Positions 1 through 64,000 of a DNA stretch of 64,000 nt are shown here, piece after piece (the stretch's first letter is position 1; the number at the start of each line of letters is the position of its first letter). The notes under the pieces were generated by a model. It did no database searches and was not told the origin of the DNA. It saw only the letters and a program-made list of their open reading frames with translations. The position numbers and the translations under genes are program-made. Origin of the DNA: Dehalococcoidia bacterium (lineage in GTDB: Bacteria; Chloroflexota; Dehalococcoidia; Lucifugimonadales; JADFKI01). The stretch lies in assembly GCA_965243355.1 (NCBI GenBank), contig OZ251547.1:1815475-1879474 (forward strand), in the 5' to 3' direction.

Positions 1-1533
1 GCTGCCTGAGAGGTAGAAGTCTTCGGCGTATCGGCTGCCTACGGCTTTGGGATTTTTGAAGGGCGGCGGGACATACACAATTTTGTCCTCAGTGATGGGG
101 CGGATGGCGTCGAAGTCGGCGAGTTCGCGGGTTTGGCGGGCGTGGTCGTCCGGGTGGTAGCCTAGTTGGGAGATCTGATACGCCGCAAACGCGAACACGA
201 ACACGGCGGCGGCGGCGGCGAGCATTATCAGCCGGTCGCTTGATTGGCGGCGCAGCCACAGCAGGGCGAAGGCGAAGAATGTGAGGGGCATGCCGATGTA
301 GTGCAGCGCCTCGAATTCGTGAAAGACTATGTTGAATCGGAAGGGGACAGCCCAGAAGAATCCGTAGAAGGCTAGGGTAGCCCATAGGATTTTGCGGCGG
401 GTGAACTCTATGCCGATGCCGCAGGCGGCGAATACGGCTATGCCGGCGAGCGCCCAGTGCAGGTCGAATTCGGGGGCGCGCGCGATTGCGTAGCCGGGCA
501 GGGGCAGCGCGTAGGGCGCGGACATTACGCCTATGCGATTGAATTGCTGCTCAATGACCCTGCCCCAGGGCCAGATTTCGCTTAGGGGCGCGCCAAGATC
601 GGCCTCAAACGCCTCGTTTAGGTTGCCGGTGCTGCGGCGGATCATAGATGTGAAAGAGGGGAGTTCGGTTAGGGCGACTCTGCCGTCAAAGGCGCGGTAT
701 TCGTTGGCGAAGTTGTATGACAGCAGGGATGCGCCGAATGCGAAGGTTGCGACGCCGAGCAGCAGGTATTGGCTGCGAAACAGGGCGGACGCCGAGCGGC
801 GCGCGCGGGATAGCAGGGATTGCGCGAGGGATGCGGCAGGGGCGGGTGAGCGCAGGGTTGCGATTAGCTCGGCGGATGCGCCGATGATGATAAAGGGCAG
901 CAGCAGGGCGTAGACGTGCCAGCCGAGCAGCAGGGCGGCGCAGGATTTGAGCAGCAGTTGGGGAAAGCGGCGCTCTTGGGCGAATACGACCATGCCGTGA
1001 AATGAAAGCATCACGCCGAACAGGGAGGGCGTGGTTTCGGTGCATATCATATCGGAGTAGTAGAGAAGGAAGAACGAGGAGAAGGCGAGCAGGACGGCGG
1101 CGAGAGCTATCCAAGGGCGGCCTGTGAGGCGGCTTAGGGCTAGGTATGCCATAAGCGCGGCGGCGGCGTAGAACAGCAGCATCGCGGTTTGGGCGGCGTA
1201 GAGCTGGGCGGATAGGCTGCCGCCGAATGGGAGGGTGGCGAGTTTGGTCAAGACGAATCCGCCTATGGGAAAGCGGTTGTATAGTTCGTATTGGGTTGCG
1301 CCGTCGTCGGAGACCAGCCTTTGGTGGTAGTAGCCAAGAAAGCGGTTTTCAAGGGATATGTTGGCGATTAGCGCCATGTAGTGGCCGCTGTTCCGGCCGT
1401 GCGTGCCGTAGCGGTAGAAGTGGCCGCGCTCGTTGCTGAATATGAACACGCTGGACAGCGTTAGCAGCAGGACGAGGAGGGGCAGGATGGGGGAGCGCCG
1501 CAGTTTGGCGAGGTTGGGGATTGTTGGCGTCAT
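1..1533 (-). CDS. Polytopic membrane protein, ArnT/PMT-like glycosyltransferase family (3-prime end lies outside the window)
   Basis: My own translation of the minus strand from ATG 1533 (MTPTIPNLAKLRRSPILPLLVLLL...) stays open to position 1. It is absent from the ORF track because no stop lies in the window. Many hydrophobic segments; the other minus frames give only Arg-rich junk. Confidence 0.55.
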   Translation of the reverse strand, partial: MTPTIPNLAKLRRSPILPLLVLLLTLSSVFIFSNERGHFYRYGTHGRNSGHYMALIANISLENRFLGYYHQRLVSDDGATQYELYNRFPIGGFVLTKLATLPFGGSLSAQLYAAQTAMLLFYAAAALMAYLALSRLTGRPWIALAAVLLAFSSFFLLYYSDMICTETTPSLFGVMLSFHGMVVFAQERRFPQLLLKSCAALLLGWHVYALLLPFIIIGASAELIATLRSPAPAASLAQSLLSRARRSASALFRSQYLLLGVATFAFGASLLSYNFANEYRAFDGRVALTELPSFTSMIRRSTGNLNEAFEADLGAPLSEIWPWGRVIEQQFNRIGVMSAPYALPLPGYAIARAPEFDLHWALAGIAVFAACGIGIEFTRRKILWATLAFYGFFWAVPFRFNIVFHEFEALHYIGMPLTFFAFALLWLRRQSSDRLIMLAAAAAVFVFAFAAYQISQLGYHPDDHARQTRELADFDAIRPITEDKIVYVPPPFKNPKAVGSRYAEDFYLSGS

Positions 1534-1586
1534 TGTGGGGGGAATTATAGCATAGGGGGGCGTATGGCTGACAATGGACGGGGGGG

Positions 1587-1630
1587 CTCTACTTTTTTAG
1601 GAAAAAAGTAGCAAAAAACTTTTGAGTGGG
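1587..1630 (+). repeat. AT-rich dyad element, copy 1
   Basis: ctctacttttttaggaaaaaagtagcaaaaaacttttgagtggg. Lies in the divergent spacer between gene starts 1533(-) and 1766(+). Confidence 0.9.
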
Positions 1631-1765
1631 CGTCGATGGGTGGGATTGGGTGGGGGCAAAGGGGTATAGCGGTTTCAATTGGACTTGCGGCTACTTTGTA
1701 GCCTATAATTTGGGGGAATTGGCGACCGAATTCAGGGCAAAGCAGCAAAGAGGAGCAGTTGGCAG

Positions 1766-2818
1766 ATGGCAGATACTATCAGGATAGGATTTGTGGGGGC
1801 GGGCGGGAATACCGAGCTTAGGCATATTCCGGGGTTTAAGGCGATAGAGGGGGTGGAGCTGGTGAGCGTGGCGAATCGCAGCCGGGCGTCGGGGCAGCGC
1901 ATCGCGGATAAGCACGGGCTGGCGGAGGTGTACGACGATTGGGTGGAGCTGATAGAGGCGGATGATACGGACGCCATCTGCATCGGGACGTGGCCGTATA
2001 TGCACAGGGATATGGTGCTGGCGGCGCTGGAGTCGGACAAGCATGTGCAGACAGAGGCGCGGATGGCGATGGACGCGGCGCAGGCGCGCGAGATGCTGGA
2101 CGCGTCAAGGCTGGCGCCGCATCTGGTTACGCAGATAGTTCCCTCGCCGATGACGCTGCGGGTGGATAGCACGGTGAAGGAGCTCATCGCCAACGATTAC
2201 CTGGGGGAGGTGTATTCGGTCAATCTGGTGGTGAACGACCGGACGATGCACCCGGCGGGTTTCGTGACGCCGCAAGCGCCATTTCACTGGCGGCACAACC
2301 GCGATTTCAGCGGGTACAACATAATGCAGATGGGGATCTGGTATGAGGCGATGATGCGCTGGGTTGGGCCGGCGCAGAGCGTCCAGGCGCTGACGCGGGT
2401 TCATGTGAAGAGCAGGGCGGACGGGAACGGGAACGCGCAGGTCATCACGATACCGGATCACATAGAGGTTCTGTGCGAGATGTATTCGGGGCCGCTGCTG
2501 CATATCCGGATGAGCGCGGTTACGGGGCATTCGCCGACGAATGGCGCTTGGCTGTTCGGGAGCGATGGGACGCTGTTCGTGGAGTCGCCGGGGATGCGGC
2601 TGCTGGGCGGTCGACGCGACGACGGCGAGATGGCTGAGATAGACATTCCCGCCGAAAAGCAGGGGGATTGGCGGGTGGAGGAGGAGTTCATCAACGCGAT
2701 ACGGGGAGAGGAAGAGATAACGCATACGAACTTCGCGGACGGGGTTCGGTATATGGAGTTCACGGAGGCGGTGACGCTGAGCGCGCAGTCGGGGGAGAAG
2801 GTGCATTTGCCGCTGTAA
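1766..2818 (+). CDS. Gfo/Idh/MocA family NAD(P)-dependent oxidoreductase
   Basis: N-terminal Rossmann motif IRIGFVGAGGN, 350 aa, typical family length and layout. Confidence 0.8.
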   Translation: MADTIRIGFVGAGGNTELRHIPGFKAIEGVELVSVANRSRASGQRIADKHGLAEVYDDWVELIEADDTDAICIGTWPYMHRDMVLAALESDKHVQTEARMAMDAAQAREMLDASRLAPHLVTQIVPSPMTLRVDSTVKELIANDYLGEVYSVNLVVNDRTMHPAGFVTPQAPFHWRHNRDFSGYNIMQMGIWYEAMMRWVGPAQSVQALTRVHVKSRADGNGNAQVITIPDHIEVLCEMYSGPLLHIRMSAVTGHSPTNGAWLFGSDGTLFVESPGMRLLGGRRDDGEMAEIDIPAEKQGDWRVEEEFINAIRGEEEITHTNFADGVRYMEFTEAVTLSAQSGEKVHLPL

Positions 2819-2966
2819 GGGCGGGGGTTGCGCGGCCTGGCGGCGGCGTACATCCTGCGATGATGCTGATGCCGTCGGTGGTCGCAAGCGTGGGGCCGGC
2901 GGCGTATATTCTGCGGTAATAGCAATGCCGCCGGCCCCCGCCATTGCGCGGGCCGGCGGCAGGCAA

Positions 2967-3296
2967 TCAAGTTTGGTGGCGCAAGGTGGGGATTTCGGCC
3001 TCGGCGGTTCGGGCGACGTTTTCCGCGCCTAGGCGGGCTATGGAAATGGCGGGGAGGGTTGTGGTGTGGAGGCCGGCTGACGCGCCGAGTTCTAGGGCGA
3101 AGCGGGCGGCGGCCTCGTTGTCGTCTGCCTCCATAATCGCGACGAAGTCTATGCTGCCCAGGACGGCGTATAGGCCTAGGATGCTGGCGTCTGGGGCGGC
3201 GATGTCGGATTCGGCGCGCAGGATGATGTTGGAGTCGGCTAGGATTTTGTCGCGGCCTTCGGGGGTTAGGGTGATTAGCAGGATGTATCTTGCCAT
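2967..3296 (-). CDS. GYD domain protein
   Basis: MARYILLITLTPEGRDKI... resembles the GYD family. GGAGG lies upstream of ATG 3296. The longer track ORF (to 3431) has no better start context. Confidence 0.6.
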   Translation of the reverse strand: MARYILLITLTPEGRDKILADSNIILRAESDIAAPDASILGLYAVLGSIDFVAIMEADDNEAAARFALELGASAGLHTTTLPAISIARLGAENVARTAEAEIPTLRHQT

Positions 3297-3468
3297 AGCG
3301 GGGCAGCCTCCTTGCGGCAATTCGCTTGCCCTCTTGTTATAAAGGGCTATAATGGCTGTAAAAGTGACACAATCAGCGCGATAGGGCGCGGCGGTTTGCG
3401 CCTCAGCATCCCTAATATAGCAGATAATCACGAATGTAACGATATTGCGATACGCGGAGGGGGACAGA

Positions 3469-4647
3469 ATGGATTATTCGGGGATATTTTCCAAGAATTT
3501 GCCCGCGGCGGTGGATATGCCGGCGGGATTGGGGGCGGATGTCAAGCATATCTTCTCGGTGACCAACGCTGTGCCGCAGTGCATAGACGGGGGGAAATAC
3601 GCGGAGGCAATGGGCAGCATATTGGCGCGGGAGGCGGCGTCGCTGGCGGGGTATCCGGGGGCGAAGGGGCATGAGGGGCTGCGGTCGCTGATAGCGGCGG
3701 AGCTGCGGGACAAGCGGGGGGTTGAGGCGGATCTGGAGGACATATTCCTGACGGACGGCGCGGGCGGGGCTATTCGCAAGCTTGTGGACGCTTTCGTGGA
3801 TGCGGGGGATGTGGTGATAGCGGAGGAGTTCACCTATTCGGGGACGCTGAAGATGCTGTTGGAAAAGCGGGCTGAGGTGGTTCACATAGAGTCGGACGGG
3901 GATGGGATGAACACGGACGCGCTGGAGCAGGCGGTCAGGGATTTGACGGCGCGGGGGAAGAAGCCGAAGCTGATATACACAATTCCGGTGTATCAGAACC
4001 CGACGGGGGCGACGCTGAGCGCTGATCGGCGGGTTCAGATGCTGCGGATTGCGGCTGAGAATGAGATACCGATCATAGAGAACGAGTCGTATGCGGATTT
4101 TCGGATAGACGGCGAGCCGCTGCCGCCGGCGATGCGGGGGATGGATGACGGGGGGATGGTGATATATGTGTCGTCGTACACGAAACTGATGGGTTGCGGG
4201 CTGCGCGTGGGGTTTTGCGTCGCGCCGCAGCAGGTGCAGGATGTTTTGTGGGGGGGCAATCCGAGTCAGCTGGCGACGATGATGATCTCGGAGTACTTGC
4301 ACAATCACAAGGCGGCGCATGTGGAGAGCGTGCGGCGGGCGCTGCTTGCGCGGCGTGATGCGCTGCTGGGGGCGCTTGGGGAAAACTTCCCGGCGACGTG
4401 CGAATGGGGGACGCCGCATGGGGGGATGATGGCGTGGGTGAGGCTGCCTGAGGGCGCGGACGGCTGGGGGGCGCTGGATGGGGCGGTGGAGGCGGGCGTT
4501 AAGTATAATCCGGGCGGGATATATCGCGCGGGGCGGGACCGCAACAACTATGTGCGGCTGACGTATAGCCATAATACGCCGGAAGAGATTCGGGATGGGG
4601 TTGCGATACTGGCGGATGTGTTTCAGCGGGAGGGGTTGTTTGGGTAG
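3469..4647 (+). CDS. PLP-dependent aminotransferase (class I/II fold)
   Basis: SYTKLMGCGLRVG matches a PLP-lysine motif and YQNPTG is a typical motif. GGAGGGGG RBS precedes ATG 3469. Confidence 0.8.
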   Translation: MDYSGIFSKNLPAAVDMPAGLGADVKHIFSVTNAVPQCIDGGKYAEAMGSILAREAASLAGYPGAKGHEGLRSLIAAELRDKRGVEADLEDIFLTDGAGGAIRKLVDAFVDAGDVVIAEEFTYSGTLKMLLEKRAEVVHIESDGDGMNTDALEQAVRDLTARGKKPKLIYTIPVYQNPTGATLSADRRVQMLRIAAENEIPIIENESYADFRIDGEPLPPAMRGMDDGGMVIYVSSYTKLMGCGLRVGFCVAPQQVQDVLWGGNPSQLATMMISEYLHNHKAAHVESVRRALLARRDALLGALGENFPATCEWGTPHGGMMAWVRLPEGADGWGALDGAVEAGVKYNPGGIYRAGRDRNNYVRLTYSHNTPEEIRDGVAILADVFQREGLFG

Positions 4648-4701
4648 GCGGGGCGTGATGCGCCGCCGTTCATCTCAGTCCTTGTTGCGTAGCGTGACGT
4701 T

Positions 4702-5943
4702 ATGACATACGCGGCGGATTTGCATCTACACTCGCCTTACGCGCGGGCTACTAGCGGGCAGCTGACCTTTGACAATATGGCGCGCTGGGCGCGGGTGAAG
4801 GGGATTGATCTGATGGCGAGCGCGGATTTTACGCATCCGGTTTGGTTCGCTGAGACCAAGCGGGCGCTGACGCCGCTGGGGAACGGGCTGTATGAGCGTG
4901 GCGGCGCGCGGTTTGTTATAGGGACTGAGGTGAACTGCAGCGGGATGCAGGGGGGCAGGAACCGGCGGGTTCATATGCTTGTGTTCGCGCCGTGCGTTGG
5001 GGTGGCGGAGCGGGTGAACGCGGCGCTGGCGGGCAAGGGGGCGCTGGCGGCGGATGGGCGGCCGACGCTGCGTATGACGCCGCGCGAGCTGCTGGGGCGG
5101 CTGCTGGATATAGACGACCGAATGATGCTGATACCGGCGCACGCATGGACGCCGCATTTCGGCGTGTATGGGGAAAGGTCGGGGTTTGATTCGCTGGGGG
5201 AGTGCTTTGGGGATCTTGCGCCGCATATCCGCGCGATAGAGACGGGGCTGTCAAGCGATCCGGCTATGAATTGGCGCGTTCCCGAATTGGATGATGTGAG
5301 CATCGTTTCGTTTTCGGACGCGCATTCGTTGCCTAAGATGGGGCGGGAACTGACGGTGATAGACGGGGAACTGAGTTATGAGGGGTTGCGGGCGGCGTTG
5401 GATGGGCAGGGGATTGCTTATACGGTGGAGTTTTTTCCTGAGGAGGGGAAGTATCATAATTCGGGGCATCGCAGGTGCGGGGTTAGTTTGTCGCCGGAGG
5501 AGGCGCTGTTGGCGGGCGGGCGGTGTCCGGAGTGCGGCGGGCGTTTGACGGCGGGGGTGTTGGAGCGGGTGGATATGTTGGCGCGACGGCAAGCGGATGG
5601 GGCAGACGGGTTGGATCGTGGTGATGGCAAGGGTCGGCCGCCGTTTAGGTCGTTGGTGGGGTTGCAGCAGATTGTTGCTGAGAGCGTGGGAAGGGGCGTG
5701 AATACTAAGGGAGTGCAGGGTCGGTATATGCGTTTGGTGGAGGGGGTTGGGAGCGAGCTGCATATATTGACGGCGGCGGCGATTGGGGATATAGCGGCGG
5801 TTGGGGGGGAGCGTATCGCTGAGGGGGTTGAGCGGGTTCGGAGGGGGGATATTGTGATTGAGCCGGGGTATGATGGGGTGTATGGGCGGGTGAGGGTGTG
5901 GCCGGATGGCGATAAGGGGGCGTGGCAGTTGGGGTTGGGGTGA
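4702..5943 (+). CDS. PHP-domain protein, endonuclease Q-like (TIGR00375-type)
   Basis: N-terminal DLHLHSPYA PHP metal motif plus a zinc ribbon CPECGGRLTAGVLERV, as I recall for EndoQ-family proteins. Confidence 0.6.
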   Translation: MTYAADLHLHSPYARATSGQLTFDNMARWARVKGIDLMASADFTHPVWFAETKRALTPLGNGLYERGGARFVIGTEVNCSGMQGGRNRRVHMLVFAPCVGVAERVNAALAGKGALAADGRPTLRMTPRELLGRLLDIDDRMMLIPAHAWTPHFGVYGERSGFDSLGECFGDLAPHIRAIETGLSSDPAMNWRVPELDDVSIVSFSDAHSLPKMGRELTVIDGELSYEGLRAALDGQGIAYTVEFFPEEGKYHNSGHRRCGVSLSPEEALLAGGRCPECGGRLTAGVLERVDMLARRQADGADGLDRGDGKGRPPFRSLVGLQQIVAESVGRGVNTKGVQGRYMRLVEGVGSELHILTAAAIGDIAAVGGERIAEGVERVRRGDIVIEPGYDGVYGRVRVWPDGDKGAWQLGLG

Positions 5944-5972
5944 TGTGAGAGTTGTAGGGGCGCTTACGGCAA

Positions 5973-6173
5973 CTAAGAATAGTGCTTGGCGCGTTGGATT
6001 AGGAAGGCGATCATTATGGCGGTGGGGATTGCCACTATGATTAAGCCTAGCAGGATGATGTTGGCGAAGGGGCCTAGCCCTAGCAGGTTGTCTATGATGT
6101 GGCGGATCCAGTCTAGCAGGACGGGGTCGCCGGGCTCGGAGTGGTGAAGGGCGACGGTTAGCAGGGGGGGCAT
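5973..6173 (-). CDS. Small membrane protein, translationally coupled to the upstream MFS gene
   Basis: ATG 6171-6173 overlaps the MFS stop TAA (6173-6175) as TAATG. The C-terminal LGPFANIILLGLIIVAIPTAIMIAFLI is a clear TM helix. The rest of track ORF 5973..6692 is Arg-rich junk. Confidence 0.45.
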   Translation of the reverse strand: MPPLLTVALHHSEPGDPVLLDWIRHIIDNLLGLGPFANIILLGLIIVAIPTAIMIAFLIQRAKHYS

Positions 6174-7711
6174 TAGTCTGACTCTCCGGCGGATGCGGTG
6201 GCTGCGGCGGGTGCGGGCTGGTAGCGTATGGAGAATCGGCGCTCTTTGACGGCGTAGCTGGCGAGGGTGGCGCCTAGCAGGGTGACGCCGGCTATGGCGA
6301 AGGGGATTTCGTATGCGCCGGTGAGGTCGTAGAGGACGCCCGCCATAAAGACGCTGATTGATCCGCCGATTTGGTGGGACATAGTGGCGAGGCCGTTTAG
6401 CGTGCCGATGTGCCTCACGCCGTAGATGTCGGCGGTGAGGGAGCTTGTGAGCGGGGGCGTGGCTATCCAAGACATTCCGGCTAGGGTGGCGAAGCCCCAT
6501 ATGCCGATGAAGGGGGGTATGGATAGGCCCCAAAGCATTGAGGCGAAGCCGGGGATTACCAGCATCACATAGGCTAGGAAGCGGATGAAGTAGATTGTGC
6601 CGAGCAGGTTTTTGCGGCTGAAGTGGTCGGATAGGACGCCGACTACGATTACGCCGACGAAGTTTAGCAGCTGCATATATGAGAATGCCCAAGCCGCCAC
6701 CGCGGGGGATATGCCCAAGTCAAGGGCGAAGGGGACGTAGTGGGCGCTGATGATGATGGTGGTTACGCCGCAGACGAAGTACGCGCCCGAAAGCAGCAGG
6801 AACGGGGGGGATCTGAGGGCGCTTGCCCAGCGGTCGGTCTCGAGGGGGGCGCGGGTGGCGCTGACGGCGCGGGATCGGGCGGCGGCGGCGCGCGACGCGG
6901 GGGATGCGTCTGATGCCGGGGATCCGTCGCCGTCGGGGGTTTCGCCGACCTCTTCGGGGGTGTTTCGCATAACGACTAGGACGAGGGGGAGGGCGAGCAG
7001 CAGGACGAATAGGCCTAGCACTACCCAGGCGTAGCGCCAGTTGGCGGCGTAGATGAGGGAGCTGGTGAAGGGGACTAGCAGAAAGCCGCCCAATGATGTG
7101 CCGGCGGTGGCTAGGCTTAGCATTATGCCGCGCTTGCGGTAGAACCATTTGGATAGGACGGAATGGACGGTGACAAGCGAAACGCCGCTGGAGGCGGTGG
7201 ACATTATGACGCCGTATATGAGTATCATATAGAGCAGGGAGGAGGATATGCGGTAGAAACCGAAGTCGATGCCGAAGTCGGGGAGGCTGCCGGATAGGGA
7301 TAGGGTGAGGGTGGACAGGCCAAGCACAAGCAGGCTGAAGGATATGACGGAGCGCGCGCCGTAGCGGTCGTAGAGCCTGCCTAGGAAGGGCTGGGTGATG
7401 GCGTTGACCATCGTGCCAACGGCGATGACGAAAGAGATTTCGGAGCGGTTTTCCCAGATGCGGTCGGCCTCCATAGTTTCAATGAAGACGCCGAATCCGT
7501 TGCGCGCGCCCATAGAGACGAACAGGGCGAAGAAACCCGCCGCCGCCACGAAATACCCGTAGTAGATGGGCTTGCGCCACAGGTCGGGTATCGCCGCCGC
7601 GTATCTGGCTAATGTCAAGTTATTGAGCAATGCGGTTTCCTTATTGCCCATACATATTGGCGATGTTGCCGATATTGCAAAGAGGGTAACATTGCGTTGG
7701 CGGATTGGCAA
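6173..7711 (-). CDS. MFS transporter
   Basis: About 12 hydrophobic segments with a central hydrophilic loop. Start is uncertain (TTG 7711 or ATG 7651). Confidence 0.8.
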   Translation of the reverse strand: MPIRQRNVTLFAISATSPICMGNKETALLNNLTLARYAAAIPDLWRKPIYYGYFVAAAGFFALFVSMGARNGFGVFIETMEADRIWENRSEISFVIAVGTMVNAITQPFLGRLYDRYGARSVISFSLLVLGLSTLTLSLSGSLPDFGIDFGFYRISSSLLYMILIYGVIMSTASSGVSLVTVHSVLSKWFYRKRGIMLSLATAGTSLGGFLLVPFTSSLIYAANWRYAWVVLGLFVLLLALPLVLVVMRNTPEEVGETPDGDGSPASDASPASRAAAARSRAVSATRAPLETDRWASALRSPPFLLLSGAYFVCGVTTIIISAHYVPFALDLGISPAVAAWAFSYMQLLNFVGVIVVGVLSDHFSRKNLLGTIYFIRFLAYVMLVIPGFASMLWGLSIPPFIGIWGFATLAGMSWIATPPLTSSLTADIYGVRHIGTLNGLATMSHQIGGSISVFMAGVLYDLTGAYEIPFAIAGVTLLGATLASYAVKERRFSIRYQPAPAAATASAGESD

Positions 7712-7787
7712 TAGGGATATGTTGGGAATTGGGCGATGTAGGGGGTAGGCGGTTGGTTTTTTTGAGATGGTTTAAGGCGTGGGGGAC

Positions 7788-7822
7788 GCTACTTTTGGAA
7801 AAGTAGGCAAAGCTTTTGGGTG
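7788..7822 (+). repeat. AT-rich dyad element, copy 2
   Basis: gctacttttggaaaagtaggcaaagcttttgggtg. Lies in the divergent spacer 7711(-)/7994(+). Confidence 0.9.
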
Positions 7823-7993
7823 TAGCAGATAGCGCTGTTTGTGTGTTGGGGCAACGGGCGCAAAGGCAGATTGCATGGGGGATTTTAGGGGCAAGAATAC
7901 GCTCAGTGGGATAGCCTGTTACAATGGTATGCGAAATAAGCAATTTAAGCCGCCGGTTAGGACGGGCAGGCTATATCAGGGGGGAATGAGAAT

Positions 7994-8791
7994 ATGCTGG
8001 TGCTAAAGGCCGCGCGGTCGGCGCGGGATAGGATTGCGGTGGTGGAGCTTTTTGGGGCGATTGGCGGGCAGATTAAGTCGCCCGCTTATGAGCAGATATT
8101 CGCGGCGGTGGCAAGGGACGCCAAGATAAAGGCGCTGGTGCTGGATATAGATTCGCCGGGGGGCGGCGTTCCGGCGTCGGATTACCTGTATCGGAGCGTG
8201 ATGAAGGTGGCGGACAAGAAACCCGTCATCGCAAGCATACGCGGGGTGGGCGCGTCGGGGGCGTACTATATCAGCTGCGCGGCGCATAAGATTGTGGCAA
8301 GCCCAGGGGCGCTGGTGGGGTCAATCGGCGTAATATCGGCGCGGCCGGCGCTGCGGGAGCTGCTGGAGCGGATGGGGGTGGGCGTGAGCGTGAACAAGAG
8401 CGCGGCGCACAAGGATATGGGCGCGTTCTGGCGGGATGCCACTCCCGAAGAGGACGCGAAGATGCAGGCGTTGATAGACGATTCGTTCAGCGCTTTCGTG
8501 GGCATAGTGGCGGCGGCGCGCAGGATGGATGAGGCGGATGTGCGGCGCATCGCAACGGGGGAGGTGTATTGGGCGCCTAAGGCGCAGGAATTGGGGCTGG
8601 TGGACGAGCTGGGGGATCTGGATAAGGCGCTGGATATGGCGGCGGAGGCGTCGGGAGCGCCGCGCAAGCCGGTGTATCTGCGGCCGAGGCGGTCGCTGCG
8701 GCAGCTGCTGCTCAATCCGGCGGCGGAGGCGCTGACCGAATCGGTTAGCAATGAAGTGGAGCGGCGGTTGTGGGCGAGTTGGATGCGGTAG
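7994..8791 (+). CDS. sppA: Signal peptide peptidase SppA, 36K type (S49)
   Basis: IDSPGGGV and GVGASGAYYIS motifs, 265 aa. Confidence 0.8.
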   Translation: MLVLKAARSARDRIAVVELFGAIGGQIKSPAYEQIFAAVARDAKIKALVLDIDSPGGGVPASDYLYRSVMKVADKKPVIASIRGVGASGAYYISCAAHKIVASPGALVGSIGVISARPALRELLERMGVGVSVNKSAAHKDMGAFWRDATPEEDAKMQALIDDSFSAFVGIVAAARRMDEADVRRIATGEVYWAPKAQELGLVDELGDLDKALDMAAEASGAPRKPVYLRPRRSLRQLLLNPAAEALTESVSNEVERRLWASWMR

Positions 8792-8859
8792 AATACGCGG
8801 CGGTTCGCCAAGCAATCGCTAGGCAATCAGGGCGCGGGCTATCCTGTCGTTATCGTCTC

Positions 8860-9110
8860 GCGCAAGCCAATCGTGTTGACTGCGACGGTTGGGATTGACT
8901 TACGATAGCCAATCGTATTAGTTGCGCCCGTTGGGATTGACTTGTGATAGCCAATCATCACCGCGCAAGTCGTTCACAAGCCATACTCATATGTCGTCGC
9001 ATAAGCCGTTAACATAAGCCGCCGCGCAAGTCATCACACAAACGGTCAACATAATTCGCCGCACAAGTCATCACGCAAACGGTCAACATAAGCGGTCAAC
9101 ATATGTCGGC
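8860..9110. repeat. Degenerate tandem repeats in a roughly 340 bp non-coding, AT-richer spacer
   Basis: ggttgggattgacttRYgatagccaatcRt occurs twice (8886-8916, 8928-8958). cgcRcaagtcatcacRcaaacggtcaacataa occurs twice (9024-9055, 9059-9091), with partial units on either side. Confidence 0.8.
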
Positions 9111-9171
9111 ACAAGCAATCTCATAAGCCATACAAGCCATTAAGCAAGCCAGCACAAGAGGGAAAACGCGA

Positions 9172-10365
9172 ATGAAAATCAAGCAGATAAGAGCGGTTAG
9201 CGTGGACATCCCGATTGCGCCGCCTAAGAGCAAGGCGCGGCGGCCGAATTGGAATACTCACGCGCGGCGAGCGCTGCCTATTAACAAGTATCCGGAGTTT
9301 CCGAGGATGCACGGGCAGATGCCGGGCGCGAATACCAGCGCGGAGGTGTGGGTTCAGGTGGTTGCGGAGGACGGGACGTTTGGGCTTGGGCAGTGCAGTT
9401 TCGGGGAGCTGACGGCGGCGATTGTGGATTACCACTTCGCGCCGCTGCTGGCGGGGCGCGATTGCATGGCGACGGAGTTTCTGAACGACCTGATGTGGCG
9501 CTCTACGCAGCGGTTCGGCGCGGGCGGCATAGCGACGGTGGCGCAGTCGGGCATTGACCTGGCGCTGTGGGATCTGAAAGGCAAGCTGCTCGGCCAGCCC
9601 GTCTATCGGCTACTGGGCGGGCCCTGCCGCGATAAGGTTAGCCTGTACTGCACATCGAACGACCTGGACTGGTCAAAAGAGCTGGGCTTTACCGCGTTCA
9701 AGGTGAGCAATCCGGTTCACTATGAAGAGGGCATTGACGGGCTGAACATCCTGGACGAGCATATCGGCAAGGCGCGCGACGAGGTGGGCTACGACGTTGA
9801 GCTGATGTACAATCCGGTGATGTCGTTCAATGTGGAGTTCGCGGTTCGGGTGGCTGAGCGGCTGCGAAAGTATCAGCTACGGTGGCTGGAGGAGCCGCTG
9901 GTTCCGGGCGATCTTGAGGGGCATATAGAGCTCCGCAAGGCTATCAACTGGGTGCCGCTGGCTACGGGGGAAGATCATCACGGGCGGCATGCGTTCCGGC
10001 AGCTGATAGAGCATCGGGCGATAGACATAGCGCAGCCGGATATTAAGTGGTGCGGCGGGCTGTCGGAGGCGGTCAAGATATACACGATAGCGGAGGCGGC
10101 GGGCATCGCAACGATACCGCACGCGGGCGCGGGGACGCCGTTTGGCCAGCATTTCGCTATGGCAATGCCGGAGTCGCCAATGGCGGAGTTTTGGATGGGA
10201 TCGGATCCGGGCGTGCCGCTGGAGGAGGTCTGCCCGATACCGGGTATGCCTATGCCGAAAGACGGGTTCGTCGTGCCGTCGGACGCGCCGGGGTTTGGGA
10301 TGGAGATACGGGAAGAGTGGATACGGGCGTGGGATCATAGCGCGGCTATGAAGACGCTGGGGTAG
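9172..10365 (+). CDS. Enolase-superfamily enzyme, L-rhamnonate dehydratase-like (mandelate racemase/muconate lactonizing family)
   Basis: SGIDLALWDLKGKLLGQPVYRLLGG and the overall N-terminal layout resemble RhamD/YfaW as I recall it. Confidence 0.7.
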   Translation: MKIKQIRAVSVDIPIAPPKSKARRPNWNTHARRALPINKYPEFPRMHGQMPGANTSAEVWVQVVAEDGTFGLGQCSFGELTAAIVDYHFAPLLAGRDCMATEFLNDLMWRSTQRFGAGGIATVAQSGIDLALWDLKGKLLGQPVYRLLGGPCRDKVSLYCTSNDLDWSKELGFTAFKVSNPVHYEEGIDGLNILDEHIGKARDEVGYDVELMYNPVMSFNVEFAVRVAERLRKYQLRWLEEPLVPGDLEGHIELRKAINWVPLATGEDHHGRHAFRQLIEHRAIDIAQPDIKWCGGLSEAVKIYTIAEAAGIATIPHAGAGTPFGQHFAMAMPESPMAEFWMGSDPGVPLEEVCPIPGMPMPKDGFVVPSDAPGFGMEIREEWIRAWDHSAAMKTLG

Positions 10366-10484
10366 CGGGATGTGCGCTTAGCGCTGTCCAAATCGCGGTT
10401 CGCGCTCGTCGGGTAGATGGGCGCGTAGCCTGATATACGCCTAGCCTTTACGCTCGTTGCGCCCGTCTTATCAGGTAGCCGCGC

Positions 10485-11699
10485 CTACAAGCCTACATCA
10501 AGCGCCGACGCCACGGTTTCCATATCCTTGTCGCCGCGGCCGCTTAGGCCCATCAGGATGACGCGGTCGGGCGGCAGGGTGGGCGCGAGTTGGGATATGT
10601 GGTAGGCGGCGTGGGCGGGTTCTAGGGCGGGGATGATGCCTTCGGTTCGGCACATTAGCCGAAAGCCCTCCAGCGCTTGCTCGTCGGTTACGCTGACGTA
10701 CTCGGCGCGGCCGATGTCGCGCAGCCAGCTGTGTTCGGGGCCTACGCCGGGGTAGTCTAGGCCGGCGGATATGCTGTGCGTTTCCATGACCTGGCCGTCG
10801 GCGTCTTGCAGCAGGTAGGACATGCTGCCGTGCAGGACGCCCACGTCGCCCGCCGTGAGGGTGGATGCGTGGCGGTTGCCCTGGGTTCCCTCGCCGCCCG
10901 CCTCTACGCCTATAAGCCGCGCGTTCTCGTCGGCGATGAATTCGTAGAACAAGCCGATGGCGTTGCTGCCGCCGCCCACGCAGGCTACGACGTAGTCGGG
11001 GAGTTTGCCGGTTGCGGCGAGCAGCTGGGCGCGCGCCTCAGCGCCGATTATCTTTTGGAAATCGCGCACAATCATCGGATACGGGTGGGGGCCTACGGCG
11101 CTGCCGATGAGGTAGTGGGTATCGCGCACATTGGTTACCCAATCGCGGATGCACTCGTTGATGGCGTCTTTGAGCGTGCGGCTGCCGGACGATACCGAGC
11201 GCACTTCTGCGCCGAGCAGGCGCATCCGAAACACATTGAGCGCTTGGCGGCGGATGTCCTCTTCGCCCATATAGACGATGCACTCTTGGTCGAGCATGGC
11301 GCAGACGGTAGCGGTTGCGACGCCGTGCTGGCCGGCGCCGGTTTCGGCGATGACGCGGTTTTTGCCCATTCGCTTGGCGAGCAGGGCTTGGCCTAGCGCG
11401 TTGTTTATCTTGTGGGCGCCGGTGTGGGCGAGGTCTTCACGCTTGATGTATATTCGCGCGCCGCCAAGCTCGGCGGTTAGGTTTTCGGCGAAATAGAGCG
11501 GCGTGGGACGGCCGACGTAGTGGCGGGAAAGGGATTGCATCTCGGCTTGAAACGCCTCGTCGGATTGGGCGGCGATGTATTCGCGCTCAAGCTCTTCTAT
11601 GGCGCTCATAAGCGTTTCGGGGACAAAGCGTCCGCCGAAATCGCCAAAGCGGCCTCTCTCGTCGGGCAGGGCGGATGGGGCGCGGGTTGTGGTTGTCAT
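10485..11699 (-). CDS. trpB: Tryptophan synthase beta chain
   Basis: [12 protein letters not shown]-lysine motif, GGGSNAIG, 404 aa. No trpA is adjacent. Confidence 0.93.
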
Positions 11700-11880
11700 G
11701 GCGATATTCCTGATGTATGTGTCTATTCGGGTTGGCGCGGGAATGTCAGCAACCCGGCGTGGCAGTCAACGTTTGTCCGCTCGCCCGCCTTGCTTGCCTG
11801 CTAAGCGGGTGCTCGCGCAAGCGGGCTGGGCTTTCCCGGAGCTTGCTTGCGGCTGATGCGGCATATCACGCGGGGGATGT

Positions 11881-12855
11881 CTATCGCCGCGCCGACGCCG
11901 TAGCCAGTGGGTATTCGAAGTAGGCGGCGGTTACGCGGGCGTGCAGGTCAAGGCTTTGTTCGTTTAGCCTGTCCAGCATGTCGTCGTGGTCGGGGATGTC
12001 GGGCCAATCCAGTTGGATGGCGGCTATCATGCGGCGGACTAGGCGGCTGACGGCGTCGCAGGAGCGGCGGTCGGGGCCCGGGCTTACGGACGAGATCTCG
12101 GCGTAGGCGAGCTCAAGGGCGCGGCAGAGGGAGCCGGGCAGCAGCGGGTCGGTTACAAGCAGGTCAAGCGCCTGTTTGGGGCGGATTTCGATGCTGTACT
12201 GGCGGTCGTAGGCGTCCAGGGCGTAGCAGGCGCGGAGGAGGCTTATCCAGTCCTCTTCGGCCTCTTCGGCGTCGTCGCTGTCGGCGGCGATTTGGCTTAG
12301 CAGCAGCGCGGTCATGAGCTGGGCGCGTTCTATGTAGCGGCCGAGCTGCATAAAGCGCCAGCCGTCGTCCTTGTACATCGTGGATTCGGCTACGCCCGCG
12401 AAAGTGTCTATTTCGGCGGCGGTTTCGGCGTAGAAGTTTTCGGTGGAGTGGCCCCAGATGTCTTCAATCTCCATGGGCTGGAGGCGCAGGTATGCGCGGT
12501 TGAGGCAAGTCCACATTTCGGCGCTGATGCAGTGGCGCATCTGGCGCGCGTTTTCCCTGCCCATAGCGAAACAGCTCCAGACGGAGCCGGGGTTCATTCG
12601 CTCAAAGGTGAGGTCGGCGGCGAGGGTGTATGAGTCGGCGAGCAGGAATGCGTCGTTTTCCATGTACTCAAGGTTGCCGCCGGGGGGCTGCAGCCCCATG
12701 CTGCCGTAGATGCGCTGCCAGCCGAAGTAGATTTCGCGCGCGGGCCTGTCTGACAGCGCGTCGGCTTGCAGGCGCAACATAACGCAGAGGCGCTGCGCCC
12801 GCTCTAGGTAGCGTCCCATCCAGTAAAGTCCCTGCGCGCTGCGTGATAGTAGCAT
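11881..12855 (-). CDS. Alpha-E domain protein (DUF403)
   Basis: N-terminus LLSRSAQGLYWMGRYLERA is characteristic. Lies downstream of the circularly permuted ATP-grasp gene, as is usual. Confidence 0.75.
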   Translation of the reverse strand: MLLSRSAQGLYWMGRYLERAQRLCVMLRLQADALSDRPAREIYFGWQRIYGSMGLQPPGGNLEYMENDAFLLADSYTLAADLTFERMNPGSVWSCFAMGRENARQMRHCISAEMWTCLNRAYLRLQPMEIEDIWGHSTENFYAETAAEIDTFAGVAESTMYKDDGWRFMQLGRYIERAQLMTALLLSQIAADSDDAEEAEEDWISLLRACYALDAYDRQYSIEIRPKQALDLLVTDPLLPGSLCRALELAYAEISSVSPGPDRRSCDAVSRLVRRMIAAIQLDWPDIPDHDDMLDRLNEQSLDLHARVTAAYFEYPLATASARR

Positions 12856-12970
12856 ATGGTCTCACTTTTCGCGGCGTTGCGCCGTTGTGTCAGCGGTGTG
12901 TTTTCTTTGTGTTATGTCGCAAGTTTATGTCGCAAGCGGGCGCGGCGACGCGCCGGTTCGCGGGCGGGCG

Positions 12971-14404
12971 TTAGTCCTCCAGCACCCAGAAGTCTTTGCC
13001 GCCGCCGCCCTGGCTGGAGTTGACGACTAGGCTGCCTCTGCGGAGCGCCACGCGGCAGAAGGCGCCGGGGACGATGCGGGTTTCGCTGCCGTTAAGCACG
13101 AAGGGGCGCAAGTCCACATGGCGCGGCTCAAAGACGCCGTCTATTAGGCAGGGGGAGCGGGAGAGCGATAGGACCGGCTGGGATATGAAGTCGGCGGGAT
13201 TGGCGAGGACTTGCTTGGCGTAGTCGTCGCGCTCTTCCTGCGTGGAATGGGGGCCTATGAGCATCCCGTAGCCGCCGGATTCGCCGACGCGCTTGACTAC
13301 CAGGTCTTGCAGGTTGTCAAGCGTGTATTCCAGGTCTTGCGGGCGGCGGCAGAGGCGGGTGTCCACGTTGGCGAGCAGCGGCTCTTCGCTTAGGTAGTAG
13401 CGAACCATATCCGGCACGTAGGCATAGACGCTCTTGTCGTCGGCTACGCCGGTGCCGGGCGCGTTGACTAGGGTTACGTTGCCGCGCTTGCAGACGTCAA
13501 GCAGGCCGGGGACGCCCAGCAGCGAGTCGGGCCTGAACGCCAGGGGGTCTATGAAGTCGTCGTCCACGCGGCGATAGACTACGTCCACGCGGCGCAGGCC
13601 GTTGGTGGTTCGCATATAGAGGTAGCCGTCTTTGGTGATGAGGTCTTGCCCCTCTACGAGCTGGGCGTCTATTTCGCCCGCGAGGAACATATGCTCATAG
13701 AAGGCGGAGTTGAACACGCCGGGCGTGAGCAGGGCGATGGTGGGGTCGTCCATGCCGTTGGGGGCGAGTTCGCGCAGGGTGGATAGCAGCGCCTCGCCGT
13801 AATGCTCGACTTCCTGGACGCGGGAATTGCGGTAGAGGCGGCGCATGCTTGCCTTGGCGACCTTGCGGTTGGCAATCATATAGGACACGCCGGAGGGGAC
13901 GCGCAGGTTGTCTTCAAGCACGCGAAAGCCGTCGTGCGTCCGGACGAGGTCTGTGCCGCATATGGCGACCCAGATGCCGTTGGGGGCTGAAAAGCCGCGC
14001 ATCACCTCGCGGTATTGCGGGCATTCCATCACCATATCTTCGGGTATGACGCCGTCGGCTATGATTTTGGCGTCGCTGTACACGTCCGCCAGAAAGCGGT
14101 TGAGGGCGCGCAGGCGCTGGGACAGGCCCTCTTCCAGCAGCCGCCAGTCGGCGCCGGACATAAGGCGCGGCACGCAGTCTATTGGGATGATGCGCTCGTC
14201 CGCCTCGTCGTCGCCGTACACGGTGAAGGTAATGCCCTCGCTGGAAAACGAGTGCGTAACGCGCTCTTGTATGCCGTTGAGCTCTTCGGCGGACAGATCC
14301 AGGAGGGTATCGTAGAGCTGGCGGCAATGCTCTCGCGGAGCGCCGTCCCCCAGGAACATCTCGTCATAAATGGCTGCGTCGAAGTCGTATTTGTTAAAAT
14401 CCAC
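12971..14404 (-). CDS. Circularly permuted ATP-grasp type 2 protein (DUF404/DUF407)
   Basis: 477 aa, RVLEDNLRVPSGVSYM-type motif, partnered with an alpha-E gene. GTG start. Confidence 0.75.
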   Translation of the reverse strand: MDFNKYDFDAAIYDEMFLGDGAPREHCRQLYDTLLDLSAEELNGIQERVTHSFSSEGITFTVYGDDEADERIIPIDCVPRLMSGADWRLLEEGLSQRLRALNRFLADVYSDAKIIADGVIPEDMVMECPQYREVMRGFSAPNGIWVAICGTDLVRTHDGFRVLEDNLRVPSGVSYMIANRKVAKASMRRLYRNSRVQEVEHYGEALLSTLRELAPNGMDDPTIALLTPGVFNSAFYEHMFLAGEIDAQLVEGQDLITKDGYLYMRTTNGLRRVDVVYRRVDDDFIDPLAFRPDSLLGVPGLLDVCKRGNVTLVNAPGTGVADDKSVYAYVPDMVRYYLSEEPLLANVDTRLCRRPQDLEYTLDNLQDLVVKRVGESGGYGMLIGPHSTQEERDDYAKQVLANPADFISQPVLSLSRSPCLIDGVFEPRHVDLRPFVLNGSETRIVPGAFCRVALRRGSLVVNSSQGGGGKDFWVLED

Positions 14405-14484
14405 GATGCTTACCCGCTGCGCCGGATGGCGGTTTCGTCAGCCGGCGTCTCAAAATCCGTTATTTATGCCAAAAGGCAACGCAG

Positions 14485-14513
14485 ATTATATCAAGATGGC
14501 GTGGCAATGTCTA
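14485..14513 (-). promoter_or_regulatory. Candidate sigma70-type promoter for the ATP-grasp/alpha-E operon
   Basis: Minus strand reads TAGACA, 17 nt spacer, TATAAT, about 80 nt upstream of the GTG at 14404. Confidence 0.4.
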
Positions 14514-14612
14514 TTTGGGCGGGGTAAATTTCATGCAGAGTTTGGATCCGAGCGTTTGTTTTGCCTAGAAGTTTTGACTGCTTTTTGCAAAAGAAGGCAG
14601 GGGCCAGGTGGT

Positions 14613-15494
14613 TTAGTGCGCTGATATGAATTCTTTTAGGGCAGTGAAGTAGGCGTCGCCGCCTGTGAGTATGACGTTGTTGTGGCCGGCGCCGGCGATG
14701 GGGTGGAACTGCTTGGGAGGGTTTGCGGCGGCGTAGAGTTCGCGCGCCATTTGGATGGGGGCTATGTCGTCTTGGTCGCCGTGGATGATGAGGATGGGGG
14801 CGTTGATGTTGGGGATTTTGGAGAGGGAGTCGAATTCGCTGCGGATGAGCCAGGATGTTGGGATGATGGAGGTAAGAGGGCCGCGCATATGGCGGGCCAT
14901 TGCGTCGATGGAGGTGAAGGGGGATTCCAGGATGACGGCTTTGATTGGGTGGCGGGTTGCGAGGTGGACGGCGACGGCGCAGCCTAGGGAGCGGCCGAAT
15001 AGGGTTAGGCGGGTTGTGTCGATGTCGGGGCGGGAGCGGAGGTAGGCTAGGGCGGCGTCGGCGTCGGCGTATAGGCCGGGTTCGGAGGGCTTGCCGGCGC
15101 TGTTGCCGTAGCCGCGGTAGTCAAATATGAGTATGTTGATGTTTAGGCGGCGGCTGAGGAGGAGCAGGTTGTCTAGGCGGTGGGATATGTTGCCGGCGTT
15201 GCCGTGAAACCATAGCAGGGTGTCGGCGTTGTGGGCGTCTGCGCCGGGGATGAACCAGCCGTGCAGTTGGACGCCGTCGGCGGTGGTGAACCAGGCGTCT
15301 TCGTAGTGGAGGCCGACGTCGGCGGGGGTTTGGGATATGTCTTTGTCGGGGAAGAATATGAAGTGGCGGTCAAGCATATGGGGATCTCTTGCGGCGAGGG
15401 CGGCGGCTATGATAAGCAGGGTTGTTAGGGCCGCCGCTATCGCGTAGGCAAGCCGCGCTTTTGTGATGCGGGATGCGCGGCTTGCGGGGTTCAA
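14613..15494 (-). CDS. Alpha/beta hydrolase with N-terminal membrane anchor
   Basis: GRSLG nucleophile elbow, HGDQDD and AGHN motifs, hydrophobic N-terminus. Confidence 0.75.
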   Translation of the reverse strand: MNPASRASRITKARLAYAIAAALTTLLIIAAALAARDPHMLDRHFIFFPDKDISQTPADVGLHYEDAWFTTADGVQLHGWFIPGADAHNADTLLWFHGNAGNISHRLDNLLLLSRRLNINILIFDYRGYGNSAGKPSEPGLYADADAALAYLRSRPDIDTTRLTLFGRSLGCAVAVHLATRHPIKAVILESPFTSIDAMARHMRGPLTSIIPTSWLIRSEFDSLSKIPNINAPILIIHGDQDDIAPIQMARELYAAANPPKQFHPIAGAGHNNVILTGGDAYFTALKEFISAH

Positions 15495-15501
15495 AGCCGC
15501 C

Positions 15502-16440
15502 TCAGGGGGTTTGCGCGCCGGTGGCGTTTAGGGTGATTGAGTAGAGGGATTTGTCGGCTGTGATGTATAGGCGGTTTTTGGATGGGCCGCCAAAGCAGCA
15601 GTTGGCGGTTCGCTGTTCGGGGACGAGTATTTTGCCGAGCAGTTCGGCTTGGGGGCTGTAGATTTGGATGCCGTCCCAGGCGCTGGTGAAGATGTTGCCT
15701 TGGGCGTCGCAGCGAAAGCCGTCGGATTTGCCGGGGGTGACCGTGGCGAATACGCGGGGGTTGGCTAGGCGGGCCGTACCGATGGCGCCGAGGGCGTCGC
15801 TGACGTCGAAGGCGCGGATGTTGCCGGGGGCGCCGGTGTCGGCGACGTAGAGAATGCTCTCGTCGGGGGAAAAGCAGATGCCGTTGGGGCGGTCGAAGTC
15901 GTCGGCTACGATTTCTAGCGCGCCGGAGTCGGGGTCAAGCCTGAATACGAAACAGCCGGCGAGTTCGCTGTCGGCTTTGTGGCCCTCGCGGTCGCTGAGG
16001 ATGCCGTAGGGCGGGTCGGTGAACCAGATTGAGCCGTCGGATTTGATTGCGAGGTCGTTGGGGGAGTTTAGGCGGTTGCCTTGATAGTTGTCGGCGAGGG
16101 TTATCACGCTGCCGTCGGGTTCGGTGCGGCTTATGCGGCGGTTGCCGTGTTCGCAGCTGACGAGGCGGCCTTGGCGGTCGCGGTAGTGGCCGTTGGTGTA
16201 GCCGGCGGGCTGCCTGAATACCGAGACGCCTTCGGCGTCGGAGTAGCGCATAACGCGGTCGTTGGGGATGTCGCTCCATAGCAGGAAATCGCCCTCGGCG
16301 AAATAGACGGGGCCTTCCGCCCATTCCATTCCGGTGAAATGGCGGGCGAGTTCCGCGCCGGGCGGCAGCATCGCGGCGAACCTGTCGTCGTATATTTCAA
16401 AGCCGGCTTTCACTTCGTCGTCGGATCTGTATTGCGTCAT
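15502..16440 (-). CDS. SMP-30/gluconolactonase/LRE family protein
   Basis: SPNDLAIKSDGSIWFTDP and RPNGICFSPDE beta-propeller motifs. Confidence 0.8.
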   Translation of the reverse strand: MTQYRSDDEVKAGFEIYDDRFAAMLPPGAELARHFTGMEWAEGPVYFAEGDFLLWSDIPNDRVMRYSDAEGVSVFRQPAGYTNGHYRDRQGRLVSCEHGNRRISRTEPDGSVITLADNYQGNRLNSPNDLAIKSDGSIWFTDPPYGILSDREGHKADSELAGCFVFRLDPDSGALEIVADDFDRPNGICFSPDESILYVADTGAPGNIRAFDVSDALGAIGTARLANPRVFATVTPGKSDGFRCDAQGNIFTSAWDGIQIYSPQAELLGKILVPEQRTANCCFGGPSKNRLYITADKSLYSITLNATGAQTP

Positions 16441-16664
16441 GGCATTGCCTCTTCTTTGCGTGAGTTTCTCGCGGTTAGCAGTTTGGGGGATTATACATCA
16501 CGCGGGGGTTGGATTGGGCTTGTGGTTTGACTTGCGGGGGGCAATCCGCGAAAATCGGGCTGGCGGGGATTATAATGCAAGGCGCGGGGGATGCGCCAAC
16601 GGGCGGCGTCTATGTCGCAGGCAAGGCAATATCAGGATAACACGGGGGAGGGCGCAAGATTTTG

Positions 16665-17705
16665 ATGGGCAAGGCGTCTCAAGTGGTCAGGGCTATAACC
16701 GGATTTGCGCGGGGCAAGGCGGGCGCGACGGAGGGCGCGATGGCGGGGCGCGTGGATGGTGATGATGAGTTGCGTGATATAGAGGCGCATGCGGTTCGGC
16801 TGGCGCGGGAGGCGGGGGGGATTTTGCGGGGGCATTTTGAGCGGGCGCTGGATGTGCGGTATAAGGATGATAAGCAGAGCGATCCGGTTACAAACGCGGA
16901 TTTGGAGTGCCAGAGTTATCTGAGCGCGGCTATCGCGGAGCGGTTTCCGACGCATGGGATATTAGGGGAAGAGGACGACGCGGAGCTGCGCGAAAAGATG
17001 GATAAGCGGGCGGCGCCGGACTTTGTGTGGGCGCTGGATCCGCTGGATGGGACGCGCAATTTTTTGTCGGGGCTGCCGCTGTATGCCTGCTCAATAGGGG
17101 TATTGCATAAGGGCGCGCCGGTCGCGGGGGCGGTGTTTTTGCCTTGGCCGTCTGATGGCAGGGGCATTGTGCTGCATGCGCGCAAGGGCGGAGGGGCGTT
17201 TGCGGACGACGAGCGCATCGTGGTGGCGGCGGCGGATGAGCCGGTGGGGAACCGGCTGATAACGCTGCCGGGCGGGTTTGGTGCGCTGTTCGGGGTCAAG
17301 CCGCCGCTGCGGGATAAGTTCGGGGAGCTGCGAATGACGGGCAGCATCGCTTACGAACTGGTTATGGTGGCAAAGGGGGTAACGCAGTACGCGATTACGG
17401 GCGCGCCGTTTTTGTGGGATGCGGCGGGCGGCGTGGCGGTGGCTCAGGAGGCGGGCTGTTTGGCGCTGCAGGGCAAACGGCCTCGTGGGTTCGCGCCATT
17501 CGCGCCGCCGCTGGCGTGGCATCCGCTGGAGACGTTCGCGCCGGGGTGGCGCAGCGGCCGGACTACGATGGGGGAGTTGCGGAGGTGGCGCGCGCCGCTG
17601 CTGCTGGCGAGTCCAGGGGTTGCGCGGTATGTGGCGGGGAATCTGAGCGCAAGGCGGAGGGTGGTGGCGCGGGTTAGGCGGCGGATAAGGCGGCGGCGCA
17701 AGTAG
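16665..17705 (+). CDS. Inositol monophosphatase family protein
   Basis: GEED and WALDPLDGTRNF motifs. Arg-rich C-terminal tail. The ATG follows the TTG at 16662. Confidence 0.8.
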   Translation: MGKASQVVRAITGFARGKAGATEGAMAGRVDGDDELRDIEAHAVRLAREAGGILRGHFERALDVRYKDDKQSDPVTNADLECQSYLSAAIAERFPTHGILGEEDDAELREKMDKRAAPDFVWALDPLDGTRNFLSGLPLYACSIGVLHKGAPVAGAVFLPWPSDGRGIVLHARKGGGAFADDERIVVAAADEPVGNRLITLPGGFGALFGVKPPLRDKFGELRMTGSIAYELVMVAKGVTQYAITGAPFLWDAAGGVAVAQEAGCLALQGKRPRGFAPFAPPLAWHPLETFAPGWRSGRTTMGELRRWRAPLLLASPGVARYVAGNLSARRRVVARVRRRIRRRRK

Positions 17706-17714
17706 CGGGGGGAC

Positions 17715-17755
17715 GCTACTTTTTGGAAAAAGTAGGCAAAAACTTTTGAGGGAGG
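17715..17755 (+). repeat. AT-rich dyad element, copy 3
   Basis: gctactttttggaaaaagtaggcaaaaacttttgagggaggg. Its 3-prime end supplies the GAGGGAGGG RBS of the next gene. Confidence 0.9.
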
Positions 17756-17756
17756 G

Positions 17757-18575
17757 ATGGCAGGTATGCTTTTTATTTGCAGGACTTGTGGGGTGGAGTT
17801 TGCTGAGAGCGATGAGCCGCCGGAGCGGTGTCCTATATGCGAGGATCCGCGGCAGTATGTTGGGTGGGAAGGGCAGCAGTGGACGACGATGGGGGAGCTG
17901 AAAGCCGATGGGTATCGGTGCGATGTGCGGGAGGAGGAGGCGAATTTGACGGGGGTAGGGATAGCGCCGCAGTTCTCGATTGGGCAGCGGGCGCTTTTGC
18001 TGCAGACGGCGGGCGGGAATGTGCTGTATGACTGCGTTAGTCTGCTGGATGATGACGCCGCGCAAGCGATCAAGATGCGTGGGGGCATTGACGCTATGTG
18101 CTTTTCGCATCCGCATTTCTATGACAGCATGGTGAGCTGGAGCGAGGCGTTTGGGGATGCGCCGATATACATCCCGGAGGTTGACAGGGAGCATGTGATG
18201 CGGCCGCATGCGAATATACGCTATTGGGATGGGGAGCCGCTGGATCTTGCGCCGGGGGCGACGCTGATTAGGTGCGGCGGGCATTTCGCGGGGAGCGCGG
18301 CGCTGCACTGGGCGGACGGCGCGGGCGGCAAGGGGGCGCTGTTTGTGGGGGATACGCTGACGGTGGTGCCGGATAGGCGGTTCGTGAGCTTTATGACGAG
18401 CTATCCGAACTTGATACCGATGTCGGCGTCGGAGGTGAACGGGATAGCGGCGGCGATTGCGCCGTATGAGTTTGACCGCATCTACGGCGGCTGGTGGGGG
18501 CGCAATGTGATGAGCGGCGCGAAAGAGGCGGTGCGGCGGTCGGTGGAGCGGTATATTCGGCATATCGCGCCGTAG
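17757..18575 (+). CDS. MBL-fold metallo-hydrolase with N-terminal zinc-ribbon
   Basis: CRTCGVEF...CPICEDPRQ ribbon and SHPHFYD metal motif. Start may be ATG 17766. Confidence 0.65.
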   Translation: MAGMLFICRTCGVEFAESDEPPERCPICEDPRQYVGWEGQQWTTMGELKADGYRCDVREEEANLTGVGIAPQFSIGQRALLLQTAGGNVLYDCVSLLDDDAAQAIKMRGGIDAMCFSHPHFYDSMVSWSEAFGDAPIYIPEVDREHVMRPHANIRYWDGEPLDLAPGATLIRCGGHFAGSAALHWADGAGGKGALFVGDTLTVVPDRRFVSFMTSYPNLIPMSASEVNGIAAAIAPYEFDRIYGGWWGRNVMSGAKEAVRRSVERYIRHIAP

Positions 18576-18678
18576 CGCCGCATAGTGCATTAGCGTAGTA
18601 CGCGCATTGACGCCATATCGCGCCGTAGCGCAGCATCGTGCGCCCTAGTCATATCATGCCTTAACATTACATCGCGCC

Positions 18679-19044
18679 CTAGCGACGCTCGCGGTGGATG
18701 CGGATGGCGGCGTAGTCTAGGGGGCCGCTGAGGGCGACGTCGGGCTTTTTGACGCTGACGGTTATGGCGCGGATGTCGAAGTCGGTTAGGATTTGGGCGG
18801 CGATTGTTTCGGCTAGGGTTTCTAGCAGGTTTAGGCTGGGGCCTTCGGTTATTTGGCGGACGGTGGCGTACACGGCGGCGTAGTTGACGGTATGGGCGAG
18901 GTCGTCGGATGATGCGGCGGGGCGGGCGTCGCTTTCCATAGACAGGTCTATTATGAACCGCTGGCCGCGCTCTTTTTCGGCGGCGTGGATGCCGTGGTAG
19001 CCGTAGAATTGCATTCCTTTGAGCAGGATTTGGTCGGCGGGCAT
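18679..19044 (-). CDS. folB: Dihydroneopterin aldolase
   Basis: LKGMQFYGYHGIHAAEKERGQRFIIDL is a typical FolB N-terminus, 121 aa. Confidence 0.85.
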   Translation of the reverse strand: MPADQILLKGMQFYGYHGIHAAEKERGQRFIIDLSMESDARPAASSDDLAHTVNYAAVYATVRQITEGPSLNLLETLAETIAAQILTDFDIRAITVSVKKPDVALSGPLDYAAIRIHRERR

Positions 19045-19106
19045 TATGGCAAGTCCTTGTTGGGGGTTATTCGTGGCGTGGGCGCTGTGCTGGTTTGTGA
19101 TGGGGG

Positions 19107-19982
19107 TTAGTCTTGGGTGGGCAGGGATTGGGCTAGGGCTAGGAGGGCTTGGGCGCGCTTGACTACGGGGACGTCTACGACTTTGCCGTCAAGGGAGGTG
19201 GAGCCGCGGCCGATGCGTTCCGCCTCTTGGAACGCCTCTACGACGCGGCGGGCTTGCTCAAGCTCGGCGGCTGAAGGGGAGAAGGTTTCGTTGATGATGT
19301 CGATTTGCGCGGGGTGGATGGCGAATTTGCCTTTGAATCCGATTTGGCGGGCGGACTGGGCGTTGCGGCGGAGGCCGTCGGGGTCGCGGAAGCTGAAGTA
19401 GGGGGTGTCTAGGGCGAGGACGTTGGCGGCGCGGGCGGCTATGGCTATGGCGCTGCGGGCGTAGGCGGTTTCGGATTCGTCTTCGGCGCGCTCTATGCCC
19501 ATATCGTTGGTGAAGTCTTCAGCGCCGAAAGCGGCGCCGATTATGCGGGGGGATGCGGCGCATATGGCGTAGGCGTTGACGATTGCTTGGGCAGTTTCTA
19601 TCCAGGGGAGCAGTTTGGTGTTGCCGATTTCCAGGCCGGCTTTGCGCTCTAGGGCGTCTAGCTTGGTGGATATGAGGGCTATGTCGGCGGGGGAGTTTAT
19701 TTTGCCGACTGATACGCCGTAGATGCGGGGGCCGACTACGGCGGCGAGGTCGTGGTCAAGTAGGCCGGTGTCTAGGGAGTTTAGGCGGGGGATGACGGCG
19801 ACGCCGTTGGCTGACAGGCGGTCTAGGCGGCCGGCGGTGATTGCGCGGGCGTTTGCTTTTTCGGCGTCGGGGACTGAGTCTTCCATGTCGGGTATGAAGG
19901 CGTCGGGGGTTAGGCGGCTTGCGCGGTCTAGCATACGGGGTTGGTTGCCGGGGACGAATAGCAGACTTCTTAGGGCGCTCAT
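19107..19982 (-). CDS. HpcH/HpaI aldolase / citrate lyase beta (CitE)-like, possible (S)-citramalyl/malyl-CoA lyase
   Basis: LFVPGNQPRML and DMEDSV motifs. GGAGAG RBS favours ATG 19982 over 19994. Confidence 0.75.
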   Translation of the reverse strand: MSALRSLLFVPGNQPRMLDRASRLTPDAFIPDMEDSVPDAEKANARAITAGRLDRLSANGVAVIPRLNSLDTGLLDHDLAAVVGPRIYGVSVGKINSPADIALISTKLDALERKAGLEIGNTKLLPWIETAQAIVNAYAICAASPRIIGAAFGAEDFTNDMGIERAEDESETAYARSAIAIAARAANVLALDTPYFSFRDPDGLRRNAQSARQIGFKGKFAIHPAQIDIINETFSPSAAELEQARRVVEAFQEAERIGRGSTSLDGKVVDVPVVKRAQALLALAQSLPTQD

Positions 19983-20108
19983 AGTTCTCTCCATTGTTGT
20001 GTTAGGGGGAATGTGGTGGGTAAGAGTATATCACGCCGCCGTAGCAAGGCTTGTGGTATTATTGGCTGTGGCAGATAAGGGAGTGGGTTTGACGGGGGGC
20101 TGGGGGAC

Positions 20109-20150
20109 GCTACTTTTTTCTAAAAAGTAGGCAAAAACTTTTGAGTGGGT
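20109..20150 (+). repeat. AT-rich dyad element, copy 4
   Basis: gctacttttttctaaaaagtaggcaaaaacttttgagtgggt. Lies in the divergent spacer 19982(-)/20200(+). Confidence 0.9.
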
Positions 20151-20199
20151 GGCCGCAGGACGAGTTTAGCGGATGGTTAATCGGTAGGATTAAAACGCA

Positions 20200-20976
20200 A
20201 TGAATCAGATACCGCGTGTAGAGATTATTGGGGTGACCGGGTTGCCGGAGATGACGGGCGGGGAGCGGCTTGGGGGGATGATAGCGGGGGCGGCTAGGGC
20301 GCAGGGGACGGCGCTGGAGGATGGGGATGTTGTGGTGGTTACGCAGAAGATTGTGTCTAAGGCGGAGGGTCGGCTGGTGGATCTGGGCAACGTGCGGCCG
20401 TCGGCGCTGGCGCGGCATTTCGCGGAGGCGACGGGCAAGGATGCGCGGCTGGTGGAGCTGGTGCTGCGAGAGAGCAGGGCGGTGGTTCGGATGGATACGG
20501 ATCGGGGGATTATCATATCCGAAACTAGGCATGGGTTTGTGTGCGCCAACGCGGGGATTGACGCCTCTAATGTGCCGGGGGATGATGTGGTGTGCCTGCT
20601 GCCGGAGGATTCGGACGCGTCGGCGCGGCGCATTAGGGCCGAGATAGCGCGGGCGGAGGGCGGAGGGGCGGATGTTGCGGTGATAGTGTCGGATACATTC
20701 GGGCGGGCTTGGCGTGAGGGGCATGCGAATTTCGCTATCGGCGTGGCGGGAATGAATCCGATGGTGGACTATCGGGGGACACAGGACGCGCAGGGGGTTG
20801 AGCTGAAGGTTACGACTATCGCGGCGGCGGACGAGCTGGCGGCGGCGGCGGAGCTGGTTACGGCGAAGGCGATACAGGTGCCGGTTGCTATCGTGCGGGG
20901 GTATGGGTTTTTGCCGGACGACGGGATTGGGGCGGCGGCGCTGGTGCGGGATAGGGCGCGGGATATGTTTCGCTGA
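20200..20976 (+). CDS. cofE: Coenzyme F420-0:L-glutamate ligase
   Basis: VVVVTQKIVSKAEGR and HGFVCANAGIDASN motifs, 258 aa. Confidence 0.8.
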   Translation: MNQIPRVEIIGVTGLPEMTGGERLGGMIAGAARAQGTALEDGDVVVVTQKIVSKAEGRLVDLGNVRPSALARHFAEATGKDARLVELVLRESRAVVRMDTDRGIIISETRHGFVCANAGIDASNVPGDDVVCLLPEDSDASARRIRAEIARAEGGGADVAVIVSDTFGRAWREGHANFAIGVAGMNPMVDYRGTQDAQGVELKVTTIAAADELAAAAELVTAKAIQVPVAIVRGYGFLPDDGIGAAALVRDRARDMFR

Positions 20977-21117
20977 TACACGGGTAGTGCGCGGCTACGG
21001 CGTGGTTAAGATGCGGGCGGCGCTTTGGGGGCTATGGGCGATTGAGGCTCACATCTGACACCAGCCTGGCGCGGCGTGGGCGACGCTCGAGGCGGTTTCG
21101 CGGGGGCTAGGTGGGGG

Positions 21118-21786
21118 CTAGATGGGCCAGTCTTCTTGGCGCCAGGCGGCGTCCCAAAACATGTACTCGTGGCGGCTGCTGGTGATGAAGGCTTGCTGCA
21201 TGCGGGCGAGTTCGTCGGGGCCGCAGGTTGGGGCGGTTCTGTCAATGAAGGAGCGCAGCCAGTCGGCTAGGGCGGCGAATTCGGGGGAGGCGTACATCTG
21301 TATCCAGCGGGCGTATAGGGGCTGCGAGGTTGGGATGCCGCGGTCTTGGAGCATTTTGCCGATTTCGGCGTAGCCCCAGGCGCAAGGGAGGATTGCCGTG
21401 GCTATCTCGCCGATGTTGCCGGTGAAGGCTGTTTGGAGCATGTGGCGGGTGTAGGCGGCGGTTGCGGGCGAGGGTTGGGTGGATTTCAGCCGCTGTTCGG
21501 TGATGCCGAACTCTTGGCAGAAGCCGGTGTGCAGCGCCATTTCGGTGTTGAGGGTTTCGTGGAGCAGCATTGCGAACCAGCCCATGTCGTCGACGTCGGG
21601 GGCTTTGGTTACGGCTAGGGCTAGTACGCGGCAGTAGTCAATTAGGAATATGTAGTCTTGGCGCATATAGTAGCGGAATTTGTCCAGGTCAAGACTGCCG
21701 TCGCCTATGCCGGTTACGAATGGGTGGCTGTGTTCGGTGTCCCAGATGTGGGCGGCTTTGCGCCGGAGGTCGTTGGAAAAGCCCAT
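21118..21786 (-). CDS. tenA: Thiaminase II / aminopyrimidine aminohydrolase (TenA family)
   Basis: HPFVTGIGDGSLDLDKFRYYMRQDYIFL is a typical TenA N-terminus. Confidence 0.8.
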   Translation of the reverse strand: MGFSNDLRRKAAHIWDTEHSHPFVTGIGDGSLDLDKFRYYMRQDYIFLIDYCRVLALAVTKAPDVDDMGWFAMLLHETLNTEMALHTGFCQEFGITEQRLKSTQPSPATAAYTRHMLQTAFTGNIGEIATAILPCAWGYAEIGKMLQDRGIPTSQPLYARWIQMYASPEFAALADWLRSFIDRTAPTCGPDELARMQQAFITSSRHEYMFWDAAWRQEDWPI

Positions 21787-21841
21787 ATTGGTTTATCCTT
21801 GTCTTTGTGATTTAGGCGTGTTTGGATTGCGTGGTGGGCGG

Positions 21842-22216
21842 TTACTCTGCGCGTTGGACGAGTACGGGCGCGCCAGGTGGGACTGATTTGAGGGCGGTGG
21901 CGTCACCCTGTATTGCGCCGAGGACGTTGACGGGGCTGGCGGGGCGGATCTCGTCGGCGAGGCTGGCGGGGGTTGTGCCGAAGAATAGGCATAGGGCTTG
22001 GCCGGGGGGCCAGTAGGCTATTGCGCCCATATCTACCACTTCTACGGCGTCGTGTTCGTGGGCTTGGACGGGGATGCTGAAGTAGATTTCGTCGCCCCAG
22101 ATGTTGGCTGACGCCTCGATGGGAAGGGCGTTCCAGATTTGGGTTGCGGTGGGGGTTTCGTTTAGGGCGGCGGTTAGGTGGATGTCGCCGGCGGTTATTG
22201 CGATTTGTCGTGTCAT
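21842..22216 (-). CDS. Cyclophilin-like fold protein (TM1367-like)
   Basis: 124 aa. The pattern AITAGDIHLTAALNETPTA..IWNALP resembles the cyclophilin-like family as I recall it. Confidence 0.5.
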   Translation of the reverse strand: MTRQIAITAGDIHLTAALNETPTATQIWNALPIEASANIWGDEIYFSIPVQAHEHDAVEVVDMGAIAYWPPGQALCLFFGTTPASLADEIRPASPVNVLGAIQGDATALKSVPPGAPVLVQRAE

Positions 22217-22323
22217 GCGCGCCTCTCGTGTTGTTGATTGGATTAGCCGAGATTGCCGATTGCGGGTATTATTATAACCGATTAGATGGTTGTATCGCGT
22301 ATGATTTAAGGGAAAGCGGGGAT

Positions 22324-22366
22324 GCTACTTTTTTGGAAAAAAGTAGCCAAAAAACTTTTGAGTGGG
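22324..22366 (+). repeat. AT-rich dyad element, copy 5
   Basis: gctacttttttggaaaaaagtagccaaaaaacttttgagtggg. Lies in the divergent spacer 22216(-)/22491(+). Confidence 0.9.
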
Positions 22367-22490
22367 TTGCCGCAAGGTGGGTTTTAGCGGATGGGGCGGG
22401 CTTGGGCGGATGCCGATTTTTGGGGCGCGGCTTGACATTGGGGGCGCAATTGTGGCTAATGGGGGTAGCGATAACGGGAGGAGGGTAATT

Positions 22491-23996
22491 ATGGCGCAAT
22501 CGGGGTACATACTGGCGGTGGATCAGGGGACTACGGGGACTACGGCGATGCTTGTGGATGGGGCGGGCGGCGTGGTTTGGCAGGCGTATCAGGAGATTAC
22601 GCAGATATATCCGCGGCCGGGGTGGGTTGAGCATAGCCCGGATGAGATATTTCAGTCGTGCGTGAATGTGATTGACGAGCTGCTGGAGGAGACTGAGATT
22701 AGCCCGCGTCAGATAGCGGCGATTGGGATTACGAATCAGCGCGAGACTACGATAGTTTGGGAGCGGGCTACGGGCAAGGCCGTGCATAACGCGATTGTGT
22801 GGCAGTGCCGGCGCACGGCGGGGATTTGCGACGAGCTGAAGGCGATGGGGCTGGAGGAGGCGATAAGGGCTAAGACTGGGTTGCCGATAGACGCATATTT
22901 CTCGGCGACTAAGATACGCTGGCTGCTGGATAATATCCCGGACGGGCAGCGCAGGGCTGATGCGGGAGAATTGGCGTTTGGGACGGTGGATAGCTGGCTG
23001 CTTTGGAATTTCACGAATGGGACGCTGCACGCCACCGATGTTAGCAATGCGTCTTGCACAATGCTGTACAACATTGGCGCGTTGGAGTGGGACGCGGATA
23101 TTTTGGGGGCGTTGAACATACCGGCGGCTGTGCTGCCTGACGCGCTGCCGTCTAGCGGCGTGTTCGGCTATACGGGGGGCAATTTTTTTGGGGGGCAGGC
23201 GATTCCGATAGCGGGGGTTGCGGGGGATCAGCAGGCGGCGCTGTTTGGGCAGGGCTGCTTTGGGGCGGGGATGGTTAAGAATACGTACGGGACTGGCAGT
23301 TTCGTGCTGATGAACACGGGCGGGGAGCGGGTCGCATCACGGCATAATCTGATGTCCACGATAGCTTGGGGGATTGGGGATGAGGTTACTTATGCGCTGG
23401 AGGGCAGCATATTTTCTACAGGGGCGACGGTGCAGTGGCTGCGGGATGGTCTTGGCGTGATAGAGCGAGCGGCGGATGTGGAGGGACTGGCGGCAAGCGT
23501 AGGGGATAATGGGGGCGCGTATATCGTGCCTGCGTTCACGGGGCTTGCCGCGCCGTACTGGGATATGTACGCGCGGGGGGCGATTGTGGGCATAACGCGA
23601 GGGACTACGGCGGCGCACATCGCGCGGGCGGCGCTGGAGTCGACGGCGTATCAGACAACCGACGTGGTGTATGCAATGGTTAAGGACACGGGGCTGAAGC
23701 CGGGCGCGATGCGGGTTGACGGCGGGGGCAGCGCGAATGATCTGCTGATGCAGTTTCAGGCGGATATGCTGGGGATGCCGGTGGAGCGGCCGGTGGTGGT
23801 TGAGACCACTGCGCTTGGGGCGGCGTATCTGGCGGGGCTTGGCGTTGGGTTTTGGCGGGATACGGCGGCAATCGCGGGGCAGTGGGCGCTGGATCGGCGG
23901 TATGAGCCGCTGATGGCGCAGGCGGAGGCTGAGGGGCTGTACGCGGACTGGCTGCGGGCTGTGGAGCGGGCTAGGGGGTGGGCGCGGGATGGGTAG
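22491..23996 (+). CDS. glpK: Glycerol kinase
   Basis: [20 protein letters not shown] and [10 protein letters not shown] motifs. GGAGGAGGG RBS before ATG 22491. The upstream part of the track ORF covers the repeat and is not coding. Confidence 0.93.
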
Positions 23997-24138
23997 GTCA
24001 TCATCGCGGCGGACTGGCAAGCGCGGTTCGCTAATGGGTGGACGGGCGAAGGGCAGGCGGGCGATTGCGCGGGATTGCGACAGAATGGTGATATAGTCTA
24101 GCGGGAACTAACGAAAGATAAGATAGAGGAGAAAGACA

Positions 24139-25191
24139 ATGCCGACAATACAAGCCGAAAGGTTGCGGGGGATAGCGGCGGCGCTGCTGATGGGGGCGGG
24201 CGCGAGCGAAGAGGAGGCGGCGATAGTGTCCAAGCACTCCATCGGGGCGAATTTGGCGGGGCATGATTCGCATGGGATCATACAGATCCCGACGTACATA
24301 GACAGGGTCAAGCGGGGGCATATCGTTCCGGGGGCTGCGTTTGACATTATCCGCGAGTCGTCCACTACGACGGTGATAGACGGGAACTGGGGGTTTGGCT
24401 ACGCGGTGTCTGAGCGGGCTATGAGCATCACGATAGACAAGGCTAAGCGGCACAGCGTCGCGGCGGCGACGGTGTTTAGGCAGAGCCACGTGGGGCGGGT
24501 CGCGGACTATCCGCTGATGGCGGCGCAAGAGGGGATGATTGGGGTTATGACGGCGGACTCCGGGCGGTCGTCCAAGGGGGTTGTGCCGTTTGGGGGGCGC
24601 GAGCCGCGCTTGGGGACTAATCCGATTTGCATCGCTATGCCGAGCGATCTGGAGGGGCCGATGTTCATAGATATGGCTACCAGCGCTGTGGCGGCGGGCA
24701 AGCTTGGGGTGGCGTCGGCAAGGGGGGCGTCGGTGCCGGAGGGTTGGATCATAGACAAGGACGGCAATCCGTCAACGGATCCTAGCGATCTGCGAAACGG
24801 GGGGGCTGTGCTGCCGCTGGGGGGGCCTGAGGGACACAAGGGCTACGGGCTGTCGGTGATGGTGGAGATATTCTCGGGGATACTCACGGGGCTTGGGTTT
24901 GGGCATGACCCGTCGGGGCGGCACAACGACGGCTGCTTTATGGCGGCGTTCAATGTGGAGGCGTTCCGGCCGCTTGACGAATTCAAGCGTGAGGTGACCG
25001 AATTCGCGGAGTATCTGAAAAGCACGCCGCCGGCGGCGGGGTTCACGGAGGTGTTCTATCCGGGGGAGCTGGAGCATCTGAAGGAGCGGCAGCTGCTGGA
25101 GGAGGGCATATCGGTGGAGGACGCGACGTGGGATGCGCTGCGGGGGCTGGCGGCTGAGTACGGGCTGGCCGATGCGCTAGATATGGGCTAG
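24139..25191 (+). CDS. Ldh_2 family (malate/L-lactate/ureidoglycolate-type) dehydrogenase
   Basis: HDSHGI and GGPEGHKGYGLS motifs, 350 aa. Confidence 0.75.
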   Translation: MPTIQAERLRGIAAALLMGAGASEEEAAIVSKHSIGANLAGHDSHGIIQIPTYIDRVKRGHIVPGAAFDIIRESSTTTVIDGNWGFGYAVSERAMSITIDKAKRHSVAAATVFRQSHVGRVADYPLMAAQEGMIGVMTADSGRSSKGVVPFGGREPRLGTNPICIAMPSDLEGPMFIDMATSAVAAGKLGVASARGASVPEGWIIDKDGNPSTDPSDLRNGGAVLPLGGPEGHKGYGLSVMVEIFSGILTGLGFGHDPSGRHNDGCFMAAFNVEAFRPLDEFKREVTEFAEYLKSTPPAAGFTEVFYPGELEHLKERQLLEEGISVEDATWDALRGLAAEYGLADALDMG

Positions 25192-27743
25192 GCTTGGGCG
25201 GCGGCGTATAGCGCGTTGAAGAGGATCTTGTATGTGCCTCTCGCTTGGGCGCGAAAGTGGGGGCGAAAGGCCATCAGGACTACTTCGCCTTTGCCGACGG
25301 GGACGGTGGCTAGTGCGGCGCGGTTGTAGAGGCGCTCGGGGCCTATGAGCAAGCCGCTGAAGAGGGGGTTTCGCAGGGGGAATTTGCCCACGACTCTGCC
25401 GCGCCGAATGTCAAAGGCGGGGCCGTCGTAGAACATCGCGGCGGCGAGCTGGGGCATGCCGTAGGCGAGCGGGTGGGCGGCGTCAAGCAGGGTGGCAAGG
25501 AGGCTGCCGGGCGCGTAGAACTCGGAGGGGGATAGGCCGGCGAGGACGTTTCGGGCGGGCAGATCGAGATGTTGGATGGCGTAGCGGGATGAGCCGTCCC
25601 AGGTTATGAGCGTTCCGCCTTGCTCGGCGAAGCGGCGGAGGGCGGCGGCGCCCTCGTCGCCGAGGCCGCCGGCGTATGCGGGGTGGTAGTAGGACGCGCC
25701 GTGTCCTTTGTGGATTTGGCGGACGCGCTGGTGGGGCAGCAGGATTGCGTCAAAGCGGGCGGCTAGGTCGTCTTGGCGGATGTCTGCGTCGGTTAGCAGC
25801 GCGTAGGGGAAGTTGTACTCGTCCAGGACGTAGCGCGTCCAGCCAAATTCTAGGGCGGGTATGTGGCTTTTGTAGAGGGCGATGCGGGGTTGGCGCAATG
25901 GGGTCAGGCGCGTTTCGGGGGGCGATTGGACGGGGTTTAGCAGCAGGGCGTCGTCGAGGGGGAGGTCGGGGATGAGGGCTAGGGCGTCGTGATGGGTTAC
26001 GAAAGCGCCGCGGCGGTATTGCGCGCCGTCTGCTGTGAAGGGCTGGTCGGCGCGGGATACGGGGATGTTCTCGGCTAGGATGCGGTTGACGACGTATGCG
26101 GCGGCGTTGGATTCGGGGGGGATGACGCAGGCGGTTGCGGGCTGGACTGGGTTGTGCGCGGGCTTAGGATGGATGGCGAATTCGGCTGTGAAGTCGTGGT
26201 CGGCAAGGGGCCTGAGGTCGGCGGCGAATTTGTTTTGGATGGCGTAGGCGTTGACGCCCATTTGGATGGGCAAGCAGTGTGCGGTGACGTCGTAGGGGGC
26301 TTTGGGGGGGCCGCTTGGGTGGGTTCGGATGTCGGGGTATTTGCGCTGTTCCATAAGGGTTTTGGCGTATTGCCAGTAGGGTTGGCCTCTGAGTATGACG
26401 CGGCTGTTGGCGGGGAAGGTTTCGCCGTCGGCGGTGAACGCGGCTGCGGCTTGGCGGATTTCTACGAGGCCGGCGCGGAGGATGGCGAGCAGTTCGGCGG
26501 CGGCGCGGGCGTCGTGCTGCTGGGGCGGGATGATGTAGGCGTAGGGCGGGCTGGCGTCTTGGACGGCGTTTTTGCTGACTTGGTAGAAGTTGCGGACGAG
26601 GGTATCGCGCAGGCGGGCGGCGTGGCTTAGGCAGGCGTAGGCGGCGGCGTGGTCGTAGTCCACTATGTCGCGCAGGCGCCAGGCGCCGCCGCGCCAGGGG
26701 AGGGGGTGGTTCCATGTTCGCTGAGTGGGGGTTTCGCCTCGGTCGGATTGGATGTCGCGCTGGCGGATGTGAACGGGGGTGGCTATGCGGACGCCGGCGG
26801 CCTCGGTAAGCAGGCGGATGCCGGCGTGGTAGTGCTGGTAGGTTCGGTTGGGGCTGTAGGCGTCGTACACGACGTTCATCGCTACGCCGGCTTTGCCTTG
26901 CGCGGTCAGGTCGGCGGCTATGGCGCTGCCGAGCATGGCGATTTGGGCTTGCAGGATGGGGTCGACGTTGGGGCCTACGGGATCCACGAATGGGGGAAGT
27001 ATCATGCGCGAGCCGTTGGCGCGGGTTTGGTGCATATCCAGCAGGATGTGGGGATGCCAGATGTTGAGGCAGCGCTCTACCGCGAGGCGGGTTTCGCGCT
27101 GGGTGAGCATAAACCAGTCGCGGTTGTTGTCGTGGCCGGTGTATTTGTGATATAGGAAGGGGGGCATAACGCCCTCGTAGTTTTCGCCCAGAGTGCTTTC
27201 GTACCAGCGCTTGACTTTGACGAGGCCGTCGGGGTTTAGGCTTGGGATTAGCAGCAGGATGGCGTTGTCTAGGACGCGGCGGACGTCGGGGTCGTCGGAT
27301 GTGGCTAGGCGGTGGGCGAGCAGGGGGGACATTTGGGTAGCGCCGACTTCGGTGGCGTGGATGCTGCAGGTTATGGCGACGATGGCTTTGCCGCGCGGGA
27401 TAAGGCGAGCGGCGTCGGCGTGGGTTAGGGAGCGCGGGTCGGCGAGGCGCTGTTGGATGCGCTGATATTCGGATAGGTTGGCTATGTTTTCGGGGGAGGA
27501 TATGATTGTGAGCAGGAGGGGGTTGTCTTCGGTGGTTCTGCCGAGTTCTATGGTCTTTACGCGGTCGGAGGTTTGGGATAGCAAGGTGAAGTAGTCAACC
27601 AGCTCAGGCCAGTCGGCGAGTTTGCGGTCTTCGCCGGGTTCAAAGCCTAGGTGTTGGGCGGGCGTCGGGATGGAGTCGGGGGCGTTGGCGCTTTCATAGT
27701 TGTTCTTATCGCGGCTTTCGGCGTTGGTCTGAGAATAGGTCAT
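25188..27743 (-). CDS. M14-family zinc carboxypeptidase-like large protein
   Basis: SIHATEVG (HxxE) and SLNPDG motifs in the N-terminal half, 851 aa. The stop overlaps the convergent gene by 4 nt. Confidence 0.65.
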   Translation of the reverse strand: MTYSQTNAESRDKNNYESANAPDSIPTPAQHLGFEPGEDRKLADWPELVDYFTLLSQTSDRVKTIELGRTTEDNPLLLTIISSPENIANLSEYQRIQQRLADPRSLTHADAARLIPRGKAIVAITCSIHATEVGATQMSPLLAHRLATSDDPDVRRVLDNAILLLIPSLNPDGLVKVKRWYESTLGENYEGVMPPFLYHKYTGHDNNRDWFMLTQRETRLAVERCLNIWHPHILLDMHQTRANGSRMILPPFVDPVGPNVDPILQAQIAMLGSAIAADLTAQGKAGVAMNVVYDAYSPNRTYQHYHAGIRLLTEAAGVRIATPVHIRQRDIQSDRGETPTQRTWNHPLPWRGGAWRLRDIVDYDHAAAYACLSHAARLRDTLVRNFYQVSKNAVQDASPPYAYIIPPQQHDARAAAELLAILRAGLVEIRQAAAAFTADGETFPANSRVILRGQPYWQYAKTLMEQRKYPDIRTHPSGPPKAPYDVTAHCLPIQMGVNAYAIQNKFAADLRPLADHDFTAEFAIHPKPAHNPVQPATACVIPPESNAAAYVVNRILAENIPVSRADQPFTADGAQYRRGAFVTHHDALALIPDLPLDDALLLNPVQSPPETRLTPLRQPRIALYKSHIPALEFGWTRYVLDEYNFPYALLTDADIRQDDLAARFDAILLPHQRVRQIHKGHGASYYHPAYAGGLGDEGAAALRRFAEQGGTLITWDGSSRYAIQHLDLPARNVLAGLSPSEFYAPGSLLATLLDAAHPLAYGMPQLAAAMFYDGPAFDIRRGRVVGKFPLRNPLFSGLLIGPERLYNRAALATVPVGKGEVVLMAFRPHFRAQARGTYKILFNALYAAAQA

Positions 27744-27861
27744 TCAGGCAATCCCAATTTGGCGGCTACTGCGGTACACTTGACGCAGCGGCGAAAGGTT
27801 CGGCGTTGGGCGGCGCGGTTGGATATGCGCCGCATAATAGGATACATCAAAAGGGGGTTGG

Positions 27862-28338
27862 ATGATGGCAGAAAAGCGATATTGGCTGATGAAGTCGGAG
27901 CCGGGGGCGTACTCGTTTGGCGATCTGATGGGGGAGGAGGATAGCACGGCGGAGTGGGACGGGGTGCGAAATTATCAGGCGCGCAACCTGATGCGGGATG
28001 AGATGAGGTTGGGGGACGGCGTGCTGTTCTATCACTCCAACGCCAAGCCGAGCGCGGTGGTGGGGATCGCGGCGGTCGTGCGGGAGGGCTATCCGGATCA
28101 CACGGCTTGGGAGGCGGGTTCGGAGCATCCCGACCCTAAGAGTACGCCGGATAATCCGATATGGTATATGGTGGACATCAAGGGCGAGGCGGCGTTCAAG
28201 CGCATTGTGCCGCTGCGGGAGATTAAGGCGACGCCGGGGTTGGAGAATATGGCGCTGGTGAAGAATTCGCGGCTGTCGGTGCAGCCGGTAACGGCGGAGG
28301 AGTGGGGGATAGTGGTGGGGTTGGGGATGGGGGAGTGA
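27862..28338 (+). CDS. EVE (PUA-like) domain protein
   Basis: KRYWLMKSEPGAYSFGDL...WDGVRNYQARNLMRDEM..GDGVLFYHSN is a classic EVE signature. Confidence 0.85.
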   Translation: MMAEKRYWLMKSEPGAYSFGDLMGEEDSTAEWDGVRNYQARNLMRDEMRLGDGVLFYHSNAKPSAVVGIAAVVREGYPDHTAWEAGSEHPDPKSTPDNPIWYMVDIKGEAAFKRIVPLREIKATPGLENMALVKNSRLSVQPVTAEEWGIVVGLGMGE

Positions 28339-28525
28339 GGTGGGGAGTGAAAATGGGGGGCAATTCTGGTAAGGTTGCCGGTGATGACATATTCAGGGGG
28401 GCAATGCAAGTGTGATAGCCTGCGCCCGCGCAACGGGGCGGGGCGCCTGCCAATGCAAGAGGCAATAGCTATTTTGGCGTGGGTATGCGCTTGCCCGCTT
28501 GCCCTCAGATCGGGGAGTGATAAGG

Positions 28526-31054
28526 ATGTTGGGAATATCGCGTGGAGTCGGGGCTTGGCTGGGCGTTGTTGCGCTGGTGGCGTGCGCACTGTTGTGGCAG
28601 GGATACGGGGATAGCGTAGCGGTGGCCGCGCGTGATGAAGTTGCGACCGGCGATGCGGTTGCGCCGACGCTGAAAGTTGCCTCGGATTCCCAAGAATTGC
28701 TGACGGAGACTTCGGTATCCGCTGAGGAGAATTCGTCTAAATTGGACGAAGTAGCCATAGATAAGATGCTTGCGAACACATCTTACATGCCGGATCAAGG
28801 GTTCGTGTCTTTGGACGAGCGCATACTGCGCTCTACCATTATCGCTAGAGCCACGATGCGTTCAGTGGAGGCTTACGCCCGCGAAGGAAACTGCACGGAT
28901 GAGGAATGCTTTTTCCCTATGGTTCGATTTACCTTTGATGTGCATGAATACCTAAAAGGCAACGGCGGCAATGCCATAACCGCTAGCATATCGGTCGAAT
29001 GCACACATTGGAACTGGTGGGAATGCGGCCCTCCTGAGCAAGAGGCTATTGACGATGCCAACGAATGGATTTCCGGAGAAACCAATCGCTGGTGGGAAAA
29101 TAGGGAATCCATTATCTTCCTAAAAGAAGATGAACTTAACAACTCTGAGGCGTCAGGGCAATCCGCTTTGCCAAGTTATAAGTTCCTCCCATGGATTGGC
29201 GATTACGCCACTACTGACCTATATCCTTATTCTGATACGGACGAGTTTTCCGTACTCAGCGATCGGAATAGAGTTTGGCTGCCCGCGTCCACCGCGTCGT
29301 TTGGCGCGCCTTGGGCAAGCGAATCGCGGTTTATGCTGGGCGAGATGCCGAAAGATTGGGACCTGCTGCAGCAAGGGACGACGGGATCGTTTTCGTTTGA
29401 CACTGACATATCGCTGTCAGATTTGAAATCCCGCATCAATGCGGTGGCGGCTCTGGTGAAACAAGGCGAGGGGGTAGCGAAATACGAGGAGTGTTTGCGC
29501 TTTAAGCTTTGGCTAAGCCGAATTCCCTGGACCCCTTATTCGCTGGAATTCCCCTTTCAGTCAGGTCTAGGAGCGGGGTCTATAGTCGTCTCAACTTATA
29601 CGAGCGGCGAAGAATATCGCATCTACTTCTTCACGGGAAATGACAAGAACTTCTTCGAAATTGTCTTAAAAGATACTGACAGCGACCCGTACAACACCTA
29701 TTACCGCATAGTGAAAACTGCGCGCCCATTGGTCGCGGGGGATTACTCCGTCAGGTATCATCAAAAGTCGGGGATTCTCAGGCATTGCGTTGAGTCTCCG
29801 CTAGAAGAATACAAAGACGATCCCACGGCAAATTGGACAATCCGCGCAACGGCGCCGGCGGGGACTTTGCATGAGGCGTTCTTCGATCCGGTTGCGATTG
29901 GCTCGGCGGTGGGCGCGGATGGCGATAATGGCGCGCTGACGCCCGCGGCGTTCCCTGGGGCAAGCGGCGCTGACGCCGAAATTCGCCGCGTGGACTGGGA
30001 ATCCGACGTCGTCAAGATTGAGATAGCCAATCCGCCCGCGTCTCTCGCCAACCATCATATAGACTTTATCGCGCTGGATGGGGCTATTGCGCTGCGGTTG
30101 GATTTTGACGACGCGGCGGTTTCTGATGCCGAAGTTGTTCGGACTTTCAGTTGGGTTAGGTGCGGGCGGCCTTGGCATGCAGGGGATATGTTGATGCTGC
30201 GGATAAGCGAAAGTCCGGAGGATCTTGTGGGGGCGACGAGCCAGGCGTCATGCTCTGATGCGACGCCTACGCCTATGCCGTCCGCTACGCCAATACCCGC
30301 ACATACCGCGCAATGCTCAAACGGGGTCGCCGTGCCTAACCCCGCGAGCAACCCCGGCCTTGTTGCGGACTGCGCCACGCTGCTCGCCGCAAAGGATACG
30401 CTTGAAGGCGATCGCGGCAATCTGAACTGGTCAGCGGATGTTGGCATTAGCGATTGGGAGGGCGTAGGCATAGACGACGATGGCGTGGCGACATTGGAGT
30501 TGAGCGAATATCGCTTGAATGGCGCAATACCGCCGGAGTTGGGCAGTCTTGCCAATCTCTGGATTTTGGATCTCAACAGCAATCAACTGACGGGCGAAAT
30601 ACCGCTGGAGCTAAGCAATCTTGCCAATCTCAGCATTGCGAGGCTTGGCGACAATCAGTTGGCGGGCGCGATACCAACGGGGTTGGGCAGTCTTGTCAAT
30701 ATCTGGTCGCTGGATCTCGGCGGCAATCAATTGACGGGCGGGATACCCTCAGAGTTGGGCAACCTGTTTAATCTCGAGGATTTGGATCTCTCCGGCAATC
30801 AACTGACGGGCGAGATACCCTCAGAATTGGGCAGCCTGTTTAAGCTTGAGGATTTGGGTCTCTCCGGCAATCAACTGACGGGTGAGATACCGCCGGAGTT
30901 GGGCAACATTCCCTATCTTTTGGAATTGACTCTCATCAACAATCAGTTTACGGGATGTATTCCTGACTCCCTGTTCTCGGCTTTGAACCACAAAGGCGAG
31001 GTAAATCTTGTTGAGTCAACGAGCATATGGGGGATGCCGTTCTGCGATGATTAG
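28526..31054 (+). CDS. Secreted/anchored large protein with C-terminal plant-type leucine-rich repeats
   Basis: Signal-anchor MLGISRGVGAWLGVVALVACALL. A Pro/Thr linker, an LRRNT-like cap (LLAAKDTLEGDRGNLNWSADVGISDWEGVGID), then about 8 x 24-residue LxxLxLxxNqLTGeIPxeLGxL repeats. Confidence 0.85.
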   Translation: MLGISRGVGAWLGVVALVACALLWQGYGDSVAVAARDEVATGDAVAPTLKVASDSQELLTETSVSAEENSSKLDEVAIDKMLANTSYMPDQGFVSLDERILRSTIIARATMRSVEAYAREGNCTDEECFFPMVRFTFDVHEYLKGNGGNAITASISVECTHWNWWECGPPEQEAIDDANEWISGETNRWWENRESIIFLKEDELNNSEASGQSALPSYKFLPWIGDYATTDLYPYSDTDEFSVLSDRNRVWLPASTASFGAPWASESRFMLGEMPKDWDLLQQGTTGSFSFDTDISLSDLKSRINAVAALVKQGEGVAKYEECLRFKLWLSRIPWTPYSLEFPFQSGLGAGSIVVSTYTSGEEYRIYFFTGNDKNFFEIVLKDTDSDPYNTYYRIVKTARPLVAGDYSVRYHQKSGILRHCVESPLEEYKDDPTANWTIRATAPAGTLHEAFFDPVAIGSAVGADGDNGALTPAAFPGASGADAEIRRVDWESDVVKIEIANPPASLANHHIDFIALDGAIALRLDFDDAAVSDAEVVRTFSWVRCGRPWHAGDMLMLRISESPEDLVGATSQASCSDATPTPMPSATPIPAHTAQCSNGVAVPNPASNPGLVADCATLLAAKDTLEGDRGNLNWSADVGISDWEGVGIDDDGVATLELSEYRLNGAIPPELGSLANLWILDLNSNQLTGEIPLELSNLANLSIARLGDNQLAGAIPTGLGSLVNIWSLDLGGNQLTGGIPSELGNLFNLEDLDLSGNQLTGEIPSELGSLFKLEDLGLSGNQLTGEIPPELGNIPYLLELTLINNQFTGCIPDSLFSALNHKGEVNLVESTSIWGMPFCDD
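30491..30975 (+). repeat. 72-nt periodic coding repeats (LRR units)
   Basis: Near-identical DNA units, e.g. ggcaatcaactgacgggcgagataccctcagaattgggc..., recur every 72 nt. Confidence 0.85.
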
Positions 31055-31224
31055 ACCGCAACGCCTACCCCAAGCCCGTCTATGACGCCGACGCCTGAGG
31101 GCGGCGCGGCAGGTCAGTAGGCGAGGGTTGCCTGCCGTAGCCAAACTTGCCAATGGGCGGGGGAAGGGTTCATACTAGGGCTGATTTTGGCATTGCGGCG
31201 CGGATAAAGGCGCATGGGGGGATT

Positions 31225-32526
31225 ATGCACGGACACGGTCAGGGACACCAGCACGAACACGGACACGAGCAGGGGGATGGGCATCCGGCGGGTCATCATC
31301 GGCGGGATATTCGGCGGCGGGGCGGGTTTATTATATCGGGGCTGACGGGCGGGCATGGGGTGTTTCACTGGTTCACGCAGAGTTTTATCGCTATGCTGCC
31401 GGAGGTGCAGGCGGCGTTTGGGCTGGGCGGCGTGGGCGTGGGCGGCATTACGGCTACGCGGGAGCTGGTGTCAGGGCTGGTGACGCTGCCGGGCGGCATA
31501 ATCGCCGATGCGCTGCGGCAGCATTGGGGGCTGGTGCTGGCGGTGTGCATGGCGCTGTTCGGCGTCGGGTGGCTGATAATCGGGTTTTCGCAGCCGTATT
31601 ACTGGCTGCTGCTGTTCGGGATGGGCGTTGTGGCGCTGGCGGCGTCCATATGGCATTTGCCGGCTATGGCGTCGCTGTCGCATCATTTCGCGCATCACAG
31701 GGGGACGGCGCTGTCGTTTCACGGGGTAGGCGGGCAGGTAGGTGATGCGCTCGCGCCGCCGGTTACGGGCGTGCTGCTGGGCTTTTTGGCGTGGCGCGAG
31801 ATTATCAGCATCTATGCCGCGCTGCCGCTGTTTCTGGCGTTTATGGTGTTCTGGGCGTTCAGGAATATCGGCAGAGGGGATGATGGGGAAGATGCGCCGC
31901 CGCCCAATCGCGCCGAGCAGTTCGCCAATACGCGGCGCATACTCCGCAGGCCCGTGCTGTGGGTTGTGGCGCTGGTGGGCGGGATTAGGGGGATGGCATT
32001 TATCGCGCTGATCACCTTTTTGCCGATATTCCTGCACGATTTGGGGATGACGCCGCTAGTGCGAAATTTGCATTTGGGGCTGCTGATGCTGGTGGGGATA
32101 GTGTCCACGCCGGTTGTGGGCTGGCTGTCGGATCGCTTTGGCAGGAAGGTTGTGCTGATACCCGGCCTGGTTCTGCTGGGCGGGCTGGCGCTGCTGCTGG
32201 GCGGCGCGGGGGTTGGCGTAGGGCTGGCGGTGATTATCGCGCTGATGGGGGTGTTTCTGTTCGGGGATCAGCCGATATTGACGGCGCTGGCGCTGGATGT
32301 TACGGGGGATGACGTTCCGACGACGGTGCTGGGGATATTGTCGCTGGAGCGGTTTTTGCTGAGCGCGGCGTCGCCGCTGATAGCGGGCAGGATATACGAT
32401 GTGGGAGGGCCTCAGCCCACTTTTGTGTATGTGGCGTGTCTGTTTGGGTTGGCGGCGGTGATACTGCTGGTGGTGCCTGTGCGGGGGGCGATGGATGGGG
32501 CGGATGTTGGCGGGCAGCGGCATTAG
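31225..32526 (+). CDS. MFS transporter with His-rich N-terminal tail
   Basis: MHGHGQGHQHEHGHEQGDGHPAGHH followed by about 12 hydrophobic segments. Start is uncertain (31147 or 31225). Confidence 0.75.
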   Translation: MHGHGQGHQHEHGHEQGDGHPAGHHRRDIRRRGGFIISGLTGGHGVFHWFTQSFIAMLPEVQAAFGLGGVGVGGITATRELVSGLVTLPGGIIADALRQHWGLVLAVCMALFGVGWLIIGFSQPYYWLLLFGMGVVALAASIWHLPAMASLSHHFAHHRGTALSFHGVGGQVGDALAPPVTGVLLGFLAWREIISIYAALPLFLAFMVFWAFRNIGRGDDGEDAPPPNRAEQFANTRRILRRPVLWVVALVGGIRGMAFIALITFLPIFLHDLGMTPLVRNLHLGLLMLVGIVSTPVVGWLSDRFGRKVVLIPGLVLLGGLALLLGGAGVGVGLAVIIALMGVFLFGDQPILTALALDVTGDDVPTTVLGILSLERFLLSAASPLIAGRIYDVGGPQPTFVYVACLFGLAAVILLVVPVRGAMDGADVGGQRH

Positions 32527-32624
32527 GGGGCGCAGATAGGGGCATTGCCAAGCCAGCCGCGCCGGGGCCGGATTAGGCGGCGGCGCGGATGGCTTGGCTG
32601 ATGTTCAAGTGGGATAGCGGCGGG

Positions 32625-33722
32625 CTAGATTTGGCCGGCTATGACGCTGCCCATTTGGGTTGTTTTGACGATTTCGCCGCCGTCTGCGGCAATGTCGGCG
32701 GTGCGGTAGCCCTCGGCGAGGACGGCCTCAACGGCGCGCTCGACGGCGTTTGCCTCGTCTTCTAGGCGCAGGGAGTAGCGCAGCATAGACGCCATGCTGA
32801 GGATAGCGCCGATGGGGTTGGCGATGCCTTGGCCGGCGATGTCGGGGGCGCTGCCGTGTATGGGTTCGTAGAGGCTGAGGGGGAGTCGGGATCGGCTGCT
32901 GGCGCCGGGGAGGCCGGCTAGGCTGGCGGAGGGTAGCATGCCCATAGAGCCGGCGAGGACTGACGCCTCGTCGGTTAGGATGTCGCCGAATGTGTTTTCG
33001 GCGACGATGACGTCGAAGTGGGCGGGGTTGCTGATGAGCTGCATAGAGGCGGCGTCCACGAGGACGTGTTCCAGTTCTACGTCGGGGTATTGTTCGCCGA
33101 GTTCGGTGGCGATTTCGCGCCATAGGCGGCCGGTTTCCAGGACGTTGGCTTTGTCCACTGAGGTGAGGCGCTTGCGGCGGGCTTGGGCTAGTTCGAAACC
33201 CACGCGGAGTATGCGCTCGATTTCGCGCTCGGCGTATTTGAGGGTGTCCACGCCGCGGCGGCCGCGGGATGTGTCCCAGCGTTTTTTGGGCTTGCCGAAG
33301 TACAAGCCGCCGGTGAGTTCGCGGACGATTATCATATCCACGCCTTGCAGCAGGTGGGGCTTGATGGGGCTGGAGTTTATGAGTTGGGGATAGACTTTGA
33401 CGGGGCGGATGTTGGCGTATAGGCCTAGGCTTTTGCGGATGGCTAGGATGCCGTCTTCGGGGCGGGTTTTGGCGCGCGGGTCGTCCCATTGGGGGCCGCC
33501 GACGGCGCCGAATAGGATGGCGTCGGTTTGGGCGCACATCTCTTGGGTTTCGGCGGGCAATGGGGTTCCGAAGTCGTCTATGGCGTTGCCGCCCACTCTG
33601 CCGTATGAGATGTCAAAGTCGTGGTCAAAGCGGGTTTCTACCGCCTGCATAACTTTGACCGCCTCGGATATAACTTCGGGGCCTATGCCGTCGCCGGGCA
33701 AGACCGCAATGGAAAAGTTCAT
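32625..33722 (-). CDS. leuB: 3-isopropylmalate dehydrogenase
   Basis: AVLPGDGIGPEV, LYANIRP and GSAPDIAGQGIANP motifs, 365 aa. Confidence 0.9.
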   Translation of the reverse strand: MNFSIAVLPGDGIGPEVISEAVKVMQAVETRFDHDFDISYGRVGGNAIDDFGTPLPAETQEMCAQTDAILFGAVGGPQWDDPRAKTRPEDGILAIRKSLGLYANIRPVKVYPQLINSSPIKPHLLQGVDMIIVRELTGGLYFGKPKKRWDTSRGRRGVDTLKYAEREIERILRVGFELAQARRKRLTSVDKANVLETGRLWREIATELGEQYPDVELEHVLVDAASMQLISNPAHFDVIVAENTFGDILTDEASVLAGSMGMLPSASLAGLPGASSRSRLPLSLYEPIHGSAPDIAGQGIANPIGAILSMASMLRYSLRLEDEANAVERAVEAVLAEGYRTADIAADGGEIVKTTQMGSVIAGQI

Positions 33723-33854
33723 TAGTCGCTCCCAGAATGGTATGGTATGGTGTGCGCTGAAGGGCGCAGGGGGTATTATAGTCTATATGCGGGCCGGGTG
33801 TCAGGTTTGGTGGGCTGGTGCGTTGGCGAAACCGGCGGGTTGGAAAGCGGGGGC

Positions 33855-33897
33855 GCTACTTTTTTGGAAAAAAGTAGCCAAAAAACTTTTGAGTGGG
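33855..33897 (+). repeat. AT-rich dyad element, copy 6
   Basis: gctacttttttggaaaaaagtagccaaaaaacttttgagtggg (identical to copy 5). Lies in the divergent spacer 33722(-)/34013(+). Confidence 0.9.
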
Positions 33898-34012
33898 TGG
33901 GGGCAAGGTGGGATTGTTGGATGGTTACTCGTAGGGAAATCAGAGTGCGGTTGCCTTGTATGCGGCGTAAGCAGGGTAGCCGTGAATAAGCGGCAAGATA
34001 AGAGAGGGCAGA

Positions 34013-35155
34013 ATGGCAAGCGCGGATAGTCGGTATGACGCGATAGTGATAGGGCTGGGGGGAATGGGTAGCGCGACGCTGCGGGAGTTGGCGCGGCGGG
34101 GCAAGCGGGCGCTGGGGATAGAGCAGTTTGGGGTGGCGCACGATTTGGGTTCGTCGCACGGGGTAACGCGGATTATACGGCTGGCGTATTACGAAGATCC
34201 GGCGTATGTGCCGCTGCTGCGACGGGCTTATGAGTTGTGGCGGGAGCTGGAGCGAGAGCGCGGGGAACAAGTGCTGCATATCACCGGCTCGCTGGATATG
34301 GGGCCGCCGGGCAGTTTGACTTTTGAGGGATCGCTGCGGTCGTGCGAGCAGCATGAGCTGCCGCATGAGGCGCTGACTAGCGCGGAGGTTAGCAGGCGGT
34401 TTCCGGGCTACCGGCTGCCGTCTGAGACGATGGCGGTGTATCAGCCGGAGGGCGGGTTTTTGTTGCCGGAGCGCTGCATCACGCTGTTCATTGAGGAGGC
34501 GCAGCGGCTGGGGGCTAGGGCGCGGATAGGGGAGCGGGTGTTGGAGTGGCAGCCGACGGCGGACGGGGTTCGGGTTCGGACGGGGCGAGGGGAGTATGAG
34601 GCGGATAGGCTGGTTATCACGGCGGGCGCGTGGGCGTCTTCGCTGCTGCCGCAATTGCGGGATAATGCTGTGCCCGAAAGGCAAGTTCTGGCGTGGCTGG
34701 AGCCGCGGCGGGGGGAGCTGTTCACGCCTGAGCGGTTTCCGGTGTTCAACCTGATAGTGGATGAGGGCAAGTACTACGGCTTTCCGGTGTACGGGATACC
34801 GGGTTTCAAGTTCGGGCGGTTTCATCACTTGGAGGAGGATGTGGATCCGGATGAGATTGACCGCAGCCCGAATGAGCGGGATGAGGCGATGCTGCGGCAG
34901 TTCGCTGAGAAGTATTTCCCGGACGGCGCGGGGGCTACGTCGTCTATGAAGGCGTGCATGTTCACGAACAGCCCGGATGAGCATTTCATCATAGACAGTC
35001 TGGCGGACGCGCCGCAGGTTGTGGTGGGAGCCGGGTTCTCGGGGCATGGGTTCAAGTTCAGCAGCGTGGTGGGGGAGATCCTGGCGGACTTGGCGCTGGA
35101 GGGGGGAACGCGGCATGATATAGGGATGTTTGGGATGGGGAGGTTTTCGGCGTAG
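34013..35155 (+). CDS. FAD-dependent N-methyl-L-amino-acid (sarcosine / N-methyltryptophan) oxidase-like
   Basis: YDAIVIGLGGMGSAT dinucleotide fold and FSGHGFKF motif, 380 aa. Confidence 0.75.
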   Translation: MASADSRYDAIVIGLGGMGSATLRELARRGKRALGIEQFGVAHDLGSSHGVTRIIRLAYYEDPAYVPLLRRAYELWRELERERGEQVLHITGSLDMGPPGSLTFEGSLRSCEQHELPHEALTSAEVSRRFPGYRLPSETMAVYQPEGGFLLPERCITLFIEEAQRLGARARIGERVLEWQPTADGVRVRTGRGEYEADRLVITAGAWASSLLPQLRDNAVPERQVLAWLEPRRGELFTPERFPVFNLIVDEGKYYGFPVYGIPGFKFGRFHHLEEDVDPDEIDRSPNERDEAMLRQFAEKYFPDGAGATSSMKACMFTNSPDEHFIIDSLADAPQVVVGAGFSGHGFKFSSVVGEILADLALEGGTRHDIGMFGMGRFSA

Positions 35156-35318
35156 GATTGCGCTTGCGGGGGCAAGCAAGCATCCGACGAAAGCGCGGGC
35201 GTGTTGGCGTTGCCGGGATCTGAGAGCATCTGCCGTCTTGCGAAAGATTTATTGCGGGACGCTTAGCGGCGTTCTAAAATAGGCGCAGGCAGATTGGTTA
35301 AGGGGAGGGAATAGCCTG

Positions 35319-35540
35319 ATGTACAGATTTCTTGTTATCACAGAGAAAGCCGAGGGGAACTACTCGGCGTATGCGCCGGATTTGCCGGGGTGTGTTGCGG
35401 CGGGGGATACGCGGGAAGATACCAGGCGCATAATGCGCGACGCTATGCGTCTGCATTTGCAGGGGATGATCGAGGACGGGGATCCCGTCCCCGAATCGGA
35501 TACGTCGGGTGAGTATGTGGTCGTTTCTCTGGACGACTAA
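35319..35540 (+). CDS. hicB: HicB-like antitoxin domain protein (UPF0150)
   Basis: YSAYAPDLPGCVAAGDTREDTRRIMRDAMRLHL is a typical HicB N-domain. No hicA-sized ORF is adjacent. Confidence 0.7.
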   Translation: MYRFLVITEKAEGNYSAYAPDLPGCVAAGDTREDTRRIMRDAMRLHLQGMIEDGDPVPESDTSGEYVVVSLDD

Positions 35541-35569
35541 TTCCCCCTAAATATCTACAAACCCCCGGA

Positions 35570-38044
35570 TTAGCGGGCGACGATGTTGACTAGCTTGCCG
35601 GGGACGTAGATTACGCGGGCGATGGTTTTGCCGTCGGTGTGGGGGGCTACGCGGGGGCTGTCTAGGGCGGCGGCGCGGGCGTTGTCTTCGGTTATGGTTG
35701 CGGGGACTTCTAGCTTGTCGCGGACGCGGCCGTTGACTTGGACTACCAGCGTTATGACTTCGTCGGCGGCGAGGTCGGCGTCCCATTTTGGCCAGGGGAT
35801 GGCGTGGACGTTGCCGTCAAAGGCGGCGCGCTCCCAGAGCTCAGCGGCTATGTGGGGGGCTAGGGGAGCTACCAGCGTGAGCAGGTTTTGGACGGCGGCG
35901 TTCCATTGGTCGGAGTGGATGCCTTTGTCTTCCCAGTGGTGGTTTAGGCCGTTGGTGTATTCCATTAGGGCGGCTAGGGCGGTGTTGAACTTGAACCGCT
36001 CTAGGTCTTCGCCAACGCGACGTATGGTTTTGTGGGCGAGGCGCTGGAGTTCGCGGGCGGCGTTGGGGTCGGCGGGGAAGTCGTCAAGGGCGCGGGCGTC
36101 GCGGGTGGCGACGTCCCAGACGCGGTTGAGCCAGCGCGCCATGCCGTTGATGCCGGCGTCGCTCCAGCTGCCGCCGTGATCCCAGGGGCCTAGGAACATC
36201 AGGAAGCAGCGCACTACGTCCGCGCCGAAAGCGTCGACGTATTCGTCGGGGGCTATGACGTTGCCGCGCGATTTGCTCATCTTTTCGTGGTCAGCGCCCA
36301 GTATGACGCCCTGGTTGAAGAGGCGCTCGAAGGGTTCGTCGAAGTCCAGCATGCCGAGATCGCGGAGCGCCTTGACGAAAAAGCGGGCGTAGAGCAGGTG
36401 CATAACGGCGTGTTCTCTGCCGCCGGTGTACTGGTCGACGGCGCCCCACTTGGCGAGGCGGTCGGCGTCAAACGCGCCGTGGGCGTAGTCGGCGCTGGTG
36501 AATCGCAGGAAATACCAGGACGAGTCGACGAATGTGTCCATCGTGTCCGGCTCGCGGTGTGCGGGCGCGGCGCAGTTGGGGCAGGGCGCGTTTAGAAAGC
36601 GCTCGTCGTGGCGCAATGGGGATTCGCCGGTGGGGCTGAACTGGGAGTCCTCAGGCAGCAGCACGGGCAGGTCGTCGTAGGGGACGGGGACTGTGCCGCA
36701 GTCGTCGCAGTAGATTATGGGGATGGGCGTTCCCCAGTAGCGCTGGCGGGATATGAGCCAGTCGCGCATGCGGTATTGGACGGTTCGCTTGCCCCAGCTG
36801 TTAGCCTCTATGTGGTCGGCTATGCGCCGCATGCCCTCGCCGCTGGGGATGCCGTTGAATTGGGCGGAGTTGACCTGCTCGCCCTCTTGGATGTACGCCT
36901 CTTGCAGGGGGGATCCATCCCAGCCGGGAGGGGCGACGACTACGCGGATGGGCAGGTCGTATTTTTGGGCGAATACGAAATCGCGCTCGTCGTGGGCTGG
37001 GACGCCCATAACGATGCCGGTGCCGTATGTGAGCAGGACGTAGTCGCCCACGAATATGGGAACGCGCTCGCCGTTGAGCTTGTTGACGCAGTAGGCGCCG
37101 GTGAAGACGCCGGTCTTTTCTTTTTCGGTGGAGAGGCGCTCTATTTCGGTTTGGGCGCGGGCTTGGGCGACGTAGGCGTCCACGGCGGGTTTGCGCTCAG
37201 GGGCGGTGAGCGCGTCCACAAGGGGGTGCTCAGGCGCCAATACCACGAATGTTACGCCGTAGATGGTGTCTATGCGGGTTGTGAATGTGGTGATTTCGCG
37301 CTCATCCAAGCCGTATTCGGATATGTCAAATGTGATGTCCACGCCCTCGCTGCGGCCAATCCAGTTGGTTTGCATAGTGTCTATGTCGGGGGGCCATTGT
37401 TTTTTGGAGTGGTCTAGCAGTTCGTCGGCGTACTGGGTGATGCGAAAGAACCACTGGTTGAGGTCTCGGCGGGCGACGGGCGCAGTGCAACGCTCGCAAG
37501 AGCCGTCGGCGAGGACTTGCTCGTTGGCGAGGGTGGTGTTGCAGGAGGGACACCAGTTGGCGGGGGCGAAGGCGCGGTATGCCAAGCCCGCCTCGTACAT
37601 TTTCAGGAAGAACCACTGGTTCCACTTGTAGTAGTCGGGCAGGCAGGTAACGATTTCCCTGTCCCAGTCGTAGATAGCACCCATGCTGCGGAGTTGGCGG
37701 CGCATATTGTCTATGTTCGCCATAGTCCACTTGTGGGGGTGAATGTTGTTGCGGATGGCGGCGTTTTCGGCGGGCAAGCCGAATGCGTCAAAGCCCATCG
37801 GGTGGAGGACGTTGTAGCCCTGCATGCGGCGAAAGCGCGCGTGGGCGTCGGAGGGGCTCATAGCGTACCAGTGGCCGATGTGGAGGTCGCCGGAGGGGTA
37901 GGGGTACATTGTGAGCTCATACCACTTGGGGCGCGGGTCGTCGTCCGCTACGCGGTGGATGCCGTCGTTTTCCCAGCGCGATTGCCATTTGGCGTCGATG
38001 GCGTTGTGGTCAAAGCGGCGCTCCGTGTTTCTTGCAACCGGCAT
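35570..38044 (-). CDS. leuS: Leucyl-tRNA synthetase
   Basis: HIGHWY and KMSKSRGN signature motifs, 824 aa. Confidence 0.95.
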   Translation of the reverse strand: MPVARNTERRFDHNAIDAKWQSRWENDGIHRVADDDPRPKWYELTMYPYPSGDLHIGHWYAMSPSDAHARFRRMQGYNVLHPMGFDAFGLPAENAAIRNNIHPHKWTMANIDNMRRQLRSMGAIYDWDREIVTCLPDYYKWNQWFFLKMYEAGLAYRAFAPANWCPSCNTTLANEQVLADGSCERCTAPVARRDLNQWFFRITQYADELLDHSKKQWPPDIDTMQTNWIGRSEGVDITFDISEYGLDEREITTFTTRIDTIYGVTFVVLAPEHPLVDALTAPERKPAVDAYVAQARAQTEIERLSTEKEKTGVFTGAYCVNKLNGERVPIFVGDYVLLTYGTGIVMGVPAHDERDFVFAQKYDLPIRVVVAPPGWDGSPLQEAYIQEGEQVNSAQFNGIPSGEGMRRIADHIEANSWGKRTVQYRMRDWLISRQRYWGTPIPIIYCDDCGTVPVPYDDLPVLLPEDSQFSPTGESPLRHDERFLNAPCPNCAAPAHREPDTMDTFVDSSWYFLRFTSADYAHGAFDADRLAKWGAVDQYTGGREHAVMHLLYARFFVKALRDLGMLDFDEPFERLFNQGVILGADHEKMSKSRGNVIAPDEYVDAFGADVVRCFLMFLGPWDHGGSWSDAGINGMARWLNRVWDVATRDARALDDFPADPNAARELQRLAHKTIRRVGEDLERFKFNTALAALMEYTNGLNHHWEDKGIHSDQWNAAVQNLLTLVAPLAPHIAAELWERAAFDGNVHAIPWPKWDADLAADEVITLVVQVNGRVRDKLEVPATITEDNARAAALDSPRVAPHTDGKTIARVIYVPGKLVNIVAR

Positions 38045-38135
38045 GCGATTTTCCTCCGTGTAGTTTGGCGTATGGTTTTGGCGTATGGCTTGGCGTTTTG
38101 GCTTGGCAAGCGGTTTGTGTGGTTTGTGGGCAATG

Positions 38136-38188
38136 CGAAAAGCCCGTCCCTCAGCGCGGCTTAGCGCGCGACATCAAGGGACGGGCTT
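38136..38188 (-). terminator. Intrinsic terminator of the leuS T-box leader
   Basis: Minus strand aagcccgtccct...agggacgggcttttcg: a 12 bp stem followed by a U-tract, directly downstream of the T-box sequence. Confidence 0.7.
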
Positions 38189-38487
38189 ATCTTTGTCAGA
38201 TATGGATACCCGCGGTACCACCCTAGTTCCCCGGCATCAAATCGTGGCAAGGCGATAAGGGCCGGGGCGCTCGGAAAGCGATAACGGCACTTGGGGCCGT
38301 CTCGCCCTAGCACAAGGGGCCGGCGGTCAGCGCAGGCGCGGAGGGCATGGCTGACGCGGCTGTGGTTCAGGCGAGCTGCTCAGGGACGAGTTCGCGGGAT
38401 TTCGCGCGCCGGGGTTTCCACTATTCCCGGCTCTCTATGGCGGATTTGCCCGCTACTACTTCCCGTCGGCGCATTCTCATATTCATT
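38136..38487 (-). promoter_or_regulatory. T-box riboswitch leader (candidate Leu CUC specifier)
   Basis: Minus strand contains AACUAGGGUGGUACCGCGGG (38211-38228 on plus coordinates), the conserved T-box motif. It also has AGAGAG and AGUGGAAACC stem-I-like motifs and GAACUCG as a specifier candidate. Upstream promoter candidate: TTGACG, 17 nt spacer, TAGCGT (38494-38522). Confidence 0.8.
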
Positions 38488-38613
38488 AGAAATACGCTAA
38501 CATAGGCTAGGCAAGGCGTCAAGCGAAAGTTGATTTGCCGCGCAAGGCGGGCGGCGATTATGGGGGCGCATCGCATAGTGAGTAGCATTGAATATAGTCA
38601 AGCCACGTGGCAT

Positions 38614-39180
38614 ATGGGGCATATGCGGCGCGTGGCGGTGGTTGGGACGTCGGGTTCGGGCAAGTCGACGTTGGCGCGCGCGCTGGCGGAGCGGCTGGGC
38701 GTGGCTGCGGTGGAGTTGGACGCCATACGGCATGGGCCGAACTGGCAGGAAACGCCGGACGATGTGTTTAGGCGGCGCGTGGCGGAGGCGCTTGCGGGCG
38801 ATGCGTGGGTGGTTGACGGCAACTATACGGTGGCGCGGGATCTGATTTGGGAGCGGGCGACTACGCTCATATGGCTGGACTACCCGTTTCCGTTTGTGTT
38901 TTGGCGGCTGTTTTGGCGGACGATTTCGCGGGGGATATTGCGAAAGCGGCTTTGGAACGGCAATCGGGAGGATCTGTGGCGGCATTTTTTGACTAGGGAT
39001 TCGCTGTTTTTGTGGGCGGCGCAGACGCACTGGCGCCGGCGCAAGACGCTGCCCATCGCGCTGGCGCAGCCTGAGTACGCGCACTTGCGGGTGATGCGCT
39101 TTCGGCGGGCGCGGCAAACGCGGGAGTGGCTGGCGGGGATTGATGCCGCGAGGCGGGATGATATACGCAAGACGATATAG
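38614..39180 (+). CDS. P-loop kinase-like ATPase (AAA/adenylate-kinase-like, FlaR-type)
   Basis: Walker A VVGTSGSGKSTLAR. Start is uncertain (38614 or 38623). The upstream part of the track ORF overlaps the T-box promoter. Confidence 0.65.
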   Translation: MGHMRRVAVVGTSGSGKSTLARALAERLGVAAVELDAIRHGPNWQETPDDVFRRRVAEALAGDAWVVDGNYTVARDLIWERATTLIWLDYPFPFVFWRLFWRTISRGILRKRLWNGNREDLWRHFLTRDSLFLWAAQTHWRRRKTLPIALAQPEYAHLRVMRFRRARQTREWLAGIDAARRDDIRKTI

Positions 39181-39243
39181 CCGTGATGTAGTATGATAGC
39201 GGCGAAATAAAGCATAGACTAAACGCGGGAGCAAGAGGGGATT

Positions 39244-40314
39244 ATGGCAACGCACAGAATATCGGTTATCCGCGGCGACGGCATTGGGGTTGATGTGATT
39301 GAGGAGGGGATCCGCGTATTGAACGCGGTGGGGGAGATGCGCGGCATAGATTGGGACTTCGTGGAGCATCCGTGGGGTTCGGATTACTACATAGAGCGCG
39401 GTGAGATGATGCCGTCCGACGCGCTGGATCAGATGGCGCGGTCGGACGCGATATATCTGGGCGCGGTGGGGCGGCCGGACATTCAGGACCATATCACCTT
39501 GGGGGGATTGCTGCTGCCCATACGCCGCACATTCGATCAGTATGTTTGCGAGCGGCCGAGCGTTCTGTATCCGGGCATAACCTCGCCGCTGAGCGGGCAA
39601 AAGCCGTATGACATAGATATGGTGGTCGTGCGGGAAAACACGGAGGGGGAGTACGCGGATGTGGGCGGGTTTCAATATATGGGGTTTGAGGAAGAGATAG
39701 GCGTTCAGTCGGGCGTGTTCACGCGGCGCGGCTGCGAGCGGGTCATCGCATACGCCTTTGAGCTGGCGCGAAAGCGGGACAAGGCAAAGCATGTCACGTC
39801 CATCACTAAGTCAAACGCGCTGGGCTACGGGATGCTGGTGTGGGACAGGGCGTTTGAGCGTGTGGCGGCGCGATACCCGGACGTTCAGACCAATACGCTG
39901 CTGATAGACGCCGCCTGCATGGACTTCGTGCGGCGGCCGGGCAGCTTTGACGTGGTGGTGGGCAGCAACCTGTACGGGGACATTCTGACCGACATCGGGG
40001 CGATAATCACGGGCAGCATGGGGCTTGCGGCAAGCGGCAACATAGATCCTGAGCGGCGGTTCCCGTCTATGTTTGAGCCGGTTCACGGCAGCGCGCCGGA
40101 CATCGCGGGCAAGGGCATCGCCAATCCTATGGCGGCGATATTGTCGGGGGCTATGATGTTGCGCCACTTGGGGCATAACGAGGCGGCTGATGAGGTGGAA
40201 AGGGCGACGCTGCATATCATAGAGCAGGGGGAACTGCTGACGCCGGACTTGGGCGGGTCGTCAAGCACTTCGCAGGTGGGCGACGCGGTGATAGCGGCGC
40301 TGGGCAATGGGTAG
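39244..40314 (+). CDS. Tartrate dehydrogenase / isopropylmalate dehydrogenase-family paralog
   Basis: ISVIRGDGIGVDV and GSAPDIAGKGIANP motifs, 356 aa. Closer to the TtuC type than to LeuB, from memory. Confidence 0.7.
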   Translation: MATHRISVIRGDGIGVDVIEEGIRVLNAVGEMRGIDWDFVEHPWGSDYYIERGEMMPSDALDQMARSDAIYLGAVGRPDIQDHITLGGLLLPIRRTFDQYVCERPSVLYPGITSPLSGQKPYDIDMVVVRENTEGEYADVGGFQYMGFEEEIGVQSGVFTRRGCERVIAYAFELARKRDKAKHVTSITKSNALGYGMLVWDRAFERVAARYPDVQTNTLLIDAACMDFVRRPGSFDVVVGSNLYGDILTDIGAIITGSMGLAASGNIDPERRFPSMFEPVHGSAPDIAGKGIANPMAAILSGAMMLRHLGHNEAADEVERATLHIIEQGELLTPDLGGSSSTSQVGDAVIAALGNG

Positions 40315-41020
40315 GCAAGCGATGGACGCAAGCGCGAAAGGGGGCGCGGCGCGGCGCGGGCGCAGGCGCAAGGTTGTGGCGCAGGATGTGATGGACTGCT
40401 TGGGGCCGGAGTATGGGCCGGCGCAGTGGTTTGTGCGCTATTCGCCGGCGGAGGAGCTGGTGTACACGATTTTGTCGCAGCACACTTCGGACTTGAACTC
40501 GGAGCGGGCGTTCAAGAGCTTGATGTCGACGTTCGAGACGCTGGACGCGGTTGCGGATGCAAGCGTGGACGCGATCGAGGATGCGATACGACGGGGCGGG
40601 CTGGCTAAGCAGAAAGCGCCGCGAATACGCAATGTGCTGCGGCAGATACGGGATGAGATTGGCGGGTTTGACCTGTCGTTTCTGGCCGAGATGCCTCTGG
40701 CGGACGCCAAGGCGTGGCTGAAGCGGCTTAACGGGATTGGGCCAAAGACGGCGGCAATCATACTTTGCTTTTCGCTTGGGATGCCGGCTATGCCGGTTGA
40801 CACGCACATATTCCGCGTGTCCAAGCGGTTGGGGCTGATAGGGCCGAAGGTGAACGCGGATAAGGCGCACGATATACTGGAGCCGATGGTGGCGCCGCGG
40901 GATGTGTTCGCGTTTCATATGTACTTGATACAGCACGGGCGGCAGGTGTGCAAGGCGCAGCGGCCGCGCTGCGGGGAGTGCGCGCTGGCGTGGGGGTGTC
41001 CGGCGAGTAGCGTGAAGTAG
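40307..41020 (+). CDS. nth: Endonuclease III-like HhH-GPD DNA glycosylase
   Basis: HhH LNGIGPKTAAIIL and the Fe-S cluster loop CKAQRPRCGECALAWGC. Confidence 0.8.
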   Translation: MGRQAMDASAKGGAARRGRRRKVVAQDVMDCLGPEYGPAQWFVRYSPAEELVYTILSQHTSDLNSERAFKSLMSTFETLDAVADASVDAIEDAIRRGGLAKQKAPRIRNVLRQIRDEIGGFDLSFLAEMPLADAKAWLKRLNGIGPKTAAIILCFSLGMPAMPVDTHIFRVSKRLGLIGPKVNADKAHDILEPMVAPRDVFAFHMYLIQHGRQVCKAQRPRCGECALAWGCPASSVK

Positions 41021-41260
41021 GGGGTGGCGGTTTTGTGCTGAGCAAAGTAGGGGTTTTGGGGGGTTGCTTTGTGGACGAAAGAGTGGGTAGTGAAAGGGCT
41101 GATGGCGATTGATTTGAAAAGTTTCAAACAATAAGGTGCCTGCTCAAGGCTGTCCACCGCTAAATTTTCGTTCAGGCTTGTTTAGCCTTGGCGCGCTTGC
41201 GCCGTAGAAAGCCTAGATTTATACTTGGGTTTGCCCAATATACGCTACCTAGGGCGATAG

Positions 41261-41752
41261 GTGTTGTACAATATGCCAAAAGATGGCGATGGCAGGGAGC
41301 GCGAAAGCCTGCTGGGGGTTCTGCGGCAGCATAGGTTTTACTATCTGTGGACGTTCATTGCGCTGACGCTGGCGTGGCTGGTGTTCGCGGGATGGTGGCA
41401 GGTGGAGCAGGGCTGCTTTCGGGCGCATTGGGCGCAGTGCGTTGACAGGATGATGCCTATGGCAAGCGGCGCGATGCCGTTTATCGTGCCTATTACGGTG
41501 CCGATTTCGGATGTTGAGATATGGCTGGTTAGGAGGTTCCAATTGGTGTTTCTGAATTTGCCTGAGACGAGGGAGGAGCGGGTGCGGCGGGATGAGCGGG
41601 AGAAGACGAGGGAAGAAGAAAAGCAGAGACGCATTGAAGAGGTGGAGAAGGCACGAGGGGAGGAGAGGGCGGCGTTTGTGGCGTGGCGGGAGCGGATGAG
41701 AGAGGCGCAAGAGAAGGGCGAGCCGTTCGATGAGCAGCTACCGTGGGAGTAG
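41261..41752 (+). CDS. Hypothetical membrane protein with Glu/Arg-rich C-terminal helix
   Basis: TM segments (YYLWTFIALTLAWLVFAGWW), then IEIWLVRRFQLVFLNLPETREERVRR... The C-terminal half is duplicated in the next ORF. Confidence 0.5.
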   Translation: MLYNMPKDGDGRERESLLGVLRQHRFYYLWTFIALTLAWLVFAGWWQVEQGCFRAHWAQCVDRMMPMASGAMPFIVPITVPISDVEIWLVRRFQLVFLNLPETREERVRRDEREKTREEEKQRRIEEVEKARGEERAAFVAWRERMREAQEKGEPFDEQLPWE

Positions 41753-41773
41753 CGGGCAGCGGGCGTCGGGGAT

Positions 41774-42007
41774 ATGCTTATGGCGGTGGCTCTTTCGGAG
41801 ATTGAGATATGGTCAGTCAGGAGGTTGCAAATGGTGTTTCTAAATCTGCCTGAGACGAGGGAAGAGCGTGTGCGACGGGAGGTTAGGGAGGAGGTAGAAC
41901 AGAGACGGACGGAATGGCGAGCGCGGGTTGAGACGTGGCGTGATCGGATGAAGGAGGCGCAAGAGAAGGGGGAGCGGTTTGATGAGCGGCCGCCGTGGGA
42001 GGAGTAG
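41774..42007 (+). CDS. Hypothetical protein, truncated tandem paralog of the preceding gene
   Basis: IEIWSVRRLQMVFLNLPETREERVRR...EAQEKGERFDERPPWEE parallels the C-terminus of 41261..41752. Confidence 0.4.
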   Translation: MLMAVALSEIEIWSVRRLQMVFLNLPETREERVRREVREEVEQRRTEWRARVETWRDRMKEAQEKGERFDERPPWEE

Positions 42008-42063
42008 CGGGGGGCGGGGGTTGGGGTTATACTTGGGGGCATCATATTTGGGAGGCGTGTCCG

Positions 42064-43098
42064 GTGAAGGTAGGGATTATCAATGTTACGGGATATGCGG
42101 GGATGGAGCTGGCGCGGATTCTGGCGCGGCATCCGGAGGCTGAGGTTGCGGCGGTTACGGGGCGCAGCGCGGCGGGGCAGAGGCTGGGGGAGTATTTTCC
42201 GCATCTGTCGGAGTTTGATTTGACTATCACCGAAGAGGTGACTGAGAGCGTGGATGTGGTGTTTTCGGCGCTGCCGCACGCGGCGAGCGCTGAGCGGATA
42301 GGGCAGGCGCTGGCGGACGGGGTGAAGGCGATTGACATTAGCGCGGATTTCAGGCTGAAGGATCTGCAGACGTATGAGGACTGGTACGGCGTGCGGCATC
42401 CTTGCCCGGAGCGGGTGGAGGATGCGGTGTATGGCCTGACTGAGCTGCATCGGGACGAGGTGGCGGGCTGCAGTCTGGTGGCCAATCCGGGGTGCTATCC
42501 CACTGCGTCCATACTGGCGCTGGCGCCGGCGGTGGCGGCGGGGATTATTGAGCCTGAGATTATCGTGGACGCCAAGTCGGGGGTTTCGGGCGCGGGGCGC
42601 GGGCTGTCGCTGAAGACGCATTACTCGGAGGTGAACGAAAACCTGACGGCGTATTCGGTGGACGGGCATCGGCATCTGCCTGAGATACAGCAGGAATTGG
42701 ACGCGCTGAGCGAGGCGGGCGGGCTGAACATCACCTTTCTGACGCATCTCATTCCGATGACGCGGGGGATATTGGCGAGCTGCTACGCGCCGCTGAAGGC
42801 GGGCGCGGTGGCGTCGGGCAAGGCGGCCAAGGGCGAGGTTCGGGAGATATATGAGGGCTTTTACAAAGGGGAGACCTTTGCCAAAGTCGTGGACGCGCCG
42901 CCTATGACTAAGCACACTTTGGGGAACAACGATTGCGTTATCTATCCCACGGTGGACGAGCGCACGAACCGGCTTATCGTGATAAGCTGCATAGACAATC
43001 TGGTCAAGGGCGCGGCTGGGCAGGCGGTTCAAAATATGAACTTGATGTTTGGGCTGCCCGAAGATGAGGGGATAACGCAGCTGGCGCTGTATCCGTAG
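42064..43098 (+). CDS. argC: N-acetyl-gamma-glutamyl-phosphate reductase
   Basis: VKVGIINVTGYAGMEL and the catalytic NPGCYPT motif. GTG 42064 follows a GGGAGG RBS. Confidence 0.9.
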   Translation: MKVGIINVTGYAGMELARILARHPEAEVAAVTGRSAAGQRLGEYFPHLSEFDLTITEEVTESVDVVFSALPHAASAERIGQALADGVKAIDISADFRLKDLQTYEDWYGVRHPCPERVEDAVYGLTELHRDEVAGCSLVANPGCYPTASILALAPAVAAGIIEPEIIVDAKSGVSGAGRGLSLKTHYSEVNENLTAYSVDGHRHLPEIQQELDALSEAGGLNITFLTHLIPMTRGILASCYAPLKAGAVASGKAAKGEVREIYEGFYKGETFAKVVDAPPMTKHTLGNNDCVIYPTVDERTNRLIVISCIDNLVKGAAGQAVQNMNLMFGLPEDEGITQLALYP

Positions 43099-43215
43099 GG
43101 CGGTTTTGGCGCGGCGCGGGCGGCGATATGTGTTGCGGGCGGGCGCGGCAATCTCTAAAATGGTAGGGTGAGCCGCCGGCGGCGTTAGTTGCGGCGGCAT
43201 CCCATCCGATAGCGT

Positions 43216-43291
43216 GGCCCCATCGTCTAGGGGACTAGGACAGCGGCCTTTCAAGCCGCAAACACGGATTCGAATTCCGTTGGGGCCACCA
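43216..43291 (+). tRNA. tRNA-Glu (UUC), CCA encoded
   Basis: Hand-folded cloverleaf: acceptor GGCCCCA/TGGGGCC, anticodon stem GCGGC/GCCGC with loop CTTTCAA, T-arm ACGGA TTCGAAT TCCGT, 3-prime ACCA. Confidence 0.9.
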
Positions 43292-43416
43292 CTTCTTCCC
43301 GGATAGATTGCCCGATAGATCGCGTGGGCGTTTGGTTGCGCCTGTCGGGTGATTGCCTTGTTGTCGTTTCTCTTTCCGCTGTATGCGGGCTTGCTTATGG
43401 GAGGGGGCGCGTCTTG

Positions 43417-44217
43417 GTGAACGATGGGATTAAGCGGGCAATCGGGCATGGGTGGGATGCGATGTCGGCGGGGTATCAGGCTGATACGCGCATATCCACC
43501 GATGATGTGCATTATGCGCCGCTGTGCGCGGGGGAGCGCGAGCTGGGGCTGCTGGGGGATGTGGCGGGCAAGCGGACGTTGGAGTTGGCGTGCGGCGCGG
43601 CGCAGAATTCTATCGCGCTGGCTAAGCAGGGCGCGGAGGCGGTCGCGCTGGACATATCGGCGGAGCAGCTTGGGGCGGCGCGGGCGCTGGTGGAGTGGGA
43701 GGGCGTGGGCGTGGATCTGCTGCGCGGGGATATGGAGCGGCTGGGGATGTTCCGCGAGGGGACGTTTGACATCGCGCTGTCGTGCTTTGGGCTGGAGTTC
43801 GCGCCGGCGTTGGGGGAGTGCTTTGCGGAGTGCTGGCGCGTTCTGCGGCGGGGTGGGTTGCTGGTTGTGGGGACGGTGCATCCGCTGACGGCGTTTGAGT
43901 GGGACGACGTGGAGCGGGGGCTGTGGGTGACCGATTATTTCAATCCGCCGGTGGAGGTTTGGGAAGAGCCTGTGGCCGATGGGGAGCGGCCGGGCTTGAC
44001 TTTCTTTCGCACATTCCAAGAGGTGTTTGGGCTGCTGGTCGGGGCGGGCTTTCGGGTGGAGGAGGTGGTTGAGCCGTGTCCGTATCCAGCGCCGGATATG
44101 GCGGCGGATGAGCGGCGGCGGCTGATACCCTACGGCGGCGCGTACTGGGAGAGCCAGTATGAGCGGCTGAGCAGGATTCCGTTTGCGATTGTGTATAAGG
44201 CTCGCAAGGCGGGGTGA
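43417..44217 (+). CDS. Class I SAM-dependent methyltransferase
   Basis: Motif I TLELACGAAQNS. GTG 43417 lies after a GGAGGGGG RBS; the track ORF starts at 43324. Confidence 0.7.
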   Translation: MNDGIKRAIGHGWDAMSAGYQADTRISTDDVHYAPLCAGERELGLLGDVAGKRTLELACGAAQNSIALAKQGAEAVALDISAEQLGAARALVEWEGVGVDLLRGDMERLGMFREGTFDIALSCFGLEFAPALGECFAECWRVLRRGGLLVVGTVHPLTAFEWDDVERGLWVTDYFNPPVEVWEEPVADGERPGLTFFRTFQEVFGLLVGAGFRVEEVVEPCPYPAPDMAADERRRLIPYGGAYWESQYERLSRIPFAIVYKARKAG

Positions 44218-44251
44218 TAGCGGCGCGGTTGTTATAGCAATCATCCTTAGA

Positions 44252-44455
44252 TTAGCCTCCGCCGACGGCGCGTACTATTTCGATTTGGTCGCCGTGGGAT
44301 AGGGTGGTTGTGGCGAATTCTTCGGGGCGCAGGACGGTGCCGTTGTGGGCGACGGCTATGGAGGTTGCGCCGACGTCTAGGGATTTGAGGTAGTCGGTTA
44401 GGCTGGTGGGGGCGTCTAGGTGGCGCTGTTTGCCGTTGACGGTGAGGGTTATCAT
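44252..44455 (-). CDS. thiS: Sulfur carrier protein ThiS
   Basis: 67 aa with a C-terminal GGG, immediately downstream of thiE and thiG. Confidence 0.85.
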   Translation of the reverse strand: MITLTVNGKQRHLDAPTSLTDYLKSLDVGATSIAVAHNGTVLRPEEFATTTLSHGDQIEIVRAVGGG

Positions 44456-45144
44456 TGTTGCCTCGCAGGGGTGGGCTTATTAGGGCGGGATGCCCAGGCT
44501 GTTCGCATAGCGTTGGTTAGGGCGGCGGTTGCTGATTGCGGGTCGGGGGCGTTGGCGATGGCGGTGATGACTGCGGCGCCGGACGCGCCGGCGGATATGA
44601 CGCTGGCTATGTTGTCGGGGGTGACGCCGCCTATGGCTAGGATGGGGATTTGGACGGACTGGGCGGCGGTTTGGATTAGGGGTAGGCCGCCGGCGGGGGC
44701 GCCGGGGTGGGATGTGGTGGGGAATACGTTGCCTAGGGTTAGCAGGTCTGCGCCTTGGGATTGGGCGTGTATTGCGCCTTGGGGGGAGTGGACGGATCGG
44801 GCGAGTAGGAGGCGTTTTCCAGGCGAGGCGGTTGCCGCGAGGATGGCTTTGGCGGCGCACAAGGGGAGGGCGGTTTCGCCGAGCTGGACGCCGTGGGCGC
44901 GGGCGGCTAGGGCTATGTCTAGGCGGTCGTTGACGAAGAGGAGGGCTCGGTTGTTTATGGCGTCTTTGAGGCGGAGGGCTAGGGCGTAGAGTTTGGCGGC
45001 GGGCAGGTCTTTTTCGCGGAGCTGGATTAGGCCGGCACCGCCTGATACGGCGGAGTCGACGATGTCTTCTAGGGGGACGTGGGGATGCTGCCGCCGGTCG
45101 GTGACTAGGCAGAGGCAGGGGATGGGTATCTCAGGCGTAGGCAT
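44452..45144 (-). CDS. thiE: Thiamine-phosphate synthase
   Basis: LCLVTDR, LIQLREKD and IGGV motifs. 4 nt overlap with thiS. Confidence 0.85.
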   Translation of the reverse strand: MPTPEIPIPCLCLVTDRRQHPHVPLEDIVDSAVSGGAGLIQLREKDLPAAKLYALALRLKDAINNRALLFVNDRLDIALAARAHGVQLGETALPLCAAKAILAATASPGKRLLLARSVHSPQGAIHAQSQGADLLTLGNVFPTTSHPGAPAGGLPLIQTAAQSVQIPILAIGGVTPDNIASVISAGASGAAVITAIANAPDPQSATAALTNAMRTAWASRPNKPTPARQQ

Positions 45145-45932
45145 TAGGTTGACGCCGCGGGGGTTGCGACGCCCTCGGTGGGGCTGCTGGCGGTGGCGGA
45201 GCGCTGGCGTTGGATGCGGCCGGCTAGGTAGGCTTTGCGGCCGGCTTGGACGCCGAGTTTGAACGCCTCGCCCATTAGGGCTGCGTCTTCGGCTTGGGCT
45301 ATGGCGGTGTTGACTAGGACGCAGTCGGCGCCGGCCTCTAGGGCTTGGGACGCCTCGGAGGGGACGGCTAGGCCGGCGTCAACGACTACGGGGACGTTGG
45401 CGTCGGCGATTATCATTCGGATTTCGTCTAGGGTTAGGATGCCCTGCCCGGAGCCGATTGGGGATCCTAGCGGCATAACGGTGGCGCAGCCGATGTCTTC
45501 TAGGCGCTTGGCGAGGACGGGGTCGGCGTGGATGTAGGGTAGGACGGTGAAGCCGTCGGCGACTAGGCGGCGTGCGGCGTCGAATGTGCCGATGGGGTCG
45601 GGTAGCAGGTGTTTGGGTTCGGGTATGACTTCCACTTTGATCCAGGACGAGCCGGTGACTTGGCGGGCGAGTTGGGCGGTGAATACCGCCTCGTCGGCGG
45701 TTTTGCAGCCGGCGGTGTTGGGGAGGATTGTGTAGTCGTTCCAGTTGAAGTAGTCTAGGATGTTTTTTTCGGCTGGGTTGTCGAGGTCTAGGCGGCGTAT
45801 GGCGACGGTGATTATTTCGGCGCCGGATGCGGTGATGGAGGCTACCATTTCTTGCATGCTGCGGTGGCGTCCGGTGCCTACCATAAGCCGGGAGTTGAAT
45901 GTTTTGCCGCCAATGATTAGGGGGTCGCTCAT
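45144..45932 (-). CDS. thiG: Thiazole synthase
   Basis: LPNTAGC and VMPLGSPIGSGQG motifs, 262 aa. Confidence 0.92.
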   Translation of the reverse strand: MSDPLIIGGKTFNSRLMVGTGRHRSMQEMVASITASGAEIITVAIRRLDLDNPAEKNILDYFNWNDYTILPNTAGCKTADEAVFTAQLARQVTGSSWIKVEVIPEPKHLLPDPIGTFDAARRLVADGFTVLPYIHADPVLAKRLEDIGCATVMPLGSPIGSGQGILTLDEIRMIIADANVPVVVDAGLAVPSEASQALEAGADCVLVNTAIAQAEDAALMGEAFKLGVQAGRKAYLAGRIQRQRSATASSPTEGVATPAAST

Positions 45933-46064
45933 ATGAATGTCTCCTGTTGCGCGCGCGGCGGTTGGGGTTGTTGTGTTAGTATAACACTAAGGCGGGTAGG
46001 CGTCAGCAAGATGGGGGATATGAGGGCGCACGGGGGCCAAGCGGGGGCGCGGGGGCAGGGGGCC

Positions 46065-46106
46065 GCTCTACTTTTTTGGAAAAAAGTAGCAAAAAACTTT
46101 TGGGGG
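46065..46106 (+). repeat. AT-rich dyad element, copy 7
   Basis: gctctacttttttggaaaaaagtagcaaaaaacttttggggg. Lies upstream of the thiG start (45932, minus strand). Confidence 0.9.
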
Positions 46107-46131
46107 CGGCTATCGCCGCGGATTTGCCGAG

Positions 46132-47511
46132 CTAAGGGCTGCGGGCATTGGGGTCACTTGACTCATTCAAGCCGTCGGGGTTTTTCGCGCGCAGGCGGCT
46201 TTGGATTATGGCTTGGCGTTTTTGGAAGTTTGCCTCGGCTGTGATGGCGTCGTAGATTTGTTCGTGGGTTAGGTTTTCTTTTGGGATGCCGGCGGTGGCG
46301 TGGTGGTTTTGCAGGGCTGTGTCTAGGTCGACTTCGGGGTGGCGGGCTAGGGCGTTGGCGACGGCGGTTTCGCCGCGGGTGGTGGGCGGCGGCGTTGCGG
46401 TTGCGCCAGGGGGCGCATCGGGGCTGTCGGCGGTATCGGCGTTGTTGCCGTTGGCGTTGTTCTTGTTGTTGGCGGGGTTGTTGTAGTCGTGGGCGGCGGT
46501 TTTGGCGGCGTCGGCTTTCTTGGCGGCTTTTCGGGCTTTCTTTTCGGCTATGGCGGCGTCTTTGGCGGCGGATTCGTCGGTTTTGCGCTGCACTTCTTCG
46601 AAGATGGCTAGGACTTCCGCTTTTTGCTCTGGGGTGAGTTCGGCGTTGGCGGATTCCTGGCGGAGGGCTAGGATGCGTTCCGCCTCGCGGCGCTCTTTGG
46701 CGTCTAGGTCGCGGATGCAGGCGTCTATGGATTCGGGGGTGATGTGTTCCCAAGGGATGTCGGAGCCGCGGTAGATTAGGTCTCGGATCGCCCAGATGCG
46801 GTGGGTTTGGGTGTAGGGGTCTTCTATGATGATTCGGCGCGGGCCGAATGTTTTGGGGTTGTCCACGACTTCTAGGAGGAATCTCGCCAAGCCGATGCCG
46901 TTGTCGGTTATCTCGCGGATTTCGCGGGAGAGGCGGGAGTTTAGCATGCGCTCTTCGGCGGGGGAGGTTCGCGGCTGGCAGTAGGGGCTGCGGTTGCCTA
47001 GGCTGCGCTTGACCATTTCTTTGGCGGCGGCGATTTGGTGGTTCACGCGGATTCGGGTGGCTTTTTGGTATTTTTGCTCGGCGGGGTTTGCGCTTTCGAA
47101 GACGCGGGGCGGGCTGAGGATTTCGCTGAGGGCTGAGATTAGGGTGCGGCAGTTGTTGGTTTCTTCGCGGATGTATGCGCCGATGGGTTTGTTTAGGATT
47201 TGTTTGAGGGTGACTTTGGGCGTTTTGGGTTCGGGCGTGTCTTCTTGGCGGACGACGCGGGCGGATGATCCGGGGGTGTCTTGGGGCATTTGGCCGCCCA
47301 TAACGGCGAGGTCGCGGGCGGCTTGTTGGCGGTGGTGGAGTTTGGCGTCGGGGTATTCGCCTTGCACGACGTCCCACATGAATTGGGCTAGGCGGTTGCC
47401 GTTGTCGGTTAGTTGGTTGACGAATTGGGCGAGGTTTTGGCGGAGGGTTTCTTGTTCGGATAGCGCGTCTGGGCGCGTTATGTGGGCGTGGGTTGCGGTT
47501 GCGGTTGTCAT
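46132..47511 (-). CDS. Hypothetical protein with three internal helical repeats and Ala/Lys- and Asn-rich low-complexity region
   Basis: Balanced composition, unlike the overlapping Arg/Pro frame 46163..47629. Start chosen at MTTATATH (ATG 47511), because the upstream part of the track ORF runs through repeat copy 8. Confidence 0.55.
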   Translation of the reverse strand: MTTATATHAHITRPDALSEQETLRQNLAQFVNQLTDNGNRLAQFMWDVVQGEYPDAKLHHRQQAARDLAVMGGQMPQDTPGSSARVVRQEDTPEPKTPKVTLKQILNKPIGAYIREETNNCRTLISALSEILSPPRVFESANPAEQKYQKATRIRVNHQIAAAKEMVKRSLGNRSPYCQPRTSPAEERMLNSRLSREIREITDNGIGLARFLLEVVDNPKTFGPRRIIIEDPYTQTHRIWAIRDLIYRGSDIPWEHITPESIDACIRDLDAKERREAERILALRQESANAELTPEQKAEVLAIFEEVQRKTDESAAKDAAIAEKKARKAAKKADAAKTAAHDYNNPANNKNNANGNNADTADSPDAPPGATATPPPTTRGETAVANALARHPEVDLDTALQNHHATAGIPKENLTHEQIYDAITAEANFQKRQAIIQSRLRAKNPDGLNESSDPNARSP

Positions 47512-47545
47512 GTTGGTTGCCTCCAAGCCTCTCTTCCGCCGGGGT

Positions 47546-47586
47546 GCTACTTTTTGGAAAAAAAGTGGCAAAACTTTTGGGTGGGT
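47546..47586 (+). repeat. AT-rich dyad element, copy 8
   Basis: gctactttttggaaaaaaagtggcaaaacttttgggtggg. Lies in the divergent spacer 47511(-)/47694(+). Confidence 0.9.
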
Positions 47587-47693
47587 GTATGGGTATATTT
47601 GTTCGCATTAAGAATAACGGGAGGTTCAAGTGGTGTCAAGGGTTATTTTCAAATTGGCAAATTGCGCTATAATAGGAATATAGGAGGCGAGCA

Positions 47694-48554
47694 ATGGTAG
47701 TTGAGATACGAACTTCGCAGGATCTGTTGGATCTGCTTGACAATAATGAAGAGTTTCGGCGGGCGGCGCGGCGGGCGCTGCTGACTGACGAGCTGCTGGA
47801 GTTGCCCGATATTGTGCGGGAGATGCAGCAGACGCAGCTGCTGATGATACAGCGAATGGACAAGATGGATGCGCGGATGGATCAGATGGACGCGCAGATT
47901 CAGGAGATGCGGCAGACACAGCTGCTGATGATCCAGCGAATGGACAAGATGGACGCGCGGTTCGAGCAGGTGGACGCGCGCTTTGAGCAGGTTATCGCTG
48001 AGATGGCGAGCATGAACAAGCGGATTGGCAACCTTGAGGGACGGGTTGACAACATTGACAAGCGGGTTGTCGATATTGATGGGCGGCTGAGGGGTTGGGA
48101 GCTGGAGCGGGAGTCGATCAGAAAGTTGCTGCCGCGGCTGGCGCGAGAGTACGAAGTGATTCGCATAAGAGCGGTTAGCGCGGATGCGAGCAGGTCTGCG
48201 GTTAATGTGAATTATGTCTGGGCGGCGCGGTTTGATGAGGCGCTTGACGCGGCGCGCCGAGCGAGGCGCATTACGATTGATGAGGAGGACATACTTGGCA
48301 GAACCGATATTGTGGCATGGGGGCGGCGCAGAGTTGACGAGGCGAGGCTGTGGTTCGTGGTTCAGGCGTCGGCGACGATTGGGAATGATGATGTTGAGCG
48401 GGCGGCGGCGGGGGCGGTTGCGTTGCGAAAGGTGACCGGCGAGGATGCGGCGGCGGTGGTTTATGGGCGGCGCATCGCGGATCAGCAGTGGGATAGGGCG
48501 GGCGAGCTTGGGGTGACGGTTATGCTGGATGATGAGGATGGGGGACGGGAGTAG
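47694..48554 (+). CDS. Coiled-coil protein with degenerate DUF3782/PD-(D/E)XK-like C-terminal domain
   Basis: N-terminal heptad-like Met/Gln/Asp repeats with an 84-nt tandem duplication (47820-47903 / 47904-47987). The C-terminal layout recalls DUF3782 proteins; this is a weak assignment. Confidence 0.5.
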   Translation: MVVEIRTSQDLLDLLDNNEEFRRAARRALLTDELLELPDIVREMQQTQLLMIQRMDKMDARMDQMDAQIQEMRQTQLLMIQRMDKMDARFEQVDARFEQVIAEMASMNKRIGNLEGRVDNIDKRVVDIDGRLRGWELERESIRKLLPRLAREYEVIRIRAVSADASRSAVNVNYVWAARFDEALDAARRARRITIDEEDILGRTDIVAWGRRRVDEARLWFVVQASATIGNDDVERAAAGAVALRKVTGEDAAAVVYGRRIADQQWDRAGELGVTVMLDDEDGGRE

Positions 48555-48693
48555 CGGTTTTCTCAATTTTTGGGCGCGGCGTTGGGCGCTTTAAGAAGGG
48601 TAGAGGCGTAAGCGGGCGTCAAGGGGGGGATTTTGGGATAGGGTTGTGGTATTATCGGGGGGTGGGTACATCCTGAAGCTGAGAGGGCGGCGT

Positions 48694-49131
48694 ATGAGTT
48701 GCGAGCAGGCTACGGCGCAGGCGCTGAAGGAGTCGGGGCATCGGCTGACGCCGCAGCGCCTGATGATTTTGTCCGCCATTCGCCATTCGGAGGTTCATAT
48801 CACGGCGTCGGAGATTTACGACGAGGTTAAGGCGTCGTATCCGTATATCGATGTGTCGACGGTGTATCGGACGCTGGGGGTGCTGAAGCAGATGCGGCTG
48901 GTGTCGGAGACGGATATGGGGGGCGGCGAGTATCGGTATGAGTGGATAAATCAGTTGCGGCATCATCATTTGATTTGCCGCGGGTGCGATAAGGTGGCGC
49001 TGCTTGACAATAAGTATTGGGAGAATATCGGGGCTGAGATAATGTCGGATTACGGGTTTCAGCCGGATATTGACCATATCGCGCTGTTCGGGGTGTGCCA
49101 TGAGTGTCTTGAGCGGGCGGACGGGGAGTAG
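48694..49131 (+). CDS. fur: Fur family transcriptional regulator
   Basis: LTPQRLMILSAI winged helix, with HHHLICRGC and CHEC metal sites. Confidence 0.85.
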   Translation: MSCEQATAQALKESGHRLTPQRLMILSAIRHSEVHITASEIYDEVKASYPYIDVSTVYRTLGVLKQMRLVSETDMGGGEYRYEWINQLRHHHLICRGCDKVALLDNKYWENIGAEIMSDYGFQPDIDHIALFGVCHECLERADGE

Positions 49132-49139
49132 CGGCGGTT

Positions 49140-50498
49140 ATGTTGGCGGTTGCTGAGAAGGCGGCGCGGTATGATTGCGCGGCGGTGTCGCTGTCTAGGC
49201 GCGTGGCGCGCTTGGTAGCCGAGGATGCGGCGGCGCAATCGTCATACGGCCGCGCGGCGGTTCATTCTGAGGATGCGCTGGCGGTTTTGTGGAGCAGGGC
49301 GCATAGTTTGGCGGAGGCGCTGGTTACGGAGGATGGGCGTCGGTTGCGGGTTGTGTATCCGGGCAGGCGCAGCGCGGCGGCGGGGCCGGATTTTCGGGAT
49401 GCGGTTTTGGTGGACGAGGCGGGCGGGCGTTTGGTGGGTGATGTGGAGTTGCATATTAGCGCGGGTGGTTGGCGGGCGCATGGGCATCATGTTGACGCTA
49501 ATTATAACGGCGTGGCGCTGCATGTGGTTTTTTCGCCGAAGGGGAGTCGGGTTACGCGGTTGCAGTCGGGGATGGAGGCGCCTGTGGCGGCGTTGGAGGG
49601 GGTTGCGGCTAGGCTGGAGGGGGCGTCGGATGATGCGTTGCCGGATTTGGCGGGGGTTAGGCTGACGGGCGATCCTGACGAGGTTGCGGCGGCTTTGGAT
49701 GCGGCGGGGGATGCGCGGTTTTTGGCTAAGAGTAGGGGGTTTGGGTTGGAGTTGGGGGCGTTGGATGCTGATGAGGTTTTGTATCGCGGGTTGATGGATG
49801 CTTTGGGGTATTCGGCTAATCGCGGGGCGTTTGGGGCGCTGGCGCGGCGCGTGGGGTATCGGGCGCTGGCGGGGTTGCGGGATACGCCGCGGGGGACTCG
49901 GCCGGCGGCGGTTAAGGCGATGCTGCTGGGGGCGTCGGGGTTGATGGGGGCGGCGGATATGATAGAGGGCGTTGGGGAGTTGCGGGGCGTCAGAAAGCGG
50001 TTGCCGTATGTTAAGCCTGTGGCTAGGCGGGAGTGGTGGTTGTTTCGGGTTAGGCCGGCTAATCATCCGGCGCGGCGGATTGTGGGGGCGGCGCTGATTG
50101 TGGAGGGGTGTTTGGATGACGGGTTGGCTAGGGCGTTTGAGGGGGCGCTGATGGCGGGCGGGAGCAGAGGGTTGATGGCGCGGCTGGTGGTGAAGCCGTA
50201 TGTGGGGGTTGCGCGGGCGCGGGATGTGTTGGTGAATGTGGCGTTGCCGTTTTTGCATGCGTATGGGGTTGCGGGCAGTGCCGGGCAGGGATCCGGCGGC
50301 GGTAGCGCGTTGGCTAGGGCGGCGTTGGAGGCGTATGCGGGTGCGCCGAAGTTGCAGGAGAATGAGATTACGCGGGAGATGCGGCGGTTGTGCGGGATTG
50401 ATGGCAAGGCGCGGTTGACGGCGCGGCGGCAGCAGGGGTTGATGCAGTTGTATCGGACGGGCGTGATGGGGGCGAATAGGGGGCGGGTGTGGGGATAG
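49140..50498 (+). CDS. DUF2851 family protein
   Basis: VVYPGRRSAAAGPDFRDAVL...GDVELHISAGGWRAHGHHVDANYNGVALHVVF matches the DUF2851 signature as I recall it. Confidence 0.65.
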   Translation: MLAVAEKAARYDCAAVSLSRRVARLVAEDAAAQSSYGRAAVHSEDALAVLWSRAHSLAEALVTEDGRRLRVVYPGRRSAAAGPDFRDAVLVDEAGGRLVGDVELHISAGGWRAHGHHVDANYNGVALHVVFSPKGSRVTRLQSGMEAPVAALEGVAARLEGASDDALPDLAGVRLTGDPDEVAAALDAAGDARFLAKSRGFGLELGALDADEVLYRGLMDALGYSANRGAFGALARRVGYRALAGLRDTPRGTRPAAVKAMLLGASGLMGAADMIEGVGELRGVRKRLPYVKPVARREWWLFRVRPANHPARRIVGAALIVEGCLDDGLARAFEGALMAGGSRGLMARLVVKPYVGVARARDVLVNVALPFLHAYGVAGSAGQGSGGGSALARAALEAYAGAPKLQENEITREMRRLCGIDGKARLTARRQQGLMQLYRTGVMGANRGRVWG

Positions 50499-51412
50499 GG
50501 TGTGTGCGCCGTGCGGTGGGATTGGCGATTGTGGTGGCGCTAATGCTGGTGGTAGCGGCGTGCGTGGGTGGGACTGCCGATGATGCGGCGGGTGACCAAG
50601 CGGCGGCGACGTCAGGGGGCGAGACGTTGCGGTTGGTGGTTGGGGCTAACGATTTGGCGGTGGGGAGCAATCGGGTTGTGTTTGGGGTGATAGATCCGGG
50701 TGAAGGGGCGATAAGGGGGGAGCAGGTGCGGGTGTCTAGTTTTTGGTTGCCGCCGGATGGGGAGCGGGTGGGGCCGGTTGAGAGCGTGGAGGCGGTGTTT
50801 CGGGAGTGGCCGGTGTCGCCGCGGGGGGTTTATACGGCGGAGTTGCGGTTTGATAGGGCGGGGGATTGGGGGATTGGGGTGGTTGTTGTGGGACCTGGCG
50901 GGAGCGAGCGGAGGGCGTCTGTGCGGGTGGGGGTGAAGGCGGAGTCGGGGACGCCGGCTGTGGGGGAGCGGGCGCCGGCGAGTCGGAGCAAGACTTTGGC
51001 GGATGTGGGGGATATTGGGGAGCTGACTACGGATGTGGATCCGGATGCGGGGTTGTATGAGGTGAGTGTGGCGGAGGCGCTGGAGATGGGGATGCCGCTG
51101 GTGGTGGTGTTTTCTACGCCGGGGTATTGTCAGACGGCGACTTGTGGGCCGCAGTTGGATGTGGTTAAGCAACTCAGAGCGGAGTATGAAGGGCGGGTGA
51201 ATTTTGTGCATGTGGAGGTGTATGACAATCCGGATGAGATTGGGGGGGATTTGAGCAGGGCTGTGGTGTCGCCGACGGTGGGGGAGTGGGGGTTGGCGAG
51301 CGAGCCGTGGACGTTTGTGGTGGATGGGGAGGGGGTTGTGCGGGCTAAGTATGAGGGGTTTGCGACGCGGGGGGAGGTGGAGGAGGGGGTGAGGGGGGTG
51401 ATAGGGGAGTGA
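50489..51412 (+). CDS. Lipoprotein with C-terminal thioredoxin-fold domain (CxxxC, SCO/TlpA-like)
   Basis: Lipobox LVVAAC. VVFSTPGYCQTATCGP is a redox/copper-type motif. Confidence 0.6.
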   Translation: MGIGCVRRAVGLAIVVALMLVVAACVGGTADDAAGDQAAATSGGETLRLVVGANDLAVGSNRVVFGVIDPGEGAIRGEQVRVSSFWLPPDGERVGPVESVEAVFREWPVSPRGVYTAELRFDRAGDWGIGVVVVGPGGSERRASVRVGVKAESGTPAVGERAPASRSKTLADVGDIGELTTDVDPDAGLYEVSVAEALEMGMPLVVVFSTPGYCQTATCGPQLDVVKQLRAEYEGRVNFVHVEVYDNPDEIGGDLSRAVVSPTVGEWGLASEPWTFVVDGEGVVRAKYEGFATRGEVEEGVRGVIGE

Positions 51413-51464
51413 GGGCGGGATTGTAGGCGAGTTAGCGGGGGTGTTGTTGTCATTGGGTTTTTAG

Positions 51465-51528
51465 GCAAAAGCTGAGACCGCCCATTAAGAGCGGTCTCGC
51501 GCCCTGGCACCGAAGCAGCAGGGGAATT
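51465..51528 (-). ncRNA. Candidate small RNA, copy 1 (5-prime stem-loop plus intrinsic terminator)
   Basis: Minus strand reads AAUUCCCCUGCUGCUUCGGUGCCAGGGCGCGAGACCGCUCUUAAUGGGCGGUCUCAGCUUUUG. It is preceded by TTGACA, 17 nt spacer, TATACT. Confidence 0.5.
51466..51498 (-). terminator. Intrinsic terminator of sRNA copy 1
   Basis: gagaccgc/gcggtctc stem followed by a CUUUUG tract on the minus strand. Confidence 0.6.
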
Positions 51529-51534
51529 AGGTTA

Positions 51535-51563
51535 AGTATAGTTGGGTTGTGGGTGGGTGTCAA
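51535..51563 (-). promoter_or_regulatory. Sigma70-consensus promoter of sRNA copy 1
   Basis: Minus strand TTGACA (51558-51563), 17 nt spacer, TATACT (51535-51540). Confidence 0.6.
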
Positions 51564-51574
51564 GGGTTTTTGGG

Positions 51575-51595
51575 TTGGACGCCGTTGACGATGAT
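51575..51595 (-). pseudogene. Remnant of a DUF1330 gene 3-prime end
   Basis: The minus strand encodes IIVNGV(Q), against IIVDGV-stop at the end of the intact DUF1330 gene (53220-53240). The surrounding DNA is also homologous. Confidence 0.4.
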
Positions 51596-51599
51596 TATT

Positions 51600-52223
51600 C
51601 TACCAGCGTGGGGGTTTGTGGAATGTGCCTGTGGCGTCTGTTAGGGTGTGGGGGAATTGGCTTGCGCTTAGGGGGCCTTGCCTTATGGGCCTGTAGAAAC
51701 TGGCTGCGTCTTTCAATACCCGATTGGGCCTCTTTTGCGGATTTAGCACTCCTACACTTAGGCCGAATTCGTCCTGGACAATTTTTATTGGGGTTAGGAG
51801 GTCTGCGTCGTTTGATACGACTACGGCTTGTTCGTATTCGTTTCTGAAGGCGTCTAGGAGCAGGTAGCTTGCTAGGTTGACGTCGGTTCCTTTTTCCTCG
51901 GTTCTGAGGACTTCGACCATCCGAGAGCCGTCTGCGGGCGGGCGGGATAGCGGCATTCTGCGCGGGTTGGTTTGGAAGTATCCAAGGTGAACTGAGAGGT
52001 TGGGGATTGTGCGGATGGCGCGGAGATAGGTTTGCTGCCGATGCCCCTTTTGGGTATCGTGTGGGGGTGGATTGACCAGGGCGGCGAAGTATCTGATTCG
52101 ATTTACCCGGCAACCCGGCAGCAGCAGGTTGAATAGGGTTAGGAAGTCAAGCCATTTGTACGGGGCGCCTTGGAGGCTGCCCTTGTATAGGTTGAATCCG
52201 TCTATGTAGAAGTTAGTCAGCAT
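51600..52223 (-). CDS. NYN (LabA-like, PIN-related) domain nuclease
   Basis: MLTNFYIDGFNLYKG..., EEKGTDVNLA and VVVSNDADL acidic motifs typical of the NYN domain. Visibly lower GC than its neighbours. Confidence 0.8.
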   Translation of the reverse strand: MLTNFYIDGFNLYKGSLQGAPYKWLDFLTLFNLLLPGCRVNRIRYFAALVNPPPHDTQKGHRQQTYLRAIRTIPNLSVHLGYFQTNPRRMPLSRPPADGSRMVEVLRTEEKGTDVNLASYLLLDAFRNEYEQAVVVSNDADLLTPIKIVQDEFGLSVGVLNPQKRPNRVLKDAASFYRPIRQGPLSASQFPHTLTDATGTFHKPPRW

Positions 52224-52228
52224 TTTTC

Positions 52229-52259
52229 ACAAAAGCTGAGACCGCCCGAAGGCGGTCTC
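52229..52259 (-). terminator. Intrinsic terminator between sRNA copy 2 and the NYN ORF
   Basis: gagaccgcc-cgaa-ggcggtctc (9 bp stem, tetraloop) followed by a CUUUUGU tract. Confidence 0.6.
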
Positions 52260-52292
52260 GCGCCCTGCCGCCGAACCGACAGGGGAGTTCAC
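52229..52292 (-). ncRNA. Candidate small RNA / leader, copy 2, ending 14 nt before the NYN start codon
   Basis: Minus strand reads GUGAACUCCCCUGUCGGUUCGGCGGCAGGGCGCGAGACCGCCUUCGGGCGGUCUCAGCUUUUGUG. Same architecture as copy 1. Confidence 0.5.
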
Positions 52293-52298
52293 GCATTA

Positions 52299-52328
52299 AG
52301 TATAATCCGGATCTAAACGGGGTGTCAA
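52299..52328 (-). promoter_or_regulatory. Sigma70-consensus promoter of sRNA copy 2 / NYN
   Basis: Minus strand TTGACA (52323-52328), 18 nt spacer, TATACT (52299-52304). Confidence 0.6.
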
Positions 52329-52420
52329 GGGTTTTTGGGGTATGGTATTCTTACCTTGCAGTGCTGATATGATATACTTGCCCTAAACCGCTCCGAAACC
52401 GCTGAAAGGCAGGTGTCATT

Positions 52421-53190
52421 ATGGCGAGCCAAAGAGTGTACAGACATGACGCGCTATGCCCGAAATGCGGCTCGAATTGGGTCAAGAAAGACGGCCACTC
52501 GCGCGGCAAGCAGATATTTAAGTGCAACCAGTGCGGCCGCAAGCATCAAGAGGGCGCAAAGCATCGGTTCACCGATGAGCAGAAAGAGCAGGCTGTGAAG
52601 ATGTGCGCGGAGGGGATGAGCCTATCGGCGACCGCCCGCGTGATGGGCGCGAGCGTACCCACTGTAAGCAAGTGGGTCAAAAAAAGGGGGCCTTGGCGAG
52701 AGAGCGTCTGACGCGCTTTATAGAGTGGCGTACAAGTGGGCGGCAAGACAGCGTCCGCGCGTCTATTGTGGCGTTTGATGAGATGTGGACATACTTGGGG
52801 ATAAGGCGCGGCGAGCGGCGTCAAGACCTGTGGATATGGACTGCGGTGGTGGAGGAACGGGACGGAGTCCGCTGGCGGATGTATGAGGTGGGCGGCAGAG
52901 ACTTGTCCGCGTTCTCGCGCTTGCTGGATCGGCTGCCGGGAGCTGACAGGTATGAGACAGACGCTTATCCGGTGTACGAATGGCTGCCTCGGGACAGGCA
53001 TGTGATAGGCAAGGGCGGAGCGGTGAACTGGAATGAGGGGCTGCACTCTAAGCTGAGGAGCAAACTCAACAGGCTGGTAAGGCGGACAAAGGGCTACACA
53101 AAGAGCGTGGAGATGCTGAAACATCTGCTGGCGATAGTGTTTGAGGAGTGCCTAAATCAGTCCATCAAATCAATGAACACTGCAAGGTAA
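52421..53190 (+). CDS. IS1-family transposase InsAB (InsA 52421..52711; InsB frame joined by -1 frameshift)
   Basis: InsA zinc finger CPKCGS...CNQCGRK plus an HTH. InsB frame contains VAFDEMWTYLG. The two frames overlap at an A7 run. Confidence 0.85.
52679..52685 (+). other. Programmed -1 ribosomal frameshift site (A7 slippery run)
   Basis: gtc aaa aaa agg in the InsA frame. The -1 frame continues KKGALARERL... of the InsB ORF. Confidence 0.7.
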
Positions 53191-53219
53191 GAATACCTGG
53201 GGTATTGGGTGGTTTTGGG

Positions 53220-53507
53220 TTAGACGCCGTCGACTATGATGACGCTGCTGGTGGTGGAGGCGATACGCATTTGTTTGGGGGCGGCGTATTCGGGGGAGTC
53301 GTACCACTGGCGGGCGCGTTGGACGCTGGGGAATTGGAGGATGACGGTGCGGGTGGGGGTCCAGTCGCCCTCGCGGACTTCGCTGTCGCCGCCGCGGACT
53401 AGGTATTTGCCGTCGTAGGCGGCTACGGTGGCGGGGACGAGTTTGCGGTATTCGTCGAATAGGGCGGGGTCGGTTACGTTTACGTCGGCTATTACGTATC
53501 CTGGCAT
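53220..53507 (-). CDS. DUF1330 domain protein
   Basis: MPGYVIADVNVTDPALFDEYRKLVPATVAAYDGKYLVRGG is a typical DUF1330 sequence, 95 aa. Confidence 0.8.
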   Translation of the reverse strand: MPGYVIADVNVTDPALFDEYRKLVPATVAAYDGKYLVRGGDSEVREGDWTPTRTVILQFPSVQRARQWYDSPEYAAPKQMRIASTTSSVIIVDGV

Positions 53508-53573
53508 TGGTTCACCTCGCGGGTTTTTGGGTTGGGGTTGTCGTATGTGGTAGGCGTCGGACAGTGTGTATTG

Positions 53574-53981
53574 TCACGGCTGTAGGGGTGCGATGTCAAG
53601 GGGGTTGGGGCGGTGTTGCCAGCCGCGGGCGGTGGCGATGGTTCTCAGTTCGTCTGCGGCATATCTGGTCATTCCTCTGGTGAGCGCGGTGAAGTCTATT
53701 AGCGTGTGCTCAGGGAAGGGGGCAGGGTCGGGGGTGACTGCGAGGTCTAGCGATTCACATTCGGCTACGGTGACCGCTAGTACTCCTACGGCGTTTTGGC
53801 CGAGGCCCGGGGGAGAGCCGGTGTAGTGTTCGTAGGCGTCTTGGGGGGTGATTTGGTCGCCGTCATATACGGATAGGCGGCCGTTGTCTTTTCGGGTGGG
53901 CTTGAAAACTTGGGATGTGGGATTGCCGTCTTTCATAAATGACGGGCTGACCATCCGATAGAGCAGGGTGTCCGGGGTCAT
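53574..53981 (-). CDS. Hypothetical protein (135 aa), downstream member of a coupled pair; candidate toxin/effector
   Basis: ATG 53981 overlaps the upstream stop as ATGA. MTPDTLLYRMVSPSF...GRLSVYDG...VAECESL. I recognise no family. Confidence 0.55.
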   Translation of the reverse strand: MTPDTLLYRMVSPSFMKDGNPTSQVFKPTRKDNGRLSVYDGDQITPQDAYEHYTGSPPGLGQNAVGVLAVTVAECESLDLAVTPDPAPFPEHTLIDFTALTRGMTRYAADELRTIATARGWQHRPNPLDIAPLQP

Positions 53982-54610
53982 CCGGCTCGCTCCAGAGTCT
54001 CGAGGATTTTGGCTGCCATCCAAGTCCACGCGCTAGGGTCGTCCAAATTGAGGGTCTCTTCTTCCTCAAAGGTTTTGGTTCTTCTTTTGAATCGTATCCA
54101 GTCCGCTTGGCGGGCGTTTAGGTCGATTTCAATCTCGATGTAGAATTGCCCTATCGACCATTCGCATTGGACGCCGCCGTCGAAGGTGGGGTAGGTGTGT
54201 GGCAGCGGGATGTCGGCGGGGTATCCGCGTTGGAATGCGTGGGAGAGCCAGTCTAGGCCGCTGTGGGACGGGGCTTTGCCGTCGCCCTCGTACCAGCCGT
54301 CTTGCATATTGCGAAATTCGTCTAGGGAGGCGTGGAAGTCTAGCGGATGGAGTATGGCGACGCGCTCTACCGATTTTAGGGCGAGCGGGCGGTCTTTGGG
54401 GTCAGGGTTGCCCGCGCCGTCAACTACGCCCTCAATTAGGACGCGGGTGGCGTTTTTGTGGCCGTTGAGGGCTTTTAGGAAGGCGGCGTAGCATTGGTCA
54501 GGGATGGGGCCGGATATTTTGTTGTGGCCGTGAATGGGCTGAAGTTTGAAGGTCATATTGGCTTGGTTGAGTTCGGTTATTTCGCCGCGGATGGCGATTT
54601 TTTTGGACAT
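53978..54610 (-). CDS. Hypothetical protein (210 aa), upstream member of a coupled pair; candidate antitoxin/immunity
   Basis: AGGAG RBS before ATG 54610. C-terminal pattern DGWYEGDGKAP...PTFDGGVQCEWSIGQFYIEIEID. I recognise no family. Confidence 0.55.
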   Translation of the reverse strand: MSKKIAIRGEITELNQANMTFKLQPIHGHNKISGPIPDQCYAAFLKALNGHKNATRVLIEGVVDGAGNPDPKDRPLALKSVERVAILHPLDFHASLDEFRNMQDGWYEGDGKAPSHSGLDWLSHAFQRGYPADIPLPHTYPTFDGGVQCEWSIGQFYIEIEIDLNARQADWIRFKRRTKTFEEEETLNLDDPSAWTWMAAKILETLERAG

Positions 54611-54657
54611 TCCCCGCTCCTGTCTAGCCATATTGAGATGATGGGGGTATAGGTGGG

Positions 54658-54686
54658 ATTTTAGGCGGGAAGGTGCGGTTTGTAAA
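54658..54686 (-). promoter_or_regulatory. Candidate sigma70 promoter of the two-gene pair
   Basis: Minus strand TTTACA (54681-54686), 17 nt spacer, TAAAAT (54658-54663), about 45 nt upstream of ATG 54610. Confidence 0.5.
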
Positions 54687-54775
54687 GGGGTGGAGGCGTA
54701 GGTGGTAGCGTTGTATCTGAGGGTGAGGGGATTGGAGCGTGGCGCCGTTATGGATATGCTACCACGCTTGCGCGT

Positions 54776-55480
54776 TTAGGGTAACGCGATGAATAGCCAA
54801 TCATCGATAAATAACCATGGGTCGTCGTACATCACCAGGGAGTCGACGTCTGATGATTTGACGCTGAAGCAGATGTTTCCGCTTAGCTCGCCGCTTTGGA
54901 ATAGATCGCGGGAGCTTTCAAACTCGTTTGGTATCACGCCGCAGCTCGTATCAAACTGCGTGTATTCAACATTTGAGTCGCCTACAGCGCGCAAACGAAA
55001 ACCAGCGTCGAAGTTTTTGGGTTCAGGGTTGTTGTTCTTAGCCTTGATTTGCACCAAAAAGTATTGATGCCCCTCAGGTGGAGAACTGTTGAATTGGTTT
55101 TCATCCAGGACTATTTGTGTAGCGTCGTGAACAACTTCTTCTATCCACAACGAAAATCCGTCGGCGGTAATAATTTGGTCGCCAAACGGGATTGGGTTGT
55201 CTCGGGTCTCGCCTAGAGGCGCGGCTGTTGGGGTTCTGGTTGGGGATCCAATTGAGCCTGTTGATGCGCCAGGCTCGCTGTCACTGCCTGACGATACCAG
55301 CACAATGATCAACACGAATGGCGCTATGATTGAGCCGAGGTAGATTCCCCATGATGCGCCATCGGTTTTCTTGGAGATCGCGCCGCCTATCATCACGAAC
55401 AGCCCCACGAATACGAATGTGAGCAGTCCGCACATCGCCGCGAGAAAGCGCCATTTCCTGGTTTCGTTCTCGGATGCCAT
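54776..55480 (-). CDS. Membrane-anchored DUF4352-like protein
   Basis: N-terminal TM helices. C-terminal NPIPFGDQIITADGFSLWIEEVVHDATQIVL...ELSGNICFSVKSSDVDSLVMY is paralogous to the next gene. Lower GC. Confidence 0.7.
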   Translation of the reverse strand: MASENETRKWRFLAAMCGLLTFVFVGLFVMIGGAISKKTDGASWGIYLGSIIAPFVLIIVLVSSGSDSEPGASTGSIGSPTRTPTAAPLGETRDNPIPFGDQIITADGFSLWIEEVVHDATQIVLDENQFNSSPPEGHQYFLVQIKAKNNNPEPKNFDAGFRLRAVGDSNVEYTQFDTSCGVIPNEFESSRDLFQSGELSGNICFSVKSSDVDSLVMYDDPWLFIDDWLFIALP

Positions 55481-55587
55481 TGTCGTACGTCCTTTTCGCT
55501 GAGGACGGGCGTGAACTTATTACGCCCGTCGGTTGTTCCAGAGTGGTTGGAGCGTGGCAGCATAGAACTGCCGCCACGCTTGTGTGC

Positions 55588-56412
55588 CTAGCGTAACGCG
55601 ATGAAGATATAATCGCTGCCATACTGGTAATACATCACCAGAGAGCCGGCGTCTGATGACTTGACGGTGAAGCAGATATTGCCGCTCAGTTCACCGCCTC
55701 CGAATATATTACGGGAGATGTCAAAACTGTCCGGTATGGTTCTGTAGTCGCAGCCCGTGTCGTATTCGAGGTTTGTATTTCCGACAAGATTCAGCGTATA
55801 AACGGGAAATCTTGCAGGCGTGTCACTTCCGTTCCTGACCTTGATTCTCACCAAGACATATTGGTTGCCGTCAGTCCGAGGATCGTTGCTTGGGCGCAGG
55901 CGTTCACCCAAGATTATCTGCGTAGCGTCCTCAACAACTTCTTCCAGCCACATGGAAAATCCGTCGTTGGTAATAATCTCCTCTCCAAACGGGATTGGAT
56001 TGCCTCTGGTCGCGCCCGGCGGCACAGGTGTTGGACTGGGCGTCGCGGTTGGGATAGGCGTGGCAGTGGGTAGAGGCGTGGAAGTGGGAAGTGGCGTATG
56101 TGTTGGGATTGGCGTATTCGTGGGGGCCGGAGTATGAGTTGAGGTCGGCAGGGGCGTGAACGTGGGGATAGGCGTGTAAGTTGGTTGCGGAGTGTAAGTA
56201 GGCTGAGGGGTGTAGGTCGGCGCTGGGATATAGGTCGCCGTGGGTTCAGGCGTAGAGGTCGGCGGCGCAGGTGTGTAGGTTGGCGCTAGAGTGGCAAGCG
56301 CGATTGCGGGTTCAGGGGTGTATGTTGGAAGGGGTTCGGGGGCGGTTCCGCCGCAGGCTGTGATGATGGTTATGGCAAGTGTTGTGCAAAGCGCTACGAT
56401 GTTTCTCAGCAT
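55588..56412 (-). CDS. Lipoprotein with Pro/Thr-rich linker and DUF4352-like domain
   Basis: Lipobox IITAC after MLRNIVALCTTLAIT (ATG 56412, GAGGGGG RBS). Long TYTPQPTYTPQPTYTP linker. C-terminal domain is paralogous to 54776..55480. Confidence 0.7.
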   Translation of the reverse strand: MLRNIVALCTTLAITIITACGGTAPEPLPTYTPEPAIALATLAPTYTPAPPTSTPEPTATYIPAPTYTPQPTYTPQPTYTPIPTFTPLPTSTHTPAPTNTPIPTHTPLPTSTPLPTATPIPTATPSPTPVPPGATRGNPIPFGEEIITNDGFSMWLEEVVEDATQIILGERLRPSNDPRTDGNQYVLVRIKVRNGSDTPARFPVYTLNLVGNTNLEYDTGCDYRTIPDSFDISRNIFGGGELSGNICFTVKSSDAGSLVMYYQYGSDYIFIALR

Positions 56413-56678
56413 TGCAAAGCCCCCTCGTGGAATTGGGATCGCATCCGTTCCAGGGAGCTTGCCCACGCCTGTCAGCGTCCACTCAGGGGCGTAGCGATAC
56501 GCCCCTAAGCGTTGACAGGACACAGGACACAAGTTTAGGTATGTTTTGCGAATGGGCAAATGGGCGGCGCGCGAGGCGCAGTCCGTTTGCTCCCTGGAAC
56601 GAATACAGGTTACCATATGGGGTAGAGTTTGTGCAAAGATAGGTCCGCGAGATGCGGTTAGCGAGTGAAGGATGGGAT

Positions 56679-57836
56679 ATGCTGGATTATTTTGGGGTTA
56701 TGGATGGGGTGACGGGGGAGGAGCGGCAGGCGCAGGGGGCGGCTAGGGCGTTTGTGGAGGGGGAGGTGATGGGGAGGGTGGCGGAGTGGTGGGAGAGGGG
56801 GGAGTTTCCGCGGGAGATGATACCCAAACTGGGGGAGATGGGGTTTTTGGGGGCGAATTTGCCGGAGAGGTATGGGGCGAGCGGGGTGAGTAGCGCGGCG
56901 TATGGGCTGATTATGTATGAGTTGGAGCGGGGGGATAGCGGGTTTCGGAGTTTTGCGAGCGTGCAGGGGGCGCTTGTGATGTATCCGATTTTCAGGTATG
57001 GGTCGGAGGAGCAGCGGCGGGAGTATCTTCCCAAGATGGCGGCGGGGGAGGTGGTGGGGTGTTTTGGGCTGACGGAGCATGACGGCGGGTCGGATCCGGG
57101 GGCTATGAAGACTAGGGCGCGCAGGGATGGGGAGTCGTTTGTGTTGTCGGGGGTGAAGATGTGGATTACTAACGGGGGTATCGCGGATGTGGCGGTGGTG
57201 TGGGCTAAGGATGATGATGGCGTTGTGCGGGGGTTTATCGTGCCGACTGATTCGCCGGGGTTTCGGGCGAATGCGATTAGGCGGAAGATGAGTATGCGGG
57301 CGTCTGTGACTAGCGAGTTGGTTATGGATGAGGTGCGGGTTGCGGCGTCTCAGATGTTGCCGGAGGCGCGGGGGTTGTCGGCGCCGTTGTCGTGTTTGAC
57401 GCAGGCGCGGTATGGGATCGCGTGGGGGGCGCTGGGGGCGCTGGAGGCGGTGTATGAGGATGCGCTGGGGTTTTCGCAGGCGCGGGGGACTTTCGGCAAG
57501 CCGATTGCGGCTAGGCAGCTGGTGCAGGGGAAGTTGGTGGATATGGTTACGGATCATACGAATGGGCTGCTGTTGGCGCGTCGGTTGGCGGAGTTGAAGG
57601 ATGCGGGGGTTATGTCGCATACGCATGTGTCTATGGCGAAGCGGCAGAATGTGCGGGCGGCGCTGACGGCGGCTCGGAGCGCGCGGGAGATTTTGGGGGG
57701 GAGCGGGATTACGCTGGATCATCCGGCGATTAGGCATATGCTTAATTTGGAGACGGTGGATACTTATGAGGGGACGTATGATATTCATACGTTGATACTG
57801 GGAAGGGATATTACGGGGCATAATGCGCTGGTGTGA
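56679..57836 (+). CDS. Acyl-CoA dehydrogenase (glutaryl-CoA dehydrogenase-like)
   Basis: GCFGLTEHDGGSDPGAMKTRA and YEGTYDIHTLILGR motifs. Confidence 0.85.
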   Translation: MLDYFGVMDGVTGEERQAQGAARAFVEGEVMGRVAEWWERGEFPREMIPKLGEMGFLGANLPERYGASGVSSAAYGLIMYELERGDSGFRSFASVQGALVMYPIFRYGSEEQRREYLPKMAAGEVVGCFGLTEHDGGSDPGAMKTRARRDGESFVLSGVKMWITNGGIADVAVVWAKDDDGVVRGFIVPTDSPGFRANAIRRKMSMRASVTSELVMDEVRVAASQMLPEARGLSAPLSCLTQARYGIAWGALGALEAVYEDALGFSQARGTFGKPIAARQLVQGKLVDMVTDHTNGLLLARRLAELKDAGVMSHTHVSMAKRQNVRAALTAARSAREILGGSGITLDHPAIRHMLNLETVDTYEGTYDIHTLILGRDITGHNALV

Positions 57837-57870
57837 GCGTGGGGGCGCGACGAAAGAAAGTAGGGGGGAC

Positions 57871-57906
57871 GCTACTTTTGAAAAAGTAGGCAAAACTTTT
57901 TGGGGG
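57871..57906 (+). repeat. AT-rich dyad element, copy 9
   Basis: gctacttttgaaaaagtaggcaaaactttttggggg. Lies between the tandem plus-strand genes 57836/57996. Confidence 0.9.
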
Positions 57907-57995
57907 AGGGCGCAAGGGACAAGATTAAGGGAATGATATGGGCGCGGGGTTCAAGCGGCGGCGATGATAAGAGATGCAAAGCAGAGGGGGACGCA

Positions 57996-58520
57996 ATGAT
58001 AAGGAGTTTGGGCGGGGTTTCGCCGAAGATACACGAGACGGCGTTTGTGAGCGAGTTCGCTTATGTGGTGGGGGATGTTGAGATTGGGGAGGGATCGAGT
58101 GTGTGGCCGGGGGCGATTGTGCGGGGGGATATGGGGAAGATTACCATCGGCAAGCATACGAATGTGCAGGATAATTCGGCGGTTCACGGGGATGCTGATG
58201 TTGAGATTGGGGATTATGTGACTATCGGGCATAAGGTTTTGTGCCACGCTAGGCGGGTGGGGGATGGGTGTGTGCTGGGGAATGGGGCGATTGTGAATGA
58301 TGGGGTTGAGATTGGGGAGTATAGTCTGGTGGCGTCGGGGACTATGCTGGTGGATAATGTGAAGATACCGGCGCGGTCGCTGGTGGTGGGGTCGCCGGGG
58401 AAGGCGATACGGGAGGTGAGCGAGCGGCATTTGGCGCGGATGAGGTGGTATTGCGATGTGTATATGGAGAAGACTGCGCGGTATAAGGCGGAGGGGAATT
58501 TGGAGAGTGCGCGGGAGTAG
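57996..58520 (+). CDS. Gamma-carbonic-anhydrase-like / hexapeptide-repeat (LbH) protein
   Basis: SPKIHETAFVSEFAYVVGDVEIGEGSSVWPGAIVRGD left-handed beta-helix repeats. GAGGGGG RBS before ATG 57996. Confidence 0.8.
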   Translation: MIRSLGGVSPKIHETAFVSEFAYVVGDVEIGEGSSVWPGAIVRGDMGKITIGKHTNVQDNSAVHGDADVEIGDYVTIGHKVLCHARRVGDGCVLGNGAIVNDGVEIGEYSLVASGTMLVDNVKIPARSLVVGSPGKAIREVSERHLARMRWYCDVYMEKTARYKAEGNLESARE

Positions 58521-58597
58521 GCGGGGGCAAGGCGGCTGAGTGGCAAGGCGGGTAGGCGGCAGTCGGGGCTGCCGCCGCTTTCGCAATGTGGGGTGGG

Positions 58598-60277
58598 TTA
58601 TTCGCGGTGCATTGTTTGGGGGGCGTCCATAATCATTAGGGATAGGCAGCGGGCTAGGGTGATTTGGGTTGCCTCGGCTAGTTTTAGGCGGGCTTTGGTT
58701 AGGGCTGCCTCTTCTTGGGCGGCGGATACTACGCGGCAGTTTTGGTAGAAGAGGTGGAAGGCGGTGGCGAGTTCGTAGGCGTAGTGTGGGAGGTGGTGCG
58801 CCTCGAGGCTGCGCGCCATCATGTCTATGATTTCGGGTAGGGCGAGCATTTTGCGTATGAGGGCGAGTTCGGCGGGGTGTGTTAGCGGGGTTAGGTCGGC
58901 GTCTGCGTGGTTTATGTTGCGGTCGGCGGCTAGGCGGAGGATGCTTGCGATGCGGGCGTGGGCGTATTGGATGTAATAGACGGGGTTTTCTTGGGATTGG
59001 CGCTTGGCGAGGTCTAGGTCGAATTCCATTTGGCTGTTGGCGTCGCGGGATAGGAAGAAGTAGCGGCAGGCGTCCGCGCCGACTTCGTCTATGACTTCGC
59101 GGAGGGTGATGATGTCGCCGGAGCGTTTGGATATGCGGACGATTTCGCCGCCGCGTTTTAGGGTTACGAGCTGGTTGATGATTAGGGTTAGCTTGTCTTG
59201 GGGCAAGCCTAGCGCGGCTATCATGGCTTTCATAAATGGCGCGTGGCCTTGGTGGTCGGCGCCCCAGATGTTGATGACTTTGTGGAATTTGCGCTCGAAG
59301 AATTTGTTGTAGTGGTAGGCGACGTCGGAGGCGAAGTAGGTGGGGATGCCGTTGGCGCGGATCATCACTTTGTCTTTTTCGTCGCCTAGGGCGGTGGAGG
59401 CGAACCAGGTGGCGCCGTCGCGCCGGGCGATGTAGCCGCGTTGGTTGAGCAGGTCTAGGGCGCGTTGGAATTGGCCGTTTTGGAATAGGGTCGCCTCGTT
59501 GAACCATTCGTCGAATTGGACGCGGAGGAGGGCGACGTCTTGGCGGATGCGGGACATAAATTTGTTTAGGCCGATTGCGCCGAGTGTCTCAATCGCGGCT
59601 TGTTGGGGGTAATCAAGCAGCGCATCGCCTTGCTCGGCGTGGATTTCGGCGGCGAGGTCTATCATATATTCGCCTTGGTAGCCGTCGGGGGGAAGTAGGA
59701 CGGTGATGCCGCATTGTTGTTGGTAGCGTGCGTAGAGGGTGTTTTGGAAGTGGCCGATTTGGGCGCCGGCGTCGTTGAAGTAGTATTCGCGGGTGACTTG
59801 GTAGCCGGCGGCTTGGAGGATGTTGGCGAGGGCGCTGCCGAGGACGCCGCCGCGGGCGTGGGCGATGTGTAGGGGGCCGACGGGGTTGGCGCTGACGAAT
59901 TCGATTTGGATGGGTTGGTCGTTGCCGATGTCTAGGTTGCCGAAGGCGGGGCCGGCGGATCTTATGGCGTCCACTTGGTTTAGTAGCCAGTTTTGTTGGA
60001 GGGCGAAGTTGATGAAGCCGGGGGGCGCGACGGTTGCGTTGGCGAGCAGGTCGCCGGGGGGGATGCGCGTGGCTATGGCGTCGGCGATGCGAAGGGGGGG
60101 CATTCGCATTGGGCGGGCGAGTTTGAGGGGTAGGCTGGTGGCGAAGTCGCCGTGGTCGGGGTTTTGGGGGCGCTCGATGGGGATGTCGTCGATGGGGACG
60201 TCGGGGAGGGCTTGTTCGCGCTGGGCGGTGATTAGGGCTTGTTGGGTGATTTGGGCGATGTGGTGTTTTGTTAGCAT
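58598..60277 (-). CDS. argS: Arginyl-tRNA synthetase
   Basis: ANPVGPLHIAHARGG class I motif and a C-terminal DALR-type anticodon-binding domain. ATG 60277 follows a GGAG RBS. Confidence 0.92.
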   Translation of the reverse strand: MLTKHHIAQITQQALITAQREQALPDVPIDDIPIERPQNPDHGDFATSLPLKLARPMRMPPLRIADAIATRIPPGDLLANATVAPPGFINFALQQNWLLNQVDAIRSAGPAFGNLDIGNDQPIQIEFVSANPVGPLHIAHARGGVLGSALANILQAAGYQVTREYYFNDAGAQIGHFQNTLYARYQQQCGITVLLPPDGYQGEYMIDLAAEIHAEQGDALLDYPQQAAIETLGAIGLNKFMSRIRQDVALLRVQFDEWFNEATLFQNGQFQRALDLLNQRGYIARRDGATWFASTALGDEKDKVMIRANGIPTYFASDVAYHYNKFFERKFHKVINIWGADHQGHAPFMKAMIAALGLPQDKLTLIINQLVTLKRGGEIVRISKRSGDIITLREVIDEVGADACRYFFLSRDANSQMEFDLDLAKRQSQENPVYYIQYAHARIASILRLAADRNINHADADLTPLTHPAELALIRKMLALPEIIDMMARSLEAHHLPHYAYELATAFHLFYQNCRVVSAAQEEAALTKARLKLAEATQITLARCLSLMIMDAPQTMHRE

Positions 60278-60373
60278 GGGGTTGCTCCGGGGATGGTATG
60301 GGGATAAAAGATAAAGATACCAGAGGAGGCGGGGGCGCGCCACTATATTGATGGGGTTGGAAACGAGGGGGAC

Positions 60374-60410
60374 GCTACTTTTGAAAAAGTAGGCAAAACT
60401 TTTTGTGGGT
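60374..60410 (+). repeat. AT-rich dyad element, copy 10
   Basis: gctacttttgaaaaagtaggcaaaactttttgtgggt. Lies about 95 nt upstream of the argS start (minus strand). Confidence 0.9.
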
Positions 60411-60472
60411 GTTTAGAGGCGGGCTTGTTGGGATGATAATCGGTAGGAAGTCAAAGGGGGGATTGTATTGGG

Positions 60473-61573
60473 CTAGTTTAGGGTTATGCAGGGGCGGATT
60501 TTTGCTAGGGTTTTTTCGCCGATGCCTTTGATGTCGGTTAGTTGGTCTGGGTGGGTGAATGTGGTGATGGTTTGGCGGTGGTTTAGGATGCGTTGGGCTA
60601 GGGTTTCGCCGATGCCGGGGAGGGTTTGTAGGGCTTGGGCGTCGGCGGTGTTGATGTTGATGATGGGAGTGGGGCAGGTTTCTGATGACGTCGTGCGGGC
60701 TTGGCCGGGGGGGCGCCAGCCGGCGGCTTGGGCGTCTTGTTCGGTGCAGAACCAGCGCTCGCCTTGGGTTGGGTCTATGTGGGTGCGGGCGTAGTAGGGG
60801 CTGTCGGGGGTGTGATAGACGCGGTTGCCGTTGGAGGAGATGTTGCCTTTGATGCGGCAGTCGGGGTTACGGGTAGGGGTAGGCGCGGGGGTTGCAGACG
60901 ACGTAGGTAGGGGAGTTGCGGTTGATACGGGCGTTGCGACCGGAGTAGATGGCGGGGTTGTAGATGGCGTAGGGGTTGCGGGCGTTTCCGACGGGTTAGC
61001 CGCCAGAGTTTCGGATGGTATAGACGCCGAAATTGCGGGCGGCGCGGGGTTTATGGATGGATTAGGGGTGGGTGTTTCGGATGGCGCGGGCGCGGTGGTT
61101 GTTTGGGTTGCGGTAGCGGGGATTTGGGCTAGGGTTATGGCGATTGTGGGCGTTAGGGCTGGCGCAGGCGTTTGCGTAGCGGTAGGCGTGGGGGTTAGCG
61201 CTGGGATGCGCGTGGCCGTAGATGTTGGGATGCGCGTGGGGGATGCGGTTGGAGCGGGCGCGGGTATGGTAGGGAGCGGCGCTGCGGTGGTTGCGCTTGG
61301 CGTTGGTATATGGGATTGTAGGGTAGCGAGGTTTGCAAGCGGCGGCGGCGTAGTGGTTGCGTTGGCCGGCGGTGTGGGGGTTGGAGGTTGGAGGTCGGAT
61401 AGTAGGATGATTGTGAAGGTGGGGGTTGGTTGTGGGATGATAGGGGTAGTAGCAGGGTTGGTTTGGGTGATGGGGGCGGGTATGGGGGTAGGGGGCGTGG
61501 GCGCGCCGCCGCATCCGATTAGGGCTAGGGCGCATAGCAGTAGGATGCTTGCTAGGGATAGGGCGGCGCGCAT
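60473..61573 (-). CDS. ComEA-like lipoprotein with long Pro/Thr-rich linker and C-terminal helix-hairpin-helix DNA-binding domain
   Basis: Lipobox LIGCGG. About 200 aa of PT-rich linker. INTADAQALQTLPGIGETLAQRIL and IKGIGEKTLAKI HhH motifs. Confidence 0.7.
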   Translation of the reverse strand: MRAALSLASILLLCALALIGCGGAPTPPTPIPAPITQTNPATTPIIPQPTPTFTIILLSDLQPPTPTPPANATTTPPPLANLATLQSHIPTPSATTAAPLPTIPAPAPTASPTRIPTSTATRIPALTPTPTATQTPAPALTPTIAITLAQIPATATQTTTAPAPSETPTPNPSINPAPPAISASIPSETLAANPSETPATPTPSTTPPSTPVATPVSTATPLPTSSATPAPTPTRNPDCRIKGNISSNGNRVYHTPDSPYYARTHIDPTQGERWFCTEQDAQAAGWRPPGQARTTSSETCPTPIININTADAQALQTLPGIGETLAQRILNHRQTITTFTHPDQLTDIKGIGEKTLAKIRPCITLN

Positions 61574-61579
61574 ATTCGG

Positions 61580-62638
61580 TTAGGGATCTACTTGGATGAG
61601 GGCGGGGAGTGTGTCGCGGGGGGTTAGTTCGCCTATGACGGCGCGGGTTTGGACGCCGGTGGCGGCTAGGGCGATTAGCAGGGCGTCTAGCTTGGCGGGG
61701 GGGACGGCTATGAGCAAGCCGCCGGAGGTTTGGGCGTCGGCTAGGAGGATGCGGGTTTGGTCGGGGATGTCGGGATGCCAGTGGACTAGGTCGGCTAGGG
61801 ATTCTAGGTTGCGGTGGGTGCCGCCGGGGGCTATGCCCTGGGCTAGGAGGTCGGGGACGCCGTGTATGACGGGGATGTCGGCGGCGCTGACGCGGGCGTT
61901 GAGGCGGCTGCCCTGGGCTATGAGGCGGAGGTGGCCTAGTAGGCCGAAGCCGGTGATGTCGGCGCAGGCGTGGACGCCGACTTGCATCATGGCGTCTGAG
62001 GCGGCGCGGTTGAGTTCGCTCATAATTTGGATGGCGTTGGCGAGGACGTCGTCGCTGACGCGCTGTTGCTTTCCGGCGGTGGTGATGATGCCTGTGCCTA
62101 TGGGTTTGGTTAGGACTAGGGCGTCGCCGGGTTGGGCGCCGGCGTTGGTTACCTGGTCGCCGGGTTTTAGGACGCCGGTGACTGATAGGCCGTATTTGGG
62201 TTCTTCGTCGTCGACGGTGTGGCCGCCTACGATTAGGACGCCGGCCTCTTGGGCTTTGGACGCGCCGCCTTTGAGGACTTCGCCTAGGATTTCGTGGGGC
62301 AAGGCGATGGGGAATCCGACGATGTTTAGGGCGAATAGGGGTTTGCCGCCCATAGCGTAGACGTCGCTGAGGGCGTTTGCGGCGGCGATTTCGCCGAATG
62401 TGAAGGGGTCGTCCACTATGGGGGGGAAGAAGTCCACGGTGGATACGAGGGCGATGTCGTCGGTTATTTTATAGACGGCGGCGTCGTCGCCGGTGTTGAT
62501 GCCGACTAGCAGGTTGGGGTCGTTTAGGGCGGGCAGTTGGCGCAGAACCTGCGCCAGGTCCTTAGGACTGAATTTGGACGCTCAACCGGCGCAGCTGGCG
62601 AGTTCGGTTAGGCGCGGGGTTTGGTTGGGGTGTGTCAA
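61580..62638 (-). CDS. selD: Selenide, water dikinase (selenophosphate synthetase), selenocysteine-containing
   Basis: The track ORF (61580..62437) starts inside the gene. Extending the frame upstream gives (M)THPNQTPRLTELASCAG-U-ASKFSPKDLAQVL...NLLVGINTGDDAAVY, which parallels E. coli SelD GAGCGCKISPKVL...NLLVGNETRDDAAVY. TTG 62638 follows a GGAGAA RBS. Confidence 0.85.
62539..62555 (-). promoter_or_regulatory. Candidate bacterial SECIS hairpin
   Basis: GGCGCAG-GUU-CUGCGCC (7 bp stem) begins about 26 nt 3-prime of the UGA on the mRNA. Confidence 0.4.
62582..62584 (-). other. In-frame UGA read as selenocysteine in selD
   Basis: TGA sits at the position equivalent to the catalytic Cys17 of E. 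coli SelD, and the reading frame is conserved on both sides. Confidence 0.75.
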
Positions 62639-62781
62639 GGTAGGTTCTCCTGGTGAATGTTGTGGTTTGCGATATGGCGGGCGCAGTAAGGCGTTGCGCC
62701 GTGTGTGCATATGATAGCGGGCGGATTGTGGGTGTCAAGGGTTGGGGGTAGCGGGATTGTGTGTTAGGGAAAGCGGGGGGA

Positions 62782-62820
62782 GCTACTTTTTGGAAAAAGT
62801 AGGCAAAACTTTTGGGTGTG
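62782..62820 (+). repeat. AT-rich dyad element, copy 11
   Basis: gctactttttggaaaaagtaggcaaaacttttgggtgtg. Lies about 145 nt upstream of the selD start (minus strand). Confidence 0.9.
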
Positions 62821-62835
62821 GGATGCAAGGCGGGC

Positions 62836-64000
62836 TTAGGGTAGGGCTGGGGGTTTGTCGCCGCGGATGGATGGGTCGTTGGCTAGGGCTAGGCGGAGTT
62901 GGGACATTGCGTCGCGGGCCTCGCCGTCTAGGCCGATGATGTCGTTTATTACGCGCCTGTCTAGTTCGATGCGGTTGGGGTCGATGGCGCAGCGGTGGAA
63001 GGGTTCAAAGGTTGTGTTTTGGAAGTCGCGCCAGATTGATAGGGCGGCGTCTAGTTGCCATTCTTGGAGTTGGCGGACGTCTAGGACGGGGATGGCGCGC
63101 AGCATTGCTTTGCTGCCGGTTCCTCGTCCGAGTTGGGAGCGATTGGATTGGTTGGCGAATTGGAGCATCCCAAGCGTGGAGTTGAGCCAGAGGGATAGCG
63201 CGGTTTCTTGCTTGCGCTTGGTTAGCGCGTTTGGTTCGCGGACGTTGACGCTGAACCAGGATCTGACGCCTAGCGCGGGTTCAGGGGTGAAGACGGATAT
63301 GACGCGCTGGGCGTTGAACCTGACGTCTCTGGTGATTTGCAGGGCGCTTGCTTGTTGCCATAGTTCGGCGTAGTTTCGGTTCGGCTGAGGGATAAGCCGC
63401 GCGTTTGGCTGCGCCGCGAGGCTTTGGTGGATGTTGGAGTCTATGCCCCAAAGCGCGGGGAATTGGGCTTGCGGGTCGTAGCCGCGATAGGCGTCAAATC
63501 TGCCTAGACCGCCGCGAATTTGCCTGTCTTGGGGGCCTATATTGCACACTTCGCCTAGCGGGGCGACGGGGATATTGCCTAGGGAGCGGATGCCGTCGAA
63601 TCGGTGGAGGACGCCGCGCTCAATGGCGGCGGCGAATTGGCATATGAGGGCGCGCTGCCATCGGGCGGCTTTCCATGGGGCGGCGTCTATGGGGGATTGC
63701 ACTATCTCGCCCCACTGGTCAGCGCCGAGCATTAGGGGGCTGCCGCCGGCTAGGGGGCCGTTGGCGAGGTGAACGGGGGAGGACGCCGTGGTGAGTATGG
63801 CGCGCGTGAGGGCTAGGGCGTCGGTTTCAGAGTCAAGGCCGTGCCATAGGTTGACGAACTTTGCGGTGTAAGTCGGCTGTTCGTCTTTTCGCAGGCGGCG
63901 CGCGACTATCAGCGTTTCCGCCATATTGGTGTCAAACGAAAATGAGGGGAGTTCGGGGTCGTGCGAGGCGATTACGAACTCTACCGCGTAGCGTTCCGTG
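62836..64000 (-). CDS. Hypothetical protein, C-terminal part only (5-prime end outside the window); target-recognition-domain-like, possibly from a DNA methyltransferase/restriction-type enzyme
   Basis: The frame stays open upstream of the track start (…TERYAVEFVIASHDPELPSFSFDTN-MAETLIV…). ALSLWLNSTLGMLQF...LRAIPVLDV resembles the LNS-containing TRD pattern of type I/IIG specificity domains; this is a weak assignment. Confidence 0.45.
   Translation of the reverse strand, partial: TERYAVEFVIASHDPELPSFSFDTNMAETLIVARRLRKDEQPTYTAKFVNLWHGLDSETDALALTRAILTTASSPVHLANGPLAGGSPLMLGADQWGEIVQSPIDAAPWKAARWQRALICQFAAAIERGVLHRFDGIRSLGNIPVAPLGEVCNIGPQDRQIRGGLGRFDAYRGYDPQAQFPALWGIDSNIHQSLAAQPNARLIPQPNRNYAELWQQASALQITRDVRFNAQRVISVFTPEPALGVRSWFSVNVREPNALTKRKQETALSLWLNSTLGMLQFANQSNRSQLGRGTGSKAMLRAIPVLDVRQLQEWQLDAALSIWRDFQNTTFEPFHRCAIDPNRIELDRRVINDIIGLDGEARDAMSQLRLALANDPSIRGDKPPALP

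Follow-up and report, generated by a model that had tools for sequence, protein, structure and literature searches.

What kind of element is repeated eleven times on one strand of a 64 kb stretch of a Dehalococcoidia chromosome (hereafter the window), a switch for the neighbouring genes or a mobile sequence? A sequence-only reading had placed copies at positions 1587, 7788, 17715, 20109, 22324, 33855, 46065, 47546, 57871, 60374 and 62782 (copies 1 to 11 below) and had described a shared consensus with a G-rich leader. Both observations hold. All 11 copies are found at these positions on the + strand, and a profile HMM built from them returns the same 11 as its full-length matches, with none on the − strand of the window. 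Ten of them match CTACTTTT-N0-8-AAAAGTAG exactly (expected number 0 from 100 shuffles), the remaining one being copy 8, in which GTGG replaces GTAG. The core of about 60 nt consists of the G-rich leader, a CTAC-T4-6-loop-A4-7-GTAG hairpin and then (G)CAAAAACTTTTGRGTGGGTG. The weaker downstream conservation noted earlier is present as ..GCAAGGYGGG.., although in only about half of the copies. The repeat is strictly intergenic, with one copy per 6–13 kb. The recurring pseudo-peptide FFQKVA is indeed the translated element and is found in a spurious N-terminal extension of the open reading frame at 46132–47571. Rfam holds no match even at E ≤ 1 and the exact repeat sequence has no match in the literature searched, in agreement with the initial impression that this is not a described repeat family.

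The stem of the hairpin consists of 8–10 bp of A/T, closed by CTAC/GTAG, and the element as a whole is asymmetric. The T-run and A-run, which had been said to change together, are of equal length in seven of the 11 window copies (P = 0.03). With related genomes added, the same holds for 24 of 32 copies, where about 41% would be expected (P ∼ 1e-4 with copies counted without correction for shared ancestry). However, orthologous copies vary in run length (T5/A7 in copy 8 versus T6/A4 in L123; T4/A5 in copy 9 versus T6/A6 in L127), so the symmetry is a tendency and not a fixed feature. The clamp is paired in 29 of the 32 copies while the next position outward is unpaired. Compensatory replacement of C:G by T:A has occurred twice independently in the clamp, and one case can be traced at an orthologous position, where the L131 counterpart of copy 5 reads TTAC..GTAA. 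This substitution pattern indicates that selection acts on intra-strand pairing of the stem.

Nine of the 11 copies are solo. Copy 1 (1581–1646, +; clamp GCTCTAC..GTAGC, T6/A6) precedes a GFO/IDH/MocA oxidoreductase gene that starts at 1766 (+). Copy 2 (7781–7838, +; T4/A4) lies between divergent genes for an MFS transporter (−, start 7711) and a peptidase S49 (+, start 7994). Copy 3 (17708–17772, +) fills a plus-plus spacer of 51 nt: its leader contains the TAG stop codon of the upstream gene, and CTTTTGAG is directly followed by the Shine–Dalgarno sequence GGAGGG and the ATG of the next gene. Copy 4 (20074–20163, +; extent taken from an empty site in L132) is located between divergent HpcH/HpaI (−) and cofE (+) genes, copy 5 (22317–22383, +) between divergent cyclophilin-like (−) and FGGY kinase (+, true start ∼22491) genes. 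Copy 6 (33848–33911, +), also in a divergent spacer, sits ∼40 nt beyond the −35 element of a promoter-like site (CTGACA-18-TATAAT) of an isopropylmalate/isocitrate dehydrogenase gene (−). Copy 9 (57864–57920, +; plus-plus) follows the stop codon of an acyl-CoA dehydrogenase gene at 57836 and precedes a hexapeptide transferase gene. Copy 10 (60367–60428, +; minus-minus) is upstream of argS (true start ∼60277), with the stop codon of a comEA-like gene at 60473, and copy 11 (62775–62837, +; minus-minus) is flanked by thiL (−, start 62437) and an open reading frame at 62836–63924 (−).

Sorted by spacer, 5–6 copies are divergent, 2–3 plus-plus, three minus-minus and none of the 11 convergent. These counts reproduce those given before, except that no gene is established to the left of copy 1. 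The proposed rule that copies occur only in spacers containing gene starts does not survive: convergent spacers make up 18% of the intergenic bases, their avoidance has P ∼ 0.08–0.11, and in L007 a copy at 1517–1564 is convergent, between the ends of an LRR gene (1438) and a cytochrome c gene (1672). The distances to start codons vary widely, some copies follow stop codons, and two are contained in 51–63 nt spacers of apparent operons.

The other two copies, 7 and 8, are the ends of a discrete cassette of ∼1.6 kb (46042–47650), the limits of which are the points where homology to L085, L124 and L125/L126 ceases. Its left end (46042–46125, +) comprises a conserved G-rich flank of ∼45 nt, the hairpin and a tail, and is on the 3′ UTR side of an orphan gene, with thiG (−) starting 133 nt further left. 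The orphan gene (46132–47511, −) is on the C-rich strand and encodes 459 amino acids beginning with MTTATAT. The right end (47539–47650, +) consists of the hairpin and a tail of ∼95 nt ending in ..TAAGAATAACGGG..GTGTCAAGG; on the − strand this end serves as the gene's 5′ UTR and promoter region, with a TTGACA-17-TATTCT promoter-like site (10/12 matches; 47611–47639, −) within the tail. The paralogous cassette in L125 has an identical site. In seven of seven stretches, representing five distinct cassette sites, the orphan gene is bracketed by two copies in the same orientation. The cassette sites lie in unrelated contexts and homology among the cassettes stops at identical ends, where neither terminal inverted repeats nor obvious target duplications are seen. 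At least 15–20 paralogues of the gene are present per genome. The protein has no match in Pfam, NCBIfam, PHROG or the PDB, and the structure model predicts an all-α fold. Helical modules are repeated along the protein, which carries no signature of an enzyme. The bracketing had escaped the sequence-only reading.

The orientation of the copies is locked to the replication strand and not to the genes. Across 11 stretches from at least four related genomes (the window, L007, L071, L085, L123–L127, L131 and L132), the asymmetric element reads on the G-rich strand in 34 of 34 copies, as judged by whether local GC skew is positive or negative (P ∼ 8e-6 when about 17 independent sites are counted). 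Genome ctg28383 has a sign change of the skew between 1.44 and 1.87 Mb, and copy orientation reverses with it. The direction of neighbouring genes has no bearing on it. Among the possibilities listed earlier, that of a replichore-polarised motif is thereby borne out on both sides of the skew switch.

A miniature repeat had been suggested as well, and this is upheld by the multi-copy cassette ends, by an empty site and by syntenic loci lacking the element. In L132 (84% nucleotide identity) copy 3 is kept, as it also is in L131, while copy 4 is absent: TTTGGGGCAG is found there instead of ∼90 nt, which is the length of this one mapped insertion, the site being too diverged to give base-exact ends. 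No conserved tetranucleotide is seen at the junctions. At the argS locus, copies are present in L127 and L123 (ArgRS identity 87–94%), copy 9 being kept in both and copy 10 in L127, whereas the syntenic 21 kb argS loci of L128 (76% ArgRS identity) and L129 (71%) contain none. The pattern that would mark an ordinary miniature repeat, with both orientations, convergent spacers and target duplications, is not seen apart from the single convergent copy.

The fixed orientation on the G-rich strand and the bracketing of a multi-copy gene argue against a gene switch and for a mobile repeat. We give an even chance to a REP/IS200-like, high-copy, non-autonomous and lineage-specific repeat that is maintained via a single-stranded DNA step. 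The G-rich strand is the lagging-strand template; when it is single-stranded at the replication fork, the stem would fold, and the repeat would both spread and be kept intact through this folded intermediate, the same route as that of IS200/IS605 elements, their miniature derivatives and REP sequences. The catalyst could be an HUH-type protein encoded elsewhere in the 3.5 Mb genome or the cassette's own protein. Several observations count against such mobility. Pfam searches of the window and ∼210 kb of related loci reveal no HUH/Y1 or other recognizable element-linked transposase, the only transposase seen being an unrelated IS1 fragment. The model of the cassette protein has neither an HUH nor a DDE nor a recombinase fold. 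The cassette-gene paralogues are old (45–67% identity within one genome), unlike typical active insertion sequences, and solo copies have a single hairpin, although both ends are required in IS200/IS605 derivatives. The polarity could in principle also arise from selection instead of an insertion mechanism.

Known systems share some of these features. GTAG-tagged REPs and their RAYT genes (Di Nocera et al., 2013; PMC3733652) are likewise short, high-copy, extragenic hairpin repeats containing GTAG, with a coding gene flanked by copies of its own repeat, and REPs are thought to act as single-stranded DNA, as proposed here. In our repeat, however, GTAG pairs with CTAC in the stem, whereas in REPs it is an unpaired tag; copies are single, in one orientation and mostly in 5′ spacers, whereas REPs are inverted dimers downstream of genes; and the flanked gene is multi-copy and does not encode an HUH/Y1 protein as RAYT does. 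In IS200/IS605 elements the hairpins are subterminal, inverted repeats are absent and there is a connection with the template of the lagging strand (PMC5027513). They and their miniature derivatives (PATEs) resemble the cassette in lacking terminal inverted repeats and evident target duplications, in having a same-strand hairpin near each end and in an orientation that depends on which strand is the lagging-strand template. They differ in that neither TnpA nor TnpB is found with our cassette, which holds an orphan all-α gene antisense to the hairpin-bearing G-rich strand, and in that our solo copies have a single hairpin with no conserved target tetranucleotide seen. A nearly identical module (purine-rich leader, CTAC-T5-6-loop-A5-6-GTAG hairpin and CAAAAAACTTT) is present in MITE-like elements of ∼150 bp in Acidocella/Acidiphilium and in tandem ∼150 nt units in a Clostridia MAG, neither of which is described in the literature searched. 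Across the module-bearing elements the clamp covaries (CTAC/GTAG, CTTC/GAAG, CCGC/GCGG). These elements lie just after stop codons in both orientations and have inverted modules at both ends, with a GC-rich stem between them that is bordered by an A-run and a T-run; the window copies have only one module, in one orientation. The sequence likeness may reflect common descent or convergence.

Possible, although clearly less probable, is that the repeat is a cis-acting site, in DNA or in the RNA of UTRs, bound by the orphan protein family. The copies in the 5′ and 3′ UTRs of each paralogue would serve its autoregulation, solo copies would be regulon or nucleoid-protein sites, and the sites would have spread by duplication with the gene family. 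In every family member examined, the two UTRs each contain the repeat and a TTGACA-17-TATTCT promoter of the gene's own lies upstream, and the helical modules of the putative nucleic acid-binding protein, which lacks an enzyme signature, would suit such a role, as would the tendency of solo copies towards gene-start spacers, the retention of orthologous copies and the compensatory stem changes. In another lineage (L130), a distant homologue is again flanked on both sides by a direct repeat, a different one, and this recurrence speaks for the mobile reading as well. It is nevertheless the replication strand and not a regulated gene that sets the orientation, the distances to start codons are irregular, copies also follow stops and one lies in a convergent spacer, and presence/absence polymorphism upstream of the conserved cofE speaks against an essential operator.

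The perfect polarity on both replichores also invites comparison with chromosome-level signals for the replication, repair or segregation machinery, such as Chi, KOPS, priming or fork-pausing sites, with the hairpin forming on the lagging-strand template. Chi and KOPS are likewise rich in G, with a strict bias towards the leading-strand sequence, the G-rich flanks of the repeat may resemble such oligomers, and the GC skew of this lineage is exceptional (0.15–0.49, compared with ∼0.1 at the argS locus in the relatives that lack a copy there). Yet these motifs are dense, largely intragenic 5–8-mers that are universal within a species, whereas ours is a sparse 60 nt intergenic hairpin with presence/absence variation. 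The repeat is missing from an orthologous site and is not found in the one syntenic locus examined in near relatives, and so no core function can depend on it; nor would this reading explain why it forms the ends of a cassette. We consider this improbable.

Slightly less credence still is due to a portable transcription signal for the adjacent gene, acting as promoter, UP-like module, terminator or attenuator. Amid GC-rich DNA the element is AT-rich and its A-tracts are in phase, its C-rich strand reads AAAAGTTTTT-TTGCCT-N13-17-TAGCGT, copies 6 and 7 are just upstream of promoter-like sites of minus-strand genes, and the leader contains a short GC stem ahead of the T-run when the G-rich strand is read. 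However, the hexamers match at only 7/12 positions with a spacer varying from 13 to 17, a consensus scan finds no ≥9/12 σ70 site overlapping any core, as the sequence-only reading had anticipated, and two copies are inside apparent operons. The orphan gene has its own canonical promoter elsewhere, which places the repeat in its UTRs. An operator for a dimeric regulator or an UP-like module, both raised earlier, is not supported as the primary nature of the element given the variable start distances, the indifference of orientation to genes and the lack of σ70 overlap; moreover, a dyad operator in double-stranded DNA has no need of a fixed strand or of compensatory changes in the stem and hence fits poorly. 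An intrinsic terminator, already doubted, is rejected since the A/T stem has no U-tract directly after it.

Under the preferred reading of a mobile hairpin repeat, the hairpin in 5′ UTRs and the A-tracts beside promoters are probably by-products of the sites where copies are tolerated. From its distribution, the repeat is recent and limited to one small set of related, uncultured Dehalococcoidia. Orthologues of three solo copies are retained at 84–93% nucleotide identity, and this persistence could also reflect a host function.

The window holds eleven copies of the element (at 1587, 7788, 17715, 20109, 22324, 33855, 46065, 47546, 57871, 60374 and 62782), exactly where the sequence-only reading had placed them. 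This amounts to 11 copies per 64 kb, and all 11 are intergenic. A profile HMM built from the copies gives exactly 11 full-length matches in the window, all on the + strand. It gives no full-length minus-strand match there, and the reverse matches are confined to the palindromic cores of the same 11 copies. An exact CTACTTTT-N0-8-AAAAGTAG core is present in ten of the eleven, against an expectation of 0 from 100 dinucleotide-preserving shuffles. The conserved core spans about 60 nt and consists of a G-rich leader (..GGGAAAGCGGGGGAC), a hairpin of 18–23 nt and a downstream segment (G)CAAAAACTTTTG(A/G)G(T)GGGTG. The lengths of the T-run and the A-run had been claimed to change together. They are equal in 7/11 window copies and in 24/32 copies when relatives are included, which is above chance and upholds that part of the claim, with the qualification that run length can differ between orthologous copies. 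A separate, unrelated hairpin of like design, CTGC-T5-GC-A4-GAAGGCAG preceded by AGTTTTGA, lies in a minus-minus spacer at 14563–14597 and matches the element HMM only weakly and on the reverse strand.

The four closing pairs of the stem, CTAC/GTAG, are retained in 29 of the 32 copies from the window and its relatives. In two independent copies, including the orthologous counterpart of window copy 22324 in the related stretch L131, both sides are altered to TTAC/GTAA. At the position next outward of this clamp the 32-copy comparison shows no pairing. Compensatory change is predicted for a structure formed within one strand and not for a duplex operator of a dimeric protein. This pattern of substitutions indicates selection for the pairing itself. 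Folded as single-stranded DNA, the hairpin is of modest strength, and an extended secondary structure reaching past it was rejected (z-scores of −0.3 to −2).

GC skew is taken here as a marker of replication direction. The window has a G+C content of 61% and its skew is exceptionally strong and positive throughout, at 0.13–0.49 per 2-kb window, across genes on both strands. Together, the window and ten related stretches come from at least four genomes and hold 34 copies, every one of them on the locally G-rich strand; with about 17 independent sites counted, P is about 8e-6. In the genome ctg28383 the sign of the skew is opposite at 1.44 Mb and at 1.87 Mb, and the strand of the copies changes along with it. 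In the related stretch L124, a cassette copy is found in a stretch with a skew of −0.3 adjoining a skew transition. The genes next to the copies point in either direction. Since the copies nevertheless follow the skew in 34/34 cases, it is the replication strand, or the process that generates the skew, that sets their orientation, and not transcription. At two more distant argS loci that carry no copies, the skew is −0.09 (L128) and +0.12 (L129).

When one genome per species was scanned for the pattern, the same element turned up in a Dehalococcoidia MAG (stretches L007, L071 and L085), and the syntenic loci of relatives were fetched via exact-protein look-ups. Orthologous copies are present in L123 and L131, which have 92% and 93% nucleotide identity to the window, respectively, and in L127, where ArgRS is 87% identical. 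In L132 (84% nucleotide identity) copy 17715 is present and copy 20109 is absent. L128 and L129, with ArgRS identities of 76% and 71%, respectively, contain no copies in 21 kb. With copies at 84–93% nucleotide and 87% ArgRS identity and none in 21 kb at 71–76%, the family appears from these sequences to be confined to a narrow clade, roughly at the level of a genus. On metagenomes the lineage-specific pattern returned Acetobacteraceae-type elements only, a viral scan gave three contigs with the same Acetobacteraceae type, and a plasmid BLAST produced no match to the element. The earlier failure to recognise it as a described repeat family is borne out: Rfam gave no gathering-threshold match in the window and eight related loci, nor was there any at E ≤ 1 in 17600–22500, a region with three copies, and a literature search by exact sequence found nothing relevant to the element.

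The absence of copy 20109 from L132 provides an empty site. In the spacer between an HpcH/HpaI gene (−) and cofE (+), TTTGGGGCAG in L132 takes the place of the ∼90-nt copy of the window and L131, and both flanks are conserved; its junctions cannot be fixed to the base as L132 is only 84% identical. Neither a duplication nor a common junction tetranucleotide is seen in four independent cassette contexts and this one empty site, at a junction resolution of a few bases at best. A common tail of ∼95 nt (GGATGGTTAATCGGTAGG) was considered as part of the element and rejected. It is also found at the L132 empty site, which identifies it as native upstream sequence of cofE, and it is single in the window.

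Copies 46065 (end L) and 47546 (end R) enclose an orphan gene in a cassette of about 1.6 kb (46042–47650). L085 aligns with the window only over 46042–47642 (87% identity), a segment that takes in these two copies with a minus-strand ORF between them; the flanks are unrelated. Across unrelated contexts the limits of the cassette are equal, from about 45 nt left of hairpin L to about 95 nt right of hairpin R, with the right limit at ..GTGTCAAGG..TTTTCA. The alignments across these contexts reveal no inverted ends and no obvious duplication. In every stretch holding a member of the family (the window, L085 and L123–L127) the gene lies on the C-rich strand, with one element copy about 35 nt before its start and another just past its stop, both in the G-rich-strand orientation. 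On the gene strand, the R tail of the window and of L125 contains a promoter-like site, TTGACA-17/18-TATTCT, which would place the element within both the 5′ and the 3′ untranslated regions of the predicted transcript. In their left flanks and tails, outside the ∼60-nt core, the nine solo copies resemble neither L nor R. As they match the cassette ends over this core only, the solo copies are not simple recombination remnants of cassettes, and an origin as solo-LTR-type products of L × R recombination was rejected.

The orphan ORF (46132–47511, minus strand) encodes 459 amino acids and has no match in Pfam (including Y1_Tnp), NCBIfam or PHROG. A fold search of the PDB and BFVD with its AlphaFold model, which is all-alpha (pLDDT 66), gave no match. 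A tyrosine-recombinase-like C-terminal motif (..ARH..NHH..THEQIY..) was considered and rejected, with no support from Pfam, a PDB sequence profile or the fold search. A homology search yielded 173 relatives with identities of 45–93%; at least 20 family members are located on the window's own 3.50-Mb contig and 15–16 on each of two sister genomes. The family (46132–47511 in the window; alignment A1, columns about 390–500) has strongly conserved N- and C-terminal parts. Its middle consists of a Lys/Ala-rich helix followed by a hypervariable, low-complexity stretch rich in Asn, Gly and Asp, the length of which is very variable among paralogues. A profile search of 1.8 billion representatives retrieved more distant relatives, which are likewise unannotated. 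In the one locus of these that was fetched (L130), the homologue has 659 amino acids and is again encoded on the C-rich strand, between copies of a different 35-nt direct repeat (GCAGACCCTTTGCGCCCCTGCGCCTTTGCGTTAAA; 2875–2909, 5004–5038 and 5049–5083), with a TTGACA-17-TATAAT site a few bases before its ATG. The element variant is tied to a protein family without a known domain.

The window contains a second gene bracketed by direct repeats, an NYN-domain gene at 51600–52223 on the minus (C-rich) strand. Its repeats of ∼117 nt (51458–51574 and 52223–52339) contain a hairpin GAGACCGC..GCGGTCTC and end in GGGTGTCAAGGGTTTTTGGG, a TTGACA-containing motif that is also found in the tail of the orphan-gene cassette. 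The segment of about 860 bp at 52340–53199 is absent from the close relative L123 and holds an ORF (52603–53190, plus strand) for an IS1-type transposase fragment (DDE_Tnp_IS1). In L124, a reverse-transcriptase gene (RVT_1; 5531–7072), preceded by a DUF2442 gene, occupies an island of low G+C (about 50%) 3 kb from the cassette copy and shows no visible connection with the repeat.

Short hairpin repeats of the single-strand type are a known kind, and the present variant falls outside each described family. In GTAG-tagged REPs as defined by Di Nocera et al. (PMC3733652), the stem is tagged at one end by a GTAG tetranucleotide that stays unpaired. Our element resembles the REP/RAYT system in being a short palindromic extragenic unit of high copy number (REP units are 20–40 bp). 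However, its GTAG is paired with CTAC in the closing 4 bp (29/32 copies), and it forms no inverted dimers, whereas REPs commonly occur as inverted pairs (BIME/REPIN). REPs also favour sites downstream of genes, where the adjoining ORFs are convergent or unidirectional, while here 0/11 copies are convergent and 5–6/11 divergent. RAYT is a Y1 HUH gene amid the repeats, in contrast to the bracketed gene found here, which is predicted to be all-alpha and has no Y1_Tnp match. On these grounds, and with no RAYT found in the about 270 kb examined, identity with GTAG-tagged REPs was rejected. Classical MITEs, which have terminal inverted repeats and a target-site duplication, differ as well, as the window copies have no inverted partner and no target-site duplication is evident.

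Similar modules do occur in MITE-like elements of about 150 bp in Acidocella/Acidiphilium and related MAGs (L003, L015, L017, L087, L093, L118–L122 and about 25 other loci). One end of these is nearly the same module, with a purine-rich leader, CTAC-T5-GTGAAC-A5-GTAG and CAAAAAAACTTT; the other end is an inverted GCCGC-T6-C-A5-GCGGC version, and the middle is a GC-rich stem between an A-run and a T-run. They are located just past stop codons, in both orientations. Further clamp types, CTTC/GAAG and CCGC/GCGG, are found in similar elements of other phyla. In a Clostridia MAG (L036 800–1500, 40% G+C), and also in L010, L066, L077 and L095, tandem units of about 150 nt contain CCTACTTTTTTGTAAAAAAGTAGGCAAAAAACTT and AAAAGTTTTTGCCAAGCTTTTTTCAAAAAGCGGC, which, for all the distance between the phyla, are almost the same as the Acetobacteraceae modules. 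This suggests a widespread, undescribed hairpin end that unrelated small mobile elements may share.

Elements of the IS200/IS605 family, their miniature derivatives and REP sequences are known to be in the form of single-stranded DNA when they move or are processed at the replication fork (PMC5027513). As in IS200/IS605 and PATE, ends L and R of the cassette carry the same hairpin in direct orientation, without terminal inverted repeats. The orientation of IS200/IS605 is likewise linked to replication, the active strand being the lagging-strand template, as is that of the 34/34 copies that follow the sign of the GC skew. IS200/IS605 insertion takes place 3′ of a constant tetra- or pentanucleotide and does not duplicate the target. 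Unlike in IS200/IS605, no Y1 HUH TnpA/TnpB is encoded in the cassette, the window or the annotated genes of L123–L132, and no HUH protein was found in the about 270 kb examined. Our preferred reading, with roughly even confidence, is a REP/IS200-like repeat that is strand-polarised and non-autonomous. The selected stem, the conserved asymmetric flanks, the linkage to the lagging-strand template and the direct, hairpin-bearing cassette ends argue for it, as do the narrow clade, the empty site and the lack of a visible target duplication. The element would then move, or be processed, in single-stranded form at the fork.

The main rival has the element bound by the orphan protein family and the solo copies making up a regulon. 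That the paralogues are old and that orthologous solo copies have been retained would suit such a site, but an orientation locked to replication and the existence of an empty site would not, and we consider it rather unlikely. Quite unlikely, too, is that the predicted all-alpha protein, the gene of which is always bracketed by the repeat, itself recognises and moves the elements, with the solo copies as its miniature derivatives. A chromosome-level polar signal fits less well than the REP/IS200-like reading and is very improbable.

Coding frames were assigned from codon-position G+C and cross-checked with Pfam and the annotation of syntenic loci. The spacer classes of the sequence-only reading were reproduced (5–6 divergent, 2–3 plus-plus and 3 minus-minus). 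Its claim that copies occur only in spacers with a gene start holds in the window in so far as 0/11 copies are in convergent spacers. These are 11/54 spacers and 18% of the intergenic bases, however, giving a P of about 0.1, and in a related genome one copy is flanked by two stop codons, one ending an LRR gene and the other a cytochrome c gene. The restriction is therefore a tendency at most. Distances from copy to start codon are irregular (the true start of argS is at about 60277, from 559-aa homologues). Copy 17715 occupies the whole 51-nt spacer of an apparent operon, with the Shine–Dalgarno sequence of the next gene directly after CTTTTGAG.

The same reading had argued against a terminator and found no σ70 fit, and both points were confirmed. 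An intrinsic terminator, which would lie at a gene 3′ end and have a GC-rich stem with a U-tract immediately behind it, was rejected because the stem here is rich in A/T and leads into GCAAAAAC, with no U-tract directly after it; matches in a terminator scan are no more numerous than in shuffles. A σ70 promoter or UP element, for which −35 and −10 hexamers 16–18 nt apart and a constant distance to a downstream gene are expected, was rejected because a consensus scan found no site of at least 9/12 overlapping any core. A promoter across the hairpin on the C-rich strand (−35 TTGCCT/TTGCTA, −10 TAGCGT/TAGGGT) was dropped, since it reaches 7/12 at best with a spacer of 13–17 nt and since a canonical site for the orphan gene, TTGACA-17-TATTCT, lies upstream of it within the R tail. 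That the element is a portable transcription signal also fits less well and is again very improbable. Elsewhere in the window are a T-box leader (38174–38478, minus strand) upstream of the leucyl-tRNA synthetase gene (35570–38044) and a tRNA-Glu gene (43216–43291).

For annotation in this group, the element accounts for spurious ORFs and for long 5′ extensions of real genes. The candidate partner protein, which lies outside the known families, offers a direct biochemical handle on whether it binds or cuts the G-rich-strand hairpin. Should this protein be the mover, the cassette would be the autonomous member of a new strand-specific, replication-coupled mobile element, of a type without a known transposase fold (HUH, DDE or tyrosine/serine recombinase). 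If the REP/IS200-like reading is right, the element would be a clean natural case of a repeat that owes its orientation wholly to the replication strand. It would then mark, from within the genome, the direction of replication in an uncultured Dehalococcoidia lineage whose strand asymmetry is unusually strong.

Follow-up and report, generated by a model that had tools for sequence, protein, structure and literature searches.

The gene for a predicted NYN (PIN-like) RNase and a conserved RNA of about 60 nt encoded beside it probably form a module for toxin-antitoxin function or abortive infection that resembles type III systems and is new, in which the RNA would be the antitoxin. The locus lies in a 64,000-nt stretch of genomic DNA, referred to here as the window, where the RNA module is present in two copies (Table 1). 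The relationship between the two components is asymmetric in a toxin-antitoxin-like manner: among the sampled loci the NYN gene was never found without the RNA, and the RNA was found without a NYN gene in 11 of the 49 metagenome matches flanked on each side by 900 nt or more (about 22 %) and in nine of the ten viral contigs scored.

Table 1 Features of the NYN locus and its two RNA modules in the window
Feature	Position	Strand	Remarks
Promoter, RNA copy 2	52299..52336	-	A-rich stretch; -35 TTGACA 52328-52323; 18-nt spacer; -10 TATACT 52304-52299
RNA copy 2, about 62 nt	52230..52292	-	Directly upstream of NYN; predicted start near 52292
RNA copy 2, P1 (5' hairpin)	52284-52263	-	GUUCGG loop
RNA copy 2, linker	52262	-	Single C
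RNA copy 2, P2 (terminator hairpin)	52261-52235	-	Bulged A at 52237
RNA copy 2, U tract	52234-52231	-	UUUU
NYN nuclease gene, 207 aa	51600..52223	-	PF01936; PADLOC candidate defence family HEC-09
Duplicated remnant of DUF1330 gene 3' end (atcatcgtcaacggcgtccaaccc)	51572..51595	-	Compare 53240-53217; direct sequence comparison
Promoter, RNA copy 1	51535..51571	-	-35 TTGACA 51563-51558; 17-nt spacer; -10 TATACT 51540-51535
RNA copy 1	51466..51528	-	Stand-alone gene past NYN stop codon; duplicate of RNA copy 2
RNA copy 1, P1	51523-51502	-	UUCG loop
RNA copy 1, P2 (terminator)	51500-51471	-	
RNA copy 1, U tract	51470-51467	-	UUUU

Both minus-strand promoter, hairpin and terminator modules were found where the initial annotation had placed them, and a promoter scan agreed with its description of near-consensus sigma70 promoters with 17- and 18-nt spacers, each promoter matching the consensus at 11 of 12 positions. 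The two copies are 82 % identical over about 150 aligned nt. Copy 2 folds at -36 kcal/mol (z = -3.7 against shuffled sequence) and has a covariance-model score of 71.6 bits (E = 3e-19), and copy 1 has a z of -3.0 against shuffled sequence and a covariance-model score of 62.2 bits (E = 2.6e-16). The P1 loop of copy 2 is read as GUUCGG because the loop-closing pair is G.G. The P1 stems had been described as differing between the copies in partly compensatory ways; the differences between these two copies are mostly one-sided (wobble or mismatch), and true covariation emerges only once many more instances are compared, as described below. The exact 16-mer CAGGGCGCGAGACCGC occurs only at the two module sites in the whole window, and ACCCTTGACACC, from the -35 context of the promoter, is found also at 47632-47647 and 62731-62746. 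On sequence grounds, the promoter similarity between the copies is partly generic to this genome; a chance or generic promoter repeat was rejected as an account of the modules, the -35 context being generic to the genome and the RNA body not.

The main stem of copy 2 ends at 52238, which is 14 nt before the NYN ATG at 52223. Two codons ahead of that ATG there is an in-frame TGA, and no Shine-Dalgarno sequence is present between the copy 2 terminator and the ATG, so that the sequence agrees with the initial annotation on both the distance and the missing ribosome-binding site. A second promoter would not fit in this space in the window, so that read-through is required there, which upholds the earlier proposal that NYN is expressed solely in this way. 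The copy 1 module starts 28 nt past the NYN stop codon (51600-51602). It had been said to sit immediately after that codon with no ORF behind it; its position and the lack of anything gene-like behind it were borne out, but a mechanical ORF list does include a 126-aa GTG ORF (51130-51510, minus strand), which overlaps RNA copy 1 and is antisense to the gene at 50489-51412.

The NYN protein matches PF01936 (E = 1.8e-8, 35.4 bits against a cut-off of 24.2), and Pfam gives NYN alone for the 207-aa protein, with no match to the ToxN/AbiQ superfamily. It belongs to HEC-09 over its full length (E = 8e-37, profile positions 6-202 of 203, PADLOC). A sequence search of solved structures returned marginal matches only and a fold search was needed instead, in which an AlphaFold2 model of the protein (pLDDT 93) had 2qip (E = 1e-8) and the NYN domain of MARF1 (E = 1e-5) as its best Foldseek matches. 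Residues D8, D114, D139 and D141 are invariant in 24 NYN homologues. According to the model and the alignment, the NYN RNase fold and its acidic active-site residues are present and the active site is intact, and the window protein is a predicted NYN (PIN-like) RNase and not a protein of the ToxN/AbiQ fold. HEC-09 has been described as a NYN/MARF1-like predicted RNase embedded in defence systems, and was presented as a candidate consisting of one protein, an RNA component not being part of the description; the one representative assayed gave no protection against the coliphages used, and toxicity is unmentioned (Payne et al., bioRxiv 10.1101/2024.01.29.577857). The neighbours of the locus in the window are the PADLOC defence candidates PDC-M32A/B. 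A protein search returned 2592 NYN homologues, and homologues are present on 421 plasmids, some of 3.4-4.6 kb.

The RNA is laid out as a 5' AUCCCC tail, a first hairpin (P1) capped by a UUCG tetraloop, a one-nucleotide linker and a second hairpin (P2) which is the intrinsic terminator. A MAFFT alignment of 77 instances was used for a pairing test, in which 93 % of cells pair, compared with 36-48 % when the pairing is slid, and 17 of the 20 pairs vary on both sides; the observed pairing and covariation values were reached by none of 500 shuffles. The sequence of P2 varies freely and covaries across instances. The C-run, the CUUCGG and the GGG(C/U)GCGA junction are each at least 90 % conserved, and this conservation beyond pairing points to a specific binding partner. 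A TAnnnT hexamer starting 24-17 nt before the first paired C is present in 71 % of 187 instances, compared with 4-13 % for other windows of position, and the spacing of this -10 box puts the transcription start at the conserved A of AUCCCCCC in those 71 %. By class, the -10 box was found in 19 of the 24 convergent, seven of the nine divergent and 22 of the 39 NYN-less instances. Rfam 15 (4227 models) gave no match at E <= 10 in window positions 51300-52500 and none overlapping the RNA motif at E <= 1 in ten diverse loci, and a gathering-threshold search was likewise empty. Judged by alignment and model searches, the RNA is a conserved family of about 60 nt that is absent from Rfam 15. Literature searches on HEC-09 and on NYN with RNA antitoxin or ncRNA retrieved no paper joining NYN to an RNA.

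A covariance model built from homologous loci (R1), the check which the initial annotation had proposed, was searched over 568 kb including 84 NYN-anchored loci and recovered the RNA at all of them. With default filters the RNA was found adjoining NYN in 82 of the 84, at 43-82 bits in all but two (L032 and L076, 32-33 bits), and at the remaining two it was found with the filters off. The RNA lies within about 120 nt of NYN at each of these loci, which come from more than ten phyla. R1 also matches the prophage prophiGD43A-1 (Mycobacterium), a Leptospira plasmid and E. coli plasmids, and no full-length matches were obtained elsewhere in the 568 kb, apart from a weak match of 18.9 bits about 750 nt upstream of NYN in L029. 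In L110, R1 and the abiF RNA model RF03085 match different sites. NYN proteins that share at least 44 % identity with the window protein are accompanied by the UUCG/GCGAGG type of RNA. The AUUAAGUU type, that of the Klebsiella and Xanthomonas subfamily, accompanies a NYN group of 28-33 % identity, on which R1 scores only 13-17 bits and the common architecture was recognized by inspection, not by the model. As far as these pairings indicate, RNA and protein subfamilies diverge together.

The RNA lies upstream of NYN on the same strand at about 66 loci (roughly 80 % of those anchored on NYN), convergent with it at 12 of the 84 NYN-anchored loci (mostly Actinomycetota) and at 12 metagenome loci, divergent from it at nine loci of the motif-anchored metagenome sample, and on both sides of it in the window, L001 and L072. 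Of 69 same-strand loci, 65 have the end of the stem 4-42 nt (median 17) ahead of the NYN start codon, and at convergent loci 1-31 nt separate the terminated RNA from the NYN stop codon. Since the arrangements vary and the RNA nearly always has its own promoter, it is a separate gene and not only a leader. On gene positions a type I antisense RNA was rejected, as in the main arrangement the RNA is a sense-strand neighbour upstream of the coding sequence and does not overlap it, and the convergent RNAs end before the NYN stop codon.

It is rather unlikely that the RNA is instead a cis-acting leader or attenuator in the NYN 5' untranslated region, with its terminator and the hairpin near the start codon determining how much NYN is made; NYN may bind or cleave this leader and thereby regulate itself, and copy 1 would be a by-product of duplication. 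The prevalence of the same-strand upstream position, the short median distance from stem to start codon and the lack of space for a second promoter in the window all speak for such a leader, which is impossible for NYN in the 24 convergent and nine divergent instances and does not account for the NYN-less copies with promoters of their own, nor for the copies that flank NYN in the distant lineage of L072 (Terriglobia) as well as here. Neither the UUCG tetraloop nor the freely varying P2 supplies an aptamer, and with P2 so variable no antiterminator pairing can be seen that is conserved as an alternative. Membership among riboswitches or attenuators was rejected on account of the convergent, divergent and NYN-less copies and of a UUCG tetraloop that is not a ligand pocket, and the cis-acting attenuator or riboswitch that the initial annotation had offered as a second option found no support as a general mechanism. 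A leader-type layer of control can be compatible with the toxin-antitoxin reading.

Copy 1 also argues against a leader. The DUF1330 remnant beside it shows that copy 1 arose when the 3' end of the DUF1330 gene and the RNA module were duplicated as one segment, and the remnant is likewise present at the syntenic locus L001. The modules were considered as the ends of a mobile cassette and this was rejected, since a copy 1 that bears the DUF1330 remnant is a local segmental duplication. Between the window and L001 the copy 1 RNA is 93.8 % identical and the copy 1 promoter 90.7 %, compared with 77.7 % for NYN third codon positions and 65 % for the 60 nt beyond the copy 1 RNA. By these identities copy 1 is more strongly constrained than NYN third codon positions.

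Copies of the RNA with their own promoters and no NYN gene exist in both bacteria and phages. The viral copies sit in real phage genomes, between the terminase and portal genes or beside the portal gene. When every ORF lying up to 2 kb from a NYN-less copy was searched with a NYN profile, a single distant NYN was found (L148), and all-against-all clustering of the ORFs neighbouring these copies gave no recurring family. Several NYN-less copies lie between genes of defence operons; one is in what looks like an Hma-like locus, beside an abiF/Abi_2 module, and the genes around another, which encode a DNA methylase and a PglZ-domain protein, are suggestive of BREX. Some have unremarkable chromosomal surroundings, as in L196, where the copy follows purH, and the RNA may therefore have a role of its own. 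With NYN missing beside roughly one in five well-flanked metagenome copies, no other protein family recurring beside them and several lying between defence-operon genes, the RNA could be thought unrelated to NYN, either as a portable promoter-hairpin-terminator cassette or insulator of mobile DNA or as a small RNA with other targets. This is very unlikely, because a hitch-hiker would not be found close to every sampled NYN in more than ten phyla and four orientations, and because conservation extends beyond pairing to the C-run, the CUUCGG and the junction.

In the type III-like module that we favour, the strong sigma-70 promoter would transcribe the RNA of about 60 nt and most transcripts would end at P2, leaving the RNA in large excess, with rare read-through yielding the NYN mRNA. 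The start codon lies only 4-42 nt past the terminator stem, and translation of NYN is therefore probably damped as well. The RNA would bind the NYN RNase and hold it inactive, and a drop in RNA supply, such as phage shut-off of host transcription or plasmid loss, would free NYN to cleave cellular and/or phage RNA. Copy 1, as a segmental duplication, would be a second, independently transcribed antitoxin gene that raises the RNA dose, and the phage-borne NYN-less copies would mimic the antitoxin. Among classical type III systems, the pseudo-ToxI of phage phiTE is reportedly a phage-borne RNA copy that serves as an escape device.

The conserved adjacency fits an RNA cofactor equally as well as an inhibitor, and the NYN-less and phage copies alone favour the inhibitor. 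It is unlikely that NYN works as a ribonucleoprotein in which the RNA, as positive cofactor, scaffold or sensor, does not inhibit the nuclease and is required for its activity or for recognising a target, for instance through the conserved single-stranded 5' AUCC tail. The invariable adjacency in the sampled loci and the joint divergence of RNA and protein subfamilies would suit such a cofactor, as would the lineage from AbiF to Cas13, in which antitoxin RNAs can turn into guides (PMC12737573). The RNA sequence, however, is near-constant across phyla and so has no variable guide segment, the nuclease gene is preceded by a strong promoter and a terminator, a design that would give the RNA excess typical of an inhibitor, and an activator without NYN would be useless to phages. 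In a further version, considered quite unlikely, the RNA would do more than inhibit and would be the recognition subunit of the ribonucleoprotein, its invariant single-stranded 5' AUCC(C) tail and P1/P2 junction sensing a nucleic acid or protein of phage or host and switching the nuclease on, with the phage copies as decoys. The locus would then be an immune effector gated by RNA, standing early on the route from an AbiF-type toxin-antitoxin system to Cas13.

The inhibitor reading can be compared with the classical type III families ToxIN, CptIN and TenpIN. These share with the present locus a single promoter, an antitoxin RNA (putative here), a Rho-independent terminator and an endoribonuclease gene (predicted here), as well as plasmid and defence contexts. 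They differ from it in the fold of the toxin (ToxN/AbiQ there, NYN or PIN-like here), in the RNA, which here is mostly a single two-hairpin unit with a 5' end set by transcription initiation and not by processing, and in gene order, as the RNA gene here can be convergent or divergent to the putative toxin gene. A small non-coding RNA is encoded beside the putative toxin gene at 84 of 84 loci and on the plasmid and prophage homologues, and a Rho-independent terminator separates the two genes, a feature that is inapplicable to the convergent and divergent loci. The order of promoter, small RNA, terminator and nuclease gene, on which the initial annotation had based its comparison with type III loci, is kept across phyla, and that comparison is strengthened by the constant presence of the RNA with NYN and by a repeat array on a plasmid homologue. 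The window has neither a toxin-processed tandem array nor a ToxN/AbiQ toxin, as had been noted earlier for this locus.

Type III systems outside the ToxN fold are already accepted, in that AbiF, a HEPN toxin, is paired with an upstream ncRNA (PMC12373285, PMC12737573). Like the present locus, AbiF and its RNA (AbiFr, RCd22; RF03085) are defence-associated and occur also in prophages; the toxin fold (HEPN there, NYN here) and the RNA are different. Eukaryotic RNases of the Regnase-1/MARF1 type share the NYN catalytic fold; they are multidomain proteins and are not known to have a gene for a dedicated small RNA as partner. Regnase-1 recognises stem-loop RNAs, one of them in its own mRNA. HEC-09 was reported as a lone protein with no defence phenotype, whereas an RNA partner is added here at every sampled locus, giving this candidate defence gene a second component not previously described for it; its carriers include small plasmids of E. 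coli, Klebsiella and Salmonella. If confirmed, the logic of type III RNA antitoxins would reach the NYN/PIN-like fold as the third among toxins, ToxN and HEPN/AbiF being the first two, the known conserved bacterial RNA families would gain one from more than ten phyla that Rfam lacks, and phage-encoded RNA mimics would be pointed to as counter-defence.

E. coli plasmids of 3.4-4.6 kb bring the hypothesis within reach of a standard host. The module is present on plasmids of ten of the 5426 complete E. coli genomes, with its coding sequence as the sole annotated part. One RNA unit follows each promoter in the window, and Tandem Repeats Finder detected no array in most loci; a single unit in place of a repeat array means that processing by the toxin is not implied there. 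Upstream of eight plasmid NYN loci, Tandem Repeats Finder detected an RNA array only in the E. coli 4.6-kb type, where plasmid p5-S1-IND-02-A has a promoter, 3.5 x 33-nt tandem repeats with a P1-like repeat unit, a terminator and NYN, an array comparable to the 5.5 x 36 nt of ToxI. Other Tandem Repeats Finder matches in these eight loci fall outside the RNA. Two diverged units can be discerned by eye in a Klebsiella plasmid and in L065.

Two minus-strand modules of promoter, hairpin and terminator lie around the NYN gene, as the initial annotation had claimed and as reading of positions 51200-52600 confirmed. Copy 2 is upstream of NYN and copy 1 stands alone past its stop codon, and the two are 82 % identical across the aligned ~150 nt. 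Past each promoter come a C-run, a 5' hairpin (P1), a linker C-GC, a GC-rich terminator hairpin (P2) and UUUU, and folding is better than that of shuffled sequence (z = -3.7 and -3.0 for the two copies). The main stem of the copy 2 terminator stops 14 nt short of the NYN ATG (52223) with no Shine-Dalgarno sequence on that side, both as first described, and the start codon is secure because an in-frame TGA lies two codons 5' of it. Copy 1 begins 28 nt beyond the NYN stop codon, and only the 3' end of a convergent gene lies behind it, in keeping with the earlier reading. The -35 context ACCCTTGACACC of both modules recurs at other promoters of the window (47632-47647 and 62731-62746, minus strand), the one at 47632 also sharing TTAATGCG past its -10 box, which looks like a promoter style general to this genome.

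Features of the window, with nucleotide identity to the syntenic locus L001 where the two were compared
Feature	Position	Strand	Details	Identity to L001
D2 family, AT-rich palindromic element	1586, 7781, 17710, 20105, 22321, 33852, 46064, 47541, 57864, 60367, 62777		~39 nt each	
D15 family, 37-nt unit	8993-9103		three tandem copies	
D1 family, repeat	30504-30919		five copies, 72-nt spacing	
T-box leader	38174-38478	-	104.6 bits	
tRNA-Glu(UUC) gene	43216-43291	+		
Convergent gene	50489-51412	+		
60 nt beyond copy 1				65%
Copy 1 P2	51500-51471	-	GC-rich hairpin	
Copy 1 P1	51523-51502	-	hairpin	
Copy 1 RNA				93.8%
Copy 1 promoter	TTGACA 51563-51558; TATACT 51540-51535	-	17-nt spacer; 11/12 consensus positions matched	90.7%
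NYN CDS	51600-52223	-		86.5%
NYN third codon positions				77.7%
Copy 2 P2	52261-52235	-	GC-rich hairpin	
Copy 2 P1	52284-52263	-	hairpin	
Copy 2 RNA				85.9%
Copy 2 promoter	TTGACA 52328-52323; TATACT 52304-52299	-	18-nt spacer; 11/12 consensus positions matched	
IS1-family insertion sequence	52344-53197		25-nt inverted repeats; 8-bp target duplication ATACCCCA	
IS1-family reading frames	52421-52711; 52603-53190		insA-like; DDE	
DUF1330 gene	53220-53507			98.6%
Overlapping gene pair	53574-54029; 53978-54631	-	PADLOC PDC-M32B (E = 6e-45), PDC-M32A (E = 4e-54)	

The same RNA, with compensatory changes, was found upstream of NYN in loci of 71 % and 61 % protein identity. When one genome per species was scanned, 80 loci came out with NYN proteins 46-58 % identical, spread over Chloroflexota, Actinomycetota, Pseudomonadota, Acidobacteriota, Verrucomicrobiota, Planctomycetota, Gemmatimonadota, Deinococcota, Armatimonadota, Saccharibacteria and other groups. 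Starting from an nhmmer seed, 77 instances were aligned with MAFFT (A3), and their consensus is AUCCCCCC-nGUnGC-UUCG-GnGGCnGGG-C/U-GCGAGGCCGCC-(loop of 4-27 nt)-GGCGGCCUC-U-GC-UUUUU. On this alignment 93 % of cells pair in the two-hairpin structure, against 36-48 % with the 3' partners slid, both-sided changes occur in 17 of the 20 pairs, and none of 500 shuffles reached the observed values. Sequence is conserved as well as pairing, at 90 % or more in the C-run, the CUUCGG loop, the GGG and the junction GC. None of the 4227 models of Rfam 15 matches the RNA. The covariance model from homologous loci that the initial annotation had proposed was built (R1) and recovers the RNA beside NYN elsewhere.

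In the 568 kb made up by the window and 83 loci, all 85 R1 matches of at least 32 bits adjoin NYN, 83 of them at 43-82 bits. The lone off-site match is weak (18.9 bits, ~750 nt upstream of NYN in locus L029), and these 568 kb hold no other full-length match away from NYN; two loci missed by R1 at first, L066 and L078, have weaker copies seen with filters off (27 and 31 bits). The RNA also lies beside NYN in the Mycobacterium prophage prophiGD43A-1 (convergent, between integrase and repressor genes; 59.6 bits), a Leptospira plasmid (42.9 bits), the 3461-bp E. coli plasmid pKMi006_5 (31.7 bits) and 4.6-kb E. coli plasmids (26.8 bits). In three unrelated genomes tRNA genes lie 0.3-2.4 kb from the module (L006 2242-2312, L015 581-653 and L043 3875-3948), which would fit islands integrated at tRNA genes.

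In the NYN-anchored sample the RNA is on the same strand upstream of NYN in about 66 loci, directly downstream on the opposite strand in 12, mostly Actinomycetota (two are MAGs labelled 'bacterium' only), and on each side in three, namely the window, L001 and the distant L072. The motif-anchored sample added nine divergent cases, with the RNA on the opposite strand 74-116 nt upstream of NYN. Judged by gene order, these arrangements show the RNA to be a gene separate from NYN. Of 187 instances, 71 % have a TAnnnT hexamer whose first base is 24-17 nt upstream of the first paired C, compared with 4-13 % for other windows, and TTGACA-like hexamers peak at -44 to -42; the predicted transcription start is therefore the conserved A of AUCCCCCC. 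Every class of arrangement has copies with a -10 box at the expected position (19/24 convergent, 7/9 divergent and 22/39 NYN-less), and the RNA is thus predicted to be a primary transcript of ~60 nt that runs from its own promoter to its own terminator.

Where the RNA lies upstream, the median distance from the end of its terminator stem to the NYN start codon is 17 nt (4-42 nt in 65 of 69 loci), and the NYN ribosome-binding region abuts the hairpin. With the terminator stem before the start codon, NYN is predicted to depend on read-through, as had been proposed for copy 2. Terminator attenuation is thus part of this common design, but the convergent, divergent and NYN-less copies contradict a purely cis-acting attenuator or riboswitch, as does the UUCG-capped hairpin; the initial annotation had offered an attenuator or riboswitch, also deployed as a free sRNA, as another possibility.

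Some more distant homologues carry repeat arrays. On E. coli plasmid p5-S1-IND-02-A, whose NYN is 35 % identical to that of the window, a promoter (TTTGCA, 17 nt, TG-n-AATAAT) is followed by a tandem array of 3.5 units of 33 nt (CCUGUGGCGUGCCGCAGGCGAAGAAACAACCCU), all with a C-run and a P1-like hairpin, then a terminator and NYN, which is the layout of a canonical type III toxin-antitoxin locus. The module occurs on plasmids of 10 of 5426 complete E. coli genomes, where the CDS alone is annotated. Plasmids of Klebsiella, Xanthomonas and Pseudomonas with NYN of 28-33 % identity have the order C-run, hairpin, G-run, A-rich linker, terminator and NYN, known by inspection only because R1 gives just 13-17 bits; their hairpin differs, with a AUUAAGUU loop, and one small Klebsiella plasmid has two such units.

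The 207-aa product is a NYN domain protein (PF01936) with 2592 homologues at E <= 0.001, and it matches HEC-09, a PADLOC candidate defence family, along its whole length (E = 8e-37). Its AlphaFold2 model (pLDDT 93) is nearest to the NYN proteins 2qip and MARF1, and D8, D114, D139 and D141 are invariant in 24 homologues. The sole HEC-09 representative tested did not protect against the panel of coliphages it was challenged with, in a paper that mentions no RNA (bioRxiv 10.1101/2024.01.29.577857); no published link of NYN or HEC-09 to an RNA was found in the literature. Public records label some homologues (plasmid hits H44, H54 and H67; L230 1168-2124) as '6-hydroxy-3-succinoylpyridine 3-monooxygenase HspA/nicB', probably a wrong annotation of a NYN-domain protein that has been propagated. 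The neighbouring PDC-M32A/B candidates, which have no match in Pfam or NCBIfam, suggest together with NYN that the region is a defence island.

The IS1-family element is inserted 15 nt 5' of the copy 2 -35 box and is missing from L001, where the site is uninterrupted. The L001 NYN is 85 % identical to that of the window, and the order there is DUF1330 gene, copy 2, NYN, copy 1. In both loci a remnant of the last DUF1330 codons precedes copy 1, which is therefore a duplication of the DUF1330 3' end and RNA module that predates the lineage split. From the segment identities (see table), selection maintains the stand-alone copy 1, and the NYN slot changes, by evolution or exchange, much faster than the flanking core gene DUF1330.

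Public collections were scanned with a pattern covering P1 and the linker only, and nearly all matches were complete motifs on R1 scoring. Among metagenome matches flanked by 900 nt or more on each side, NYN was adjacent in 38 and absent in 11; no protein family recurs beside the NYN-less copies, some of which are inside defence operons. At L110 such a copy (5304-5367) has an SNF2/NOV_C helicase gene on one side and an Abi_2 gene on the other, beside a DUF1156 methylase; we read this locus as a putative Hma-like system. The copy lies ~100 nt upstream of the abiF RNA that belongs to the Abi_2 gene (RF03085, 37.1 bits; 5466-5511), placing two different antitoxin-type RNAs side by side. Another copy, flanked by genes for a DNA methylase and a PglZ-domain protein, is in a context that suggests BREX. 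Sixteen viral contigs matched the pattern, and of 10 scored for adjacency nine were without NYN; several of these copies are intergenic, with terminase, portal or nucleotide-metabolism genes next to them. Some viral copies have visible -10-like hexamers upstream.

In the sampled loci NYN thus never occurs without the RNA, while the RNA is sometimes alone, and is alone in phages, the pattern expected of a toxin whose antidote is an RNA. Phage phiTE evades ToxIN in the same manner, through a pseudo-ToxI RNA. The best-supported reading of the locus is a type III-like toxin-antitoxin or abortive-infection module, in which the strong promoter would supply RNA in excess, terminator read-through would keep NYN low, and NYN would be bound by the RNA and kept inactive until the RNA supply collapses, with copy 1 as an additional antitoxin gene. 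An RNA acting as activator or cofactor of NYN is a less likely reading, as neither phage-borne copies nor RNA excess suits such a role well.

Nearest among known systems are ToxIN, CptIN and TenpIN, the classical type III families, and AbiF/abiF-RNA (PMC12373285, PMC12737573), with which the locus has layout and logic in common. The likeness to type III order seen at first thus held for the layout of promoter, RNA, terminator and NYN, which is common, and failed for the defining features of the classical families: the protein is NYN and not of the ToxN fold, and the RNA in the window is not a tandem repeat array, as had already been recognised. With these two features failed, the locus is filed as a type III kind outside existing families.

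Elsewhere in the window, the eleven D2 copies (GCTACTTTTTTGGAAAAAAGTAGC then AAAAAACTTTTG) stand out within a GC-rich genome and match nothing from Rfam at gathering threshold. Two of them fall within promoter or 5' UTR regions or a short way upstream, and D2 may be a REP-like element, a bidirectional terminator or a regulatory element.

What the first reader, a model, noticed from the sequence alone, without database searches (positions are those of the whole stretch)
53574..54686. A translationally coupled two-gene pair of unknown function with its own strong promoter: candidate novel toxin-antitoxin or defence module
A 210 aa ORF (53978..54610) and a 135 aa ORF (53574..53981) overlap by ATGA. 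They are preceded by a good promoter (TTTACA, 17 nt spacer, TAAAAT) and an AGGAG RBS. They sit in the accessory island next to DUF1330, IS1 and the NYN unit. I recognise neither protein.

The small protein has an ordered pattern: aromatic-R (LLYRMV), then LSV (GRLSVYDG), then E-x-E (VAECESL). This is reminiscent of the R-S-ExE catalytic triad of small ADP-ribosyltransferase toxins. The similarity is a pattern only and the idea is speculative.

The larger protein ends in a W-x-G ... P-x-x-D-G-G-hydrophobic-x-x-E-W ... hydrophobic-E-hydrophobic-E pattern, which I associate with immunity or antitoxin-like accessory domains.

Gene size, order, overlap and context all fit a TA or abortive-infection style pair.
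Basis: inference. Interest (0 to 1): 0.68.

Follow-up and report, generated by a model that had tools for sequence, protein, structure and literature searches.

The report
Uncharacterised toxin-antitoxin-like pair (PDC-M32 family)
The two overlapping genes are real. They form a compact mobile cassette of a widespread, untested family (the PADLOC candidate defence system PDC-M32) that looks like a toxin-antitoxin pair, but the chemistry of its small enzyme-like protein is unknown and is not shown to be ADP-ribosylation.

Summary
Gene A (53978..54610, 210 aa) and gene B (53574..53981, 135 aa) lie on the minus strand, overlap by ATGA, and sit behind a TTTACA-17-TAAAAT promoter and an AGGAG ribosome-binding site.

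Neither protein matches Pfam or NCBIfam. Both match the PADLOC candidate system PDC-M32 (A 4e-54, B 4e-45). That system was predicted because it is embedded in restriction-modification operons, and it has never been tested.

An A homologue sat directly upstream of B in all 94 B-seeded loci examined, from more than ten phyla. The overlap is 4 bp in 68 of the 83 loci measured. Type I restriction-modification genes lie within 7 kb in 28 of 83 loci.

A is modular. Its C-terminal domain is always present. Its N-terminus varies: nothing, an OB fold (as here), an extra ~170-aa domain, or known antitoxin modules (AF2212-like, Unstab_antitox). That is the build of a type II antitoxin.

B has a confident predicted structure with no significant structural neighbour. 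Its conserved polar residues are R9, S37, E74 and H92. The "ExE" motif is not conserved, and the only ART-like structural hit is insignificant (E 0.29).

Verdict: a new member, with a short form of A, of a catalogued but uncharacterised toxin-antitoxin/defence candidate family. Interest is moderate.

The parts
54658..54686 (-). Sigma-70-type promoter of the cassette (TTTACA, 17 nt, TAAAAT)
   Evidence: 10 of 12 consensus positions match; the -35 hexamer is invariant and the -10 hexamer nearly so (one copy has TAGAAT) in six copies in unrelated contexts, while the upstream flanks diverge.
54617..54621 (-). AGGAG ribosome-binding site of gene A, 6 nt before the ATG at 54610
   Evidence: sequence. 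AGGAG is invariant among the copies.
53978..54610 (-). Gene A, 210 aa: short form of PDC-M32A and putative antitoxin/regulator
   Evidence: PDC-M32A 4e-54, covering profile positions 171-372 of 376; 59 homologue clusters, most about 210 aa; phrog_30544. AF2 pLDDT 89.
54347..54610 (-). N-terminal OB-fold domain of A (about aa 1-88), basic (pI 9.5)
   Evidence: Foldseek probability 1.0 to OB folds (AspRS anticodon-binding domain 5gro_A, SSBs, CST subunits); pI.
53981..54346 (-). C-terminal alpha/beta domain of A (aa 89-210), acidic (pI 4.6): the invariant partner of B and the presumed B-binding, neutralising module
   Evidence: it is the only part of A present in all architectures; in relatives it is fused to AF2212-like or Unstab_antitox N-termini; no PDB sequence match.
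53978..53981 (-). ATGA overlap (stop codon of A, start codon of B), preceded by GGAG at 53990..53993
   Evidence: the overlap is 4 bp in 68 of 83 related loci.
53574..53981 (-). Gene B, 135 aa: PDC-M32B, a putative enzymatic toxin/effector with conserved R9, S37, E74 and H92
   Evidence: PDC-M32B 4e-45, full length; 1361 representative clusters; conservation. AF2 pLDDT 91; no significant structural neighbour; phrog_31579.

Best explanation
This is a self-contained, horizontally mobile, roughly 1.15 kb two-gene cassette (own promoter, then A, then B). It is of the type II toxin-antitoxin kind and belongs to the uncharacterised family that PADLOC lists as candidate defence system PDC-M32.

Shown here: the genes, their coupling, the conserved promoter, the strict A-B pairing, the modular build of A, and the distribution of the family.

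Inferred:
1. B is a small enzyme whose free form is harmful. Its active site is built from R9, S37, E74(D) and H92.
2. The acidic C-terminal domain of A binds and neutralises B.
3. The basic OB fold at the N-terminus of this short A is a nucleic-acid-binding module, used for autoregulation or as a sensor. It occupies the position held in other family members by DNA-binding antitoxin domains.
4. When A is lost or titrated (through segregation, stress, phage infection or loss of the flanking restriction system), B is freed and arrests growth.

B's chemistry is unresolved. My leading guess, at about 35%, is metal-independent acid-base cleavage of RNA by H92 and E74, with R9 and S37 holding the phosphate. 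An NAD+-using activity (ADP-ribosyltransferase or NADase) is second, at about 15%.
For: - Both proteins match the PDC-M32 A and B profiles.
- An A homologue ends at the start of B in 83/83 genome loci and 11/11 viral-contig loci, all found by searching for B. The same holds in A-seeded checks. The overlap is 4 bp in 68/83 loci.
- The C-domain of A is the constant part. N-termini vary: none, OB, N-domain plus OB, AF2212-like (PF01954, 3.8e-7; a predicted AbrB-type antitoxin, PMC2701414), or Unstab_antitox (PF09720, 6.7e-5).
- B keeps near-invariant polar residues across 107 diverse members: R9 106, S37 106, H92 105, and E/D74 101.
- Promoter and RBS are conserved among copies in unrelated contexts, and homology ends at the stop codon of B.
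- The pair is multi-copy in single genomes (4 copies in one Dehalococcoidia MAG) and patchy across more than ten phyla.
- It lies between or next to hsdM/hsdS/hsdR in 28/83 loci.
- On Limnohabitans plasmid pTEGF4 it sits inside a cluster of RelE/ParE, VapBC and CopG modules.
- Locus L002 has an intact A with a frameshifted B.
Against: - No experiment exists for any member. PDC-M32 is an untested prediction.
- B is acidic here (pI 5.0; family median 6.4), which is unusual for RNA-cleaving toxins.
- No known toxin fold or family is detected for B, and no known antitoxin fold for the C-domain of A.
- One locus (L039) shows a frameshifted A with an intact B. If real and not a long-read sequencing error, that argues against lethal toxicity.
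- The window's B differs at two positions that are at least 90% conserved elsewhere: M10 where 97/107 have Q, and A64 where 97/107 have S. Both substitutions are typical of its clade.
- No operator-like palindrome was found at the promoter.
Confidence: 0.6

Rival explanations
1. A dedicated anti-phage abortive-infection system, not merely an addiction module. A is a sensor: its OB fold or N-domain detects a phage nucleic acid or protein, or the inactivation of a neighbouring type I restriction enzyme, in the way PrrC guards EcoprrI. It then releases or activates B, which kills or arrests the infected cell. This overlaps with the best explanation and differs in the biological role and the trigger.
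For: - The family was picked up by guilt-by-embedding in BREX/DISARM/type I RM operons.
- 28/83 loci have hsdM/S/R within 7 kb, typically in the order hsdM-A-B-hsdS-hsdR.
- Other neighbours are RhuM, ImmA/IrrE, FRG, ThsB-TIR, Fic, and PRTase-CE with ORC/CDC6-like genes.
- The variable N-terminal modules of A fit fast-evolving sensors.
- The window copy lies 1.3 kb from an NYN protein that matches candidate HEC-09.
Against: - In the window's own lineage the copies are solo cassettes among metabolic genes, with no defence genes nearby.
- C-domain-only forms of A have no sensor module.
- Many ordinary toxin-antitoxin modules are also embedded in type I RM operons.
- No member has been tested. The neighbouring HEC-09 type gave no protection when it was tested.
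- There is no match in 50,697 isolated phage genomes, and only 11 hits in IMG/VR viral contigs.
Confidence: 0.3
2. One reading: B is a minimal ADP-ribosyltransferase or NADase toxin of the R-S-E clade. R9 lies on strand 1, S37 on strand 2, and E74 is the catalytic glutamate. A is its immunity protein.
For: - R9, S37 and E74(D) are conserved in that order, and on strand 1, strand 2 and just after strand 3.
- The single best PDB neighbour is AvrPphF ORF2 (1s21), which I recall (not tested here) as a type III effector with an ART-like head.
- B is not basic, which fits a small-molecule-using enzyme.
Against: - The 1s21 hit is not significant: E 0.29, probability 0.41, TM 0.38, rmsd 11.9 Å. No other ART, PARP, RES, DarT or Tpt1 structure appears among the 50 best.
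- No ART or RES Pfam model matches any of 45 members, even at E up to 10.
- The second E of 'ExE' is present in only 22/107 members, and there is no S-T-S motif.
- An invariant histidine (H92) is not part of the R-S-E signature.
- B has five strands in about 120 residues. By my recollection of ART structures (not tested here), that is smaller than any known ART core.
Confidence: 0.12
3. This is not a conflict module at all. A and B would form a two-subunit accessory factor for DNA or RNA metabolism, for example a modulator of type I restriction-modification or a prophage regulatory pair, with no toxic component.
For: - A contains an OB fold.
- The pair is frequently associated with hsd genes.
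- B is acidic, and one locus has a broken A with an intact B.
- The arrangement is syntenic in a related genome.
Against: - Two thirds of loci have no RM genes nearby.
- The pair is multi-copy, has a patchy cross-phylum distribution, carries its own promoter, and has sharp cassette boundaries.
- The C-domain is fused to antitoxin modules in relatives.
- It lies in a plasmid toxin-antitoxin cluster.
Confidence: 0.1

Closest known systems
PADLOC phage defence candidate PDC-M32 (Payne et al., bioRxiv 10.1101/2024.01.29.577857; cassette CAS_00128)
   Same: Both proteins match its two HMM sets (A 4e-54, B 4e-45). The gene order A then B and the tight coupling are the same.
   Different: The window's A lacks the N-terminal ~170 residues of the PDC-M32A profile; the match covers positions 171-372 of 376. 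This copy is not embedded in an RM/BREX/DISARM operon. PDC-M32 itself is an untested prediction with no known mechanism.
Classical type II toxin-antitoxin modules (e.g. VapBC with AF2212-like/AbrB antitoxins, RelBE, ParDE)
   Same: It is a bicistronic antitoxin-then-toxin operon with a 4-bp overlap and its own promoter. The first protein is modular, with a variable N-terminal module and a constant partner-binding domain. Some relatives carry AF2212-like or Unstab_antitox N-termini. The pair is multi-copy, mobile and patchy, and one copy lies in a plasmid toxin-antitoxin cluster.
   Different: Neither B nor the C-domain of A belongs to any described toxin or antitoxin family or fold. A is larger than most antitoxins and uses an OB fold. 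Toxicity, neutralisation and autoregulation are all untested.
PrrC/EcoprrI-type abortive-infection genes embedded in type I restriction-modification operons
   Same: In about a third of relatives the pair sits among the hsd genes (typically hsdM-A-B-hsdS-hsdR), the position where PrrC-like guards are found.
   Different: There is no ABC-ATPase or anticodon-nuclease domain. It is two genes, not one. The window copy has no hsd genes nearby.
R-S-E ADP-ribosyltransferase toxins and RES/ParT or DarT toxin-antitoxin toxins
   Same: B is a small toxin-like protein with a conserved Arg, then Ser, then Glu in order, paired with an upstream partner.
   Different: There is no sequence-profile match and no significant fold match. 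ExE and S-T-S are not conserved, and B has an extra invariant His. The partner is not a macrodomain, ARH or Xre/DUF2384 protein.

Membership tests
PADLOC candidate system PDC-M32 | A protein matching a PDC-M32B profile | tested here: met
   PDLC04579, E 4.3e-45; residues 1-124 against profile positions 1-121 of 123.
PADLOC candidate system PDC-M32 | A protein matching a PDC-M32A profile over most of its length | tested here: inconclusive
   PDLC04574, E 4.1e-54, but only profile positions 171-372 of 376. The N-terminal ~170 aa are absent. This short form is itself conserved (54 clusters of 205-213 aa).
PADLOC candidate system PDC-M32 | A and B adjacent, on the same strand, with A upstream | tested here: met
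   ATGA overlap; the same arrangement in all 94 B-seeded loci.
PADLOC candidate system PDC-M32 | Embedding in a type I RM, BREX or DISARM operon (the basis of the prediction) | tested here: not met
   The window copy is flanked by DUF4352 and DUF1330/NYN genes. Relatives have hsd genes within 7 kb in 28/83 loci. The source paper also counts non-embedded homologues.
PADLOC candidate system PDC-M32 | Protection against phage | not testable with these tools
   The PDC systems are described as untested. Only one other paper mentions PDC-M32, and only as a PADLOC hit.
Type II toxin-antitoxin module | Small bicistronic operon with coupled translation and its own promoter | tested here: met
Type II toxin-antitoxin module | Antitoxin built from a DNA-binding or regulatory module plus a toxin-binding module | tested here: inconclusive
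   The window's A is a basic OB fold plus a constant acidic C-domain. Relatives carry AF2212-like or Unstab_antitox N-termini. DNA binding and B binding were not tested.
Type II toxin-antitoxin module | Toxin harmful alone and neutralised by direct binding of the antitoxin | not testable with these tools
   There are only indirect hints: a broken B with intact A in L002, and the reverse in L039. Both are long-read assemblies.
Type II toxin-antitoxin module | Mobile, multi-copy, patchy phylogenetic distribution | tested here: met
   332 loci in more than ten phyla, with 4 copies in one MAG; the same cassette in unrelated contexts; present on plasmids.
R-S-E ADP-ribosyltransferase toxins | Arg on strand 1, S-T-S on strand 2, (Q/E)-x-E before strand 5, all conserved | tested here: not met
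   R9 106/107 and S37 106/107 (as L-S-V-Y, not S-T-S); E74 93 plus 8 D; E76 only 22/107; position 72 is mostly V.
R-S-E ADP-ribosyltransferase toxins | ART fold (split beta-sheet NAD+ cleft) | tested here: inconclusive
   no hit at E <= 0.001. The best is 1s21 at E 0.29 and TM 0.38, and no other ART is in the top 50; no named viral ART.
RES-domain (ParT/MbcT) toxins | Match to the RES domain profile | tested here: not met
   no Pfam family for the window protein, and no RES hit for any of 45 members at E <= 10.
OB-fold nucleic-acid-binding domains (N-terminal domain of A) | Five-stranded closed beta-barrel with a structural match to OB folds | tested here: met
   strands 4-15, 20-25, 32-35, 56-63 and 76-86. 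Foldseek probability 1.0 to 5gro_A (TM 0.54 on the target), SSBs and CST subunits. Ligand binding was not tested.

The most novel reading that the evidence does not exclude
B would be the founding member of a new enzymatic toxin fold, with an R-S-E/D-H active site and no structural neighbour in PDB or BFVD. A would be a new kind of modular antitoxin-sensor: a constant B-clamping domain wired to interchangeable input modules (OB fold, a ~170-aa domain, AbrB-like domains). The family would then be a true anti-phage or anti-anti-restriction abortive-infection system with a new chemistry and a new trigger logic.
Probability: 0.25. Interest if true: 0.75.

Novelty: new member of a known kind. Interest (0 to 1): 0.45.

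Why it matters
The family is large: at least 1361 clusters at 50% identity for B. It occurs across more than ten phyla, in prophage-like contigs and on plasmids, and often inside type I restriction operons. Yet it has no Pfam entry, no solved or recognisable structure for B, and no experiment.

This analysis gives concrete handles for testing:
- the minimal functional unit (the C-domain of A plus B);
- four candidate catalytic residues in B;
- the interchangeable N-terminal modules of A, which point to how the pair is regulated or triggered.

If B proves to be a toxin, it would add a new toxin fold and possibly a new backup layer behind restriction-modification. If it is inert, a PADLOC candidate can be retired. 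For this window specifically, the result is one more copy of a catalogued candidate, so the local finding is of moderate interest.

Tried and rejected
- Pfam, NCBIfam and PDB sequence searches found nothing significant. I searched with single proteins and with profiles of B (45 and 107 sequences), the C-domain of A, the N-domain of long A, and unusual long A forms.
- Foldseek of the B model against PDB and BFVD gave no hit at E <= 0.001. The best named hit was AvrPphF ORF2, at an insignificant score. One unnamed viral protein scored E 6.7e-3.
- I considered a Cys-His-Asp hydrolase (C75/H92/D85) and dropped it. C75 is replaced by A, V or S in 15 of 107 members, and D85 is present in only 81 of 107.
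- I considered a PD-(D/E)xK or GIY-YIG nuclease and dropped both. The motifs do not line up and there is no structural hit.
- I looked for an operator palindrome at the promoter. Only two short, distant inverted repeats were found.
- An Rfam scan of 51-56 kb returned nothing meaningful.
No A-B complex model, and no model of the long-form N-domain, could be made.
Full report
**1. The observation**

Two ORFs lie head to tail on the minus strand. A runs 53978..54631 from the first ATG. Homologues begin at the second ATG, 54610 (MSKKIAIRGE..., 210 aa). B is 53574..53981 (135 aa). The stop of A and the start of B share ATGA at 53981..53978, with a GGAG 8 nt upstream.

A sigma-70-like site, TTTACA-17 nt-TAAAAT, lies at 54686..54658 and matches 10 of 12 positions. 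The region holds 3 such sites against 0.9 expected. AGGAG sits 6 nt before the 54610 ATG.

This sequence is full of long spurious ORFs because of its composition, so ORF length alone is no evidence. Homology is. A has relatives at 4e-130 and B at 1e-70.

I aligned the upstream regions of six copies: the window, the syntenic L001, and four paralogous copies in one Dehalococcoidia MAG that lie in unrelated places. The -35 hexamer is invariant, the -10 hexamer nearly so (one copy has TAGAAT), and the GGCT...AGGAG block is conserved, while everything further upstream is unalignable.

**2. What the proteins are**

Neither protein matches Pfam or NCBIfam. Both match PADLOC's candidate system PDC-M32:
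- B matches over its full length (E 4.3e-45).
- A matches at E 4.1e-54, but only to positions 171-372 of the 376-position profile.

They also match PHROG families of unknown function, phrog_31579 and phrog_30544.

PDC-M32 comes from Payne et al. (bioRxiv 10.1101/2024.01.29.577857). That work collected gene cassettes embedded in BREX, DISARM and type I RM operons. The cassette FAM_01821>>FAM_00608 (count 98) was "assigned as candidate PDC-M32". The 145 PDC systems are explicitly untested. The only other paper that mentions PDC-M32 reports it as a PADLOC hit in a Sinorhizobium prophage.

**3. The pairing is strict and the family is broad**

A profile of B found 332 loci in the one-genome-per-species collection. 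They span Chloroflexota/Dehalococcoidia (the closest relatives of the window), Gamma-, Alpha- and Deltaproteobacteria, Planctomycetota, Acidobacteriota, Spirochaetia, Bacteroidota, Gemmatimonadota, Paceibacterota and others. An exhaustive search found 1361 representative clusters at 50% identity, and the best 150 are all free-standing proteins of about 125 aa.

In all 83 genome loci analysed, and in all 11 IMG/VR viral contigs, an A homologue ends at the start of B. The overlap is exactly 4 bp in 68 of the 83.

Clustering of the neighbouring ORFs gave three recurrent families. Pfam identified them as HsdM, HsdS and HsdR. Type I RM genes lie within 7 kb in 28 of 83 loci, typically in the order hsdM-A-B-hsdS-hsdR. 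Other neighbours include RhuM, ImmA/IrrE, FRG, ThsB-TIR and Fic.

The picture is different in the window's own lineage. There the copies are solo insertions among metabolic or housekeeping genes, between RecQ and an ABM-domain gene with PPK2 next in one case and next to a PMT-family gene in another. The window's arrangement (acyl-CoA dehydrogenase, two DUF4352 proteins, A, B, DUF1330, NYN, DUF2851) recurs in a 3.4 Mb contig without the IS1.

The pair is rare on sequenced plasmids (5 of 72,556) and absent from isolated phage genomes. On Limnohabitans plasmid pTEGF4 it lies in a cluster of RelE/ParE, VapBC, HTH-RelE and CopG-ParE modules.

**4. Anatomy of A**

The AlphaFold2 model has pLDDT 89. 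It shows an N-terminal five-stranded barrel (residues about 1-88) that Foldseek matches at probability 1.0 to OB folds: the anticodon-binding domain of AspRS, SSBs and CST subunits. A C-terminal alpha-alpha-beta5-alpha domain follows (89-210). The OB part is basic (pI 9.5) and the C-domain acidic (pI 4.6).

Across loci, A comes in several architectures:

| Architecture | Approx. length | Loci (of 83) |
|---|---|---|
| Unknown N-domain + OB + C-domain | ~375 aa | 53 |
| OB + C-domain (window type) | ~210 aa | 8 |
| C-domain only (some cut by contig ends) | ~135-180 aa | 20 |
| Other N-terminus + C-domain | 282-341 aa | 2 |

A profile of the C-domain alone retrieved 595 proteins, many of them C-domain-only. 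Among 66 of these, four carry an N-terminal AF2212-like domain (PF01954, best E 3.8e-7). One carries Unstab_antitox (PF09720; E 6.7e-5, scoring exactly at the gathering threshold). AF2212/COG2880 is a predicted AbrB-superfamily antitoxin of PIN toxins (PMC2701414). These variants are also followed by B with a short overlap (B profile E 1e-55 to 1e-60).

A constant partner domain behind a swappable N-terminal regulatory or DNA-binding module is the standard build of a type II antitoxin. This is my main argument that A is the neutraliser and B the effector. By positional equivalence, the OB fold of the window's A is most simply a nucleic-acid-binding regulatory or sensing module. That step is inference.

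**5. Anatomy of B**

The model is confident (pLDDT 91, pTM 0.84). Its topology is beta1, beta2, alpha, beta3, a short alpha, beta4, beta5, and a long alpha.

Foldseek finds nothing at E <= 0.001 in PDB or BFVD. The best PDB hit is AvrPphF ORF2 (1s21) at E 0.29, probability 0.41, TM 0.38 and rmsd 11.9 Å. No other ADP-ribosyltransferase, RES, DarT or RNase toxin appears among the top 50. The best viral hit is an unnamed protein at E 6.7e-3. Profile searches of PDB sequences are empty.

Conservation across 107 diverse members is as follows:

| Residue | Members (of 107) |
|---|---|
| R9 | 106 |
| S37 | 106 |
| H92 | 105 |
| F26 | 107 |
| P28 | 100 |
| E74 | 93, plus 8 with D |
| D32 | 90 |
| C75 | 89 (A, V or S in most of the rest) |
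| E76 | 22 |

An invariant histidine is added, and the ART fold is not demonstrated. I rate the ADP-ribosyltransferase reading at about 0.12. A Cys-His-Asp hydrolase is unlikely, because C75 and D85 are dispensable in many members.

B is not basic (pI 5.0 here; family median 6.4). That weakens, but does not exclude, an RNase. I still rank acid-base RNA cleavage by H92 and E74 first, on priors alone: most toxin-antitoxin toxins and RM-embedded toxins are RNases. I say plainly that the chemistry is unresolved.

The window's clade also carries M10 and A64 where at least 90% of the family has Q and S, plus a short insertion (most clearly P58-L60, which 103-104 of 107 members lack). In the window and in L001 the stop codon has moved, adding about 9-10 residues to the C-terminus.

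**6. Mechanism, and what is shown versus inferred**

Shown:
- real genes, coupling and a conserved promoter;
- strict pairing and the modular build of A;
- a mobile, multi-copy and patchy distribution;
- frequent embedding in RM operons and a plasmid toxin-antitoxin-cluster context.

Inferred:
- B is harmful when free;
- the C-domain of A binds and blocks it;
- the OB fold regulates or senses;
- release of B arrests growth, either as addiction or as abortive infection.

Indirect hints on toxicity cancel out. L002 has an intact A with a frameshifted B, and L039 has the reverse. Both are long-read assemblies, where indel errors are common.

The defence reading is a rival of role, not of mechanism. 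I give it about 0.3, because the window lineage's copies are not in defence contexts and nothing has been tested.

**7. Comparison and novelty**

By HMM match and gene order, the pair is a member of the PDC-M32 candidate family. It has a shorter A that is itself conserved in more than 50 public clusters. It works like a type II toxin-antitoxin module, but neither protein belongs to a described toxin or antitoxin family.

It is not a PrrC-like, RES, DarT or R-S-E ART system by any test I could run. The finding is therefore not new as a catalogue entry. What remains open, and interesting, is the biochemistry of the whole family. Interest: 0.45.

Noticed in passing
window 1-64000 (detail 44000-64000): The plus strand has an extreme GC skew. 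(G-C)/(G+C) is +0.17 to +0.45 in 4-kb windows across the whole window and reaches +0.55 in 1-kb windows, whatever the gene orientation. Proteins encoded on the minus strand are rich in P, T, H and Q, and those on the plus strand are rich in G, V, R and A. This is far above my recollection of typical bacterial replication skew.
   Followed up: partly
window ~52341-53201: An IS1-family element (InsA/InsB-like ORFs at 52421..53190) is inserted between the DUF1330 and NYN genes. It has terminal inverted repeats (GGTATTCTTACCTTGCAGTG) and an 8-bp target duplication, ATACCCCA. It is absent from the otherwise syntenic L001, so the insertion is recent.
   Followed up: yes
window 51600-52223 (-): The neighbouring NYN-domain protein matches PADLOC HEC-09 (E 8e-37) and phrog_7929. 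The HEC-09 representative tested by Payne et al. gave no protection against the phages tried.
   Followed up: partly
window 52224-52300 (-): Directly upstream of the NYN start there is a leader with two hairpins, conserved in L001. The second is terminator-like (a 9-bp GC-rich stem followed by UUUU). A TTGACA...TATACT promoter-like site precedes it. Folding z-score is -3.3 and there is no Rfam match. It may be an attenuator or a small RNA.
   Followed up: partly
window 53570-53599 (-): A promoter-like site, TTGACA-18-GACAAT (10 of 12), lies inside the 3' extension of B, upstream of the DUF1330 gene (53220..53507). In the window and L001, B has lost the family's usual stop and runs about 9-10 codons further.
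   Followed up: partly
window 54776-55480 and 55588-56616 (-): Two paralogous DUF4352-like proteins lie just upstream of the cassette. The second is a probable lipoprotein with a long Pro/Thr-rich linker (TYTP repeats). Genes occupy the corresponding positions in L001.
   Followed up: no
L002 8001-9504: A long-form A (377 aa) is followed by a B split by a frameshift. It lies next to IS1-like transposase fragments in a 3.5 Mb contig from the same sample as L001. In L039 the reverse is seen: A is split into three frames and B is intact. Both may be long-read indel errors.
   Followed up: partly
L096-L098 (about 5000-7700): The AF2212-like variant of the pair lies upstream of a DNA methylase, a PRTase-CE protein and an ORC/CDC6-like protein. 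By my recollection (not tested here), that trio is typical of predicted conflict systems.
   Followed up: no
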